A DNA stretch of 64,000 nucleotides from an uncultured Planctomycetota bacterium (GCA_963823665.1 CAWGMQ010000004.1:128001-192000), one strand, 5' to 3'. Numbered from the stretch's first letter, positions 1 through 64,000 are shown. Notes: generated by a model from the letters alone, not told the origin. Numbers and translations are program-made.

Positions 1-374
1 TGATCCGATTGGGGGTAATCGACCGAGATGCTGGCCGATTCGACGACAGTCAATCGAAGCTGAGGCGGGCGCTGACAATTCGCGAGCGACGCGGCAAAGT
101 GCACCCGGACGTCGCGGCAGTTCTGCTGGAGCTGGCTGAGCTCGATCAGGCGCGCGGAGACAACGCTCTGGCCGAGTCAGAATATGAACGGGCTCTCTCG
201 ATCTGGGCAAAGGCCGGCTTGCCCGAGCATCCGCACGTCGCCAAGATCCTGACGAGCTATGCCAAATTGCTGCGGCGGCTGGGGCGAACAGCGAAGGCAC
301 GCGAGATGGAGACGGAAGCCGAGGGGATCCGCGCGAAAATGCTCGCCGAAGCTGTCAAGAAGTCGGCTTCGTGA
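1..374 (+). CDS. Tetratricopeptide-repeat protein, 3' part (starts before the window)
   Basis: Kinesin-light-chain-like TPR motifs (RALTIRE...HPDVAAVLLELAEL; RALSIW...HPHVAKILTSYAKLL); stop at 372-374. Confidence 0.8.
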   Translation, partial: IRLGVIDRDAGRFDDSQSKLRRALTIRERRGKVHPDVAAVLLELAELDQARGDNALAESEYERALSIWAKAGLPEHPHVAKILTSYAKLLRRLGRTAKAREMETEAEGIRAKMLAEAVKKSAS

Positions 375-478
375 AGATAGGACGTGGAGTCTGTTCTGAT
401 GGAGTCATTCTATCCGGTGCGAAGGTGTTTGCGACACGACCGGAGGACCATTGGAGGGCCCGCGGCGACAAAGTCGCA

Positions 479-1210
479 TCAGCGACCGATTTCGACACCT
501 GGCAGAAATCGTTTTAGCTGATCGATTCCGGCCTTGGTGACACGAGTGTCCTTCAGATGGGCCAAGCCGGTGTCGGTAACTTGGGTCCTTGGAAGTCGGA
601 GCTCCGTCAGCTTGGTCAGTCCCTCCAGGTTGGCCAGGCCGGCGTCGGTGATGGCGCGACCCTCAAGAATCGTGAGCTTCGTTAGCTTGGTCATGCCTTT
701 TAGATTGTTCAGGTCGCTATCTGTGAACATCGCATCACCGGAGTAGAGCTCGGTGAGCTCCCTCAGGCCTTTCAGATGCTTCAGGCTGGCCTTGTTATCG
801 GGCGAATGATTGAAGCGGAATTGCTGCAATCGCGTGAGACGCCCGATGTGTGCGAGTGTCGTTTCGTCGGGGTTTCTGAGTGATACCGACGTGACGTGGC
901 CGAAGTAGTCGATGCCGATGAGGTCGATGAGTCGCTGCGGTGCCCAAGGTTTGCCCGGCGAAATGAAGCGATCGTCGTTCCAGGTCCAGTCGTAGTACAC
1001 GCTGCCGCCGGCGTGCTCGATCGCCACCACGGCCTGGCGCTGGACTCGAGCGCTGTGGACCACGAATCCAACACCGCCGCCGATGACGAGCACAAGGACA
1101 ATCAGACCGCGAAGGCTGAAACGCAAAAAGCGACGTCCTGAAATGGTGGCGGTCAGGAGCTGGCCGAGGCCGCCGGTATCATGAACGCGCGTGGTCGAAG
1201 CTGCGGTCAT
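479..1210 (-). CDS. Membrane-anchored LRR protein, paralog 1 (about 4 repeats, internal deletion)
   Basis: RRFLRFSLRGLIVLVLV anchor, PWAP...GIDYFGHVT cap, 24-aa TDAGLAHL-type repeats; ATG 1210 chosen by analogy with paralog 3. Confidence 0.85.
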   Translation of the reverse strand: MTAASTTRVHDTGGLGQLLTATISGRRFLRFSLRGLIVLVLVIGGGVGFVVHSARVQRQAVVAIEHAGGSVYYDWTWNDDRFISPGKPWAPQRLIDLIGIDYFGHVTSVSLRNPDETTLAHIGRLTRLQQFRFNHSPDNKASLKHLKGLRELTELYSGDAMFTDSDLNNLKGMTKLTKLTILEGRAITDAGLANLEGLTKLTELRLPRTQVTDTGLAHLKDTRVTKAGIDQLKRFLPGVEIGR

Positions 1211-1368
1211 GCCGTCAGTGTACTCGTGGCTTCGACGCGTGGAGAAGGGGAGAACGTGGAACGGCCTGGATTCGGCTTCAGCTCCTATCGCCCTAGCTGG
1301 GCTGGCGACGAGTGATGCCAAGTCGTTCAGGGTCGATTCTGACGGGCACCGTTGCGGTGTTGCACGAG

Positions 1369-2716
1369 TTACGGAGCCACTTCCACGTGCAGTTTCGGCA
1401 GGGCATCTCTGAGGTCTTGCAATCCAGCCTCGCTGATCTGCGACCTGGGTAGAGTCACGTTCTGCAAGGAACGAATTCCCTTCAGGTGGGGCAATCCGGC
1501 GTCGGTGACCTTGGTCTCCGCGAGGCCGAGTGACTGGAGCTTATTTAGTGCTTTCAGGTGTTCGAGGCCTCGGTCGCTCACCTGGGTCGAATAAAGTTCG
1601 AGAATTCGAAGGCTGCTAAGACCCTTCAGGTGCGCGAGACCTGAATCCGTGATTTTAGTCGAGTCTAGACAGAGCATATCAAGATTGCGGAGTTGCCCTA
1701 CTTCGACCAGGCCGTCGTCTGTGAACTTGCTGTCGCTGAGCGAAAGAAACTCGAGTTTATTGAGGGGCTTGAGTTGCGAGAAGCCTGCGCCGGTGATGGA
1801 GGTGTTTATCAGGGAAAGTGACCTCAGCTTGGTCAGTCCTGTCAGCCCGGCCAGGCCCGAGTCGGTGATTCGCTCCTCGTCGATCAGCGTGAGCTCTTCG
1901 AGATTGGCCAGTGACTTGAGATGGCACAGGCCCACGTCAGTGAGCGCTCTGCCGTCGAGCGCCAACTTGCGGAGCGATGTGAGCGCTGCGAGGCGCTGCA
2001 ATCGTGAGTCGGTGATCTTGGTTCCGATGAGTTCGAGGTGTTCGAGATGCGGTAGCTGGCAAACGACCGTGATTCCCGCGTCTGTGATCTCGTTCCAGTC
2101 GAGGACGAGCATCTTGAGGTTTGTGAGAACCCTTCAGGTGGGCCAGCCCAGCGTCCGTTATTTGGGTGCGTTCAAGGTCGAGCTCTTCGAGTCGCGTCAA
2201 GCGGGTCAGGTGGGCGAGGCCCTCGTCTCCAATTGCGTTATCTGCGAGGCGAAGTTGGCGTAGGGAAGTTATTCGGCATAACTTGAGCAAGCCTTGATGA
2301 GTCAGACTCGATCTGGGAAGCTCGAGTCTCTCGAGTTGCGTCAATGCGGCGATCGCGTTCACGTTGGCGTCGGTCACGGGACGTCGGAAGCTGTAGAGCG
2401 TGACGCTTGTGACGTGGTGGAAAAAATCTATTCCGATTCGATCGATGAACCATTTCGGCACCCAGCTTCTGGCCGGTGGATTAATCCCGGCGAGCGAACG
2501 TGCGGATGGGCCGAGGGGCTTTCTCGGTTCCCAATCGTATTCGACGAAGGAGTCAGGTGAATCCGCGAGTGCCGCCACTGCGGCGCGCTGGATTCGGGCG
2601 CTGTGGACCACGTATCCGAGCCCGCCGCCGATGGCGAGGACGAGCACGATGAGCGTGCGCATGCTGATGCGCAGATGGCGGCGCCAGGAATTGGAGACTG
2701 TGTTGGACTGTGGCAT
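1369..2716 (-). CDS. Membrane-anchored LRR protein, paralog 2 (about 13 repeats), +1 frameshift near 2128
   Basis: ORFs 1937..2716 and 1369..2112 join into a continuous LRR register (HLKG-LTNLKMLVLDWN) if one T near 2128 is removed. Confidence 0.85.
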
Positions 2717-2960
2717 TTCGGCCTGGTGAGGATGGGCGGTTGATGTTGCGCTCGTGAGATCATTCTAGCGGGTGCGGCGAAGCGGTGGGAGCGTTACAGA
2801 TTGGCGCTGTTCGTTGCGCGAGGGTTCTATGACGAAGATTCTTCAGTGCGGATAGGTTGGCGATCCCCAGATCGCCGACTTTGGTACTGGAGGAGCAACC
2901 GGATTGTTTGACCGGGCGAGCCCGGAGCCGCGTCATTGTCTCTGGCGCGATGTTCGACGT

Positions 2961-4055
2961 TTACCGAATGATTTGTACGCCAGGCAGAGTCTGTTTTAGT
3001 TCCTCTATTTGAGTCTGAGCAGCCTTCGCGCCGTCGATCGAGAGAATCTGGAGGCTTCTCAGCCCCTTCAGATGGACCAAGCCTTGATCGCTAATCTGGG
3101 TATGTGCGAGGTTCAGCCACGAGAGGTATGTGACCCCTTTCAAATGCTCAATTCCGGCATCGGACACTCTCGTATCGTTGAGATCGATGAAAAACAGCCT
3201 CTTCAGTCCGCTCAAGTGGGCCAGGCCGGCGTCGGTGATCTTGGTGCGAGCGAGTTGGAGTTGCCGAAGGTTTTTGAGCGGCTTGACGTGGGCCAGCCCG
3301 GCGTCGGTGACACCTGTGTCGTTGATCAAGAGGTGCTCGAGGCTCGTCATACCCGCGAGATTCTCGAGCCCGGCGTCCGTGACTTTGGAGCCGCTCACGT
3401 CGAGAGTCCAAAGGGACAGCCCACTCAGATTTGCAATTCCGCGGTCGGTGAGTCTGGTGTTGGCGAGGAGAATCGTTCTGAGGCTACTTAGACCTTGCAG
3501 GTGCACCAATCCGGCTCCTGATAGCTGCGTGTTGCTGATTTCAAGGACGCTAAGCTTGGTCATTCCCTTGAGATGCACTAGCCCAGCGTCCGTGATCTGA
3601 CTGCCGTGAACCGCGAGGGTGGAAAGATTGGTCAACGCCTCGAGACGAGCGACTTGAGCGTCGGTCATGCTCGGGTCGACGACGTTCAAGGATTCCAGTT
3701 GTGTGAGGCGTGCGACCCGTGCGATCAGGGCATCGGTTCGCGGTCTTGTGCCTGGAAGGACGACGGCGATAACGTGATCGAAGTAGTCGATACCGAACGC
3801 GTTGACGAGCCACACTGGTGCCCAGTACGCCCGACTGTAGGAGACGCTTCCACCGGCGCCGGTAATCGCCGCCACTGCGTCGTGCTGAATTCGAGCGCTA
3901 CGCGCGAGCCAGCCGAGCCCGCCGCCGATCACGAGCAAAAGGAGGATCAGCCCGCGCATGCTGAACCGGAAATAGCGACGCCAGGTAGTGGTGACACGCG
4001 GGAACTGGCTGGGCACGGCGGTCTTATGATCGCTTGTGGTTGAAGTTGCAAACAT
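2961..4055 (-). CDS. Membrane-anchored LRR protein, paralog 3 (about 10 repeats)
   Basis: WRRYFRFSMRGL anchor, GIDYFDHV cap, LRR repeats, ELKQTLPGVQIIR C-cap. Confidence 0.9.
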   Translation of the reverse strand: MFATSTTSDHKTAVPSQFPRVTTTWRRYFRFSMRGLILLLLVIGGGLGWLARSARIQHDAVAAITGAGGSVSYSRAYWAPVWLVNAFGIDYFDHVIAVVLPGTRPRTDALIARVARLTQLESLNVVDPSMTDAQVARLEALTNLSTLAVHGSQITDAGLVHLKGMTKLSVLEISNTQLSGAGLVHLQGLSSLRTILLANTRLTDRGIANLSGLSLWTLDVSGSKVTDAGLENLAGMTSLEHLLINDTGVTDAGLAHVKPLKNLRQLQLARTKITDAGLAHLSGLKRLFFIDLNDTRVSDAGIEHLKGVTYLSWLNLAHTQISDQGLVHLKGLRSLQILSIDGAKAAQTQIEELKQTLPGVQIIR

Positions 4056-4183
4056 GCGATCAGTGTACTCGGGACTGCGACGCAAGGAGAATGCGGCTCC
4101 TGGCCGAGTCAGCAAACGAGCGGGCTCTCTCGATCTCGATGCGAAAGGAGCACGACCGGAGGACGCTCGCCAATGGAGTCCTC

Positions 4184-5412
4184 TCAGTGAAGGACCTCCA
4201 CGCTGGGCAACAATCGCTTTAGCTTATCGATTCCGGCCTGGGTGACTCGAGTGTGCGCGAGGAATAGTATCTTGAGCTTGGTTAGCCCTTTCAAGTTTTC
4301 CAGACCGGCGTCCGAGACGTGTGTCTGGGTAAGGCCGAAGGCGGTGAGCTGAGTCATGCTGTTCAGATAGGCCAGGCCGGCGTCGGTTACTGGCGATCCA
4401 CTCAAGTCCAGGTATGTGAGCTTTGTCAAGCTCGTCAGATGCACCAGCCCGTGCCGGAGATCTTCGAATGGTTCAGAGCCAGCATGCTCAGGTTGCTGAG
4501 TCGCCGTAGATTGGCGAGACCGTCGTCGGTGATGTGTGCGTCCATAGGGACGAGTCTCCTGGGGCTGGTCAGCTCTCCAGGATGCGCCTGTCCGGCGTCG
4601 GTGATCTGATCGCTGGAGACTCGCAGCGATGTGAGACTGTTCAACGACGTCAGATGCGCTAGTATCGCATGGATGGCCGGCGCGCCGCCCAGGTAGAGTT
4701 CAGCGAGATTGGTTTGCCCCTCAAGATGCACCAGCCCGGCGTCGGTGACCCGTGTGCCGTCGATTTCGAGGATTGAAAGCTTTGTGAGCCCCTTCAGATG
4801 GGCCAAGCCCGCATCGGTGACCGGGGTCCTTGGAAGGCGGAGCTCCGTGAGCCTGACCATTCTCTTCAGATGGGCCAGGCCCGCGTCGGTGACACCGCCG
4901 GCCTGATAAATCGTGAGCCTCGTTAGCCTGGTCATATCCTTCAGATTGGCCATGTCGTCATCGGTGATTGTCCCGGAGCCGCTGTAGAGCCGGGTGAGTT
5001 CGCTCAGGCCTTTCAGTTGCTCGAGAGCGGCCGTGTTCTCGGGCCATCGACCGAAGCTGAATTGCTGCAATCCGGCCAGACGCCCAACGTGTGCGAGTGT
5101 CGCGTCGTCTGGCTTACTGAGCCGTACCGCCGTGACGTGGCCGAAGTAATCGATGCCGACGAAATCGATGAGTCGTCGCGGTGCCCAGGGTTTGCTTGGC
5201 GGAATGAAGCGATCGTGATTCCACGTCCAGTTGTAGTACACGGTACCGCCGATGCGCTCGATCGCGGCCACGGCTTGGCGCTGGACTCGGGCCTCGTGAA
5301 CCAGAAATCCGAGCCCGCAGCTAATGCAAAGGACAAGCACAATCAGAGCGCGCACGCTGAAGCGCACATAGCGGCGCCAGGAGAATCGGGTGCGTTGTGG
5401 TTCACCGGACAT
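4184..5412 (-). CDS. Membrane-anchored LRR protein, paralog 4 (about 12 repeats), -1 frameshift near 4449
   Basis: ORFs 4435..5436 and 4184..4444 join (ISGTG-LVHLTSLTKL) by adding one base in a short homopolymer; start could also be 5436. Confidence 0.85.
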
Positions 5413-5741
5413 TCCGATGCCCTGAAGCAGGTGCATCTTGTGTTTTCTGATCGGGTCATTCTATCAGCGGCGAAGACGCCAGGGGATGCGTGACCGCGGG
5501 TTGGGTGTCACCCTCGCCAATCGGGCTCGATCAGGAGCACTTTTAGGTGATCAATAACGCGATCAACAGCACCAGCAAACGCCATATACGTTGTCGCATG
5601 GTTCAGAGTCCGGCCGGGCAGACCAAGTAGAGGGCAGGGGACTTGCTTGCTCCAGTTTATCTCGATGCGGCTTTACGGAGCAGATGGCGGATTCCGGCGG
5701 GGTCGAGGCGACGAGCGATCGCGAGGTAACGGGAATCCCGC

Positions 5742-5764
5742 ACTTTCGCGGAGCGAAAGGCGAC
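5742..5764. repeat. REP-like palindromic element (CTTTCGC-GGA-GCGAAAG-GCGAC)
   Basis: Perfect 7-bp stem at 5743-5759, just past the oxygenase stop; resembles an intergenic repeat I recall from planctomycete genomes; only one copy in this window. Confidence 0.5.
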
Positions 5765-5773
5765 TTTTGGCCT

Positions 5774-6319
5774 TTAGCCCGAATACATCACATCGGTTCG
5801 CATTACATACTTGCGACCGCGCGAGATGACTGCGCCTTCATGGAAGAGGTGATGGGCGAAGAAGAGCGCTGTTCCCGTGGCCGGGCAGATGATGGCGTCT
5901 TCGAATCGCGTGTGGCCGCCGTCGAAGCCCTCGTTCAAGTAGACCATGAGCGTTAGCCGGCTCCGCTCGCCGCTCGGGCGTTCGAAGTATCCGTCTCGGT
6001 GCCATCGAAAGGTTTGGCCGAGATCGTAGCGATAGAAGCGAATCCGCTCGTTCACACCGATCGCACGATGACCGCCGAGCGTCGATGGAACGAACGGCGC
6101 GGCGCGATCCCAGATGAGCTGCGCGAGGCTCGGATCGTCAACCATCACTCGCGAATTGTTGCGAACATCCTTCATCATCACCTGCCCGAAGCTCGTGCTG
6201 ATCGGGGCATCGCCGAAGCCGCGTGCCTCGCTGAAGCGCACATAATTTTCGCACTCGGAGGGAGTGAGAAAACCGGAGACGGTGAAGATGTCGTCTGTGA
6301 TCCATTCGTAATCGGGCAT
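5774..6319 (-). CDS. 2OG-Fe(II) oxygenase (prolyl-4-hydroxylase-like)
   Basis: HxD (WHRDG), LMVYLNEGFDGGHTRF, distal H (LFHEG), KYVMRTDVMY. Confidence 0.9.
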   Translation of the reverse strand: MPDYEWITDDIFTVSGFLTPSECENYVRFSEARGFGDAPISTSFGQVMMKDVRNNSRVMVDDPSLAQLIWDRAAPFVPSTLGGHRAIGVNERIRFYRYDLGQTFRWHRDGYFERPSGERSRLTLMVYLNEGFDGGHTRFEDAIICPATGTALFFAHHLFHEGAVISRGRKYVMRTDVMYSG

Positions 6320-6489
6320 TGAGGGACTCACTTTCCGCGGGCGCTGCTGCTGTGATCAAGGTGTCTGGCGTTCGCATTCCCCGATCACGGCGCACGGTAT
6401 CGCAAGAAACCAGACGCACAATCGGGTATTGTGGTTCACCGGTAAACAGCACGCCTCGTGATCCCAAAGTTGATGATCTTCGCGTTCAA

Positions 6490-8145
6490 ATGAGTGCAGC
6501 GAGCTCCAGCCCGGAAGTCAAGCAGCGCAGTGCGCACGCCCGCGGGGCGCTGCCCGGCATCGTGTTCGCGTTGTTCGGTCTTGGTGCCATCACCGTTTTG
6601 ACGCCGCAGGTGGCGCGGGTGTATCCGGTCAGTTCGGATGATGCGACGGGCGTTCTCGAGGCCGATGCCGTCTTGCGCGGGAATATCCTCTTGCGCGGGT
6701 GGACGCTATCGAATGTCTCGTTCACCACCACAGATCTTCCTTTCTATATTGCCGGTGTCGCGATGAACGGCATGCGGCCATCGCTGCTTCGCGATGTACC
6801 CGTGGCGGTATACGTGGCTGCGGTCGCACTGGGGACAGTGCTGGCCCGGGGGCGAAAGCGAGGCGGAGGAGCCATGCTGGGAATGGCGGCCGCGCTCGTG
6901 CTGCTTTGCCTTCCGGCGGGAGGGCTGGCGGAATTCGTGACCAAGGGATACATCCGTGTGGGCACGACGCTGGGGCTTTTTGGGGCGCTTGCCGCGCTCG
7001 ACGTGTCGGAGGGTAAGCGGGCTGGGGCAGGGAGGGTTGCGCTGTTCACATTCTTCTTGACGATGACGCTCGTCGCGGACTCGTTCGCGCTCGTCCTGGG
7101 CGTGTTGCCGGTGGTCTTGGTGAGCGCATTGGGGGCTCGCCGAGAGCGACCGTACGGAGCTCTGAACCTGTGGGCCGTTTCGCTCGCCGCGGTGGGCTCG
7201 GTGGCGGCGGCGCGCGGGATCTCGTGGTTGATTGAAATGCTTGGCGGGTATCGTGTCGTCCGGGCTGGCTTGCTGGAATTCCTTGCGTACCGTAACACGC
7301 TGTGGGTCGTCAGCCGGAATGTGCTGGCGCTTGGCGAGAATGTCTCAACCCTGTACCGCTGCGGTTTTCCCGTCGAATTCACCACATATTCCAGTGTGGT
7401 CGCGCTGGGCTGCTTGATCGGTCCGCTCTTTCTGTGCTGGGCGTTTTTCCGCGGGGCACCCGCGCTGGTTCGCGGCCGGCGATCCGGGGGCACTAGCCAC
7501 GCGGATTTCGTCGGGCATGTGTTGTGGTATTCGATGGTGCTTTGCGCAGCGGCCTATCTCGCGAGCAGCATTCCCAAGGATCGAGCGACGGCGCGCTACT
7601 TCGTTCCTTTCTTCCTCTCGGGCGCGGTTCTTATCGGGCGGGTGCTGGCGGATCGGGTTCGCGACATGCGACTTGCGGTCGTGGGAATGGCCGTCTTGGG
7701 GATCGCTTATGTCTTTACCGTCTGGGACGACCTGCGCAAGCCGGCAGCGGTGGACCACGCCTTCGAGCTTGCCGATGCGCTGGCGGAGCACGGGCTCAAG
7801 TACGGATACGGGCCTTTCTGGGATGCCTCGATCGTGACCGCGTCGAGTGGCGGCCGGGTTGCGGTCCGGCCGATTTTCGTCCGGCCGATTTCACCTGAGC
7901 GACACGGGATTGCGCCGCTGCCGTGGATGGCGGACGCGAGCTGGTTCAAAAACGAGCCGGGAACATTCGTTGTCATCGAGCCCGGCGCGGCGGCTCCCTA
8001 TCAGTTTGGCTTGGCGGAGTGGATTTGCACCGCGACGTTCGGGCCGACGACAGGACGATACGAGGTCGGGCCGTACGTCGTGCTGGTCTGGGACCGTGAT
8101 CTCCGGCCGCAGATTGACTTCACACCGCGTCGCTCTTCGAGGTGA
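6490..8145 (+). CDS. Polytopic membrane protein, possibly GT-C-fold glycosyltransferase-like
   Basis: Many hydrophobic segments; SSDDA...GNILLRGWTL loop after the first TM; RYFVPF; C-terminal soluble domain GYGPFWDAS. Confidence 0.6.
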   Translation: MSAASSSPEVKQRSAHARGALPGIVFALFGLGAITVLTPQVARVYPVSSDDATGVLEADAVLRGNILLRGWTLSNVSFTTTDLPFYIAGVAMNGMRPSLLRDVPVAVYVAAVALGTVLARGRKRGGGAMLGMAAALVLLCLPAGGLAEFVTKGYIRVGTTLGLFGALAALDVSEGKRAGAGRVALFTFFLTMTLVADSFALVLGVLPVVLVSALGARRERPYGALNLWAVSLAAVGSVAAARGISWLIEMLGGYRVVRAGLLEFLAYRNTLWVVSRNVLALGENVSTLYRCGFPVEFTTYSSVVALGCLIGPLFLCWAFFRGAPALVRGRRSGGTSHADFVGHVLWYSMVLCAAAYLASSIPKDRATARYFVPFFLSGAVLIGRVLADRVRDMRLAVVGMAVLGIAYVFTVWDDLRKPAAVDHAFELADALAEHGLKYGYGPFWDASIVTASSGGRVAVRPIFVRPISPERHGIAPLPWMADASWFKNEPGTFVVIEPGAAAPYQFGLAEWICTATFGPTTGRYEVGPYVVLVWDRDLRPQIDFTPRRSSR

Positions 8146-9488
8146 AGTGGAAGTCGTGGGCGCGGATCGCCGGGACGGTGAGCGCGAAGAATTCGCTGCC
8201 GGCGGGGATCGCGACGCTTGTCGCTTCGAGGTTCTTCGAGCAGATTCACCGGGCTCTCGTTGAACCGGAAGTTGTTCACCGGGTGAACGATCTTGCCGTT
8301 CTCGATCAGCCAGACGCCGTCGCGGGTGAGGCCGGTGACCATCACGTTCTGCGGGTTCACCGAGCGGATGTACCAGAACCGCGTGACCAGCAATGCCCGC
8401 GGGGTCTCGGCGATCAGGGCTTCGAGCGACTTGTCCGAGCCTTCCAGGATCATGCCGCCGGAGAGCGGCACGGGCTCGACGTTGGTCTTCTTGGCCCAGT
8501 AGCGGTCGACCGCGAGCGTCTTCACGACACCGTTTTCGATCCAGGTGGTTTTGCGGGCCGGCAGCCCGCCGCCGCCGCCGAACCGGCCGCCACCGCCGCC
8601 CCGCCCGCCGCCGCCGGTCCAGGGCGTGCCCGGGTTGCGCGGGTTGAACGGGTCGGAGCGAAGCGTGACACCGTCGGCGAAGAGCTTTTCACCCAGGCGC
8701 GTGCCGCCGCCGGGCTTCGACAAGAAGCTGCGGCCCTCGTCGGCGTTGCGGGCGTTCAGCGAGAAGAAGCAGAAACGTCAGCAGGTCGGCGACCGCCTCG
8801 GGCTCGAGGATCACGGTGTACGCACCCGGGGGCAGCTCCGCGGCTTTGCCGACGACTCGGCCTTTTTCGCAGCACGCTCGGCGAGGGCGGACGCCTGAAG
8901 ATCGGCGAGCCGCGGAGACGCCGATCGCGCGTAGCCCGAGCCGGTGCCGTCGGCCGTGCGCATCGTGGTCGAGTATTCGGCGAACGATGCGCGGTGGAAG
9001 CCGAAGTTGCCTTTCTTGTTGGCGATGGCCAGCCAGCGGGCGCCGGTCTCGAAGAAGCCGGAGCCGTTCAGGCCCTTTCCGCGGGCCAGTTCCAGGGCCG
9101 CCTTGACGCCGTCGCGGCGCTCGACCGGGCCGGCGGCCGCGGTGGCGTCGTCGAACGCGGGGATCGTGGGATAGTCTGCGGCGGCAAGCTCTCGACCTGC
9201 TCGGGGTCAGGCTGCGCGGCGGCCATCAGCGCCTCGCTACGGGCGACGGCTTCGCGCAGCAAGCGAATCGTCGAGCTCGTCGGTCGTGGTCGAGCCGCTC
9301 TTGCCGCCGTCGCGGCTGGTGATCGCGACCGAGACGTCGCGGACCATGCCGGCGGTGGTGATCTCATTGGCGGCGAACCGGGTGTGGCCGGTCTGCGAGA
9401 GCCGCAGGGATACCTCGCATTCGGGCGCCTTGGAGAAGGAGAGGATCCTTTCGGCGAGCGCTTTGGCCTGGTCGCTGGTCCAGCTCAT
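8120..9488 (-). CDS. tldE: TldE/PmbA family protein (several frameshifts)
   Basis: N-terminal TRFAANEITT; C-terminal LLVTRFWYIR...TGLTRDGVWLIENGKI...NFRFNESP, ending HDFHFTSKSDAV*; directly downstream of tldD. Confidence 0.8.
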
Positions 9489-9489
9489 C

Positions 9490-11081
9490 TCAGGAAGTCC
9501 TCAACACGTTGACCCGCCTGAACCGCGCGGGAGCGCACCCGTGGCTCATGGCGTTGATCTGTCCGGGCTGGCCCTTGCCGTCGGCGTCGAGACCGACGTT
9601 TTCCCACAGTGCCTCGCCGCCGATGCCGTCGCAGGCGGACCAGAAGTCAGGCGTGCGGCTCTGGTAGGCGACGTCGGCGATCATGCCGCGGACCTTGCCG
9701 CCCTTGATTTCCCAGAATGCGTCGCCGCCGAACTGGAAGTTGTAGCGCTGCTGGTCGATCGAATACGAGCCGCGGCCGTCGATCAAGACACCGTTCTCGA
9801 CGCCGGAGACCAGGTCGTCGAGCGTGACCGGCTTGTCGGAAGGCGCGAGCCAGACATTGGGCATGCGCTGGAACGGCACCGAGGCATACGAATCGGCATA
9901 GCAGCAGCCCATCGACTCGGTCTGGCCGATCAAGTGGGCCTGGTCGCGAATCGTCTGATATCCGACGAAGATGCCCGCCTTGATGATCGGGAACTGGCGG
10001 GTCTTCACGCCGTCGTCGTCGTATCCGCAGGTCGAAAGGCTTTCGGGCCGGATGCGATCGCCGTTGAAATTGACGATGTCGGAGCCGACGCGGAACTTGC
10101 CGAGCTTGTCGGGCGTCAGGAACGAGGTGCCGGCGTAGTTGGCCTCGTAGCCGAGCGCGCGATCGAGCTCGGTCGAGTGGCCGATCGACTCGTGGATCGT
10201 GAGGCCCAGATGGGTGGGCAAGAGCACGAGATCCATGACGCCGGGGGAAACGGACGGTGCCTTCAAATGCGCGACCGCTTCTTCGCCGACCCGGCGCGCC
10301 TGGCCGAGCATGCCGGCCCGCTCGACGGCCTCATACCCGGCGCAGACGGCGTGCGGCCGGTACGTGCGCGACTTGACCTTGCGCCCGGCCTCGACGGCGG
10401 TGGCCGTGAACTCGGGCGAGATCTGGTAGACGTGCTGCTCGATCGTGCTCCCCTCGGACGAGACGAAGAAGCGGTCTTCCAGGTGAACGCCGATCGAGCC
10501 CATCACCGAGAACACGCCGGCGACCTTGCGGGCCTCGGTGGCGACCGATCGCAGCAGCTCGAGCTTCTGCTCGATCGGAACCGAGAAGGGATCGGTGACG
10601 ACCTTGGTGCGATAGGTATCGCGGTAGGCCGGAGTCGCCGCCAGCTTGATCGGCTGGAGACGCAGCGGGGCATTGGCCTTGGCGATCTCGACGGCCTCGC
10701 CGGCGGCGCGGGCGATTGCGTCGCGGGTCACTTCGTGCGAGGCCGAGAACCCCCAGGCGCCGTCGGCGAGCACGCGAAGACCGAAGCCGAACGATCCCGA
10801 TGTCAGAGACCGAGGGCACCTCGACGGGCTTGCCGGTTGCGCGGTCAGACTGCACGCGAAAGCCGACGCGCTGGTTTCGATAGCGGTTGATGCGGATATC
10901 GGCATACGTGGCCCCGGCAGAGCGTGGCCCGCTCGATTGCGAAGGCCGCCAGCTCGCCGAGCTGGCCGACGTCGAACTCGGCCGCCGCGGCGGAGAGGCA
11001 CGACCAGTCGCCATTCGCCAGCGCGGTCCAAACCGCCGCGCCGGCGCCGCAACGACCGAGAAATGCCCGTCGAGAGTGCAT
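9490..11081 (-). CDS. tldD: TldD family metalloprotease with Tat signal (frameshifts near 10920 and 10800)
   Basis: HESIGHSTELDR zinc motif, DGKGQPGQINAMSHG; start MHSRRAFL with AAGGAGG RBS. Confidence 0.85.
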
Positions 11082-11229
11082 TGCGGACGCCTCCTTTATT
11101 TGACGAAGCCCTGCAAAGACGCAGGCCAAAGAACCGGTGCAAGTCGCGCCCCGTCTGCTTGAATTCTGCGTCAAGCTATCATGGTCGTGGTCGCGCCGCA
11201 ATCGGGTTGTTTGTGGTATCATCGAGTTT

Positions 11230-11481
11230 ATGGAAAACGCAGTCGATGCGCTCGTTCTCGACCTTCTTGAATGGGTGGCCAGCCGCGAGCGGACTTACCG
11301 CGAAGTGCTCGAGGCCTGGCGCACGTCATGCCCGAGGCTCCCGGTGTGGGAGGATGCGACAGATCGCGGCCTCGTCAGGCGAGAACGTGCAGATGGCCGC
11401 TCGGTCGTCATGGTCACACCGAAGGGCCTGGCGCTGCTGGCGCAGTCCGGACGACAGAGCGTGGGAGGCAGCCGTGAGTGA
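11230..11481 (+). CDS. Small hypothetical protein (winged-helix-like)
   Basis: DLLEWV...YREVLEAWRTSCPRLPVWEDA...VTPKG; plausible ATG. Confidence 0.65.
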   Translation: MENAVDALVLDLLEWVASRERTYREVLEAWRTSCPRLPVWEDATDRGLVRRERADGRSVVMVTPKGLALLAQSGRQSVGGSRE

Positions 11482-12042
11482 ATGTGCCGCCGTTACCCGC
11501 TCTGGCTCTCCCTTCGCACGGGGCGGAAAGTTGCGGCGATCGGTGCTGATGTTGGCGGTCTGGGGCCTCGTCACTTCGGGTTGCCAGGCGCGGTTGAGCC
11601 GGGCTCGGCGCCGCATGTCGATCGAACGGTTGGCCCATCGCAGCAACCGCTTGCAGTGGATCCAGCGCGGGTGGGCTCATTTCCCGCTACCACGAAATCG
11701 GGTGGCGGCTACTTCTATGACGAGGTTCTCGAATATCGCGTGTGGCTGCATCCGGAGCGCGGGGCGCCGCGGCTCACGGGGGGCTCGGTCTATTTTGCGG
11801 CATTCGCGCGCTTTGAATCAGCCCTGGCGTATTCCCAGCAGCACGCGGGGGCCGAGGAGCCGCTCGTGCTCGTGCGGCAGCGTGAATCGATCGATGAGCC
11901 CACGCCGGGGACGTTCGTGTGGGAGAAGAACGAGCGCATCACCGAATGGCAGGTGCCCTGGCTGGACGGTACCAAACGCGGGCCGAAGAGCATTCCGGAG
12001 TTCCTGGCGGCTCACGGTGCAGGTCAACGGGCCAGTCAGTAG
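11482..12042 (+). CDS. Conserved hypothetical protein (start uncertain)
   Basis: GGGYFYDEVLEYRVWLHPERGA...AEEPLVLVRQ...ERITEW looks like a conserved globular family. Confidence 0.6.
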   Translation: MCRRYPLWLSLRTGRKVAAIGADVGGLGPRHFGLPGAVEPGSAPHVDRTVGPSQQPLAVDPARVGSFPATTKSGGGYFYDEVLEYRVWLHPERGAPRLTGGSVYFAAFARFESALAYSQQHAGAEEPLVLVRQRESIDEPTPGTFVWEKNERITEWQVPWLDGTKRGPKSIPEFLAAHGAGQRASQ

Positions 12043-12251
12043 TCCATTTCGAGCTTCGGCTGGGCGCGATGAATGCCTTGATCCCGGCTTCGCTGATCTT
12101 GGCGCCCAAGCCGACAGAATTCCACCGGCGCAATATATCGTACCTGGCGACTTGGCGTGAAAACATTTGAAGATCGGAGTGCAATCATTCGTGCGAGCGA
12201 TGCGCCTTGGGAGCAGTTTCCAGTGTGATTGTTGACTTCGCCGGAATTTTC

Positions 12252-12281
12252 TTGACATCGTCCTGACACTCCGCCTATTCT
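12252..12281 (+). promoter_or_regulatory. Putative sigma70 promoter of the PEP-CTERM gene
   Basis: TTGACA-N18-TATTCT about 100 nt upstream of ATG 12379. Confidence 0.5.
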
Positions 12282-12378
12282 CCCTATTCCTCAGGCTTTC
12301 TTCAATTCCACTAAGTCTCGCGTCCTATGATCTCCGGGGTCGATCGCAACTCACTTAGCTAAGTAAAGGGGCTAGCCG

Positions 12379-13101
12379 ATGGCTGGTGCGCTTCGCGCGG
12401 TTGGAGTGGTCGTTGCTGCATTCTTGATCACGCTCATTTCTTCACTCGGCGCTTTCGCCGGTCAGGTCACAGTGCACTTCTCGGGTACCGTCACGCTGGT
12501 CGATACGAGCGAGATATCGGGCACGAAGGTCGGCAATTCGTTTAGCGGCATGCTAGTTTATGACTCCAGCACGCCGGAAACTTCGCTGGCGGGCTCTGAT
12601 CCGGCACAGTACACCGCTCGACCGCCACTTGCCTCGGGGTTGGGGATCACGCTCACGGTGGGCGGCAACACGTATGCTGCCGAGCTCGGCGACGTGCTTC
12701 AACTGACGGTCGGCAACGACTTGACGGGAACTTATCGCGATGTGTTTGCAGCTCGCGGCTACGTGAACGTGGGCGGCGCCGTCACGGGTGCAGAGTTCGG
12801 GGTTGCCGACCAGACGGGAACGGTGTTCTCCTCGACCGCGCTGCCGACGAGCTTGGACTTGAGCAAGTTCAGCGTGGGTACATTTGCCCTGGCTGGTACA
12901 CCGGGCTCAACCGACATCTTTGAGGGAACAATCAACCTGGTGCAAGCGGCCTCCGTGCCGGAACCGGGGTCTGCGGTCCTGCTGGGGATTGGAGCCCTGG
13001 CAGGGGGTTGCGTGCTGCGGTCGAGACGGGTTCGGCTTCGCCGATGTGCCGCTGATCAGGTCTGTCTATCGCACGACGGGCGGCAGTGGAACGTACGGTG
13101 A
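12379..13101 (+). CDS. PEP-CTERM sorting-domain surface protein
   Basis: Signal peptide, Gly/Ser/Thr-rich beta domain, VPEPGS + hydrophobic helix + RSRRVRLRR. Confidence 0.9.
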   Translation: MAGALRAVGVVVAAFLITLISSLGAFAGQVTVHFSGTVTLVDTSEISGTKVGNSFSGMLVYDSSTPETSLAGSDPAQYTARPPLASGLGITLTVGGNTYAAELGDVLQLTVGNDLTGTYRDVFAARGYVNVGGAVTGAEFGVADQTGTVFSSTALPTSLDLSKFSVGTFALAGTPGSTDIFEGTINLVQAASVPEPGSAVLLGIGALAGGCVLRSRRVRLRRCAADQVCLSHDGRQWNVR

Positions 13102-13980
13102 AGGCTTGAAGCCTACGTTTGGCAAAACCTCGTTCAGCGTTTTCATTCCATCGACCGTGACTGCGGTGCCACTGAGATGGAGCTGCTTGAGGTTGCGGAG
13201 CGACTTCAGGTTCATCAGACCCGCGTCGGTGACTTGCGTGCCGCTCAGGTTTAGTTCGGTGAGGCCGGCCAACCCGTCCAGATGCGCCAGACCGGCGTCG
13301 CTTACCCGCGTGTTGCTCAGGTCGAGCGTGGATAGGTGCGTCAGTCGCTGGAGATGCGCCAACCCCGCGTCGGAGACCTGGCTACCGCTCAGGTCGAGCT
13401 CCGTGAGGTTCGTCCATTTGCTCAGTTGGGCCATGCCGGTGTCGGTGATTTGAGCACCGTGGAGCTGGAGCTCGGAGAGATTCCTCATACCCTCCAACTG
13501 CGCCAGCCTTTGGTCGGTGACATGCGCGCCCGGAAGGGAAAGCCACCGAAGGCTGGTCAGACCACCGAGCTGAGCAAACCCTGAGTCAGTGACATCCAAT
13601 CCTTCGATCCGCAATTTTTCGAGCGCGGTGAGGGAACCGAGATATGTCATCTCTCGATCCGAAGCGACGCCAAAGAAGTAGACGGTGGCGATGTGGTCGA
13701 CGTAGTCAATTCCGACAAGATTCACGAGCCATTCCGGCGCAGGAGCGCTTGCTCCGGGAGAGCCTAGAGCCGCTTGCGACTTATATGCCACGGTGGCTCC
13801 GGTCTTCTCAAGTGCTACGAGCGCCTCGTGCTGGATTCGTGCGCTGCGGACAAACCAGCCGAGGCCGGCGCCCATCACCAGTACAAGCACGATCAGGCCG
13901 CGCATGCTGAAACGCAGGTAGCGGCGCCAGGGATGGGCGATGGGGCCGGGAGTCATTTTGCTGGTTTCGTGATGCGCCAC
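13066..13980 (-). CDS. Membrane-anchored LRR protein, paralog 5 (about 7 repeats)
   Basis: WRRYLRFSMRGL anchor, GIDYVDHI cap, LRRs; start 13980 (GTG) or 13956. Confidence 0.9.
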   Translation of the reverse strand: MAHHETSKMTPGPIAHPWRRYLRFSMRGLIVLVLVMGAGLGWFVRSARIQHEALVALEKTGATVAYKSQAALGSPGASAPAPEWLVNLVGIDYVDHIATVYFFGVASDREMTYLGSLTALEKLRIEGLDVTDSGFAQLGGLTSLRWLSLPGAHVTDQRLAQLEGMRNLSELQLHGAQITDTGMAQLSKWTNLTELDLSGSQVSDAGLAHLQRLTHLSTLDLSNTRVSDAGLAHLDGLAGLTELNLSGTQVTDAGLMNLKSLRNLKQLHLSGTAVTVDGMKTLNEVLPNVGFKPSPYVPLPPVVR

Positions 13981-13983
13981 GAG

Positions 13984-14505
13984 CTAGTATCCCAAATTTA
14001 CTACTAAATAGGGCAGCGTTTGCTCCAGCTCGCGGACGGAGCGATGGCTGCTTACTCCACCGCGGAGATCGAGGGTTCGGAGGTTCTTGAGGCGCTTGAG
14101 CCGGGCGAGGCCCGTGTCTGTCAACTCGAGCGTGTCGGTGATGACCAGGGTCCGGAGCTGGTCGAGATTGCTGATGTGGGTCAATTCCGTGTCGGAGGGA
14201 TGCGGAATGCTCACGTATGCGACGTTGCCGAAGCAATCGATGCCGAACGCGTCCACAAGCCATCGCGGGGCCAGAGGCTTCGTGCCGCGCGGGAAGTGGC
14301 CGTTCCTCCATTGCCAGTCATAAAGGATCTGTCCGTGGGCCTTCGTGATGGCCGCTACTGCCTCGCGCTGGGTGCGGGCGGTGCGGGCGAACCAGGCGAG
14401 CCAGAGGCCGAGCATGAGCACCACGAGAATCAGGCTGGCGATGTTGAACCGGAACCGCTGACGCCGAGGAGTTGAATCGGGCTCGGAATTGCCGTGATCG
14501 GTCAT
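13984..14505 (-). CDS. Membrane-anchored LRR protein, paralog 6 (2 repeats)
   Basis: RFRFNIASL anchor variant, YDWQW...APRWLVDAFGIDCFGNV cap, 2 LRRs, ELEQTLP C-cap. Confidence 0.85.
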   Translation of the reverse strand: MTDHGNSEPDSTPRRQRFRFNIASLILVVLMLGLWLAWFARTARTQREAVAAITKAHGQILYDWQWRNGHFPRGTKPLAPRWLVDAFGIDCFGNVAYVSIPHPSDTELTHISNLDQLRTLVITDTLELTDTGLARLKRLKNLRTLDLRGGVSSHRSVRELEQTLPYLVVNLGY

Positions 14506-14760
14506 GTCAACCTCTCGCGAGCAGGCGGCACGAGAACGTTCGAACCGAACGGTCCGCAGTGGCGGACCCTACGAGAAACCTTCAGCACAACCGTCCGGCA
14601 CGAGTGCTGGACTCAGCTTCTGGACGGTCCACGGTGGCGGACCCTGAATCAATATTGGGCGATCGGGGCCGTGACGCCAAGTCCTTCGATGGCGAGGCTG
14701 ATGGGCTGCGGCTATAATCTGACTTTGAAGCTGACGACGCTGCCTTCTCGCGGGTTGATT

Positions 14761-17700
14761 ATGAGCGACGAGGATCTCACACTCCCGTTCCAGGCGGCAG
14801 CCGGCGGCGAGCTGGTCACTGAGGCCTCGGAGCTGAACGGTTCTGGCGCTCCCGATGCTCTCGCCCGGCTGCCGGAGCGAATCGGCCGCCACCGAGTGGA
14901 AAAAGTCCTGGGCGAAGGCAGCTACGGAATCGTCTATCTGGCGTTCGACGAATACCTGCAGCGGCACGTCGCCCTCAAGCTGCCGCACGCCCGGCTCGTG
15001 GACGACTCCTCGCTGGCCGTAGTGTATCTGACCGAAGCCCGCACGGTGGCCAACCTGGATCATCCGAATATCGTGCCGGTGCACGATGTCGGCAGCACCG
15101 AGGAGTTCCCCTGCTATATCGTCTCGAAATACATCGACGGCACAGACCTCGCCACCCGGATGGCGCGCAGCCGGCCACAGCTTGGTGAAGCGGTGGAGCT
15201 GGTGGCAACCATTGCCCTGGCGCTGCACCACGCCCACAAGCAGGGGCTGGTGCATCGCGACGTGAAGCCGGGCAATATCCTGCTCGACAAGAGCGGCAAA
15301 CCTTTTGTGGCGGACTTCGGCCTGGCGCTTCGCGAGCAAGACGTGGGCAACGGGCCGCATTACGTGGGCACGCCTGCTTATATGTCGCCGGAACAGGCTC
15401 GCGGCGAAGGGCATCGCGTCGATGGCCGCAGCGACATTTTCAGTCTGGGGGTTGTCTTCTACGAATTGCTGACCGCCGCGCGTCCTTTTGAGGGCAGCTC
15501 GGCGGAAGAGCTGGCAGAGAAAATCACCGGGGCTCTGCCCTGCGCCCGCGGCAGATCAACCCGAACATTCCCAAGGAACTCGAGCGGATCTGCATGAAAG
15601 CCCTGTCGCAACGGGCGTCGGAACGGTATGCGACGGCGAAGGACATGGCCGACGATTTGCTGCATTTCCTGGCCGAGAACGACCGTGGGACCGGCTCGTC
15701 CACATTCGATGCGGTGCCGCCTGGCGGCGCGGCAGCAGCGACGGGATCAAGAACCCCGTCGTCGGCGACGGTGACGAGAATGCCATCAGCGCCACCGATC
15801 CCGAAGATTGTCCCCAAGGGCCTGCGATCCTTTGACTCGCACGACACCGACTTCTTCCTCGAGCTGCTGCCGGGCGCCCGAGACCGCGAGGGTTTGCCCG
15901 AAAGCATCCGGTTCTGGAAAACCCGGATCGAGGACACGGAGGCCGAGAAGACATTCTCGGTGGGACTCATCTGTGGGCCCTCGGGATGCGGCAAGTCGTC
16001 AATGGTGCAGGCGGGTTTGTTGCCGCGTCTCGCGGACGACGTACTGTCGGTGTACGTGGAAGCGACGGCAAGGGAGACCGAAGCACGATTGCTCACCGGG
16101 TTGCGCAAACGGTGCCCCGGGCTGCCTCCGGAGCTGGGGCTCAAGGAAACGCTGGGGGCGTTGCGACGGGGCCAGGGAATCCGGGTGGGAAAGAAGGTGC
16201 TGATCATTCTGGACCAGTTCGAGCAATGGCTCCATGCCAAGCAGCAAGAGGAGAACACCGAGCTGGTGCACGCTCTGCGGCAGTGCGACGGCGGCAGCGT
16301 GCAGTGCGTCGTGATGGTGCGCGACGATTTCTGGATGGCGGTCATACGCTTCATGCAGGAACTGGAGGTTCGCCTCGTCGAAGGGCAGAACTCAGCGGCC
16401 GTCGACCTCTTTCCCATTCGCCACGCCGAGAAAGTTCTGGCGGCGTTCGGGCGGGCTTTCGGCGCCCTACCCGAGGGCCCCGGCGGCATGAGCAAACAAC
16501 AGAAACAATTCATCGAGCAAGCCGTCTCCGGGTTGGCCCAGGAGGGCAAGGTCATCTGCGTGCGGCTCGCACTGTTTGCGGAGATGATGAAGGGGAAGCC
16601 GTGGACGCCCGCGACCTTGAAGGAAGCCGGCGGCACCGAGGGCGTGGGGATCACGTTCCTGGAAGAGACGTTCAGCGCGAGCCCCGCTCCGCCGGAACAC
16701 CGCTATCACGAGAAAGCCGCCAGGGCTGTGCTCAAGGCGCTCTTGCCCGAATCCGGCAAAGACATCAAGGGGAACATGCGCTCGGAGGCCGAGCTGCTGG
16801 CGCTCTCGGGCTACGGGGGCCGCATCCGCGACTTCGAGAGCCTGCTGGGCATCCTCGACGGCGAGGTGCGTCTGATCACGCCGACAGGACCTGAAGGGGT
16901 GGCGGGTGGTGGGTGGCGCGGAGCGGGTCATTACCAGCTCACGCACGACTACCTGGTGCGGCCGCTGCGGGAATGGCTGACGCGAAAGCAGCGGGAGACG
17001 CGGCGCGGGCGGGCCGAGCTGCGTCTGGAAGAACGAGCCGCCCTGTGGTGTGCGCGCAAGGAGAACCGGTTCTTGCCATCGGCATCGGAATGGCTCAACC
17101 TGCGGCTGCTGACGCGGAGTCGTGACTGGACGGCGCCGCAGCGGACCATGATGCACCGGGCCGGCTGGCGTCACGCCGCGCACGGCGCGATTCTTTTCGT
17201 GGGGATGATGGTGCTGGCGCTCCTCGTTCGGGAGGGTTACGGCCGACAGCGGGCCCGTGGCCTGGAAGCCCGCCTGCTCGAGGCGACCACTGCGGATGTG
17301 CCGGACATCGTGGGCGAAATGGGACCATATCGCCGCTGGCTCGACGGCGAGCTGCGCCAGGCGTACGCCGACGCGGCGGCCGCGCACGATGCACGCCGGG
17401 AGCTCCACGCGAGCCTGGCGCTCCTACCGGTGGACCCTGGCCAGGTGTCTTACTTGCGCAAGCGGCTGCTCAGTGCCAATCCTGAGGAAGTGTTCGTCAT
17501 CCGAGGAGCCCTGCTGCCCTACGCGGGCGACATCAGCGCGTGGCTCTGGGAGGTGCTGGAGAACGGGAAGACGGTCTCGGGCGAGCGGCTGCGAGCGGCT
17601 TGCGCACTGGCAGTGTATGCGGCGGGCGACACGCGATGGAACGGCGTCAGCCGCGACGTGGCGGCGCGGCTGGTCACAGAGCCCGTGCTGGTGATCGCCC

Positions 17701-19133
17701 GCTGGGCCGAGGCTCTGCGTCCGGTGCGGAAGCACCTGCTGTCGTCCCTGGCCGCGCTGCTTGTGGAGAGTGATCAGGACGCGGCCCGTCGTCTCACGAT
17801 CACCCGTCTCTATGGCGACTACTCGCAAGGACTGGCGGAGCCTTTTGCCCCACTCGAGGAAGAGGCGGCCGGGATCATCAAGCCGAATGGTGGTGACGGC
17901 GGCGCGGTCACCGATTCCGTCACTGATCCGAACGCCCGCCTGGCGCAGCAGCGACGGCAGGCCAACGCCGCGGTGGCTCTGGCCGCACTGGGACGCTGGG
18001 AGATGGCGCGGCTGTTGCTCGAGCACACGCGCAATCCGACGATGCGCAGCTATGTGATCGACCGCCTGGCATCGGGCGGAGCCGATGCCCGCGGGCTCGA
18101 CGCACTGATCAGCGACGGCTCGGAGGTTTCAGTGCGGCGGGCGTCCCTGCTGGCGCTCGCGGAGTTTGACGAACAGAACCTACCCTTTCCGGAACGGGAG
18201 CGGTTGGCCCCGTGTCTGGCCGCGATGTACCGCGATGACCCTGACCCGGGCGTGCATGCCGCGGCCGGCTGGCTGCTGGGCCGGTGGGGAGAACCGGGGC
18301 GACTGGTCGATGCGAACCGTTCCCTCGCGAAGGGCGCGCCAATCGGGTCTCGACGCTGGTATCTCAACTCGCAGGGTCAGACGCTTGTGCTCATTCCGCC
18401 GGGCAAATTTCGGCAAGGCGAGGAACCAGGGCGATCCGAGTACTGTGTCGACCACGGATTCGCTCTCGCCGCCCGCGAAGTGAGTGTGGCCGAGTTTCGC
18501 GTTTTCCGGAGTAGTTACAAGTGCAACCGCGCATTCGCTTTGACCGAAGATTGCCCGGTGCATGAGGTGACGTGGTACGACGCGGCGGCCTATTGCAACT
18601 GGCTCAGCGAGCAGGATGGCATCCCCAAAGAGCAATGGTGCTATCTTCCCAACGACAAGGGGCAGTACGCAGAAGGAATGAAGATCGTGCCCGATTACCT
18701 AAGCCGGTCGGGATACCGGTTGCCGACGGTAAACGAGTGGGAATATGCGTGCCGGGCCGGCAGCGTGACGCGCTGGCAGTTCGGGGAGGCTGAAGACCTG
18801 ATCGCCAGATACGCGTGGTGCGTTGTGAACTCATCGAGCCGGCTGCATCCGGTGGGGAGTCTGCGCCCGAATGATCTCGGCCTGTTCGACATGCACGGCA
18901 ACGCCTGGGAGTGGTGCCAGAATCGGGCCGGGAGCGCTTCCGCCGACGGCAAGTCTTCTGCCGTTCGCAACGTCGTGAGCGACGCCGACCGATGGCTCGC
19001 GCGCAGCGGCGGATTCGGCCACGGTCTCCTCACCGTGCAGTCCGCCAATGCAATCGACATTCATGTCAAGGAGGGCGGCGGCGACCTGGGGTTTCGCCCG
19101 GCGCGAAGCCTGCGCATCAACGATAGACGCTGA
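14761..19133 (+). CDS. Ser/Thr kinase - P-loop (nSTAND-like) ATPase - helical repeats - FGE-sulfatase (SUMF1) domain protein; frameshift near 15540
   Basis: Kinase motifs GEGSYG, VALK, HRDVKPGN, DFG, GTPAYMSPE; Walker A GPSGCGKSS, Walker B LIILDQFEQ; YQLTHDYL; YRLPTVNEWEYACRAG, PNDLGLFDMHGNAWEWC, GFRPAR; TATAAT at 14714. Confidence 0.85.
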
Positions 19134-19845
19134 GGCTCGGCAAAGCCTTCTTCAGGTCCGCCGCGCCAGCGTCCGTGACCGGAGTCTGCACGACGTTCAA
19201 GACGGTCAGGTTTCGCAGATCTTTCAGATGCGCCAGACCGGCGTCGGTGACCTGGGTGCCGGCGAGGTTGAGCTCGGTGAGACCCGTCAGGTTTTTCAGG
19301 TGCGCCAGGCCGGTGTCGGTGATGTGCGTACCGTTCAATACGAGGACGGACAGACGCTTGAGGCCGGTGAGATGGATCAGGGCGGCGTCGGTGATTGGCG
19401 TGTAGTCGAGGTCGAGTCTCGAAAGGGCCTTCAAACCAGCCAGATGCGCCAGGCCCGCGTCGCTGATGGGCGAGCCCGTGAGACTCAGGCGCTCGAGTTG
19501 TGTGAGACGCGCGATGTGTGCGAGATCCGAATCGGTTTCCGCGCCCCCGTAGAACGCGACCTGGGTGACGTGCCCGAAATAGTCGATGCCGACGCGATCC
19601 ACGAGCCAATCGGGCACCCATGGTTTTGTGGCCGGGTAGACCCTTCCATTCCGCCACTCCCAGTCGTACTGGACCATGCCGCCGGCGGCCGCGATCGCCG
19701 CGGCCGCGCCGCGCTGGTTGCGCGCGCTGTGGACGAGCCATCCCAGGCCGCCGCCTGATACGAGCACCAGCAGGATCAGGCCGCGGATGCTGAAGCGCAG
19801 GTATCGCCGCCAGGGACGCGGGCTTGGCTCGGGGTGACCAGTCAT
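19117..19845 (-). CDS. Membrane-anchored LRR protein, paralog 7 (5 repeats)
   Basis: WRRYLRFSIRGL anchor, GIDYFGHVT cap, LRRs, DLKKALPSLSVYR C-cap. Confidence 0.9.
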   Translation of the reverse strand: MTGHPEPSPRPWRRYLRFSIRGLILLVLVSGGGLGWLVHSARNQRGAAAAIAAAGGMVQYDWEWRNGRVYPATKPWVPDWLVDRVGIDYFGHVTQVAFYGGAETDSDLAHIARLTQLERLSLTGSPISDAGLAHLAGLKALSRLDLDYTPITDAALIHLTGLKRLSVLVLNGTHITDTGLAHLKNLTGLTELNLAGTQVTDAGLAHLKDLRNLTVLNVVQTPVTDAGAADLKKALPSLSVYR

Positions 19846-20102
19846 ATTGGATCCGCCAGCGTGGGCCGCTTCTTCTTCAGCGTCGACCGGAATCGTTCAG
19901 CCGGATTGTATCTGCTGTGGTAGGGACGATAGTAGACCAGTCGAATCATCAGCCGGATTGCACACGCGGTTCGATCCCCAATAGTGCACCCTGCATGTTG
20001 AAGATCGGGCACCTCAGGGATTTTTTCAGAAAGTTGTGTCGGCACGCGCCCGTCGACCCAATTAATAATGTAAGTCGATCAGCTTCGTGAGGGAGTAGAG
20101 AC

Positions 20103-23048
20103 ATGGCCAGCACGCGACTTGGGACCGCCTTGCGGCAGATCCAGCGCCTTTTCGTCGACGGGGCCGGCGTCGGGCTCACCGATGCCCAACTGTGGGAGCG
20201 GTTCGCGACCGAGCGCGACGCGGATGCGTTCGCGGCGCTCGTGGAACGGCACGGGCGCACAGTACTCGCCGTCTGCCGCGGCGTTCTGAATGACCCGAGC
20301 CATGCGGAGGATGTCTTCCAGGCGACGTTTCTGGTGCTGCTGCGCAAGGCCGGTTCATTGTGGGCTGTGAACGGCTCGCTCGCGAGCTGGCTCTATCGCG
20401 TCGCGTTCCGCATCGCGATCGAGGCGAATCGGGGCGATGCAAGGCGCCGTGCGGTGGAAAGGCGGGCCGCAGAGATGGTGAATCCGGATTCGGGCCGGGC
20501 CGAGCCCGGACATGACTTCCTCCCGGCGCTCCACGAGGAAATCGGCCGGTTGCCGGAGAAGTATCGAGCGCCGATTGTACTCTGTCATCTCGAGCAGATG
20601 ACACACGCGGAGGCGGCGCACCAACTGGGTTGGACCGTGGGGACGGTGCGAGGCCGCGTGGCGCAGGCGCGCGACCTGTTGCGGACGCGACTGACCCGAC
20701 GCGGGCTCATGCTCTCGGGCACCGTTCTGACAACTGTGTTCTCAAATCAGGCCGCGCAGGCGGTGGTCCCGAGTGAGTGGATCGAAACGATGGTCGAGGC
20801 GGCGACCAGAGTCACCGCGGGTCAAGCAGCGGCCGGGACGGTCTCGGCGGCCGCGGTCGCCTTGAGCGAGCGTCTGACAAGGGGCCTGTTTATCACCAAA
20901 GCGATCTGGACCGCGGCAGCGCTTCTGGTCGCCGGTGGTGCGGCCGGCGTGGCGCTCTCTCTCGGCGCAGCACGGAAGGATGACGGAAGGCGCGCCGCTT
21001 TGAGGCCGCCGGCCGCGGTCTCACGGACGAACGCCGCCGCCGCGAAGGCGCCTGAAGCCGCGGACGACGCGAAACCGGTGCCGATCTCAGGACGCGTTCT
21101 CGGTCCGGATGGCAAGCCGGTGCCCGGGGCGGGCATCTATATTCGACATAGACACTTTACCGACCTGGGGCAGGAGGGACGCGCGGTCGAGCGAGTGGCG
21201 GAGTCGGGGCCGGACGGACGGTTCCGGTTCGACCTCGACCCCTCGAAGAGCAACGTGAGCTGGCCGCCGGCGGACGGCCCGGCCTGGCACAGCGCCACGA
21301 TCGCCGCGTTTATCCCGGGCCACGGCGCCGACTGGGTCTCCGCGGGGGACGCGGCGCGGGCTGGGGCGGAGCTTCACCTGGTGCCTGATGATGTGCCGGT
21401 GAGCGGCCGGATCATCGACAGTCAGGGCCGCGCGGTCGCGGGTGCCGGAGTGAGGGTGGAGCGGCTCGCCATTCCCGTGGCCGCGGACCTGGACTCCCTG
21501 CTGGCTTCGGGACGGCTGGACTGGGACGGCGTCACGGCCCAGATGATTCGACGACCAGAATGGTATCAACCGACCTGGATCGGCCGTGATGGAAACCTGC
21601 AGGCCGACGCGGAAGGCCGGTTCGTGATCGCAGGGGTGGGGCACGACCGGGTGGCGGTTCTGGCCATTGATGCGCCCGGCCTGGAGCGGGCTCATTTCGC
21701 GGTGCTCGTCCGCACGCCGCGAGTCGCCGGCACGGCACGCCCGCGATCCTCGCCGACGCTCGATCCGGTTGCCGGAGAGATGGGACTTGTTCTCCACGGG
21801 GCTTCGTTCGAACACGTGGTCGGGCCGAGCAAGCCGATCACGGGTCTCCTTCTCGCCAAGGGCACGGGCCAGCCCGCCGCGGGCGTCATCGTCGCAGGCC
21901 AGATCTGGGGGAACCCCTGGACGGTTGTCTTCGCCAAGACCGACGCGGGCGGGCGATTCCGCCTGGAGGGCCTGCCCAAGGCGGCGACGTACCATGTGGA
22001 CGTCCGCGTGCGGCCGGGCTCGCCTTATCTCGCCGCGCGGCCCGCGACAGTCAGCGACACCGAGGGACTCAAGCCCGTCGAAGTCTCGTTCGAGCTGCCG
22101 CCTGGCGTGCCTGTACGCGGCCGCATTATCGACAAGGAGACGCGTCTCTCGCTGCAGATCGAGCGGGCGGACTACTTCCCGCTGCCGAGTAACCGCGCTG
22201 GCAAGGATGCCACCCGGTTGTACGCCAGTGTCGAGGGCGAAACCTTTCTGCTCACGGTGCCGCCCGGCCAGGGCATGATCGTCGCGAAGGTCAGAGGCAA
22301 GCTGGCACCTTATCCCGCGGCGCGCCTCGACCCGGCCGACCGCGGTAAGGTGGTAGTCAAGGGCGAGGGCCAAGCCACGTTCGGAATTCCACTGTCGATC
22401 TACCACGCGTATCGCCTCGTGGATCTTCCGCCGGGCGACGGGACAGCCGCCATCGACCTGGAGGTGGCGGCAGTTCCCGGTCGGAGAGGCCAGATCGTCG
22501 GCTCGCCTCGGCGCGCCCTGACGGGCGTCAAGGCGCTGGGGCTCTCCTCCGATCGATACACAGTGCAGACAGTCGAGGGGAGTGTTTTCGAGGTCCGCGG
22601 ATTGAGAGCCGAGGAAAGTCGCGTCGTCGAGATGCGCAACGAGGAGCTGGGACTGGCGGGCGCGGCCACTGTCTCGGGTTCCGGGCCGGCGGATCAGCCG
22701 GTGATCGTCGAGCTCGCCCGCTGTGGGGCTCTCTCGGGGCGGATTCTCGATGAGGACGGCATACCCCTGCGCGGGGCGAAAGTGACCGCCACTGTGCTGC
22801 GTGAAGCGAGCATCTTGCCGGCGGACCCGGCTTTCCGGCCTCGCGAGGGAGAGGCTGACCGCGAGGGGCGCTTCCGCATCGATGGACTGACCCCGCTGCT
22901 GGACGTGCGGATCTTGTTCGAGGATCCGAATCATCCGCCTCGGAGATACGAGTCGAAGCCGGTGAAGGACCTGGGCCGGCTTGCCGTCAAGCCTGGCGAG
23001 GTGCGCGACCTCGGCGACATTCGCGTCCGGGCACAACAGATCCGGTGA
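20103..23048 (+). CDS. ECF RNA polymerase sigma factor with TM segment and long C-terminal extension of carboxypeptidase-regulatory-like repeats
   Basis: TDAQLWERF...[10 protein letters not shown]...[12 protein letters not shown] (region 2), [12 protein letters not shown]...GTVRGR (region 4), TM, repeated [21 protein letters not shown] units. Confidence 0.9.
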
Positions 23049-23064
23049 TCCAGGAGGCTCGACC

Positions 23065-23707
23065 ATGCGATCCTCGCTTGCGATCGCTCCCGTCGGGGAC
23101 GTGGACGATCTTTGGACCCCCTATGCTCCGTCGCAGGCCGAGCCGTGGGACCTTCGTCGCGTTGTGCACTTGCACCGCCGCGCCGGATTTGCCGCGACCT
23201 GGAGTGAGCTGCGGCGCGACCTGGAGGAGGGACCCGGGCCGAGCGCCCTCCGGCTGCTGGAAGGACGATCGCGGATCTCAGGCGTGCCGGATGACTTCGA
23301 GGAGATGGCCCGCCGCCTGGCGGACCAGGCGCTGGCGGGCGCTCGAGCTGCTCGACCCGCCGCCCAGCGCGCCTGTGCTGGCCGACTGGATGGCGCACAT
23401 GGGGCAGGACCTGTTCTACCCCCCCAATGTCGGCGGCTGGACCGGCGGCCGCGCCTGGTACACGACCCGGTCGGCGATCGGCCGCGCGAATTACGCGGCG
23501 GCGCTGGTCTCCGGCGAGGCAGTCGGCCTTTCCGGCGCGTTTGACCCGGGCGCGCTTGCGGCACGACATGGGCACGCGCGCGACCGCCGGTTCTTCGCCC
23601 GACTGCTGCGGGGGGCAGAGTCTCCCGAGGTGCCGCTCGACGCGGCCAGTCCGGCGCGGCTCGCCGTCGCCCGGTTGTTGTCGTCTCCGGAGGCTCAGCG
23701 GGCCTGA
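23065..23707 (+). pseudogene. DUF1800-family remnant with large internal deletion
   Basis: N-terminal PWDLRRVVHLHRRAGFAAT joins out of frame near 23340 to C-terminal MGQDLFYPPNVGGW...LLSSPEAQ; the central domain is absent. Confidence 0.7.
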
Positions 23708-23962
23708 TCCTTTATTTCGGAGGTGAGCGGTGATCACACGCCGGGTGTTCGCCGCGATCCTCGAGGGCTGGCTCGGGCTGCCGGCAAAGGGCGCGCTGGG
23801 CGGGAACTTCGAGCCGTTGCCCTTCCTCGTTTCGTGAATCAAGCGCGCCCGTTGCGGCAGGATTGCGGGCCGGCTTTGCGGTGGAGACAATTGGCCATGG
23901 CGTGGGGCCAAGACCGGCGCGGCTGTGGTGATTTGTCGCGGATTTCCGCGAGCGGAGAACCG

Positions 23963-24748
23963 ATGTCAGGTACGCGATCTCATTCCCTCGAATCGATTGC
24001 TCTTCGCGTGGCGCGGCCGCTGGCGATCATCGTGGCATGGTGCTCGGTGCTGGCGCTGGGAATGCGTTACTTCTTTTCGCCGTTCGGCGCGGTGGAGGAA
24101 CCCACATTTAGCGACCTCGTCGGCTTCGGATTTGGATTTACGATTACTGGCGTTGTGGCGGCTTCAGTCGCGCTACTGGTGGCCGGGAGGAGGAGATGGG
24201 CTGCGGAAATCGCGCTGGCCGCAGGGGCGACGATGGCCATTGTGGCGGTTCTCGTCTATCTCGCATTGTGGGGGGCGCCCTGGACCCTCCGCAGCCGGAT
24301 GGACACGTGGTCGTTTCTGCGCCTTCAACAAGAGGTGCCCATGTCCGGCGAGGCGATCGAGAAATTCTACGCGCCGGTGGGAGTGGGAGTGGGCGCCATG
24401 GTTGGGGCGATCGCGGGAGGGCTGATCGTGGTCGCACGCCGGCGTCCGCGACTGGCGAGATGGACCGCCCTGGGCTTGCTCGTGATCTGCGCGACGGGGG
24501 CCGTGCGGCCGATCCTTTTCGACGCGGTGATCATTTGGGGAATGGTTATCAACTGGGTGTTCTGGACCGGCCCCATGACCCTGGAACACGTGTGGGCGAC
24601 GGCCACGATCTTCGGCGCAATCACCGGGGCATTCGGCGCGTGGCTGGCGATCCGGGTAGCTGGACGGTCGCGAGCAAGCGGCGTTTCGCGCGCGGCGGGC
24701 GCGGGGATTCCCGTCGTTTCCGCCGGCCCACAAAGCGGGGCAGAGTAG
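23963..24748 (+). CDS. Hypothetical membrane protein
   Basis: About 6 hydrophobic segments; GGAG RBS before ATG 23963. Confidence 0.65.
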   Translation: MSGTRSHSLESIALRVARPLAIIVAWCSVLALGMRYFFSPFGAVEEPTFSDLVGFGFGFTITGVVAASVALLVAGRRRWAAEIALAAGATMAIVAVLVYLALWGAPWTLRSRMDTWSFLRLQQEVPMSGEAIEKFYAPVGVGVGAMVGAIAGGLIVVARRRPRLARWTALGLLVICATGAVRPILFDAVIIWGMVINWVFWTGPMTLEHVWATATIFGAITGAFGAWLAIRVAGRSRASGVSRAAGAGIPVVSAGPQSGAE

Positions 24749-24778
24749 AAGCATGCGCCGTGACCTGATCGGAGTGCC

Positions 24779-24892
24779 ATGATGAGTATCCAGATCACGC
24801 TTACGCCGGAGGAGGAGCGAAAGCTTGCTCAGCTCGCCCGCGCGCGGGGGAAAGATCCGGCCACCCACGCGCATGGCGTGGTCGCCGCCTAA
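24779..24892 (+). pseudogene. Truncated ribbon-helix-helix/antitoxin-like small gene
   Basis: GGAG RBS; MMSIQITLTPEEERKLAQLARARGKDPATHAHGVVAA* has the beta-alpha-alpha pattern; too short for the ORF track. Confidence 0.45.
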
Positions 24893-25019
24893 TTGAATTG
24901 TGCGTTCGATTCGTTCGTCGAATAACGGGACTAGGGACCCGCCGGGGTAGTGGTGAAGCGAAAGCAGAACGGAATCAGTAATCGACGCTAGATGTTCTCA
25001 TCCTGGTTCGCCGGCTTCC

Positions 25020-25631
25020 TCATTCTTGGACCCTTGAGCCAATCCGCGGGAAGAATTTTCCGGTTCGCCTGGCGTAGGCCCGGTATTCGTCGCCGAACCT
25101 CTCGATGAGCTTGGCCTCCTCGACGCGCGAGCGGATGGCAAGCATCGTCATGACGCCGGCGCCCAACAGGGCGAGAAGCCAGTTCGCAGTCAGCAGGCTC
25201 AGCGAGGTCAACCACAGGAAACCGACGTCATAGAACGGGTGACGCACCCAGCGGTAGGGGCCGTGCGTGACCAATGTGTGCTCGCGCCGGGTGACAACGG
25301 TGTCGGTGAGGTTCTTTCCCAGGCTGTGAAAGGTCCAGAATAAGAGAGGTGGCACGATAAACAGGCCGAGCGTCGCACCCGCCCAGCGGAGCCAGGCCGG
25401 CAGTGTGAGCGAACACGAAGACACCCAGGCGGGATTGATCAGGTAGGCGGCGAACAAGAGCCAGACCAGGACGCCGCACAGCCGAAGGGCCACCATGATC
25501 GGGATGCCTTCTTGGGTGCGATCGAGCCGTTCCCTGGTCGCCTGGGACTTGATTCGGAAGTTAAGGCCGATGGGCAGACAGAGAGCAATACTCGCAACGG
25601 CGACGGCCCGGAAGGTTGATTCGGTGGTCAT
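25020..25631 (-). CDS. Isoprenylcysteine carboxyl methyltransferase (ICMT/PEMT) family protein
   Basis: LGKN...HTLVTHGPYRWVRHPFY...EEAKLIERFGDEYRAY. Confidence 0.9.
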   Translation of the reverse strand: MTTESTFRAVAVASIALCLPIGLNFRIKSQATRERLDRTQEGIPIMVALRLCGVLVWLLFAAYLINPAWVSSCSLTLPAWLRWAGATLGLFIVPPLLFWTFHSLGKNLTDTVVTRREHTLVTHGPYRWVRHPFYDVGFLWLTSLSLLTANWLLALLGAGVMTMLAIRSRVEEAKLIERFGDEYRAYARRTGKFFPRIGSRVQE

Positions 25632-25652
25632 TGCTGCCCGATCCTCGTCCAA

Positions 25653-26045
25653 TCAGTGCCCAGCGCCGGTGAACAACGTTTTGTCATCGACGAAGCTGAT
25701 TGGATTGCCGAACGGGTCTTTCGCCCAGAACATGCGTTCTCCCCACGGCATTCGCTGGATGCCCCCTTCCACGATTGAACCGCCGGCATCAATTGCCCGC
25801 TGGTAGGTTGCATCGAGATCGGACACGGCGAAATAGAGATACTGCCGCGGATGGTGCTTCCAACCCTCTTCCAGGCCGTCGCCATCGGCCACTGGATCGT
25901 AGCAGGCGAGTACCGTGCCACCGCACTCGAAGTAGTGCCGGCCCGGTGAAACTCGCTCGCCGGGAATCCCCAGTACCAGGCCGTAGAAGGTCTTCGCCTT
26001 TTCGATTTCGGTGACCGGAAGGATGACGCGGAATAGCCTCGGCAT
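25653..26045 (-). CDS. VOC/glyoxalase family protein
   Basis: LPVTEIEKAKTFY...LYFAVSDLDATY...MPWGERMFWAKDPFGNPI. Confidence 0.9.
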   Translation of the reverse strand: MPRLFRVILPVTEIEKAKTFYGLVLGIPGERVSPGRHYFECGGTVLACYDPVADGDGLEEGWKHHPRQYLYFAVSDLDATYQRAIDAGGSIVEGGIQRMPWGERMFWAKDPFGNPISFVDDKTLFTGAGH

Positions 26046-26142
26046 GTGGTTCTCCCCGGGAGTGCATGTTGACCAGAGAAGTCTCCCGCTTAGAATGCAA
26101 ACATGACGTGAACCAGTCGTGGGCGCTGATTCACAAGCGCAG

Positions 26143-26730
26143 TTAAGCCTTCGCGAGCTCCGGCGCAATCTCGATTGGTTTGAGCGTGGCGAAGTCGAAG
26201 TCTTCGAACCTCAATCGGAGCTCGAGACCGTTCGTGAACAGGATCGAGTGACGGAACTCGTACCCATCGCCCATGGGGATTAAATCGACTTCATCGTATA
26301 ACCACTCAAGATTGGGAGATTGATCGTCTCCAGCATATTGGTGGAGGTGGGCTTCCTCGATCAATGCACATCGGTATTGAAGGACAAGAATCTCCCTCGG
26401 CGGTGTGTCCAACTGAAGATGGATCCAGAACGACGGCAATCGGCCATCGTGCGGGGTTTGCTGCGCTCCGAGAGTCAGGTCCGCGAGGTTGCCATTTCCC
26501 AGCTCGCCAGGCGCGCAGATACCGAAGGGCGAATGGGAGATTACCCGCGCATCGTGAAGGTAGTGCTGTTCGATTAGCGCCCGCAAGCGTTGTGGCAGTT
26601 TCTCAGCGATTTCGTTTAACTGTCGCAGATACTCTCGCGATCGTAATTCGAACTCCTGGTGAGCTTCGAATGCGACGTTGTCATCTTCGGAGCCGAATCG
26701 CTCGAGCAGGTCGGGTGTGAAGAATCTCAT
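26143..26730 (-). CDS. Hypothetical acidic protein (tentatively DUF4085-like; possible immunity protein)
   Basis: MRFFT...LHDARVI...WLYDEV...HSILF motifs; ATGA overlap with the upstream ORF. Confidence 0.6.
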   Translation of the reverse strand: MRFFTPDLLERFGSEDDNVAFEAHQEFELRSREYLRQLNEIAEKLPQRLRALIEQHYLHDARVISHSPFGICAPGELGNGNLADLTLGAQQTPHDGRLPSFWIHLQLDTPPREILVLQYRCALIEEAHLHQYAGDDQSPNLEWLYDEVDLIPMGDGYEFRHSILFTNGLELRLRFEDFDFATLKPIEIAPELAKA

Positions 26731-27116
26731 GGCTTCTTCCTTGCCTTGCGGCGATCGGTTTCGTAGAAGGCGTGTCCGTGTGGTGAGCGTGACTTTTGGT
26801 GAAAGTGCGGCAGGGCCATCAGTCCTGCGGTGCTGGTGTGCGGGAACTGGGGCTTGCTGGGTACTCCCACCTGGACCTCGATTCCGTAGGCTCGGGCGCG
26901 ATTCGCCGTCGTTTGGATACCGCGAACCACGATGTCCTGCCCGTTCCGCCTCCGCGTTATCGCTGTGGCTTCGTCGATTTCTTGCCCGTATTCTACGGCA
27001 CCGGAGGGGCCTGAAGCCAGTTCAGCCTCGTGGATGGTCGTTGCAGGTGAGGCCGCGGAGTGCTCAGTTGGTTGAATGGCTTCGTCATCGACGCTTTCGT
27101 TTTTATCGTCGGTCAC
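26727..27116 (-). CDS. Hypothetical protein with His-rich C-terminus (possible nuclease toxin)
   Basis: GTG start with GGGAG RBS; PH...LPHFHQ...GHAFY. Confidence 0.55.
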   Translation of the reverse strand: MTDDKNESVDDEAIQPTEHSAASPATTIHEAELASGPSGAVEYGQEIDEATAITRRRNGQDIVVRGIQTTANRARAYGIEVQVGVPSKPQFPHTSTAGLMALPHFHQKSRSPHGHAFYETDRRKARKKP

Positions 27117-27159
27117 GTTAACTCCCGAAACGATTCCAGAACGGCCTCATGGGCGCGCA

Positions 27160-28068
27160 TCAACGAAGGATACTTACACGCGGCAGAGCCCGTTGCAACT
27201 CCGCCGCTCCGGCGTTGGTGACATCAGTGAATCGTAGATCAAGGGACGACAGCTTGCTCAGTCGCTTGAGCTGCGAGAGGGCCGCGTCCGTGATCTCCGT
27301 GCGCGAGAAATCAAGCTTCGTGAGATTTGTCAGACCCCGCAGATGGGCGGCCCCGGCGTCGGTGATCTTCAAACGCCCAAGCTCGAGCTCCGCGAGGTTT
27401 GTCAGCCCCGTCAGGTGGGCAAGCCCGGCGTCGGTGATCCGTACATTGTTGGCACCGATGCGGGAAAGGTTGGTCGATCCGATCGCGGCGGGCTCTCCGA
27501 GGCGAAGACAGGAGAGGTTGGTCAATCCTTTCAGGTGGGCAAGCCCGGTGTCGGTGACCCGAGTTTGCGAGAGGTCGAGTTCCGAGAGGCGCGTGAGCCC
27601 TTTCAGGTGCGCAAGCCCGTCGTTGGTGACGTCGGTGGAGCTGAGGTCAAGGCATGAAAGTTGGGATAGAACCTTGAGATCCGCCGTGAATGCAGTGCCG
27701 TTTCTGATGGTCGACTTAAGAACTTTTCGTCGCCGCCACTGCTCGAATTGTCCAAGCACAAGATCCATTCCCCTTTGCCAATACGAGACTCGAGTGACGT
27801 GACCGAAGTAATCCAATCCGACGAGGTCCACCAACCGCTTGGGCGCCCAAGGCTTTCCTCCCGATATCGGCGTTCCGTTGCTCCATTCCCAGTTGTAATT
27901 GACTTCGCCGCCAGCTTTGGTGATTGCCGCCACGGCCTCACGCTGGATACGTGCGCTCCGGACGAGCCATCCCAGCGCGGCCCCGATCGCAAGCACAAGT
28001 AAGATCAGACCCCGCACGCTGAAGCGGAGGAGTTTTCGCGGAGTACGAGCGACGGGGCTGGCCTGCAT
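27160..28068 (-). CDS. Membrane-anchored LRR protein, paralog 8 (about 7 repeats, loop insertion)
   Basis: LLRFSVRGL anchor, GLDYFGHVT cap, LRRs, ELQRALPRVSILR C-cap. Confidence 0.9.
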   Translation of the reverse strand: MQASPVARTPRKLLRFSVRGLILLVLAIGAALGWLVRSARIQREAVAAITKAGGEVNYNWEWSNGTPISGGKPWAPKRLVDLVGLDYFGHVTRVSYWQRGMDLVLGQFEQWRRRKVLKSTIRNGTAFTADLKVLSQLSCLDLSSTDVTNDGLAHLKGLTRLSELDLSQTRVTDTGLAHLKGLTNLSCLRLGEPAAIGSTNLSRIGANNVRITDAGLAHLTGLTNLAELELGRLKITDAGAAHLRGLTNLTKLDFSRTEITDAALSQLKRLSKLSSLDLRFTDVTNAGAAELQRALPRVSILR

Positions 28069-28080
28069 TGTGACCGCCCT

Positions 28081-28428
28081 TCATGAATAAACTTCGGTGT
28101 TCGATCCGGGACGGCACACATGAGGGGGAGGCGACCGCTCTTGCAACTCAGAAGCATTCTGTAGTTCGTTCACTCCAGCGTCGGTGACCTTGGTCCCTCG
28201 AAGGTCGAGCACCGAGAGTCGCGTGAGATTTTTCAGATTCAACAGGCCGACGTCGGTGATCTGTGTGTGCGAGAGACTGAGTTTCGAAAGGCTGGTCAGC
28301 CGATTCAGATGTGCGAGGCCGGCGTCGGTGATCTGAGTGCTGACGAGCACGAGAACGATCAGGCCGCGCAGGCTGAATCGCAAGTGTTTTCGCCAGGATC
28401 GCGACGCCGTGCGGGATTGATCGGACAT
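28081..28428 (-). pseudogene. LRR paralog 9, in-frame deletion of most of the TM and N-cap, degenerate C-cap
   Basis: RFSLRGLIVLVLV fused directly to STQITDAGLAHL; 2 repeats. Confidence 0.75.
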
Positions 28429-28533
28429 GGCGGGATCCTGCGATCTGAGGGTCGATGTCGGATGGCGCCACTCATTATCCGGCGTGCGCGAGGCGATTTG
28501 GAAGAACGTGCTCGATCTGATGGCCGTGCCAGA

Positions 28534-29265
28534 TCAACGTGAGATCTGCAGGCTGGGCAACGCTCGCTGTAGTTCTTTGACCCCGGCGTCGGTGACCCTG
28601 GTGCCGGTGAGGCTCAATTGCGAGAGATTGTCCAGCCGCTTGAGGTGCACAAGGCCGGCGTCGGTGACACGGGTGCCATCGAGGCGCAGTGTCGAGAGAT
28701 TGGTCAGCCCCTCCAGATGCACCAGCCCGGCGTCGGTGACACGGGTGCCGTCGATGTCGAGAGTCGTGAGCTTGGTCAGCCCCTTCAGATGCGCCAAGCC
28801 GGCGTCGGAGATTCGCGTGCCCTCAAGGTTGAGCCGCGACAGGTTGCCGAGCGCTGACAGATGCGCGAGACCTGCGTCGCTGACGGATGACTGGTCGAGC
28901 CGCAGTTGTTGCAGGCCGAAGAGACGCCCGACATGCTCGAGGGCCAAATCGGTTCCCGCCCAGGATCCGTTGAGCCAGACAACGGTGACATGACTGAGAT
29001 AGTCGACGCCAATCCGATTCACGAGCCATCCTGGCTTCGGGACCCTCGCGGAATGGACCAAGTTGGTTTTCGTCCATCCCTGGTCGTACTTGACCAGACC
29101 GCCGGCGCGCATGATCGCCGCCACCGCGTCGCGCTGAATTCGCGCGCTCCGCACGATCCAACCCATCGAGCCGCCGAGCAAGAGCACCAGGACGATCAGG
29201 CCGCGGACGCTGAAGCGCAGCAAACTTCGACCGGAACGCGAGGCGGGCTTGGGCTGATCAGGCAT
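28534..29265 (-). CDS. Membrane-anchored LRR protein, paralog 10 (5 repeats)
   Basis: LLRFSVRGL anchor, GVDYLSHVT cap, LRRs, ELQRALPSLQISR C-cap. Confidence 0.9.
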   Translation of the reverse strand: MPDQPKPASRSGRSLLRFSVRGLIVLVLLLGGSMGWIVRSARIQRDAVAAIMRAGGLVKYDQGWTKTNLVHSARVPKPGWLVNRIGVDYLSHVTVVWLNGSWAGTDLALEHVGRLFGLQQLRLDQSSVSDAGLAHLSALGNLSRLNLEGTRISDAGLAHLKGLTKLTTLDIDGTRVTDAGLVHLEGLTNLSTLRLDGTRVTDAGLVHLKRLDNLSQLSLTGTRVTDAGVKELQRALPSLQISR

Positions 29266-29379
29266 GTGGCAACCATCAGGGTCGGTCGCAAGTTTGCTTT
29301 GACGAAGTCAGTCTATTCAACCGATGGAGAAGAACGGAATAAGGAAGCCAGGAACGGATGGAAGTGGATCCGCACGTAT

Positions 29380-30399
29380 TCAGCGGCTTATCCTCAATTC
29401 CGGTAATGCTCGATAGAGCTCTTCCACTCCGGCGTCGGTGACTTGAGTGTCGCTCAAGCCGAGCGACTCGAGGCTGGTCATCCCCTTGAGATTGGCTAAC
29501 CCAGCATCGGTGACCTCCGTTTCGTCAAGGACGAGCTCGGAGAGGTTTTTCAGGGTTTTCAGTTGCGAGAGCCCGGCGTCAGTGACTTGCGTGCCGGTCA
29601 GGATGAGGCCGGATAGGCTGGAGATTCCTTTCAGGTGCGCCAGCCCGGCATCGGTGATCTGAGTTCCGCTGAGGTCGAGGAAGGAGAGTTTGGCGATGCC
29701 TTTCAAATGCGCCAGCCCGGCGTCTGTGATCCGAGTACCGATCAGATCGAGCGACGAGAGCTTGTTGAGCGATTCTAGATGTGGGAGCCCGGCATCGGTC
29801 ACTTGAGTGCCGCTCAAGCCGAGCGCCTGGAGGTTGGTCAGTCCCTTGAGGTCGGCCAGCCCGGCATCGGTGACCTTGGTATCGTCAAGGAAGAGCTCGG
29901 AGAGGTTTTTGAGGGCTTTCAGATGCACGAGCCCCGCATCGGACACCTGAGTTTCGTTGAGGTGGAGGATCGAGAGGTTGTTCAGGGTGCGCAGATGCTC
30001 CATTCCGGCGTCGCTCAGAGACGAGCCTTCGAAATTCAGATAGGTCAGTCGAGCGAGGCGCCGTACGTGTAATGCCGCGGCATCTGGCGCCCGCGACCGC
30101 CAGGTGAGCCAGACGCAGGTGACGTGACCGAAATAATCGACTCCGAGATGATCCACGAGCCACTTCGGCGCCCGCGGCTTTCCTGCGGGAAGGGGATTCG
30201 CGTCGCTCCACTGCCACTCATACTGGACGGAGCCGCCGGATTGCGTGATCGCGGCGACGGCATCGCGCTGGATGCGCTCGGCGCGCACGATCCAACCCAG
30301 GCAGCCGCCCAACAAGAGCACGACAACGATCAGGCCGCGCATGCTGAAACGCAGATAGCGACGCCACTGAGCGCGTATGGGCTGGGGTTGCTCGGCGAT
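29380..30399 (-). CDS. Membrane-anchored LRR protein, paralog 11 (9 repeats); start codon unclear
   Basis: Frame stays open upstream of ATG 30342 (IAEQPQPIRAQWRRYLRFS), but the expected start position is ATC (30397-30399). Confidence 0.85.
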   Translation of the reverse strand: MAEQPQPIRAQWRRYLRFSMRGLIVVVLLLGGCLGWIVRAERIQRDAVAAITQSGGSVQYEWQWSDANPLPAGKPRAPKWLVDHLGVDYFGHVTCVWLTWRSRAPDAAALHVRRLARLTYLNFEGSSLSDAGMEHLRTLNNLSILHLNETQVSDAGLVHLKALKNLSELFLDDTKVTDAGLADLKGLTNLQALGLSGTQVTDAGLPHLESLNKLSSLDLIGTRITDAGLAHLKGIAKLSFLDLSGTQITDAGLAHLKGISSLSGLILTGTQVTDAGLSQLKTLKNLSELVLDETEVTDAGLANLKGMTSLESLGLSDTQVTDAGVEELYRALPELRISR

Positions 30400-30677
30400 G
30401 GCGGCCTCGTGAACGATGGCAGTTGATATTGTTTCGCTGGGATCAGTCTATCGGACGGCTTGGTTGTTGGCGAGTTGGTCTCTTCGGGCCTGGTGGGACG
30501 CCTTTTGGTTTTTTCGGGGGTGTCGATCGCTCGCAACGACCCCCCACCGCCGCCTGCGGCGGCACCTCCAGGGGGAAGTCGCTGTTGCCGTATCGAATCG
30601 AAATTGATACAAACGTTCGAGACGGTCGAGCTGGAATGCCGTCGCATGGGCTCATCAACACGGAAGTGCAACTGGCT

Positions 30678-33445
30678 ATGGACCTGGGCCAACCCCCGCG
30701 CCGCAGTCGCTGCGCCCGCAGTATTCGCCGGCGCTTTACTTGCTTGCCGATGCGGTTGGAGGTGCTCGAGGAGCGGTCGCTCCTCTCGCTCTCCCTCATC
30801 AAGGACATCAACCCGGTGCCGCTTTTCCCGGCCCAGATCACGGGTGCGGGCGCGAATGTTTACTTTGTCACCCAGGCGGCCGATGGTGGGGCCGATCTGG
30901 ATGTGAAGACGGTGGCGGGCACGACGGTCCTCAAGGAGTTCTCCGGGTCGAGCAGCTCGATCTCCGACCTGACGCCCGATGGCTCGAAGCTCTTCTTCGA
31001 TGCCGACCTCAACAAGGGCGAGCAGCTTTGGGTGACCAACGGCACGCAGGCGGGGACCAAACTCGTCAAGAACGCGATCGGCAGCGGACAGTTCGGCAAC
31101 AAGGTCGTCGTTGGCAACGTGCTCTATTTCGCGTCCGAGGCGAGACAAGGTAATCGCGCGACGTACCAGCTCTTCAAGAGCAACGGCACGGCCGGCGGCA
31201 CCGTGGCGGTCGCATTGCCCGAGAGCGCTTCCAAATCGGGCCCCTTCTCCGGCGACCTGGCGGACTACGACGGCACGCTCTACTTCAGCGCGGGAGTCCG
31301 GTTGATGAAAACGAACGGGGTCGCGACCAAGGTCGTCGGCACGTTTGGGCCGCCGCACTACGAACCGATCGAGGACGGGGGCATCGACAATTTGACCGTC
31401 GCCGGTGGACTGCTCTACTTCACGTTCCCTGACGCGACTCAACAGGGCGAGTATCTCTACGCGACCAACGGCACCGCAGGCGGCACGACGCTGCTGCACG
31501 ACTTCGTCAATGCGAACCTGCCGTACAACCTGCTCTCGAACTTCACGGCGGTCGGGTCCAAGCTCTTTTTCGGCGCCGATGATGTCACTGACGGGCCGAG
31601 CCTCTGGGAGAGCGATGGCACGGCGGCGGGGACAACGCTCGTGAAGGCCTTTGGCGCAGCGCCCGCGGGGCCTGGCGGCCCCGCTTCAGTCGGCCCGCCG
31701 ATCCTGGCGGCGACGGCCGACGGAAACAGGCTCTTCTTTACGAACGATCCCTCGGGCCCCGGCACACCGGTCGAGCTCTGGGAGAGCGACGGCACGGCGG
31801 CCGGGACGACCGAGCTTACCGACATCAACCCGGGAAATGGCGGCACGTACGCTGATCCAAGTTTTTCAAGCGGCGGATTCGCGGTGCTCGGCGGCAAGCT
31901 GTTCTTCGCCAACGACGATCCAACCCACGGCGTCGAGCTGTGGCAGAGCGACGGCACTGCTGCCGGCACGGGGCTGTTTCTTGACCTCAATCCCGGGGCG
32001 GCCGGCTCGTTCCCCCAAGATCCCACCGTCGTTGCCAACACGCTCTATTTCTCGGCGACCACTTCCGCCGGCTCGAGCGAGCTCTGGTCGAGCGACGGCA
32101 CCGCGGCGGGCACGAACATGGTCGCCAGCTTCGATTCCCAGCCCACGGGCAGCGCGATCTTCGACAACATTCCAGATGCGTTCGCCGTGACGGGCAACAC
32201 CATGGTCTTCGCCGCCGACGACGGGACAAATGCAGCCGAGCTGTGGAAGACGGACGGCACCGCCGCGGGGACCACGATGATCAAGGTGCTTTCTCAAAGC
32301 TCGTTGTCGTATGACCCGAGCGAGTTCACGACGGTTGGTGGTAAGGTCTTCTTCGTCGTCACCAGAGGCGCGACGGACGAGCTCTGGGTGACCGACGCCA
32401 CGAGCACCGGCACGACCGAGATTGCAACCTTCGACGGCACGATCGCCGACGCGATGGAGTTCGATGGAAAGCTCGCGTTCATCGAGTCCACGCCCGACGG
32501 GACAGTCTCTTCGCTGTGGCTCTCCGATGGTACTGCGAGCGGAACGACGGAAGTGACGAGCTTCCCGAGCCAGAACAACTACTACGTGCAAACGCCCGCG
32601 ATGGCGGTCGCCGACGGAAAGCTCTTCATCACGGCCCCTCCGCTTCCGGGCGACTCCAGTGCTGGTTTTTCCGCGCTGTGGGTCAGCGACGGCACGGCAG
32701 CCGGGACGGCGCCGATTCCGACGGTGCCGGTGACCGCGACGAATGACGACCTGGTCGAGTTTCAAAACAAGCTTTACTTCTCGGTGAACACTGATGCGGG
32801 CACGCCGCGCGCGAGCTCTGGGTCACCGACGGCACGGTGGCGGGGACCAAGATGGTCGCGAAGCTGGGCGCGCCGAATGCGACGATTGATCAGTTCGTTG
32901 TCGCCGGAGCTAATCTTTACATATTTACCTCTCAGTCCGGCAACGCGCCTGAGATCCTGTACAGGTCGAACGGGACTGCCAAGGGCACTGTGGCGCTGCA
33001 CAGTTTCGCGAACAATGACGTGAATTCCGCGTTCGGACTGCCGAACGGGAATCTCGAATTCGACTTTAACGCGTTGCCTCTGCCACTTTGGGTGAGCAAC
33101 GGCACGGTTGCGGGAACAACGATGCTCCACAAGTTGAGCGGTGGATTCGGCTATCTGGGCGACGGCGATGGCGCGATCACGCCGATCAACGGTCTATTCT
33201 ACGTGCAGGGAACGGACAGCAAGGGCGACATCGGGCTCTGGCAGAGCGACGGCACGGTCGCGGGGACGACGCTGGTCCAGGACATCAACGGGGCCGATAG
33301 CGTTTATTACCCCATGGCCTTGACGGATCTCAACGGGAACCTGATCGTGGCGGTCAATCAAGACGCTTCAGGTCTTGAGCTATGGAGCGAGCCGATGCCG
33401 GCGGGGCCGCTTGCGGTGAAGGAGCAGTCGCGGAAGCAGGGATGA
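30678..33445 (+). CDS. ELWxxDGT-repeat exported protein with planctomycete LEPR-XLL-type signal; frameshift near 32810
   Basis: RRR...LEVLEERSLLS N-terminus; many ELW(E/Q/K/S)xDGTAAGT repeats continuing in ORF 32837..33445. Confidence 0.9.
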
Positions 33446-33484
33446 GTGCGAAGCATTCGTTTTGTGAGGGTCGCCGCCGGGATT

Positions 33485-33520
33485 CACCCCCTTGGCCCCG
33501 CCTTTTGCAAGGGGGGAAAT
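33485..33520. repeat. REP-like palindrome, imperfect intergenic copy (CCCCGCCTT-TTGC-AAGGGGGG)
   Basis: Similar to the copy at 39397-39432. Confidence 0.6.
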
Positions 33521-33669
33521 GTGTGCGGGGGGCTTCCGCTTGCGCGCGGCGTGTGCTAGCCTCGCGCGGAATTGCACCCCACCGCGCGCTGTCGCAGCGC
33601 GGACCGCGGGGAGGGAACGTATCGGGATCATGTGCAATTCTCCTTCAGCGAGAATCTAAAGGGATCTTC

Positions 33670-34752
33670 ATGGCTTTTCCGAGTGGTTACGTGCTCGCCG
33701 AGGCGCAGGAAGCGATGACCTTATCCACCGTCGCGTATCAGGGCGAGGGGGGGAGTTATAACGAAATTGAGGCCGCGATTCTTTCGGCGCTCGCCTCATC
33801 GACGGTGCTGGGCGGGCATCTCACGCTCGTCTGGATGGGGATCAGCGCGGATATGGGCGCCCTCATTTACGTGGCGCGGGACGATCGCGCGCCCTTCCGC
33901 TATGCGATCGTGAACCGGGGCACGGACTGGAACTTCCTGACTGACTGGGTGGACGATTTCGACGTGCTTGACACTCACGACTGGCCGACGGCGACCCCTC
34001 CCGACCCGTCGATCGTCGTCGCCCAGGGTTCATGGGATGGCCTCCAGGCGGTGTTGACGGCGCCCTCTCAGCCTGACGGGATGACGCTGCCCGGGCTGCT
34101 CGGGAAGATCAGCTCGGGCGCCACTGGGGCGCTGGATCTCTTCGTTACGGGGCATAGCCTGGGGGGCGCCCTGGCCACGATTCTGGGCTTATATCTGGCG
34201 GACACGGTGAGCAGTTGGAACGCCGGAACGGCGTCGGTGAGCATCAAGACTTATACTTTTGCATCGCCGACGACCGGCAATCAGCAGTACGTGAATTACT
34301 ATGACAGCCGCTCGGGGCTTACCAATCTTTCGTGGCAGGCCTTTCGAGTCTTCAACGAGCAGGATGTGGTGCCGCACGCGTATGCGGACATCGAAGGGAT
34401 CGCCGACTCGGGAATACCGCTGTCGCTCGTGCTCAAGCTGTCAGTCGGGGCGTCGGCTGCGCTCGTTCAGACAATCCTGAATGATAACCATGACAGTTAT
34501 GTCCAGGTGGGAAACGGCGAGGCCTTGAACAACAACCCACCGCAAGCGGGCCAGCCGACGTGTGCGAACCCCGCAGAAACTCTCGACGATTTCGTGTGCT
34601 GGGTTAGCTATGAGCATTCGTCGCTGACGTATCTGGGACTGTTGGGGGTGCCGACGGACGGCATGGCGGATCATTCGAGCAACCTGTCGTCGACCGCGTC
34701 GGCGAACCAGGGGACGCTGGAGGCGAGGGCGGCGGCGGTGCGGGCGAGTTAA
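33670..34752 (+). CDS. Class 3 lipase family (alpha/beta hydrolase)
   Basis: VNRGT, FVTGHSLGGALA nucleophile elbow, YTFASP, DVVP, distal YEHS. Confidence 0.9.
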   Translation: MAFPSGYVLAEAQEAMTLSTVAYQGEGGSYNEIEAAILSALASSTVLGGHLTLVWMGISADMGALIYVARDDRAPFRYAIVNRGTDWNFLTDWVDDFDVLDTHDWPTATPPDPSIVVAQGSWDGLQAVLTAPSQPDGMTLPGLLGKISSGATGALDLFVTGHSLGGALATILGLYLADTVSSWNAGTASVSIKTYTFASPTTGNQQYVNYYDSRSGLTNLSWQAFRVFNEQDVVPHAYADIEGIADSGIPLSLVLKLSVGASAALVQTILNDNHDSYVQVGNGEALNNNPPQAGQPTCANPAETLDDFVCWVSYEHSSLTYLGLLGVPTDGMADHSSNLSSTASANQGTLEARAAAVRAS

Positions 34753-34786
34753 TGCGTGTCCGCGCCGATCGAAGGCCCGCTCGGCG

Positions 34787-34808
34787 CCGTTCAAAGCGCT
34801 TTGAACGG
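34787..34808. terminator. Perfect 22-bp palindrome after the lipase stop (terminator or operator)
   Basis: CCGTTCAAAGC|GCTTTGAACGG; no U-tract follows. Confidence 0.4.
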
Positions 34809-35254
34809 GCTCATCGGTGCTGTAAATGTTCGACTCAAAACAGCGGTTAATTCCTTTTCTTGATTGAACTTGCGTTCCTCGGAGGATAATAACCCCGGCT
34901 GAAAGGGTGACCGATCCGGCAGAATCGGCGCATATTATAATAGGGGAGAAGTGTGTCGCAGCCGTACGGCCGGGCCCGGCGCCGTCGCGAATCGGCCCGT
35001 TGCCGGGACAACCATGCTGGTTGATCCGTGGCGAAGTCTCCACCTCTTCCCTACCCCATCCCACAGCGCGAACAGTCGCATTCCATTCTCAATCTTAGAC
35101 GATCGCATTTCGACCATTGATCGCCAGAACTCGATCACGTCATTTACCTGCCCTTCGAGGGATGCCGGCCAGCCTGGGCCCCAGGCTGAGAACCGTGAGC
35201 GGGGCGATAGGAAGATACCTGAGGATCTGTGATCAAAAGGTATCATTTTGCTCC

Positions 35255-35650
35255 ATGTCTGAAGAACCGGAAAGAGGGACGAAAGAGCAACTCGCCCTTG
35301 CAGTTGCGTGCGGCAAGTCAGTTCGTTCGTGGGCGCGGAGCGCCAACGTACCCGCCGTGACCGCACATCGGTGGTCACGGGATCCCGAAGTCCGAAAGAT
35401 GGCCGATGAACTTCGCCGCCGCGCGCTCGATCGAGCGGTCGGCCAGGTTGCCATGCGTTCGACCTGGCTGATGGGTCGGATGACCAAGATCGCGACGGAA
35501 GGAGACTCGGACACGGTGCGCCTGAAGGCGCTTCGCGGCCTTCTGGCGGACATGATCACCGTTTCCAAATACAGCGGGCTCGAAGCCCGCATGACCGAGC
35601 TCGAGGAGTCGCGTGATGCGCAGCTTGGACACGCGAATCGAACGGTATAA
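35255..35650 (+). CDS. HTH protein, putative terminase small subunit
   Basis: LALAVACGKSVRSWARSANVPAVTAHRWSRDPE HTH, helical middle, LEARMTELEE coiled coil; overlaps the start of the large terminase. Confidence 0.65.
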   Translation: MSEEPERGTKEQLALAVACGKSVRSWARSANVPAVTAHRWSRDPEVRKMADELRRRALDRAVGQVAMRSTWLMGRMTKIATEGDSDTVRLKALRGLLADMITVSKYSGLEARMTELEESRDAQLGHANRTV

Positions 35651-37031
35651 GGCCGAGTCGGCGGCGACGACTTGCGCGGATGTCGCCGACCGCTCGCCGT
35701 GGCACTGGTACGCACCAGACTGCCCGTGCGGGCTGCCACCCGGGGAATGCCGCGAGCATCCCCGGGCGCGCGAAACGCAGCGACCGCCGCCGGGCGACTG
35801 GCGGGTTTGGGGCTACGTGGCGGGGCGCGGGTCGGGCAAGACGCGTGCCGGGGCCGCGTGGATCCAGCAACGGGTCGAGGACGGCGTCATGAAGCTCGGC
35901 TGCCTGATTGCGCCGACTGCGAACGACATTCGCGACGTGTTGGTAGAGGGGCCATCCGGGCTGCTCGCCATTGCATCGCCGTGGATGCGGCCGAAATTTG
36001 AACCCTCGAAACGCCGCGTGAGCTGGCCGAATGGCGCATGGGCGATTTGCTTGAGCGGCGAAGAGCCCGAGCGCGCACGTGGCCTGAATGTGGACACGCT
36101 CTGGGCGGACGAGCTCGCCTGCTGGCAGCGAGCCGAACTCACGTGGAACCTGGTGATGCTGTCGCTACGGGCCGGGGAAAATCCTCAGGCCCTGATCACG
36201 ACGACACCGCGCCGCGTCGAGGTGCTCAAGCGCATCCTCGCCGAGGAAACGACGGTGCGGACCACCGATAGCACGTATGCGAACCAGGCGCATCTGTCGA
36301 AGGACTTTATCAGACAGATCGTCGGCATGTATGAGAACACGAGGCTGGGACGGCAGGAGATTCATGCCGAGTTCCTGGAGACGACTGAGGGCGTCTGGTT
36401 TTCCAACTTCGACCCGGCCAAGCACGTTACGGTGGACGCAGAGTACCATCCCGGGTTTGCCGTGCGGTGCGCGATTGACGCGGGCACCTCGCGGCACACC
36501 GCGGCCGTGTTCTTTCAGGTTCGCCCGAGTTTTACCAGTGACAGGCCGCGGGTCACTGTCTTCGGCGAGTATCATGCGTTCGACGTGTTCAGCCACAGGA
36601 ATGCCCTGGCGGTCAAAAACGTGGCGGATGGGCTGCCGTGCCAGGGCCGGATTGACTTCGTGCGCATTGACCCGGCGGCATCGGCGAAGTCGTCGCTGGG
36701 TCCGTTTGCGTACGGCGAGTACGAGCGGGTCTTCGGCTCGCGGATTCTGGCGCGGTGGCCGACGCACCTGGTGCTGGACGGGCTGGACACCATCGAGCTG
36801 CTCCTGGACACCGGCAACCTGACGATACATCCGCGGTGCGTGCGGCTCCGGGAGGCGTTCGGAAATTACTGCCGGAAGCGGCAGGGGGGCGAATGGCTCG
36901 ACGAACCGGCTGACGGACATCCGGAGGAAGACATGATGGATGCGCTCCGCGGCGGCATTCGCGACGCGCTGCCGGAAGGGGGCATCGTTACACCGGGTCT
37001 GCCGCGGGTGCATGCGTCGAGGGTTTTCTGA
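35613..37031 (+). CDS. Terminase large subunit-like protein (ATPase + RNase H-fold nuclease)
   Basis: Q-motif TQRPPPGDW, Walker A AGRGSGKT, Walker B LWADE, coupling motif ITTTP, LGRQEI; nuclease acidic motifs AIDAG, IDPA, EDMMDALR. Confidence 0.85.
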   Translation: MMRSLDTRIERYKAESAATTCADVADRSPWHWYAPDCPCGLPPGECREHPRARETQRPPPGDWRVWGYVAGRGSGKTRAGAAWIQQRVEDGVMKLGCLIAPTANDIRDVLVEGPSGLLAIASPWMRPKFEPSKRRVSWPNGAWAICLSGEEPERARGLNVDTLWADELACWQRAELTWNLVMLSLRAGENPQALITTTPRRVEVLKRILAEETTVRTTDSTYANQAHLSKDFIRQIVGMYENTRLGRQEIHAEFLETTEGVWFSNFDPAKHVTVDAEYHPGFAVRCAIDAGTSRHTAAVFFQVRPSFTSDRPRVTVFGEYHAFDVFSHRNALAVKNVADGLPCQGRIDFVRIDPAASAKSSLGPFAYGEYERVFGSRILARWPTHLVLDGLDTIELLLDTGNLTIHPRCVRLREAFGNYCRKRQGGEWLDEPADGHPEEDMMDALRGGIRDALPEGGIVTPGLPRVHASRVF

Positions 37032-37122
37032 TACGATCGAGTTTGTATGCCATGCACGCGCGGGCCGGACCGTGTCGTGACGCCGCAAGATGACTTGCGG
37101 CTGCGACGAGGAGAATGTGCGG

Positions 37123-38832
37123 ATGAGCGTAGTCGTCAAAGCGATGATCGTCACGGCACTTCTGCCGATAGGCTTGCTGATGCCAGCGTGCCGGGCTCAG
37201 GCTGCCGACACGATTTACACGGGCGGCGACATTGTCACGGTGAACGACCGGCAGCCTGCGGCCGAGGCGCTCGCGGTGAAGGACGGGAGGATTCTCGCGG
37301 TTGGTGCGCGCAACATGATCGAGCGTGACCACAAGGACGCATCAACGCGGGTGGTCGACCTGGAGGGAAGGACCTTGCTGCCCGGGTTCATCGACGCGCA
37401 CAGCCACTACTTCAGCTCGCTGACGGTCGCCAACCAGGTGAACGTGTACGCGCCTCCGGCCGGGCCGGGCAAGGATCCGGTCAGCATCGTGGCCGAGCTC
37501 GTGAAGTTCCGCGACAAGAACAAGATCCCGAAGGGTGAGGTGATTCAGGCTTACGGGTATGACGAGAATGTCATGCCGAACGGCGCCGGGCTGACGCGGG
37601 CTGATCTCGACGTTGAGTTTCCCGACAACCCGGTCCTGGTCGGGCACGTGTCGATGCACGGGGCGGTGCTGAACTCGGCCGCGATGAGGAAGTGGAACAT
37701 CACGGCCGAGACCAAGACGCCGCCCGGCGGCATCATAGTGCGAAAACCAGGATCGAACGAGCCGGCGGGCTTGCTGATGGAGACCGCGTATCTGCCGATC
37801 TTCGCGTCGCTGCCCAAGCCGACGCGCGAACAGGAGATTGATTGGTCTCGAGCGGGGCAGATGCTCTACGCCCGAGCGGGGATCACCACGGCCCACGAAG
37901 GGGCGACGCATGCTGACGACCTGGAGGTCATGAAGCGCGTCACGAGCGCCGGCGGCAACATTATCGACATCGTCGCGTACCCGTTTATCACCGATCTGGA
38001 CAAGGTGCTGGCAGCCAACCCGGTGACCGGCTGGGGCAAGTACGTGAATCGGCTGAAGATCGGCGGCGTGAAGATCACGATCGATGGGTCGCCCCAGGGC
38101 AAGACGGCTTTCTTCACGAAGCCGTATTTGAACGGCGGACCGGGCGGCGAGAAGAACTGGCGCGGCGAGCTAACGTTTCCGGAAGAGACCGTTCAGCATA
38201 TGGTCAAGCGTGTCTACGACGTGGGTGTGCCGCTGAATCTACACGCGAACGGAGACGCGGCGATTGACGTGTTTCTGCGGGCGCACGAGCTGGCGGCGGC
38301 CGGTAACTTGACCAGAGACCGGCGTGTCACGCTGATTCACGCGCAGTTTATTCGCAGTGATCAGATCGACAAGGTCGTCCGGTACAAGGTCACGCCGTCG
38401 TTCTACACGCTGCACACGTTTTATTTCGCGGAAGCGCACATCGCCAATCGCGGCAGAGAACAGGCGAGCTTCATGAGTCCGATGCGGGCGGCAATCGACA
38501 AGGCGCTGCGGCCGACCAACCATACGGATTTTGTCGTTGCGCCGCTCGACCAGATGTTCATGATGTGGTCGGCGGTGAACCGGGTTTCGCGTGGCGGGGA
38601 GGTGATCGGGGCGGACCAGAGAGTGGGGGCGCTCGAGGCGCTCAAGGCGATGACCATCAATGTTGCTTATCAGTATGGCGAAGAGGCGGTGAAGGGATCG
38701 CTGGAGGCGGGCAAAGTTGCTGATCTGGTGATTCTTGATCGGAACCCGCTTGAGGTCGATGCGATGAGGATCAAGGACATAAAGGTTCTGGAGACGATCA
38801 AGGAGGGGAAGAGGATTTACCGCGCGGACTGA
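37123..38832 (+). CDS. Exported amidohydrolase (Amidohydro_3/YtcJ-like)
   Basis: Signal peptide; PGFIDAHSH, KITIDGSPQG, HANGD, HTD, GSLEAGKVADLVILD. Confidence 0.9.
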   Translation: MSVVVKAMIVTALLPIGLLMPACRAQAADTIYTGGDIVTVNDRQPAAEALAVKDGRILAVGARNMIERDHKDASTRVVDLEGRTLLPGFIDAHSHYFSSLTVANQVNVYAPPAGPGKDPVSIVAELVKFRDKNKIPKGEVIQAYGYDENVMPNGAGLTRADLDVEFPDNPVLVGHVSMHGAVLNSAAMRKWNITAETKTPPGGIIVRKPGSNEPAGLLMETAYLPIFASLPKPTREQEIDWSRAGQMLYARAGITTAHEGATHADDLEVMKRVTSAGGNIIDIVAYPFITDLDKVLAANPVTGWGKYVNRLKIGGVKITIDGSPQGKTAFFTKPYLNGGPGGEKNWRGELTFPEETVQHMVKRVYDVGVPLNLHANGDAAIDVFLRAHELAAAGNLTRDRRVTLIHAQFIRSDQIDKVVRYKVTPSFYTLHTFYFAEAHIANRGREQASFMSPMRAAIDKALRPTNHTDFVVAPLDQMFMMWSAVNRVSRGGEVIGADQRVGALEALKAMTINVAYQYGEEAVKGSLEAGKVADLVILDRNPLEVDAMRIKDIKVLETIKEGKRIYRAD

Positions 38833-38833
38833 A

Positions 38834-38906
<73 letters not shown>

Positions 38907-39324
38907 GCGAATGATCAACCTCGATCCGATTGATCAACGAAGCGGCCACCTGGCAGCCGGCGTCACGATGTTTCCGATCATAGCGATGTGAGCCGGTCTT
39001 TTCAACCTTGGTCAACATCATGAAGCCGCGGAAGTTGCGGTGCGTTTTGAGATCTCGTGCTGCCCTCCGAGCCGAAAAAAGGTTGCGAGACTTCGTTTCA
39101 GGGAATATGTTTAGCAATTGTCGAATCACGTTTACGAGTGGTTTGGCGGGCGGCACACGGAGTGTGCCTGATACGAGTTGCCATGATCGAATCACACCCG
39201 CGGGTGGCCTTCCGCTCGCGTTCAATCCCGCCTGGATGAAAGTCATTAAATCCCACCGCGCGATCTGCACCGCCGTCACCGCACTCGCCTGCGAAGAGTC
39301 TGGTCCCACCGAGAGGAGAGAATC

Positions 39325-42195
39325 GTGATCAAATTGATCAGGCTTTGCCGGCGCTCCTTGTTGCCCGAAGGCTCTGAGACGGCGGCCGCCGGCACGCACC
39401 TCCCCTTACCCCCCCTTCGCAAGGGGGGGAATCAGAGCGAGACTCTTCTCCTCGACGCTAGCGAACCTCGGCGGGAGCCTCGCACTCCCAGGATTGCGCG
39501 CGGTGCGTTCGCCGTTCTACTGACCGCCACGACGACGGTGGGGTTCGCGCTGGCTCAGCAGGCTTCCATCATCGGCAAGCTCCAGGGACACACGAGCCCG
39601 GTGTACTCGGTTGCCTGGAGCCCCGACGGGAAGAGCATCGCCACGGCAGCGTTCGATAACACGGTGCGGCTCTGGGATGTCGCGGGCCGGAAGGAAATCA
39701 AGAAGTTCGAAGGACACACAAAGCTCGTGCTTTCCGTCGCGATCTCGCCGAATGGCAAGCAAATTCTCTCGGGAAGCCAGGACAATACCGCCAAGATCTG
39801 GGATTGGCCGGTCTTGAGCCCGAGCAAGACAATGGGAGGACACCCGGGACCGGTGCAGGCCCTCGCCGTCAAGCCGGACGGCAAACTGGTCGCGGCGGCT
39901 TCGGGGAAATCGATCAAAGTGTGGGACCTCGCGACCGGTCAAACGATCAAGGAACTTCAGGGCCACGCCGGGGACGTTGCCTCCGCTGCCTGGCGCGGTG
40001 ACGGCGCGGGCCTGGCGACGGGGGACAAGGCCAATTCCATTCGCCTCTGGAAAGCAGATTTGAGCCCGGACGCCGCCATCGAAGCACCCAGTGAGGCCAT
40101 CCTCGCGCTGGCGTATCTGCCAAACAACCAGCAGATTGTCTCGGCGGGTTCGGACGGGCTGGCGCGATTGTGGCAGCTCGGGATGCCAGCACAGCGAACG
40201 ATCGACGTAAAAGAGAATGCGAGCGCCCTTGCACTCTCACGCGACGGTTCGAAGCTCGCGACCGGCGGAGGCGATAAGCTCGTCAGGATCTGGAACCCGG
40301 CCGATGGCAAGTCGATCAGGGAGATCGCCACCGATGCGCCAGTTGTCGCAGTCGCATTCCAGCAAGACGGGGCGAAGCTCGCCGTGGCCCTTACCAACAA
40401 GACCGTGCGAATTTTCCAGACCTCCGACGGCAAGGAAGTGAAGAAAATCGAGCTGCCGTCACCCATATCCGCCATAGCCTTTCGTGGGGACGGCGGGCAG
40501 CTTGCAGTTGCGGGCGAGGACAATACGATCCGACTGGTCAACGCCGCCGATGCGAAGATCGTCAAGGAGCTCAAGGGCCACCAAGGAAAGATCGCGGCAC
40601 TGGCTTTTTCGCCCAAAGACGGCAATTTGCTGTTCTCGGCTTCGGCGGACAAGACGGCGAAGCTCTGGGATGTCAATCAGGGAAAGAGCATCCGCGACTT
40701 CGGCGGCCATGCGGATGCCGTAGTCTCCTTGAACGTGAGTCGAGACGGGGCCAAGCTTGTCACTGGGTCGAACGACAAGACGGCGCGGGTCTGGAACGTC
40801 GCCGACGGAAAGGTCCTGGCGACGCTCGCCGGTTGCGCTGGGCCTGTTTCCTCGGTGTTCTTGTCGGACGACAACAACCGGGTCGCCACCGGCTCGGTTG
40901 ACCACTCGGTGCGCTTCTGGGAAGCGGCGAGCGGGCGAGAGCTCGAGCGGATGACCGGGCACAAGGCGGTGATCGCCGGGGTCGCGGTGCTGGGCGACAA
41001 CAAGACGGTTGTCTCGGCAGGCGCTGACAAGTCCGTGCGACTGTGGAACCCGGCCGCCGTACGCGTTTTTGCCGGTGGAGAGGGTGCGATCTTCAGCGTA
41101 GCCATGCATCCGGGTGGGGGACAACTCTATACGGCCTCGGCGGACAAATCGATCAAGGTCTTCGACGTGAACAGTGGGAACCTCGTCCGAACTCTCGCCG
41201 GGCACACGGGGGCCGTCAAGGCGATCGCGCTCTCCAAAGATGGAAGCAAGGTCGTCTCGGGGTCTGATGACAAGTCGTTTCGCGTCTGGAACGGGGCGGA
41301 CGGCAAACCGCTGCTGGCGATTCCCAACCTTGCCGCGGGCGTGGACTCGGTCGCCGCGGCGGCCAACAACACGATGGCGGCGGCTGGACTGGCGAGCGGC
41401 GTGGTGAAGGTTTTCAACATCGCGATCACCGATTCCGAGAAGGCCGAGCTGGCAAGCTATCAAACGGCGAGCGCTCCCGTGGGTGCGCTCGCATTCACGC
41501 CCGACTCGGCATCGCTCCTCGCCGGCGCCGCGGACAAAAATGTGGCCCTGTGGGCGCTGCCGCCAGCCGCGCCCAAGACGCTTTCGGGCCACACCGGGCA
41601 GATCTACAGTGTGGCCTTCAGCCCGGACGGAAAGCTGGCGGCCACCGCCGCCGCGGATAAATCCGCGCGAATCTGGGACGTCGAGAAGGGGGGGCAAGTT
41701 CGATCGCTCGTCGTGCCGGAGAAGGTTGCGTACAGCGCAGCATTCAGTCCCAAGGGAGACTTGCTGGCAACGGGGGGCGACGACAAGGTGGTGCGGTACT
41801 GGAATGTCGCCGACGGCAAGGAACTCCGCAAGAGCGTTGGACACGGGGCGTCGGTCTACGCGGTTGCTTTTCATCCGGATGGAACGAAGCTGGCCTCAGG
41901 CTCGGTCGACAAGACGATCCGGATCTGGAGCGTTGCCGATGGCAAGGAGCTGCACAAGCTGGACGGCCACCCCGACGACATATACGCAATCGCGTTCAGC
42001 CCCGACGGCAGGCGGCTAGCGTCGGTGGGATACGGCGGGAACATCTTTGTGTGGGATGTGGCGGGCGCGAAGCCGCTATTCCACCAGCACGTTGCCCCTT
42101 ACACGATGACCTACGGGCTGGCGTGGAGCCCGGACAATTCGCAGCTCGCGGTGGCTGCTTCGGATAACAATGTTTATTTGCTCAAATTACCATGA
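39325..42195 (+). CDS. Exported WD40-repeat protein (multiple beta-propellers)
   Basis: About 20 GH...D.TVRLWD repeats; GAGGAG RBS before GTG 39325; hydrophobic signal ending FALA-QQ. Confidence 0.9.
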   Translation: MIKLIRLCRRSLLPEGSETAAAGTHLPLPPLRKGGNQSETLLLDASEPRREPRTPRIARGAFAVLLTATTTVGFALAQQASIIGKLQGHTSPVYSVAWSPDGKSIATAAFDNTVRLWDVAGRKEIKKFEGHTKLVLSVAISPNGKQILSGSQDNTAKIWDWPVLSPSKTMGGHPGPVQALAVKPDGKLVAAASGKSIKVWDLATGQTIKELQGHAGDVASAAWRGDGAGLATGDKANSIRLWKADLSPDAAIEAPSEAILALAYLPNNQQIVSAGSDGLARLWQLGMPAQRTIDVKENASALALSRDGSKLATGGGDKLVRIWNPADGKSIREIATDAPVVAVAFQQDGAKLAVALTNKTVRIFQTSDGKEVKKIELPSPISAIAFRGDGGQLAVAGEDNTIRLVNAADAKIVKELKGHQGKIAALAFSPKDGNLLFSASADKTAKLWDVNQGKSIRDFGGHADAVVSLNVSRDGAKLVTGSNDKTARVWNVADGKVLATLAGCAGPVSSVFLSDDNNRVATGSVDHSVRFWEAASGRELERMTGHKAVIAGVAVLGDNKTVVSAGADKSVRLWNPAAVRVFAGGEGAIFSVAMHPGGGQLYTASADKSIKVFDVNSGNLVRTLAGHTGAVKAIALSKDGSKVVSGSDDKSFRVWNGADGKPLLAIPNLAAGVDSVAAAANNTMAAAGLASGVVKVFNIAITDSEKAELASYQTASAPVGALAFTPDSASLLAGAADKNVALWALPPAAPKTLSGHTGQIYSVAFSPDGKLAATAAADKSARIWDVEKGGQVRSLVVPEKVAYSAAFSPKGDLLATGGDDKVVRYWNVADGKELRKSVGHGASVYAVAFHPDGTKLASGSVDKTIRIWSVADGKELHKLDGHPDDIYAIAFSPDGRRLASVGYGGNIFVWDVAGAKPLFHQHVAPYTMTYGLAWSPDNSQLAVAASDNNVYLLKLP
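39397..39432. repeat. REP-like palindrome inside the 5' end of the WD40 ORF (CCCCCCCTT-CGC-AAGGGGGGG)
   Basis: Perfect 9-bp stem at 39409-39429; similar copy at 33485-33520. Confidence 0.65.
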
Positions 42196-42283
42196 GCACG
42201 GGGGTGTATTCGCCTGGGAGGGACGGGTCGATCGGATCAAGGGGTGGGCACCGCTCCTTCCCCTGGCCCGACCTCTTAAAGTC

Positions 42284-42724
42284 TCACGGCGACGGCAGCT
42301 CTGACGTTCGCACCAATTCTCCTCGGGGCTGCAGAATTCCGACCAGGCCGTCGAAGCGCCAGCGGCCGTCTTCGTAGATGAACTGGTAAACCGGGCCGAC
42401 CCTATTTGACGTGCATATCAGCACATTATTTCCTTCCCGCCAGGCCTTGAAGTTCTTGTTCAAGTTTCGCGGGAGATTGACGATGCCTCCCTCCGGCGCA
42501 ACCCGGAGCGGGTGCGCCTTCAAATATCGCTCTGAGCAGAGCAGGGCAGCCGCCTCGCGTCGCTGGCTATCCGTCAAGTCCGGGCGGTTGGCGATCGTGA
42601 AGAGCTCGGCGCAGGTTCGTAGTGCACCGCGCGTCGGTGCCGTTGTGATGATCTCCAACGCGAGACCGCCGAGCAATAACGCGGCAATGGCGACTGCGAT
42701 CACGGCGATGCGGGTACTGGACAT
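42284..42724 (-). CDS. Hypothetical protein with N-terminal TM anchor
   Basis: Hydrophobic N-terminus; overlaps or abuts the GTPase operon. Confidence 0.7.
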   Translation of the reverse strand: MSSTRIAVIAVAIAALLLGGLALEIITTAPTRGALRTCAELFTIANRPDLTDSQRREAAALLCSERYLKAHPLRVAPEGGIVNLPRNLNKNFKAWREGNNVLICTSNRVGPVYQFIYEDGRWRFDGLVGILQPRGELVRTSELPSP

Positions 42725-42744
42725 CGACGGACTTTCCGATGCAA

Positions 42745-44139
42745 TCACTTCTTCAACCGTTTCTTCAAATCGTCTTTGAGCCGGTCAACGATGGAGTCGG
42801 CCTTGGCGTCTGCGAGGATCTGCTGGATGACCGTCTTGATGCCGCGGGGGCCCCACTGGCAGCCCTGTCTCAGGTAAGTCTTGGCGCCGTGGCCGAGGAC
42901 GTACGAAGTGGAGGCGGCCACCGAGGCCTGGGCCAGACCGAACACGCCGTAGCCCAAAGCGGTCAAGGGAGCGGCGAGGCCGCCGCTCAAGACGGTGACT
43001 CCGGCCAGCGACGATTTGATGCCGCTGTAGATCAAGCGGCCGATGATTCCGGCGGCACCCATGGCACCCAGGGCGAGCATCATGTCGCGGACCAGGCTGG
43101 CGGCCGTGCGTCTGGTCAGCGGAATACCGTAAACGTTGGAGAGCGCGACGATCATTCCGACGTCGATGGCCAGGCCGCCGGCGATGTCGACCATTGGGAT
43201 GGGGTTCAAGGCGACGGCGGCTCCGGTGGCCATGGCGAAGTTCCAGATGAGGCGGTTGGCCGCGTCATCGCGGATCCTGACCTTTCGCTCGATGATTTCG
43301 CTATGCAAATCGCCTGCGATCAAGAGTGTGTTCAAGGCAACGAGGGCTTTGCCTTCACGCTCGAGCACGTCGAGTATCCGGGCTTTGAGCGGTTCGATCA
43401 GGGGGGCGGGGCGTTCCCACTGAATCTGGCTCGAGCCGTCGGGAAGCTGGAGCTTGACCTTGAAAGCATCGGGCCGGGCGGCCGTCATGACGATGTCGTC
43501 GGGGCGGATCAGGTCCTTGACACGTTCGTCCTTGATCTTCGAGTAGATCTGGTCGCGATCGACTTCCGGGTAGCGATCGATCTGGTTGAAGACGAGGATG
43601 ATTGGCTTCTGGGCTTCGCGGAGCTCGGTGAGGGCTTCAATCTCGCTGCGCTGCATGTCACCGGAGACGACAAAGAGGAGCAAGTCGCTATGCCGGGCGA
43701 CGTCGCGGGCCAGGGCTTCACGGACTTCGCCGCCGACCTCGTCGATTCCGGGCGTGTCAACCACGATGAGGCGGGCACCTTCCAGGCCGGGGCGGCCGGC
43801 GGCGTCATGCTGCCAGCGCTGGGCGGCGCGCTGGACGGTGGTGCCGTGAGTTGCGCCGACGGCGAAGACATCCTGGCCCATGAGCGCGTTCAAGACGGAC
43901 GACTTGCCGCGGCTGACCATGCCGAAGGCGGCGATCTCGATTGTGGACTCCTCGAGCTTCTTACCCAGGTCGCGCAACTGGGCCAGCTCGCTCGAGAGCG
44001 CGGCCTCTTCCTCGGGCGTGAGCTTCAAGCTGGCGAGCGTCGCTTCGAGGCTCGCCTTGGCGCGTTCGACCGACTCGTCTTCGCCGGCGATGTGGGATTC
44101 GAGCTGGCCGAGGATTTCGCTCAACTCGGGGTCGGGCAT
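42745..44139 (-). CDS. Era/HSR1-like GTPase with C-terminal DUF697 (YcjF-like)
   Basis: G1 GMVSRGKSS, G3 DTPG, G4 variant NQID; ALNPIPMVD. Confidence 0.85.
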   Translation of the reverse strand: MPDPELSEILGQLESHIAGEDESVERAKASLEATLASLKLTPEEEAALSSELAQLRDLGKKLEESTIEIAAFGMVSRGKSSVLNALMGQDVFAVGATHGTTVQRAAQRWQHDAAGRPGLEGARLIVVDTPGIDEVGGEVREALARDVARHSDLLLFVVSGDMQRSEIEALTELREAQKPIILVFNQIDRYPEVDRDQIYSKIKDERVKDLIRPDDIVMTAARPDAFKVKLQLPDGSSQIQWERPAPLIEPLKARILDVLEREGKALVALNTLLIAGDLHSEIIERKVRIRDDAANRLIWNFAMATGAAVALNPIPMVDIAGGLAIDVGMIVALSNVYGIPLTRRTAASLVRDMMLALGAMGAAGIIGRLIYSGIKSSLAGVTVLSGGLAAPLTALGYGVFGLAQASVAASTSYVLGHGAKTYLRQGCQWGPRGIKTVIQQILADAKADSIVDRLKDDLKKRLKK

Positions 44140-44151
44140 TAGATAAGCCTC

Positions 44152-45495
44152 TTATTGACTGGCCGCGCGGAGCGTTTGTTCGCACCACTGGGCCACGCGC
44201 AAGAGAGCAAGATCCGCGGAACACTGCTGGATGAGCTGCAGGGCGACGGGCAGGCCGTCGCCGGCCAGACCAGTGGGCACGGAGACGGTCGGCTGATGCG
44301 TGTAGCTCCACGGAGAATTAAAGGCAGGATCGCCGGTCGTGCTCGGGTCTGGGGCCGTGCCAATCGTCGCGGGGGTGATCAAGGCGTAAAGATCATGCTC
44401 GAAGAGGCAAGCCACGACGGCCTTCTCGGCTTTCGCCATGCCAGACTCAGCGGAGAGATAATCCGGCGCGCCGAGGGCTGCACCCTCCTCGACCAGCTCT
44501 CGAATTCGCGGCGGGTAATCTTCGGGCGCCTCTTCAAGCCATTGCAGGTGAATATGAGCCGCCTCAGCCGCCATGACGCGCCGATGGTCGATCACGATCT
44601 GGTCGAAGTCCACCGGGTCATCGATCGGAACGATTTCTGCTCCCGCTGCCGCGAGCGCACGGGTCGCTTCATGGAACGCGCTGGCCACGACGGAGCTCGC
44701 TCGCCGGTCGAAGAAGCCACGCAACTGTCCGAGTCGAATTGGTCTGCCCAGGAATGTGGGTGGACCTTCCAGAAGTGTGAGCGACTTACCGAGTCCAACA
44801 AACATGAGCCGAAGGTCGTCGACCTCGCGAGCGATCGGGCCGACGTGATCCAGACTCGGCGCCAGGGGAAACACGCCTTTGGTAGAGACGAACGTTCGGG
44901 TCGGCTTCAAACCGGCGACGCCACAAAAGGAGGCAGGCCGGGTGATCGATCCGCCAGTCTGGCTGCCGACTGCACCGTAGCACATGCCACAAGCAACCGC
45001 CGCGGCCGAGCCGCTCGAGGAGCCGCCGGGTGTTCGGTCGAGATTCCAGGGGTTGCGCGTGACGGGAGGGTCGATCCAGGCGTATGGGGTCGTGACCGTC
45101 TTGCCCATGATCACCGCGCCGGATTCGCGGAGATTCGCCACGACATTGGCATCCGTTTCCGCGATACGATTCGCCCAGCGCTTCGACCCGCAGGCCGTCG
45201 GCAGTCCGGCGACGTCGATGATGTCTTTGATGCCGATTGGAATGCCATGCAGCGGCCCACGGTCGTTCCCGGCTCTGAGCTCGTCGTCGAGCGCGCGCGC
45301 CTGTTTCCTCGCATTATCGCGATCAAGAATCACCCAGGCGTGCACATTTGGCTCCCACTCTTCCACTTGCTCGAGGCAGCTCTCGAGGATATGGGCGCAC
45401 GAAGTTCGTCTATCGCGCAGGGCGCGGCCGGCGCCTGCGATCGTTTGATCGGCATTCGGAATGAGCCGGGGATAGTCGGATGGCGATTTCGACAT
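44152..45495 (-). CDS. Amidase-signature family enzyme
   Basis: GPLHGIPIGIKD, TPGGSSSGSAAAVA, GSQTGGSITRPASFCG. Confidence 0.92.
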   Translation of the reverse strand: MSKSPSDYPRLIPNADQTIAGAGRALRDRRTSCAHILESCLEQVEEWEPNVHAWVILDRDNARKQARALDDELRAGNDRGPLHGIPIGIKDIIDVAGLPTACGSKRWANRIAETDANVVANLRESGAVIMGKTVTTPYAWIDPPVTRNPWNLDRTPGGSSSGSAAAVACGMCYGAVGSQTGGSITRPASFCGVAGLKPTRTFVSTKGVFPLAPSLDHVGPIAREVDDLRLMFVGLGKSLTLLEGPPTFLGRPIRLGQLRGFFDRRASSVVASAFHEATRALAAAGAEIVPIDDPVDFDQIVIDHRRVMAAEAAHIHLQWLEEAPEDYPPRIRELVEEGAALGAPDYLSAESGMAKAEKAVVACLFEHDLYALITPATIGTAPDPSTTGDPAFNSPWSYTHQPTVSVPTGLAGDGLPVALQLIQQCSADLALLRVAQWCEQTLRAASQ

Positions 45496-45507
45496 GAAGC
45501 TCCTCAC

Positions 45508-47067
45508 CTAGGGTTTTCGTGCGGGCTGCTCGGAAGTTTTTCCGGCTGCTTGCAAGATCTTGGCCGAGACTCGTTGCACCGCCTGCTTGGCGAAATCCTG
45601 GAGGAATTCACCGCGGCTGGTCAGGTCGAACTGGCGGATGAGTGCGGCCTGCATGCCTCCGTCGCCCCAGGTCTGCCCCTGGCGGAAGTATTCGGAGAAC
45701 GCCTCGCCCGAAACGTGGGTCAGGTAGGCCATCGACACAGCCTGGACGGCTCCCGCGGCGGCGTAGCCGACCAGCGACGACTTGAAGATTCCCGCGACCA
45801 GGGAGGTCGCGGTCTCGACCAGGCCGAGCTTCAAGAGCATCTGGACCATCTGGCCGCCGACCATCCGGACGTGGGATGCGGAGAGCTGCACGCCGTAGAC
45901 ACCGGCGAGCTCCGAGATCATCTGAAGCTGGACGGCGCCATTGGCCACCAGCTCCAGCGCGGGGAACGGGTTGGCGAACACGGTTCCCGCGGTGATCCAC
46001 TGAAACTTCTCGACGACATTTTCCGCCCGTCGATCGCGTTCGACCGTGAGCTGCTCCTGGGCCTTCTTGGTGAGCAAGTGGGCTCGCAGCAGCAGATTGC
46101 CCGCGCGGAGCGACTCGCCTTCCTGCTCGATGATCCTGGCGATGCGGCTGCGCAGAGCTCTCAACTCGGGCGGCACATCATCGAGCTGCGTTTCGACCGT
46201 GCCGTCGGGCTTCTGTACACGGATGTTGAGCGGCCGAGGCGAGGCGGCGCCCGAAACGATGTCATCCGGCGGCACCAGCCCGCGGAGTCGCTCCTTGAGC
46301 TTCGCCAGGATCGCGGCGCTATCCGGCTCGCTGAACCGATCGGTCTTGTTGAAAAAGACGATCGACCGCTTTCCCTGGCGCACCAGGGCCGAGAGCGGCT
46401 CAAATTCGGTGCGGACGAGGTCGTGGTCGAGAACGAAGATCAGCAGGTCGGCGCGCGCGGCCAGGTCGCGAGCTTCCTGTTCGCGGGCCGAACCCGCTTC
46501 GCCGATCTCGGAGAGTCCCGGCGTATCGGTGAGGAACAGGCTGCCGTCGACTCCGTCCAAGGAGTACGTGTGATTCTCGGCCTTTCGGGTCGTGCCCATG
46601 ACGGCTTCGCTCTTGCCGGCCTCGCGGCCCAACAGCGCACTGGCGAGCGAGGTCTTGCCGGCGGATCCCGTGCCGAAGATGACGACCCGAAACTCGCGGC
46701 GATGGCGACCGGCTCGAATCTCGGAGAGCTCCTGGGCAAGTCCGGCGCGGGCCGACGGGTCTCCCACCTGGCGGATCACACCTTCGGCCTGGTCGGTCTG
46801 GACCGACGCGGCTTCGATCACGCCGGCGGGCGCCCGAGCGCCCTCCGTCGCGGCGTTCCTGGTAACCCAGAGCATCCGACCGACCCAGACCGTCGCGAGC
46901 GCGAGCAACACGATCAGCACGATCAAGAACGCAATGCCGAGGCCCCGCGATTGCCGCGAGAAGCGGTCGTGCAGCTCGACAAGCGAGCTGAGCAGCCAGC
47001 CGGAGGCGCCAAGCAGCACGACCAGGAACACCAGTCCGAGCAGCAGGTACGAGGGTCGCGTTCGCAT
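45508..47067 (-). CDS. Membrane-anchored Era/HSR1-like GTPase with DUF697 (YcjF-like)
   Basis: Two N-terminal TMs; GTGSAGKTS, DTPG, NKTD; FANPFPALE. Confidence 0.85.
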   Translation of the reverse strand: MRTRPSYLLLGLVFLVVLLGASGWLLSSLVELHDRFSRQSRGLGIAFLIVLIVLLALATVWVGRMLWVTRNAATEGARAPAGVIEAASVQTDQAEGVIRQVGDPSARAGLAQELSEIRAGRHRREFRVVIFGTGSAGKTSLASALLGREAGKSEAVMGTTRKAENHTYSLDGVDGSLFLTDTPGLSEIGEAGSAREQEARDLAARADLLIFVLDHDLVRTEFEPLSALVRQGKRSIVFFNKTDRFSEPDSAAILAKLKERLRGLVPPDDIVSGAASPRPLNIRVQKPDGTVETQLDDVPPELRALRSRIARIIEQEGESLRAGNLLLRAHLLTKKAQEQLTVERDRRAENVVEKFQWITAGTVFANPFPALELVANGAVQLQMISELAGVYGVQLSASHVRMVGGQMVQMLLKLGLVETATSLVAGIFKSSLVGYAAAGAVQAVSMAYLTHVSGEAFSEYFRQGQTWGDGGMQAALIRQFDLTSRGEFLQDFAKQAVQRVSAKILQAAGKTSEQPARKP

Positions 47068-47337
47068 GCGATTGGATCGAATTCGAGGCCCTGGCCTACG
47101 GCTCTAGTGGCTCGACGGACCATCGCGAAGATGGACCTGGAGTCGGTCAGGCGGCCGTGGGCTCTCCTGTCACAGTTCGATTGTGACAGGATTGTGTCCC
47201 GGTTGCACCAACAGATGGTGATCAGAATTCGAAAACAGGAGATGACGCGAGGTGGGACAAAACAAAAAGCAACCCGGACCGCTCTCGAGGGAGAGCGGCC
47301 CGAGCTGCGAGATCGATCGCCGAGCGCTTCGACGAGT

Positions 47338-48195
47338 TCAGCGGCGAATCCAGTTCAATCCGAGGTTGTTGAACAGACCACTCAGAAAGCCGCGACGCGG
47401 TGCCGAATTGGCGGGCACCGGTTGTGTTGGGGCTCCGTCGGCCGTGATCGTGGTGTTCTGGGCGGCCTGAGTACCGAATGCATCATCCGCACGCGCGACT
47501 GGCGGAACAGTGATATCGCCGACGGACAAAATCGGACCGTCGTCGTCGTCGCGCGGCGAACGGTTGGCCTGCGTGCCTTCGAGCCGAACGGGTTGCTCCG
47601 GCGCGGAGAGTTCCGGGCTGCCTTCGCCGGTGAGAGGGCTTGCCGGTTGGGCACGTCCGGTCCGAGGTGCAGCGGGCGCGGCTCCTGGATTACTGGCTGG
47701 GTTCGCGTCGGGTTGCTCGAAAGGGTCCGGCTGCCTCGGATTCTGGCGCGGCGCGGCGGGATTGGACGGCCGGTCGCCCCCGGGCGGGACGGGCGTGTCA
47801 AATGGCGAACGCTCGCGACCGGGAAGTGCCGGAATGTCTGGCTGGCCCAGAGGCTGTTCGCCTTCCGGCATTTCCTCGGTTTCACCCGAGGGCGCGGTGC
47901 CGCCTGCCCCGAGTTTCACATCTTTGAACGCCTTCTCGACGTTCGGCTTCTCAGGGCTCGGGCACCCCCAGCCCGACGGGAACGGCCGCCAGCAGGGCGG
48001 GTGGTATCCGAAGTACTTGTCCTTGTAGAGCTTGTAGACGGGATCTTCCTGATCGCACGGTACCCGCTGCCGTTTGATCGGTTTCAGGGGAAACAAGCCT
48101 GATTGTTGTGCTCGCGCGAGCTCCGGCATGCTCACGATCAACGTCAGCACGGCCAGAACCAGCCCGCATCCTCGGATCTTTGACTTCGTTCTCAT
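47338..48195 (-). CDS. Exported proline-rich hypothetical protein
   Basis: Signal peptide (ARA-QQ), small Cys/aromatic domain (YFGYHPPCWRPFPSGWGC), Pro-rich tail. Confidence 0.75.
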   Translation of the reverse strand: MRTKSKIRGCGLVLAVLTLIVSMPELARAQQSGLFPLKPIKRQRVPCDQEDPVYKLYKDKYFGYHPPCWRPFPSGWGCPSPEKPNVEKAFKDVKLGAGGTAPSGETEEMPEGEQPLGQPDIPALPGRERSPFDTPVPPGGDRPSNPAAPRQNPRQPDPFEQPDANPASNPGAAPAAPRTGRAQPASPLTGEGSPELSAPEQPVRLEGTQANRSPRDDDDGPILSVGDITVPPVARADDAFGTQAAQNTTITADGAPTQPVPANSAPRRGFLSGLFNNLGLNWIRR

Positions 48196-48483
48196 CCTCG
48201 CCTCGTCCTGTCGCGTTGACCTGGGTCGCCCCCGAGATGGCGGAGGCAGTCCCTCTCCTTAATCGATCCTGATTCGTTCGATCGGGTCACCCGCGTCTAG
48301 TGCTTCAGAGAAACTGGGAAAAACAGTAAAACTTCGGGTTTTACGTAATTAACGAATACAGGGTATTCGCGGAAGAGACGGTTTTTGAGTGTTTTCGGGC
48401 CGTTGGCGGAGTCGAAAGTATGAACCAAAGGCGCCGTTCGGCTTGGAAGCCGCCGGTGGAATGTGGAAAAGGAGCGAAGTTCG

Positions 48484-49083
48484 ATGACCGCGAGATCGAT
48501 TCGAACAAGTTGGCTCGGGTGGGCGTGTGTGGGCATGCTCGCGTTGAATGTGGAGGCCCGGGCACAGTCGGCCTCATCGGCAGCGCAATCGGCCCAGTCT
48601 GCCGCCAATTTCCAAAACATGACCATGGGGATGGGTTTCATGCCGATGCCGGGAATGTTCGGGTCTCCCACACTTAGCCCCACCGATGCTGCCGCACTCG
48701 GAATGCCTGGCCGCCCCGGCGGCGGCATGATGGGTATGGCTGGCACGACGATGAGCAACCCGTTCATGAACCCGATGGCGTCGCCACTCCTCTACGGCAG
48801 CATGTTTCCCATGACGCAACAGCAGGCGGGGGTAATGATGCTTGCGGGACAGGCACAGATCCTGGGAATAGGGTCCGGGCAATTGAGTGGCGTGCCGCCC
48901 GGCGCGGCCTCCGCTGGGGGGGTGCGAGCCCGCCAGAGGCAAACCGTCACTGGCGTGCGCGGCACGACCCGTCAGCCCGGCGGCCTGGCGGCCCGTTATT
49001 TCAATCGCACAGCGCAGAGGCCGCGCATCCCGCAAGGCTTCTACAACCGGCCGAATCAGCATTATCCGCAAGTTGCGAGATGA
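48484..49083 (+). CDS. Exported Met/Gly/Pro-rich hypothetical protein
   Basis: Signal peptide (ARA-QS), Met-rich low complexity, C-terminal ARYFNR/GFYNR motifs. Confidence 0.65.
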   Translation: MTARSIRTSWLGWACVGMLALNVEARAQSASSAAQSAQSAANFQNMTMGMGFMPMPGMFGSPTLSPTDAAALGMPGRPGGGMMGMAGTTMSNPFMNPMASPLLYGSMFPMTQQQAGVMMLAGQAQILGIGSGQLSGVPPGAASAGGVRARQRQTVTGVRGTTRQPGGLAARYFNRTAQRPRIPQGFYNRPNQHYPQVAR

Positions 49084-49318
49084 GAATATTCTGGGTGGTT
49101 TCGATTTGAGCGAACGGGTGATTGTGTCGATTGTATCTCTTGTCAAGACCGATCCGGCGCTTTTCGGATCGGCCGTTCCTGCGGAAGCGAGTTTGACGGT
49201 GAACAGCCTGCCTTCGCGATGGGTCAGGCGCCCGGGAATTGTCTCCGGGTGCATCGAATTGCTCAAGCCCAGTCGGCGGGTGTTCGGCCGATGTCAGAAT
49301 GCCGGGAGGAAGTGTTGT

Positions 49319-50266
49319 ATGGATACTGCAAGAATCGTCTACCGAAGAGCCGGCTGGCTGGCACTTCTGGCATTTTTCGCCGCGTGTGGATGCCAGACGG
49401 TAAAGACACCCGAGGAAAAAATCGCGAACAGCAACATTCCGAACGAGTTCAAGAAAGTGTCGATGCCCGACTATGTGGTCGAGCCGCCGGACTTGATCCT
49501 CGTGGAACTGCTGGAAGGCCTTCCGGGCCGGCCGATATCCGGTGAGCGTCTCGTCAGGCCCGACGGCAAGATCTCGCTTGGCTGGTACGGCGATGTTTAC
49601 GTCGCCGGACTTACTGTTCCGGAAGTGAAGGAGAAGATCGTCCTTCACCTCCGCAAGTTCCTCCAGGACGAACAACTGGGCTTGGTCAAGGGGAACGACG
49701 AGACCGGCGAGTGGGACAAGGATCCCAAGACGGGCGAACTCATCCGGATCGAACCGCGGGACTCCGACCGGTTGTTCGTGGACGTAACAGCCTACAACAG
49801 CAAGAACTACTACATCCTGGGCGACGTGGCTGTACCGGGTAAGTTGCCGATTACCGGCAATGAAACGGTACTCGATGCGATCAACTACGCGAACGGGCTG
49901 ATGCCGACCGCCGCCCCACAGAACATCCGGCTCGTCCGCCCGGCTCCTCCAGGTGCCTGTTGCGAGCAGATTCTGCCGGTCAACCTGGCCGCCATCACAA
50001 GCGGGGGCGACCCCACCACGAATTACCAGCTCATGCCGGGTGATCGAATCGTCGTCTATCGCGACCCGATCGTGAGACTCACGGTGTTCATTGACCGTCT
50101 GGCCGCTCCGTTCCAGACCGTCATCGGGTCGATGTTGCAGACAGCCTTCACGATCCGAGCCGTCAAGTTTGCCACACTGCCCGCGACGGCAGGTGCCGCC
50201 GGGGCCGCAGGCACAACCGCTCGTGCGCCGATCACCAACTTGCCCCTCGAGCCTGGGGCCAGGTGA
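49319..50266 (+). CDS. Polysaccharide biosynthesis/export (Wza-like, SLBB) lipoprotein
   Basis: Lipobox ACGC; YVVEPPDLI, VRPDGKISLG, GNETVLDAI, NYQLMPGDRIVV. Confidence 0.88.
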   Translation: MDTARIVYRRAGWLALLAFFAACGCQTVKTPEEKIANSNIPNEFKKVSMPDYVVEPPDLILVELLEGLPGRPISGERLVRPDGKISLGWYGDVYVAGLTVPEVKEKIVLHLRKFLQDEQLGLVKGNDETGEWDKDPKTGELIRIEPRDSDRLFVDVTAYNSKNYYILGDVAVPGKLPITGNETVLDAINYANGLMPTAAPQNIRLVRPAPPGACCEQILPVNLAAITSGGDPTTNYQLMPGDRIVVYRDPIVRLTVFIDRLAAPFQTVIGSMLQTAFTIRAVKFATLPATAGAAGAAGTTARAPITNLPLEPGAR

Positions 50267-50476
50267 TTCAACTGGGTTGATCGTTTCGGCAACACACGAG
50301 ACGCTGGTGTGAACACAAGCAGAAAAGTCTGGTACGGCCGGCTCTTCGCGAAGCGATCGCGAGAGACCGGCCGCACCGCGCTTTGCCCTCCGAACGACAC
50401 CGTCGCTCGGAACCGTGGTGGACGGAATTCCCGATTTATGGTTACTTTCGTGCACCGTACTCGAAAGGAAGGACAT

Positions 50477-51226
50477 TTGGCGACGACCGTAGCTCCGCCT
50501 CAAGAACTGGCCAGCGCTCAATCCGGCCGGCGAGCGGCCCGGTTCAAACTCTGGAAGCTGGCGGCGACGGTCGTCTTGCTCGGCGGTGTGACCGTTTCGT
50601 GGGTGCTCCGCCGCCCGTTGTTCGAAGGAAACCTTGGGGTCGTCGACGATGGGGTCGTCATTCGCTCGGCACAGCCCACGACGCAACTGGCCGATTGGGC
50701 ACGCCAGTTTCGGCTCATGTCGGTGTTGAACCTGCGAGGGGGCGGAACTGGCGACTGGTGGTACGGCAACGAGATTCGCCGTGCGAACGAAAGCGGACTC
50801 ACGTACTACGATCTTCCCTTGAGCGCGACGCGCCGGCCGACGCGCCGCGAGCTCTTGCAGTTGATTGACCTGCTCGACCACTGTAGTTATCCCTTGCTGA
50901 TTCACTGCAAGTCGGGTGCTGACCGCACCGGACTGGCCTCAGCAGTCTACCGGATGGTGCGGCGGGACGAGGCTCCCGAAATCGCGCTCAGCTCGTTCTC
51001 GATCGAATTCGGCCACATCCCGCTGTTCGGCACCGAACATCTCCACGAACCCCTGCAGGAGTATGCCGCGTGGCTCGAGGGGGCCGGGCTGGCCCATTCT
51101 CCTGATCGGTTTCGTGCCTGGGTCAAAAACGAATACGTTGCCAGCGATCCGCCGGCCGATCCACCTCTGATTATGCCGGGTCCAAGAGCGCGGCACTCCG
51201 GAGGCGGCGACGCAACGTCGCTCTAG
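50477..51226 (+). CDS. Membrane-anchored dual-specificity/tyrosine phosphatase
   Basis: RSAQP, VLNLRG, HCKSGADRTG (CX5R); TTG start after AAGGAAGG (alternative ATG 50438). Confidence 0.85.
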   Translation: MATTVAPPQELASAQSGRRAARFKLWKLAATVVLLGGVTVSWVLRRPLFEGNLGVVDDGVVIRSAQPTTQLADWARQFRLMSVLNLRGGGTGDWWYGNEIRRANESGLTYYDLPLSATRRPTRRELLQLIDLLDHCSYPLLIHCKSGADRTGLASAVYRMVRRDEAPEIALSSFSIEFGHIPLFGTEHLHEPLQEYAAWLEGAGLAHSPDRFRAWVKNEYVASDPPADPPLIMPGPRARHSGGGDATSL

Positions 51227-52416
51227 TAGAGCAAGTATCGTGACCGCACCTTATGAAAATCCGCAATTTCGCCGTCCCAGCGCGACATGATCTCCCCGAG
51301 CGGCCGGCCCGCGAGAATTGCCTCGTAAGTCGCCCGGTCGGCGAGCAGGCGCTTGAGCCCCTCGGGCTTCCACTTCTCGGGGTACAGCCGGCGCAGCTCC
51401 AGGGCCAGAAGCGTTCCCACCTTGAGCGGGTCGAACGCATCCCAGCTCGTCACCAGGATCTGCACTCCTCCACAGCGTTCGCCGGCATACTGACGCTCGC
51501 GCGGGGTGAAGTAAATCGGAACGAACCGCACCCCGGGAACGGCCGCACTGGAGAGTGCCGCCGCAAATGCTTGCGGGTCAATCCAGGGCGCTCCGACGCG
51601 CTCGAAGGGCGCATCCGTGCCGCGGCCGGTGGCGAGATTCGTCGCCTCGAGCAGCCCAACGCCCGGATAAAGCAGCGCCTCGGTCAGGCTGCGCATGTTG
51701 GGCGAGGGATTGATCCAGACTAGGCCCGTACGATCGTACAGTTGGTCGCGATTCCAGCCGCGGCAGCGAATCACCTCGAGCGATGCACCGAGCTTGCGCT
51801 CGGCGTTATAGAGCAGCGCCAGCTCGCCGACGGTCATCCCATGCCGCACCGGAAGGGCGTGGTACGCGATGAACGATGCAAATTCCGCGTCGCGCACCGG
51901 CCCGGAGGAGATCCGGCCGCCGATCGGGTTCGGACGGTCGAGCACCAAGAGCTGCTTCTTCGATTCGGCGGCCGCCTCGAGTACGAGGCCAAGCGTCGAA
52001 ATATATGTATAAAAACGCGTGCCGACATCCTGGATGTCGTAGACGAGCGCATCCAGGTCCACGAGGTCTTCTTTCCGCGGCTTCCGCTCCTTGCCGTAGA
52101 GACTCACGATCGGCAGGCCGGTCGCGCGATCTTGTCCGTCGGGCACCTCCTTATCAAGCTCGCCGCGAATCCCGTGCTCGGGACTGAAAAGCTTGACCAA
52201 TTTCACATCTGGTGCATGAAAGAGAACGTCGATGGACGACTTGCCGTCTCGTGTCACACCGGTGTGATTGGTGACGAGCCCGATTCTCTTCCCGCGCAAC
52301 GGGCGAAATCCGTCGACGACCAGAACGTCGATCCCGCATTGCACGGGTTCGACGCCAGGGAGACTGGTTTCGTGGGCAGCCGCCGATCCCGCGAGCACCG
52401 CAAGCCAGAGAATCAT
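51223..52416 (-). CDS. namZ: Exo-beta-N-acetylmuramidase NamZ (DUF1343)
   Basis: GLVTNHTG, LFSPEHG, YDIQDVGTRFYTY, LDRPNP, RHGMTVGE, PSPNM; in frame with the upstream ORF in this assembly. Confidence 0.88.
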   Translation of the reverse strand: MILWLAVLAGSAAAHETSLPGVEPVQCGIDVLVVDGFRPLRGKRIGLVTNHTGVTRDGKSSIDVLFHAPDVKLVKLFSPEHGIRGELDKEVPDGQDRATGLPIVSLYGKERKPRKEDLVDLDALVYDIQDVGTRFYTYISTLGLVLEAAAESKKQLLVLDRPNPIGGRISSGPVRDAEFASFIAYHALPVRHGMTVGELALLYNAERKLGASLEVIRCRGWNRDQLYDRTGLVWINPSPNMRSLTEALLYPGVGLLEATNLATGRGTDAPFERVGAPWIDPQAFAAALSSAAVPGVRFVPIYFTPRERQYAGERCGGVQILVTSWDAFDPLKVGTLLALELRRLYPEKWKPEGLKRLLADRATYEAILAGRPLGEIMSRWDGEIADFHKVRSRYLLY

Positions 52417-53592
52417 ATTCGTGATCACTTTCTGCAATTTGGCCCAGCGCAGGGTGATTTCCATCGCGAGCTGGGCTGCCCGATTCAGCGTCTCGGGCGG
52501 CACCGCCGCGCCGGGCTCATCGCCTAGGTCCGAGCCGATCAACGCGATCGGCTCATCAACCCTCGTCTTATCGAACGGCCAGAGAGAATAAAGCGATGCC
52601 CCTTCATCGCGATGGGGGAGCCAGAGGCTGTTTGCAGCGTTTTTGGCCAGATCGCCACCAGAACCACGAAGTGCAGCGATCCGGAGGACGGACTCGGAAC
52701 CGTGAGTTGTCCCTTCCGCGCCCGGAGCAAACAAAAGCAACAGAATCGAAGGTTTCCTGGGCCACTCCGATTCGATCATGCGAACGACTTCACGGGATCC
52801 GGCGTAATCGAGTCGCTGGCCTCCGGCGACGATGAAGGTTGGCGCGATCTCCGCCGAGCGATGGCGCGGCCAGCTCCGCGCGAGCTCCAGCAAGAGCGCC
52901 GTGCTCAGACGATCTGTTCGCAGCACGCCATCAGCCGGCCGGGAATGACGAAACTCCCAGGAAAGAACGCAGATAATCATGACCCAGGCGAATGCGATGC
53001 TCAGCCAGGTTGCGACGATCGTTACCGGTAATAGCCTTGGATCGCCCCACATTCCCAAAAAGGTGAGGAGTGATGAAGTCCAAAAACAAAGGTGGAGAAT
53101 GCCCAAGATAAAGTATCGGCGTATGCGGAACAATCCAAGAAATCCCGTATCAATTCTGCCGAGCACCGTCTGGAAGACAACCCGTACCGGAGGCAACGAA
53201 TCGCCCCCAACTGAGGCGATGACGACGGGTGCCTTCTCCAAGGGGCGCATCCAACGCCCCGGCCGGATCCAATTGAAGGCCAGCGCGTCCACCCACTTCA
53301 CGCCAACGAAAAACGTCGTCAGTAACGCCAATATCTGCATGATGGGGTTTCGCCCGAGGATGACGCAGAATCCAATCGTGATCAAAGCCCCATATCCAAT
53401 CCACATGATCCACGGGCCCACAAGCTGCGGGAACCGCGAGCCTTCCACCTCGCGCCGTGCGACGTTCCAACCCATCCGCTCAAATTCGCCCGCGACGAAG
53501 TCAGCGATGCGCCATTCACCCTCAGGCCCCGCGAACGCGGGATCATCCAGTTTCTCGAAAGTCGCACTCGCCCGGGCGGCGTCGAACTTCAT
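52417..53592 (-). CDS. Membrane protein with degenerate M28-peptidase-like scaffold, in frame with namZ
   Basis: FAGPEGEWRIADFVAGEF N-terminus, 4 TMs, LLLELARSW, metal ligands not evident. Confidence 0.55.
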
Positions 53593-53839
53593 CGGCTTTG
53601 CGTTCTCTGATGTGTGTTCCGCAAGACTCCCGCACGCCGCCCTTGATCATACATCCTGGACCCGTCGAACTCATCACGACGAACCCTCGCGACAGCGGCC
53701 CTGTCTGAATCTTGCAGTCCTTGACGCTCTTCAAATCGAAGGGGTATCGTAAGCTGCCGGGGCCGCAGTATGCTTAAGTTCAGGCACGATTTGCGTCTGT
53801 AATGATTTCCTCTAACACGACGGACTGACTGAATTCCTC

Positions 53840-55605
53840 ATGCTACTCAAACGAACTCATTCTTGCGGTGACTTGACGACCGAGCACGTCGGGCAACATG
53901 TCGTGCTCAACGGCTGGGTTGATGCCTGGCGCGACTTCGGCGGCTTGCTCTTCATCGACCTTCGCGACCGCTATGGCATCACTCAGGTCGTCTTCGAGCC
54001 CGACGCCGGGGCCAAGTTGCAGGCACTCGCCAGGGAGCTGCGGAACGAGTATGTCGTCGGCATCTCTGGGTTGGTAGCCCCGCGGATGCGCGGCAAGGAA
54101 AACCCCAGGCTCAAGACCGGCGGGATCGAAGTCCGCGCCCGCGACCTGGTCATCTACAACGCAACGCCGACTCCGCCGTTCGAGATGCACGGTCCCGAGC
54201 CCAACGAAGAGCTGCGGCTGACCTATCGCTACCTCGACCTGCGACGGCCGGCGATGCAGGAGATCTTCATTCTCCGCCACCGGTTGACGCAGCTCATGAG
54301 GCGCACGATGTCGGACATGGGTTTCCTCGAGGTGGAAACGCCGATTCTCGGCCGCAGCACGCCCGAGGGCGCGCGTGACTTCCTGGTCGCCAGCCGGATC
54401 CATTCCGGCCGTTTCTACGCCTTGCCCCAGTCGCCCCAGCTCTACAAGCAGCTCTTGATGGTCTCGGGGTTCGACCGTTATTTCCAGATCGCGCGTTGCT
54501 TCCGAGACGAAGACCTTCGCGCCAACCGGCAACCCGAATTCACCCAGCTCGACGTCGAAATGTCGTTTGTCGACGACCACGACGTGACCACGACGATGGA
54601 AACTCTGGTCGCGGCGATGGCCCGGGAATTCACCGGAGAGGAGCTCAAGCTCCCGCTGCCCCGGCTTGACTATCACGACGCCGTCGAACGCTTCGGCAAC
54701 GATCGCCCCGACCTGCGATTCGGTATGGAGCTCAAAGACGTCGCCGACATCGCCGCCAAGACCGAGTTCAAGGTCTTCCAGCAGGCCCAGGAGGCCGGCA
54801 ACCGCATCCGCGGAATCTGCGTGCCCGGCGGAGGCGGGCGCTACAGCCGTAAGGATCTGGACGGCCTCGCCGAATCCATTGCCGGTATCGGGGCGAAGGG
54901 CCTGGTCTGGCTCAAGGTCGAGGCCGAAACCCTGGCCGGCCCGACCGCCAAGTTCTTCCCGCGCAGAAGCGCAGCATGAGCTCCGCGAGCGGTTCCAGGC
55001 CGCCGCCGGCGACCTCATCCTGATCGTTGCCGATACCCAGGCGGTCACCGGGCTGGCACTTTCCAGCCTGCGCAGCCGCCTGGCGGCTGAGCTCAAGCTG
55101 TACGACCCCAAGATCGTTCCATTACTGCTGGGTCGTGCGTTTTCCGCTCTTCGCCTGGGACGCCGAAGAGAAGCGCTACGTCGCCGAGCACCACCCGTTC
55201 ACGATGCCGCTGTTTGAAGACCTGCATCTGCTTGACTCCGACCCGGCCTCGATCCGCGCCCAGGCGTACGACCTGGTGGTCAATGGCGAGGAATGCGGCG
55301 GCGGCACGATCCGCTGTCACGACCACCTGATTCAGTCGAAGATCTTCGCTCTGCTCGGTCTTTCGCCCGAAGAGGCACAAGAGAAGTTCGGCTTCCTCCT
55401 GAGCGCCCTCCGCAACGGCGCACCGCCGCATGGCGGCATCGCGCTCGGCGTCGACCGCCTGGTGATGCTCTACTCCGGGCTGACCAACATCCGCGACTGC
55501 ATCGCGTTCCCCAAGACGGCCAAGGGAACCGACCTGATGACAGGAGCCCCCGGCCTGGTCGACCCGCGGCAGCTCAAGGAGCTGCACATCAAGTCGGTCG
55601 AGTAG
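53840..55605 (+). CDS. aspS: Aspartate--tRNA ligase (frameshifts near 54960 and 55112)
   Basis: [63 protein letters not shown]. Confidence 0.95.
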
Positions 55606-55636
55606 CCCATCGGCTGTGTTTGAAAGGACCGAAGAC

Positions 55637-56821
55637 TTGAGCGATCGATCATTCATCGTGGCCGGAGTTCCGCACGCCCTTGGGCGCCATGAACGGCGCC
55701 TTGGCGAGCATGCCGGCCCCCGAGTTAGGCGCTGCCAGCATCAGGGCCCTCCTGGAACGCTCCGGGGTAAACGGGAAGTCGGTCAACGAAGTCATCATGG
55801 GCAATGTGATTGCGGCTGGGTTGGGACAGAATCCCGCCCGCCAGGCGGCAATCTTCGCCGGTCTGCCGGACTCCGTCGGCGGCGCTCACCGTCAACAAGG
55901 TGTGCGGCTCGGGCCTGAAAGCCGTCATGCTTGCCGACCAGGCAATTCGCGCCGGCGACGCGACGCTGATTGTTGCCGGCGGCATGGAGAACATGACCCG
56001 CGCGCCCTATCTGCTCACGAAAGCCCGCGAGGGCTATCGGCTCGGTCACGGTGAGCTTCTCGACTCCATGATCGTCGATGGCCTCTGGGACGTTTACGGC
56101 CGCAAGCACATGGGAAGCTGCGGCGAGATCTGCGCCGAGACATATCACTTCAGCCGGAACGAGCAAGACGATTTCGCCGTGCGAAGCCACACCCGTGCCC
56201 GGCAGGCGATCGCCGCCGGCGCGTTCGACACGGAAATCGTGCCCATCGACGTCGCGTCCAGAGGGAAGACGACTCGCGTGTCGGCGGACGAAGGCCCGGC
56301 GAAATTCGACGAGGCGAAGCTGCGATCGCTCGCGCCAGCGTTCAGTCCTCACGGATCGATCACCGCCGGAAATGCTTCCAGCATCAGCGACGGTGCAGCC
56401 GCACTCCTGATCGCATCCCCCGAGCACTGCCGCGCCGCGAGTCTCAAACCGCTTGCCGTCATCAAGGGTGCGGCGACTTGGAGCCAGCAACCGGAGTGGT
56501 TCACGACGGCTCCCGTCGCCGCCATCCGTCTGCTACTCGAGAAGCTCAAATGGACGATCGAGCACGTTGACCTTTTTGAGATCAATGAGGCATTCGCCGT
56601 CGTGACCATGGTCGCGGAACGTGAGCTCGGCATCCCGGCCGCGAAGCTGAACATTCACGGCGGCGCAGTCGCGCTCGGACATCCGATCGGTTGCAGCGGC
56701 GCCCGGATCCTCGTCACCCTGCTGAACGCCCTCAATCGCACTGGCGGACAGCCGCGGCATCGCCAGTCTCTGCATCGGCGGCGGCGAGGCCATCGCACTT
56801 GCCGTCGAGACACTCGATTGA
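55637..56821 (+). CDS. Acetyl-CoA C-acetyltransferase (thiolase), several frameshifts
   Basis: [41 protein letters not shown]. Confidence 0.9.
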
Positions 56822-57366
56822 TCGCAACCGTCCCGTTGTCTCGTCGTCCAGATCCACGACCTCTCTCCCCACCTTCGCGAAAAGCCCAGCAAGCCGCCTT
56901 CTGATCAACGACAAAAATCAGAGGCAATCAAAAAACAATGGACGCTTTTGACCAAAACGACGCTCACTAAGCTGAGAGGACCTATTGCATCAACAAAGAC
57001 ATCCAAGCATTTGTGGCCAGGCGAGAATGGATGGAAAAATCAGTATCACTGACCAGGTAGTCGACCCTTGCAATCGAGTGAGTTGCCCGTAGAATGATTC
57101 GGCCGCGAAAGCGGCGAGCACGTCAGACTCAACCGAACTCTCGGTGTACACGACATTTGAGGCTTGGGCAAAAGGTGAAATCTGGTCTCGTACCCCGTTC
57201 GGGGCGTGCCTCGTCGGCTTGCTAGACGAATGCATCGTTGCATGAGACCAATCAGAAGTACGGCCGACTTGCAATCGGGTGCGGCGATCCAACGGCCGGC
57301 GACGTCCGGGCGTTGATCGGTCTCCGCGGGTGCAACGGACGGTTCTCCAGAGGAGGCACATCGTTC

Positions 57367-57663
57367 ATGGCGGACAAGTCTGCGGAGTCTCCAGTTCGGA
57401 TCGTCGGGAGTCGCGAGTTGCACCAGAATCTGCCCGATATTCTGAGAGAGCTCGAGAATAACACCGTTCGGTATGTGTTGACCGTGCATGGCCGGCCTCG
57501 CGCGGTCTTGATCGGTGCAGAGCCGTACCTGAGCATGATCAACAACGGTCGCCAGGCAAGCGAAGCGGTCGTTAGCCTCCAGCTCACAGCTCTTCTGGGT
57601 GGCAACCTCGACGCAATCATGCTCGACGATCTCGAAAAGGCTTTCGAGAAACGGTCGGATTGA
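57367..57663 (+). CDS. Phd/YefM-family antitoxin-like protein (no adjacent toxin)
   Basis: IVGSRELHQNLPDILREL...YVLTVHGRPRAVLI; GGAGG RBS. Confidence 0.7.
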   Translation: MADKSAESPVRIVGSRELHQNLPDILRELENNTVRYVLTVHGRPRAVLIGAEPYLSMINNGRQASEAVVSLQLTALLGGNLDAIMLDDLEKAFEKRSD

Positions 57664-57724
57664 CGACCGAGCACGACCAGTACGGCTCCGGCACGACGGC
57701 GCCCGATCGAGCTCATCGATCGCC

Positions 57725-58453
57725 TCACCCAACGTTGTCCCAGGGTTCTCCTGGCGGCTTGCTGCTCTCCGGAGGCTCTCCGTTCTTTCGCGCGCCACGC
57801 ACGGATGAACTCGACGACGGCTGGCATCACCGAGATCACGATGATGGCGAGGATCACGTACTTGAACTGCTTCTGCACAATTGGCAGTCCCCCGAACCAC
57901 CACCCTGCCAGCAGAAAACCCAGGATCCAGACAGCCCCTCCCGCGATGTTGTATGCGGCAAATCGCCGGTAGCTCATCTTGCCGATGCCCGCGACGAACG
58001 GCGCGAACGTTCGAACGATGGGCACGAACCGCGCCAGCACGATCGTGACACCCCCGTATCTCTCATAGAAGTTCTGCGCATGCACGAGGTGCTTCTTGTT
58101 CAAAAGCCATGACTTCTCGCGCGAAAACACCTTCGGACCGATAAAGTACCCGATTGAATAGTTGACGGCGTCGCCAAGCACCGCCGCCACCACCAGAAGC
58201 ACAGCCAGTGGCCCGATCTTGAGCGGCGATTCAGGGTGGGCCGCGACCGCGCCCACCGCGAATAAGAGCGAATCACCCGGCAAGATCGGCGTCACCACCA
58301 AGCCCTGTCTCGGCGAAGATGATCGCGAACAAGATCACGTAAAGCCACGACCCGAAGTTGATCCGCATACTGGTTGATCGTCTCCGGGCTCAAGTTCATC
58401 ACCGCCCAGAACGCAGTGACGCACCACTCGTAAATCTGCCAGAACAAACTCAT
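57725..58453 (-). CDS. dedA: DedA family membrane protein (frameshifts; ends approximate)
   Basis: VVTPILPGDSLLF, GDAVNY, ARFVPIVRTFAPFVAG. Confidence 0.85.
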
Positions 58454-58564
58454 GCTTACTCCGATGAATTGGCTGTCGTAACGTGAGTGCCCAGAGAACC
58501 ACTTTCCATCCGCCCGCGATGAGCGACGGCAATATCAGGCGCTTCGCGTTCCCTCGCACGCGAC

Positions 58565-59000
58565 CTAACGGTCACCCGCCGCCTCGTCACGGGTCCGAAC
58601 GGGCAGGCGCACGTTCCGGATGCCGGCTTCGTCACAGGCGGAAAGCACGTCGGCCAGATCCTGGTACGCGAGCGACGCGTCGCCCCGGATCACAACACCC
58701 TGGTTAGCATAATGCTTCCTGGCTTCGCGAAGCCTCACAACCAACTGATCGAGGTCGTAACGTCGATTGATCGATCGATACGGAACCTCGAGTCGAAATT
58801 ACCAGGATCAAGTCGTCAGGTGCTGCCGACGCCGGCTGTGCCTCGGCCACTTCCGGAACGCTCACCAGGAACTCGCTCTCGTCCCAATCGTAAAGCCTGG
58901 TCGCCGCCATGAAAAACACCAGCAGGCAGAGAATGACATCCACCATCGGTGTCATGTTGATCAAGGGCGCCTCGTCGACCTGAATGCGGCTCGCGAGCAT
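58565..59000 (-). CDS. exbD: ExbD/TolR biopolymer transport protein (frameshift near 58760)
   Basis: INMTPMVDVILCLLVFFM; second frame gives VVIRGDASLAYQDLADVL...*. Confidence 0.85.
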
Positions 59001-59083
59001 CGGACAAATCCTCGATTATCGGCTCACGATCGTCGGGAATGAACGCGACCTGAAGAACCCGCAAACGCTAGTAGCGAGTCGCC

Positions 59084-60000
59084 CTAAATGACGCGCGACT
59101 CGTGACGATGACTCTCGCCCGCAACCGGCGGCACATGCCGCCGATCGCCCCCGATCATCCGTTGCGATTCGCTCGAGACCAGCTCGATCACCTGCCGCGT
59201 CCGATCATCTAGCTCTCGGATGAGCACATCGACTCGATTCAAGAAGAAATAATAGAATGTGACCGCGACAATCGCGATCCCAAGACCAAACGCTGTCGCC
59301 ACGAGCGCCAGGCTGATTCCGCGTGCGAGCATCTCCCCCCGTGCAGGTCCAATCCGGCCCCCCAGTGCGTCGAATGACTGAATGATGCCGAACACCGTTC
59401 CCTAGCAAACCCAGAAGAGGCCCCAGCGTCGCCACCGCGCTCAGGATCCGTCAGATTGCGCTTGAGCTCGACCACCTCGCCAGCCGCGTCATGGCTGACC
59501 ATCTGCCGGATCGCCGCGCCCGACTGTCCCCAGGCTCCCACCACCATCGCAAACACTCGCGCCGCCGGGCTGTCGTGTGCCCGGCAAAGCTCGAGCGCTC
59601 GCTCGCGATCCAGCTTGCCGGTGGATAGTCGCTCGAGAAATCGATCGGCAAACTCGCGCGGGACGACACGATCGCGTCGCAGCGCAAGCCATCGCTCGAG
59701 CACATAACCGACCGTCACCACCGAGCAGATCGCCAGCGGCCAGAGTATCGGATTCGCGTTCACGACCGCTCGTAGAATGCTCGATCGATCAACCGCCGCC
59801 TTCGTCGCCCCTTGCACCGCCGGTTCAGCCTGCGTTCCGGCCGAAGTTGACTCCTCGCCGTCAACCGTCGCGGCACTCTTGCGATCGTCACTCTTTCCAG
59901 CCGCGGGCTGAGCGCTCGCAGCTCCACTGCCCATCAACAGAATCCCCGCGATCAACAAGCCGCACATCACGCGGGCACCATGATCAATCAGATCGGCCAT
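59084..60000 (-). CDS. exbB: MotA/TolQ/ExbB proton channel protein (frameshifts near 59400-59455)
   Basis: LWPLAICSVV, GPLLGLLG, GISLALVATAFGL. Confidence 0.85.
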
Positions 60001-60131
60001 TGTCCGAAATCCTCCGGGGCTGACAACGGGCGCATCTTATCCCACCGACCCTTTTTTGCCCAGCAGCGATTTCTGAACCAATCGCGCGGTCGCACCGAGT
60101 GATATCGGCGAATTCATTGTGGCGACGTGCC

Positions 60132-61136
60132 TTAGACACTCTTGGCGTCGATCCACGGCATCAGGCTGCGCAGCCGCTTGCCGACCTGCTCGACGGGATG
60201 CTCGTGGTCCATCCGCCGAAGTGCGTTGAACACCGGGCGGTTCGCACGGTTCTCGAGGATCCACTCCCGCGCAAACTGGCCGGATCGGATTTCGCCCAGG
60301 ATCTTCTTCATCTCGGCCCGCGTCTGCTCGTTGACAATCCGCGGCCCGCGAGTGTAATCGCCGAACTCGGCAGTGTTCGAGATGCTGTATCGCATGTAGT
60401 TGAGCCCTCCCTGGTACATCAAGTCCACAATCAACTTCAGCTCGTGCAGGCATTCAAAATAGGCACTCTCAGGTTGATAGCCGGCCTCGGTCAGTGTTTC
60501 GAATGCCATCTTCACGAGCGCACTCACGCCGCCGCAAAGCACCACCTGTTCCCCGAACAGGTCGGTCTCGGTCTCCTCGGCGAACGTCGTCTGCAACACG
60601 CCCGCCCGTGTGCCGCCGATCCCCTTGGCATACGCCAGCGCCAGCGCCTTGCCCGTCGGCGTGCACGATTCGGTCGTCGCGATCAGGCAGGGCACTCCTC
60701 CTCCTTTGACGAACTCGCTGCGAACCAGGTGCCCCGGTCCCTTCGGCGCAACCAGCGCGCAGTCCACCCCCTCCGGCGGCACCACCTGCCCGAAATGGAT
60801 GTTGAACCCGTGCGAGCAAAGCAACACATCCCCGGCGCGCAGATGCGGCTTGATCTCACGAGTGTAAATATCTCCCTGCACCTCGTCCGGCAACAGGATA
60901 TTGACGAGCTTGCCCGCCTCGGCCGCCTCGCCCGCGGATACCGGCTTGAAACCATCACGCACCGCGAGGTCGTAATTCGCCGATCCCGCGCGCTGGCCCA
61001 CAACCACCTCACAGCCCGAATCACGCAGGTTCTGCGCCTGGGCATGCCCCTGACTGCCATAACCGATAATCGCGATCGTCTTTCCCTTCAGAAGCGAGAG
61101 CTCCGCGTCCTGATCGTAGTACATCTTCGCAGCCAT
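60132..61136 (-). CDS. ilvC: Ketol-acid reductoisomerase
   Basis: [40 protein letters not shown]. Confidence 0.97.
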
Positions 61137-61201
61137 CGATGATCTCTCTCTTTCTCGAAAACCCGTCAGGCTCGAAGCCTGACCTGATTCAAAATTGCCG
61201 C

Positions 61202-61876
61202 CTAAAGCTCGGAATGACCTTGAACGGTCGGCAGCTCCGCGGTTTCGGCCGAGCCCGGCGTCTCCGCGATTGTTTCACCCTCGAGTGGCACGTCACCCCG
61301 CACGAGCGCAATCCGCCCGGTGCGCGCCAGCTCCTGAATTCCGTAATGACGAGCATGCTCGATGAACGCCTCGATCTTCTTCTCCTGTCCGGAAATCTCG
61401 ATCATCAACTGATCGGGGCTGACGTCCAGAATCCGGCCCCGGAAGATCTGCACGAGCGCCGTGATCTCCGGCCGAAGCGCAGGCGGCGCCTTGATCTTGA
61501 TCAGCATCAGATCCCGCTCGACGTAATCCTCTCGCGAGATGTCGTGCACCTTCACGACCGTCACGATCTTCTCGAGCTGCTTGCGCACTTGCTCGAGATG
61601 CCGGTCGTCTCCCATCACCACGACCGTGATCCGCGAAAGGTGCGGGTTCTCCGTTTCACCCACCGCGAGGCTCTCGATATTGAACCCGCGCGACGCAAAC
61701 ATCCCCGAAACATGCGCAAGCACACCCGGTTGATTCTGCACCAGCGCCGAAAGCAAATGACGCCGCCGCCCCGAATCAGGTTTTTCTCCCGCCGGCGTCC
61801 CCTGCGGATTCGATCCCATACCAGGCGCAGTCGCCATCGGCTTCACCGTTATAGAGTTGCCCGTCTCAGTTGCCAC
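61202..61876 (-). CDS. ilvN: Acetolactate synthase small regulatory subunit (start 61876 or 61837)
   Basis: ACT domain [29 protein letters not shown]. Confidence 0.93.
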
Positions 61877-62004
61877 TCGGCCGCGGAAAATGAAAGTCTA
61901 CACTCCCCGTGCCGCACGAAACCAGCCACTTTAAGGAGTGGATCGCTAGGGTGCCGGTTCGCGCTGACATGAAACTCATTACGGGCAGCTCGCTATGGAC
62001 AAGC

Positions 62005-63588
62005 CTAGCGCGGCGTCCGCATCCCCGGAAATCCCTTGGGCAACCCCCCCGGGAACCCGCCACCCGGCCCCGGCTCGGCTCCTTCCGCGCCAGGAGGCTT
62101 CTTCGGCTCGACCAGCGAAACTCGGTCCAGGTTGATCGACCGGAAACTATCGCCCGGCGTCACGTAATACCAGGGCCCGAAGCGCTTCATGAAGTCGTCG
62201 ACCTTCTTCTGGCCGTCCGCAAGCTTCTTGTCGTAGTCCGCTTTCTCGCGCGTCTTTTTCTCTTCGGCCGCTTTCTGGTCGGCGATGACTTTCGGATCCT
62301 TTGGATCCGGGGCAAACACGTTATCGGGGATCGTCGCGGGCGCGTCGGATTTGACAACCGGCTTCGGCTGCATCGACTCCGGCTTCTCGATCAAGCTAGG
62401 GTCGAACGCAACCGTCACCATCAAATACCGGTTCTCCTTCGCGCCCCCCGCCTTCTTCTCGTTATCTTTCTTTTCTTTGTCCTTCGCACCACCCGCATCC
62501 TTCTTCTGTTCGACGTCGTCCGGCGCCCCCACCACCAGCTCGTCTCCCTCGACAAACACCGGCCCCCCGTACCGCAGGGTGTAAACCACGCCTTCATCGG
62601 TCCCGATCGAGACATCTCCCTGGTCCGAATAAAGCCCCTTCGTCGTCAAGAAGAAGCCCTTGTTCTGCAGCGATGCCATCACCACCGACGGGATGCTCCT
62701 TACGTTATCAAGGTCCTCCAGTCCCGCCGGGCGGGGCCGAATCCCGACAATCTTCAAGTCGGCCACGGCGTCGGAAAGCGTACGCAGGTTGTTCTCGTTG
62801 AGCTGCTCGTTCGCGCCGAGCCCATCCATCGTCCACGGACCGTTCGAATCCTTCCGTGTGATCACCAGCTCATCACCCCGCTTCAGTTCCAGCTTCCCTT
62901 GGAAGTTGGGGCTCTCCTGAAGCTTGTAGTTGTTGAAGAATATGCGTCGAATCTTGCTGGCCTCGACCTTCAGCAGGTTCGTCTCGATCCAGTCGGTAAA
63001 CTTTGTCGACGGCTCGGCCTTGATGTTCACACCATACGTCCGTGTCTGACCCGGCACTCGCACGTACCGCTGGGCCTGCCCGTCTTTGCGCTCCGTCCCC
63101 TTGATCTCGTTGCCGATGACGATGTCGGCGAGCACCTTCTCGGACTGGTCGCGCAGCGTGATCCGCTTGCCACGCCCCTTGAGCGTCGAGAGCTTCATGT
63201 CGACCGGGTCGATCACGCCCATCGCTTCTTGCTCTTCCGTGTTATTGGAGCGAACCGTGTCCTTGTTCAAAAGCATGATCGCCCCCGCCGTCTGTGACAG
63301 CCGGTCGCGCGCATCCGCGGGATAGTTGTAGTACGGCGACGGAATCACCCACTTCTTGTCCTTGAACATCACCCGAAACCGCGACGCCGTCGCCGTTGAG
63401 GCATCGAAGTCGATGACTTCGAGGTCGGTGCACTCGAGCGCATCCTTGAAGTCCGGAAAGAACGCCTGGCCCTGGTCGTCGAAGTCTGCCGCGTTCGCGG
63501 GCTGGCGATCGCGAGTAATAAAGAATGCCGAGCCGGCGAGCACCACGGCCACACCGACGAAAATCGTGGTCTTGAGCAGTTCGTTCAT
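62005..63588 (-). CDS. DUF4340-domain membrane-anchored protein
   Basis: N-terminal TM, YVRVPGQ, DWIETNLL; follows a Gldg-type gene. Confidence 0.75.
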   Translation of the reverse strand: MNELLKTTIFVGVAVVLAGSAFFITRDRQPANAADFDDQGQAFFPDFKDALECTDLEVIDFDASTATASRFRVMFKDKKWVIPSPYYNYPADARDRLSQTAGAIMLLNKDTVRSNNTEEQEAMGVIDPVDMKLSTLKGRGKRITLRDQSEKVLADIVIGNEIKGTERKDGQAQRYVRVPGQTRTYGVNIKAEPSTKFTDWIETNLLKVEASKIRRIFFNNYKLQESPNFQGKLELKRGDELVITRKDSNGPWTMDGLGANEQLNENNLRTLSDAVADLKIVGIRPRPAGLEDLDNVRSIPSVVMASLQNKGFFLTTKGLYSDQGDVSIGTDEGVVYTLRYGGPVFVEGDELVVGAPDDVEQKKDAGGAKDKEKKDNEKKAGGAKENRYLMVTVAFDPSLIEKPESMQPKPVVKSDAPATIPDNVFAPDPKDPKVIADQKAAEEKKTREKADYDKKLADGQKKVDDFMKRFGPWYYVTPGDSFRSINLDRVSLVEPKKPPGAEGAEPGPGGGFPGGLPKGFPGMRTPR

Positions 63589-63623
63589 CGCGGTTCCCTG
63601 TTGGCGACTCGAAAAACGACTCA

Positions 63624-64000
63624 TTACTTACCAGACGCCCCCCGCCGCGGCTCATACATCAACCGCTTGGGATTGGCTCCCACATTCTCGCGCGTCCGGC
63701 GCCACAAGAAGACCAGCAGTCCCAGGATGGCCGGTGGCAACGGCGGCACGATCGCCGCCGCAAGCCGCACGCGATTTTGAATGCCGCGAATGCGCTGCTC
63801 CGAATCGGTCTTCGCCTCGCGAATCTCGTTCAGCTTCTTGTCTTCGATGTTCCGCTTGGCAACGTCGAGCTTCATGTTCGCTACCTTCTGAATATTCGCG
63901 AGCTGAATCTCCTTCGTCCGCTCGTCCCAGTCCGCGTGCGACTGCACGACGTCCACCTGCTTTTGAAACGCCTGTTGAGCCTGGTCCAGCTCGTCCGTCG
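63624..64000 (-). CDS. Gldg-family/ABC-transporter-associated protein, C-terminal part
   Basis: Coiled coil, then TM (PPLPPAILGLLVFL-WRR); position upstream of DUF4340. Confidence 0.6.
   Translation of the reverse strand, partial: TDELDQAQQAFQKQVDVVQSHADWDERTKEIQLANIQKVANMKLDVAKRNIEDKKLNEIREAKTDSEQRIRGIQNRVRLAAAIVPPLPPAILGLLVFLWRRTRENVGANPKRLMYEPRRGASGK

What the first reader, a model, noticed from the sequence alone, without database searches (positions are those of the whole stretch)
479..30399. Repertoire of 11 membrane-anchored LRR genes with constant anchor and caps and variable module number: candidate diversified receptor system
Seen in sequence: 11 paralogs, all on the minus strand, in clusters at 479-5412, 13066-14505, 19117-19845 and 27160-30399. 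They share a basic R-F-S-x-R-G-L + TM anchor, an N-cap (AVAAI..GG.V.Y...P.WL...G.DYF.HV; deleted in paralog 9) and a C-cap (TDAG..EL...LP). Between the caps are about 4, 13, 10, 12, 7, 2, 5, 7, 2, 5 and 9 modules of 24 aa/72 nt (hand count). The TDAGLxHL scaffold is conserved while the x positions of LxxLxL vary. Established: those x positions form the concave ligand-binding face of LRR solenoids, and constant caps with a variable module number is the layout of jawless-vertebrate VLRs. Inference: an extracytoplasmic, recombinationally diversified recognition repertoire (phage, toxin or kin recognition, or decoys). No dedicated recombinase is visible in the window.
Basis: partly seen in the sequence, partly recalled or inferred. 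Interest (0 to 1): 0.82.

Follow-up and report, generated by a model that had tools for sequence, protein, structure and literature searches.

The report
Diversifying membrane-anchored LRR protein repertoire
A soil planctomycete carries about 75 genes for membrane-anchored leucine-rich-repeat proteins whose binding face stays fixed between species but changes fast after a gene is copied, as in plant defence-protein families, which points to a bacterial repertoire of specific binders built by ordinary gene duplication rather than by antibody-like programmed shuffling.

Summary
The 11 genes are real and the module counts are right. They are part of a larger family: at least 73 anchor+cap+LRR genes in this 16.5-Mb Isosphaeraceae-type genome, at least 47 in a sister species, and no match in 200 other genomes of the phylum.

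The VLR-like reading fails. All 479 modules are unique, there is no donor pool or linked recombinase, and orthologues mostly keep module number and order, with concave residues under purifying selection (omega 0.32).

The repertoire idea survives in another form. Genes are gained and lost fast (3 of 22 keep an orthologue in this region) and move as gene-sized units, also between genera. They gain or lose whole modules in frame. After duplication the concave face alone speeds up (omega about 1.0 against 0.39 on the convex side; reproduced in two held-out sets).

Best reading: periplasm-facing binders with no signalling domain that neutralise foreign proteins, working like plant PGIPs. Ligand and location are inferred, not shown. 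The repeat type (GL-LRR) is known; I found no paper on this family, and my three look-ups of this scan's earlier findings showed no report of it on other DNA.

The parts
479..1210 (-). LRR paralog 1 (anchor, N-cap, 4 modules, shortened C-cap); older duplicate of paralog 4
   Evidence: 78% nt to paralog 4; no orthologue in fetched G001 loci
1369..2716 (-). LRR paralog 2 (13 modules; one frameshift near 2130, probably an assembly error)
2961..4055 (-). LRR paralog 3 (10 modules, intact)
4184..5412 (-). LRR paralog 4 (12 modules; one frameshift near 4445, probably an assembly error)
13066..13980 (-). LRR paralog 5 (7 modules); syntenic orthologue in G001 with 7 collinear modules
13984..14505 (-). 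LRR paralog 6 (2 degenerate modules); syntenic orthologue in G001
19117..19845 (-). LRR paralog 7 (5 modules); syntenic orthologue in G001 with 5 collinear modules, concave omega 0.08
27160..28068 (-). LRR paralog 8 (6-7 modules, insert in the first)
   Evidence: no LRR gene at the syntenic site of G001
28081..28428 (-). LRR paralog 9: in-frame deletion joins the anchor to a module, N-cap lost, C-cap decayed; probable remnant
28534..29265 (-). LRR paralog 10 (5 modules, intact)
   Evidence: identical short contigs in runs X1 and X2
29380..30399 (-). LRR paralog 11 (9 modules; start codon unclear); AlphaFold model: helix 11-53, N-cap, LRR solenoid
26100..30600 (.). Junction zone of an inversion against G001 (window 30.6-90.4 kb is inverted); the paralog 8-11 cluster lies inside it
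50000..55000 (.). GC-skew switch from + to -, terminus-like; 22 family genes lie within about 70 kb of it (G000:C4:112-217 kb)
   Evidence: 'terminus' is inference from the skew

Best explanation
A lineage-specific family of single-pass inner-membrane proteins. Each has a short basic cytoplasmic tail, one transmembrane helix that runs on as a stalk, a family-specific N-cap, 1-14 GL-type 24-aa LRR modules and a C-cap, and no signalling domain (predicted). Each paralog binds one partner on the concave beta-sheet (module positions 9, 11, 13, 14). Shown here: the family evolves by birth and death; genes are copied and transferred as gene-sized units; whole modules are gained or lost in frame; blocks are occasionally swapped; the concave face is held in orthologues and released or driven after duplication while the scaffold and convex face stay constrained. 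Inferred: the partners are foreign proteins that reach the periplasm (competitors' or predators' toxins and lytic enzymes, or phage entry proteins), which the LRR binds and neutralises one to one. The set would then be a heritable, horizontally shared immunity or decoy library. I put the evolutionary part at about 0.85 and the antagonist-neutralising function at about 0.45.
For: Family size: 73 N-cap+module genes in G000 and 47 in fetched G001 loci. Turnover: 3 of 22 G000 genes in C4:108-232 kb have an orthologue in the syntenic G001 region, which holds 16 family matches of its own. Codon model, omega concave/convex/scaffold: orthologues (12 pairs, 74 modules) 0.32/0.39/0.09; paralogues (8 pairs, 43 modules) 0.96/0.40/0.18, p=3e-9 for concave=convex; held-out paralogues 1.17/0.35/0.16 (3 pairs, p=5e-7) and 1.02/0.51/0.14 (2 pairs, p=0.006). 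Concave omega is 0.74 or more in 10 of 13 paralogue pairs and in 0 of 14 between-genome pairs. The synonymous rate at concave codons is not raised (1.01); position 9 has omega 1.68 (p=0.005) and positions 9+11+13 have 1.33 (p=0.009). Aromatic residues make up 11-13% at positions 9 and 11 against 0.6% or less at six of seven convex positions (1277 modules). Strands lie at positions 9-11 in the model. Charge favours N-in in 129 of 136 anchors. No relative longer than 594 aa was found (weak). Cross-genus pairs at 88-90% share only the gene within 9-10 kb. DarTG and AbiE defence genes sit inside the arrays. One locus reads SUKH - LRR - DUF1963.
Against: No ligand, expression or localisation was observed. 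No cognate toxin family recurs among 82 neighbours scanned. The link to SUKH immunity genes (3 of 5 within 6 kb in G000) is not reproduced: 0 of 29 in eight other genomes (compared by coordinates); SUFU 1 of 4 and DUF1963 1 of 4. Class-level concave omega in paralogues does not exceed 1 (p=0.89), so loss of constraint fits as well as positive selection. Values above 1 rest on a model without multi-nucleotide changes and on a site group chosen. In orthologues the concave face is not significantly more conserved than the convex face (p=0.1). Four of 13 paralogue pairs show no concave excess.
Confidence: 0.45

Rival explanations
1. Receptor-like proteins: the variable ectodomain senses a ligand and signals through a shared membrane partner (Ser/Thr kinase or ECF sigma factor), coupled by the conserved transmembrane G-x-x-x-G-W motif, as plant LRR-RLPs do with SOBIR1 (recalled).
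For: G at anchor positions 14 and 18 in 88% and 93%, W at 19 in 85% of 136 anchors. Paralog 7 lies between a kinase and an ECF gene. The same selection pattern is expected under this reading.
Against: No signalling gene recurs beside the family. The kinase next to paralogs 6-7 is only a remnant in G001. The cytoplasmic tail is only about 15-30 residues.
Confidence: 0.2
2. Binders of self or environmental ligands with no role in conflict: chaperones, tethers or inhibitors of the cell's own expanded periplasmic protein families, or adhesins.
For: About a dozen paralogues are kept between species at the same site with concave omega 0.08-0.63. Nearest folds include the surface LRRs of Listeria and Leptospira. 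Copy number rises with genome size.
Against: Most genes have no orthologue in a sister species at backbone dS 0.57. Single genes cross genus borders. An inner-membrane anchor would hide an adhesin under the outer membrane (inference).
Confidence: 0.18
3. Near-neutral proliferation of a repeat gene in a giant, paralogue-rich genome, piling up at the terminus region and decaying.
For: Remnants, internal deletions and in-frame stops exist (5 of 73 genes with stops, 6 cap-only). Omega of the surface positions is about three times the median of 71 ordinary genes (0.13).
Against: Scaffold omega stays 0.09-0.18 and convex omega 0.39 in both orthologues and paralogues, while only the concave face changes. 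56 of 73 genes are intact despite an error-prone assembly.
Confidence: 0.1
4. Programmed diversification (VLR-like cassette assembly, DGR, shufflon or integron-type array) acting within a population.
For: In-frame indels of 288, 288, 369 and 435 nt between close copies, and two mosaics, one with a three-module block 96-98% identical inside 60-73% flanks. A conserved non-coding element follows the stop codon of 36 of 213 genes.
Against: 479 of 479 modules are unique; 16 of the 17 module pairs at 85% or more are collinear parts of four whole-gene duplicates; only 2 cap-less module runs occur in the fetched G000 loci. None of 20 tyrosine-recombinase matches lies in C4:108-232 kb. The 22 reverse-transcriptase matches are mostly multicopy, and there is no adenine bias. 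The element shows no covariation and is absent from all 11 window genes.
Confidence: 0.07

Closest known systems
GL-LRR (GALA-like) repeats of the CC-LRR subfamily (Kajava et al. 2008, PMC2244805; passages and section 6 read)
   Same: 24-residue repeat, V-T-D motif, T in place of N, G then L after it, and the same apolar spacing; reported there from Gemmata and Rhodopirellula.
   Different: The passages read describe F-box or LRR-only proteins and convex-side selection in GALA effectors. Here there is a membrane anchor, a family-specific N-cap with no Pfam or NCBIfam model, dozens of copies, and concave-side change.
Plant polygalacturonase-inhibiting proteins and LRR receptor-like proteins (PMC4115169, passages read; RLP details recalled)
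   Same: Extracytoplasmic LRR-only proteins of 24-aa repeats, clustered genes, birth-and-death evolution, variation and positive selection in the xxLxLxx concave region.
   Different: Different repeat class, bacterial host, membrane anchor, variable module number, horizontal transfer; no inhibitory activity shown here.
Variable lymphocyte receptors of jawless vertebrates (features recalled; no paper read)
   Same: Constant caps around a variable number of 24-aa modules with a variable concave face.
   Different: Each gene here is complete in the genome; no incomplete germ-line gene, no donor cassettes, no templated assembly; orthologues are collinear.
Imm-LRR and poly-immunity loci of polymorphic toxin systems (PMC3482391, PMC3113570; passages read)
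   Same: LRR proteins are listed as immunity proteins in heterogeneous poly-immunity loci; tandem and scattered orphan immunity paralogues are described, including 21 SUKH genes in Gemmata.
   Different: Imm-LRR is listed next to T5SS toxins and not for planctomycetes. No adjacent toxin recurs here, and linkage to SUKH, SUFU or DUF1963 is seen at few loci.
Surface LRR families of Listeria (internalins) and Leptospira
   Same: Top Foldseek matches; multi-copy bacterial LRR families; some database entries carry the name 'internalin A'.
   Different: Scores are far below the NCBIfam cut-offs; different repeat consensus, no LPXTG or IR domains, free-living host.

Membership tests
GL-LRR / CC-LRR repeat class | 24-residue repeat with V-T-D at positions 5-7, T or N at 3, G at 9 | tested here: met
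   Consensus of 741 modules: T65%, V/I 87%, T/S 85%, D83%, G88%, against section 6 of PMC2244805
GL-LRR / CC-LRR repeat class | Apolar residues at positions 5, 10, 13, 16, 19, 22, 24 | tested here: met
   L or V/I at all seven matching columns, leucine 74-95% at six of them
GALA / F-box CC-LRR proteins | N-terminal F-box | tested here: not met
   The N-terminus is a transmembrane anchor plus cap; no F-box hit in Pfam
VLR-type assembled receptors | Constant N- and C-caps around a variable number of LRR modules | tested here: met
VLR-type assembled receptors | Pool of cap-less donor cassettes whose sequence reappears in assembled genes | tested here: not met
   479 of 479 modules unique; near-identical modules only in whole-gene duplicates. 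Only loci with an N-cap match were fetched, so distant cap-less cassettes would be missed
VLR-type assembled receptors | Different assembled alleles among cells of one clone | tested here: inconclusive
   Only sparse short contigs were available
Diversity-generating retroelement target | Template repeat, adenine-specific changes, linked reverse transcriptase | tested here: not met
   Share of changes involving A is 0.54 concave against 0.56 convex; reverse-transcriptase matches are mostly multicopy; no near-identical template in fetched loci
Integron cassette array | attC-type hairpin after each gene and a linked tyrosine integrase | tested here: not met
   No inverted repeats in two window clusters; 3' element without consensus structure or covariation; no integrase in the region
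Polymorphic-toxin immunity proteins (Imm-LRR, poly-immunity loci) | Gene next to a cognate toxin or among other immunity genes | tested here: inconclusive
   One SUKH-LRR-DUF1963 locus; SUKH near LRR in 3 of 5 in G000 and 0 of 29 elsewhere
Polymorphic-toxin immunity proteins (Imm-LRR, poly-immunity loci) | Binds and neutralises a toxin | not testable with these tools
   needs biochemistry
PGIP-like inhibitor repertoire (works-like only) | Birth-and-death family with faster change on the concave face | tested here: met
Prepilin-type (N-methyl) proteins | G at -1 and E at +5 of the cleavage motif; PF07963 match | tested here: not met
   R at -1 and G, A or T at +5; none of 73 PF07963 matches is an LRR gene; profile probability 16%
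Internalins | NCBIfam cut-off; cell-wall anchor | tested here: not met
   Best scores 37-56 bits against cut-offs of 1050 or more

The most novel reading that the evidence does not exclude
Large-genome soil Isosphaeraceae share a community-wide, antibody-like periplasmic defence library. LRR genes travel as promoter-gene cassettes, mobilised at the conserved element 23 nt behind the stop codon, are inserted near the terminus among defence genes, and acquire new specificities by selection on the concave face and by swapping blocks of modules.
Probability: 0.12. Interest if true: 0.85.

Novelty: new variant of a known kind. Interest (0 to 1): 0.55.

Why it matters
Large LRR repertoires with a diversifying concave face are textbook for plant and animal immunity and for pathogen surface proteins. 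Here the same signature appears in a soil bacterium of a free-living family, in a protein family with no Pfam or NCBIfam model for its anchor and cap. If the partners are incoming toxins or phage proteins, this is a scaffold-based periplasmic immunity unlike the one-fold-per-toxin immunity proteins, and pairs of young paralogues differing at positions 9, 11 and 13 make the specificity directly testable. It is also a natural library of small, nearly cysteine-free LRR binders. If the partners are self proteins, it is one more planctomycete paralogue expansion.

Tried and rejected
Frameshifts as evidence of pseudogenes: rejected, see observation check.

Long-read test of within-population variants: not possible. 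Four runs were listed, none holding half of the words, no RNA holder listed; contigs covered only 150-390-nt pieces.

Homodimer prediction for paralog 7: no answer.

Phage origin: no relative in viral contigs. Longer fused forms: none among 226 candidates (weak). One G000 copy runs on into an unrelated 485-aa frame.

SUKH linkage looked strong in G000 but did not replicate. Strand bias: not general, 42 against 32 genes.

Sigma-70 scan of 27000-30700: no promoter or terminator. A -10-like hexamer set that I defined by eye occurs upstream of 47 of 123 genes against 13.5 in shuffles, so 'own promoter' is only suggested.

RNA or ssDNA structure of the 3' element: no consensus fold, 149 of 500 shuffles reach the covariation score, no Rfam match, no codon periodicity. 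The tree of 108 genes is mostly unresolved and does not group the element (24 changes against 27.1 in shuffles).

Rows dropped. Three of the 15 pairs were left out of the orthologue set (one many-to-many array, two non-syntenic pairs moved to a separate set with omega 0.56/0.51). One single-module paralogue pair was dropped. The five weakest of 64 G001 matches were not fetched, and only part of the matches in other genomes were. Four loci repeated DNA already held. Two of the 12 orthologue pairs rest on reciprocal best hit without flank support.

Literature. Searches gave no paper on this family. Mahajan et al. 2020 (doi 10.1093/molbev/msz287), on paralogue expansions in Planctomycetes, is not held and may bear on novelty. 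No supplements were opened. PMC8567305 was searched by passage (no LRR mention); PMC3341825 was seen as abstract and outline only.
Full report
OBSERVATION. The window is G000:C4:128001-192000 of a 16.46-Mb, 12-contig genome. The module consensus from 741 repeats is L-x-G-L-T-x-L-x-x-L-x-L-x-x-T-x-V-T-D-A-G-L-x-H. Pfam gives only generic LRR models and NCBIfam has nothing for the anchor and cap. Paralogs 2 and 4 have one frameshift each. Several unrelated window genes do too, an independent contig restores one of them, and LRR genes show 16 frame changes in 61.6 kb against 124 frame-breaking gaps, shared between two genomes and including intergenic DNA, in 47.8 kb of backbone. I treat them as assembly errors.

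THE FAMILY IS MUCH LARGER THAN THE WINDOW. A profile of anchor+cap gives 84 matches in G000 (150 of 331 candidates scored). Assembling all of them gives 73 genes with cap and modules (56 without frameshift or stop; 1-12 modules), 6 cap-only and 2 module-only pieces. The sister species G001 has 64 matches; the 59 fetched give 47 such genes. Of 24 other genomes of the family 15 have matches, with 23, 17, 17 and 10 in four of them and 6 or fewer in the rest; 1 of 16 genomes outside the family has three; 0 of 200 other genomes of the phylum match at 1e-6, with 26 candidates scored in each. Record titles name the family: 22 of 29 loci are Isosphaeraceae, and Singulisphaera acidiphila has a weak fragment. 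The 101 database relatives are nearly all single-member clusters at 90% identity.

PROTEIN ANATOMY. The AlphaFold model of paralog 11 (pLDDT 88) has one helix over residues 11-53, a small cap and a regular solenoid with strands at module positions 9-11. Nearest solved folds are the Chlorobium Roco LRR, internalins, FBXL proteins, NLRP3 and ribonuclease inhibitor. In 136 anchors the hydrophobic stretch is transmembrane-like in 132, the N-side is more basic in 129, and a G-x-x-x-G-W motif is conserved. This predicts an inner-membrane protein with its LRR in the periplasm; it was not observed. The repeat meets the published description of GL-LRR, known from Gemmata and Rhodopirellula (PMC2244805).

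TEST OF PROGRAMMED RECOMBINATION. G001 is syntenic at 82-90% nucleotide identity; ordinary genes have median dS 0.57 and omega 0.13 (71 pairs). Window paralogs 5, 6 and 7 have orthologues at the same site, and 5 and 7 keep 7 and 5 collinear modules. Of 12 orthologue pairs, 8 have equal module counts, 2 differ by one borderline module over full-length alignments, and 2 really differ. All 479 G000 modules are unique. Sixteen of the 17 between-gene pairs at 85% or more are collinear parts of four whole-gene duplicates. For 18 of 19 genes the nearest relative is the same for cap and C-terminal modules. No tyrosine recombinase lies in the main region, reverse-transcriptase matches are mostly multicopy (one pair interrupts an LRR cluster), and there is no adenine bias. 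The VLR, DGR and integron readings are therefore not supported. Only loci with a cap match were fetched, and no population reads were available, so rare within-population variation is not excluded.

HOW DIVERSITY DOES ARISE. (1) Birth and death: in C4:108-232 kb only 3 of 22 genes have an orthologue, while G001 has 16 family matches of its own in the same region; paralogs 1-4 and 8-11 have no counterpart at their sites. The region straddles a GC-skew switch and an inversion, which suggests the terminus (inference). (2) Gene-sized movement: cross-genus pairs at 88-90% identity share only the gene within 9-10 kb, and in most close pairs homology starts 30-240 nt before the anchor and ends near the stop. 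(3) Module indels: close copies differ by in-frame gaps of 288, 288, 369 and 435 nt, sums of 72- and 75-nt modules. (4) Occasional block exchange: two mosaics, one with three modules 94-100% identical between species inside 60-73% flanks. (5) Point change on the concave face.

SELECTION. With a codon model on matched modules, omega for concave/convex/scaffold positions is 0.32/0.39/0.09 in orthologues and 0.96/0.40/0.18 in paralogues (p=3e-9). Two held-out paralogue sets give 1.17/0.35/0.16 and 1.02/0.51/0.14. At dS up to 0.35 the contrast is 1.05/0.57 against 0.44/0.40. The synonymous rate at concave codons is unchanged, which argues against a mutational hot spot or conversion tracts. Position 9 reaches 1.68 (p=0.005, about 0.03 after six tests) and positions 9+11+13 reach 1.33. 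Convex and scaffold values barely move, so this is not general decay. Limits: 13 pairs, four without the excess; class-level omega not above 1; no multi-hit model. The safe conclusion is that the concave face carries each paralogue's function and is re-written after duplication. Positive selection is likely but not proven.

WHAT IT BINDS. Unknown. The proteins have no signalling domain and no long fusions were found. Neighbours are heterogeneous (82 scanned). The main arrays contain DarTG and AbiE defence genes, and one locus reads SUKH-LRR-DUF1963, but SUKH linkage (3 of 5 in G000) does not replicate (0 of 29). Fast turnover, transfer between genera and concave diversification fit conflict best, so I favour neutralisation of foreign proteins in the periplasm (0.45) over receptor-like signalling through the transmembrane motif (0.2), binding of self or environmental ligands (0.18), near-neutral proliferation (0.1) and programmed recombination (0.07). 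The closest working analogy is the plant PGIP family: extracytoplasmic LRRs, birth and death, variation in the xxLxLxx region (PMC4115169). LRR immunity proteins and orphan immunity arrays are described for polymorphic toxin systems (PMC3482391, PMC3113570), but the table row read does not list planctomycetes.

AN UNEXPLAINED EXTRA. A non-coding element of about 60 nt starts at the stop codon, its core usually exactly 23 nt from it, in 36 of 213 genes (one gene counted twice). All 10, 4 and 7 genome-wide matches in G000, G001 and G008 lie at family genes; one three-mismatch hit in G021 does not; controls are 0. All four distinct matches in the metagenome collection follow an LRR end. The core is 0.77 identical between genomes against 0.52 at neighbouring four-fold sites, a figure inflated by how the copies were chosen; the unselected first 20 nt give 0.60. 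It has no covariation and is absent from the 11 window genes. It keeps a cassette-type mobility reading alive at low odds.

VERDICT. Observation confirmed; interpretation partly supported. This is a new variant of a known kind: a known repeat and a known evolutionary mode, in an undescribed membrane-anchored family of Isosphaeraceae, with a clear orthologue-paralogue contrast on the binding face. The literature searches found no description, but one relevant paper could not be read. Interest 0.55.

Noticed in passing
L038:10649-10754 and about 40 other places (G000:C4:200-217 kb, G001, G008, L152-L175, L192-L195): Conserved non-coding element of about 60 nt with its core 23 nt behind the stop codon of many family genes; found almost only at these genes; no structure support, no Rfam match; absent from the 11 window genes.
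   Followed up: partly
anchors of all family genes, e.g. window 19720-19815: The anchor lines up in register with the prepilin-type N-terminus of the genome's N-methyl family (F at +1, R-E/D-A at +28 to +30) but has R at -1 and no E at +5; profile probability only 16%. Several small membrane proteins in the arrays start with a similar R-F-x-L-R motif.
   Followed up: partly
window 30600 to L039 (G000:C4:158.5-218.4 kb): A 60-kb segment is inverted against G001, roughly symmetric about the GC-skew switch; both junctions lie beside LRR clusters.
   Followed up: partly
window 14494-19133: Ser/Thr kinase - nSTAND1 NTPase - FGE-sulfatase gene split by a frameshift that an independent contig restores (15545); only a remnant is left at the same site in G001.
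   Followed up: partly
window 35117-37031: Lone terminase large subunit with a small upstream gene, conserved in G001; no other phage genes seen nearby.
   Followed up: no
window 26143-27116: Two small unknown genes directly behind paralog 8 (129 aa, Planctomycetota-type cluster in the Atlas; 195 aa, weak DUF4085); possible toxin-immunity-like pair, absent at the G001 site.
   Followed up: partly
L038:5875-6282, 13088-13427, 19192-19467: A small HTH-like gene followed by a small anchored membrane protein recurs three times within the G000 array and at G001:C5:2625 kb.
   Followed up: no
L049:9121-12778 (G000:C6:1320-1323 kb): Two multicopy reverse-transcriptase genes (group II intron-like) sit inside an LRR cluster; the same pairing occurs at several other sites of the genome.
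   Followed up: no
L033:12211-13566, L034:5773-6417, L038:14481-16036: DarT-DarG and AbiEi-AbiEii defence genes are interleaved with the LRR arrays.
   Followed up: partly
L046 (G000:C3:1558-1568 kb): SUKH - LRR - DUF1963 run among small same-strand genes, like a poly-immunity locus; in G001 the LRR orthologue has other neighbours.
   Followed up: partly
L053:9303-11566 and L069: A young duplicate pair in which the LRR frame runs on into 229-485 aa of unrelated, efflux-transporter-like sequence (by eye).
   Followed up: no
L175: A family gene with the 3' element in a record titled Alphaproteobacteria; mis-binning or transfer not distinguished.
   Followed up: no
window 30423-33445: ELWxxDGT repeat protein with a planctomycete R-L-E-x-L-E-x-R export motif, split by a frameshift.
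   Followed up: no
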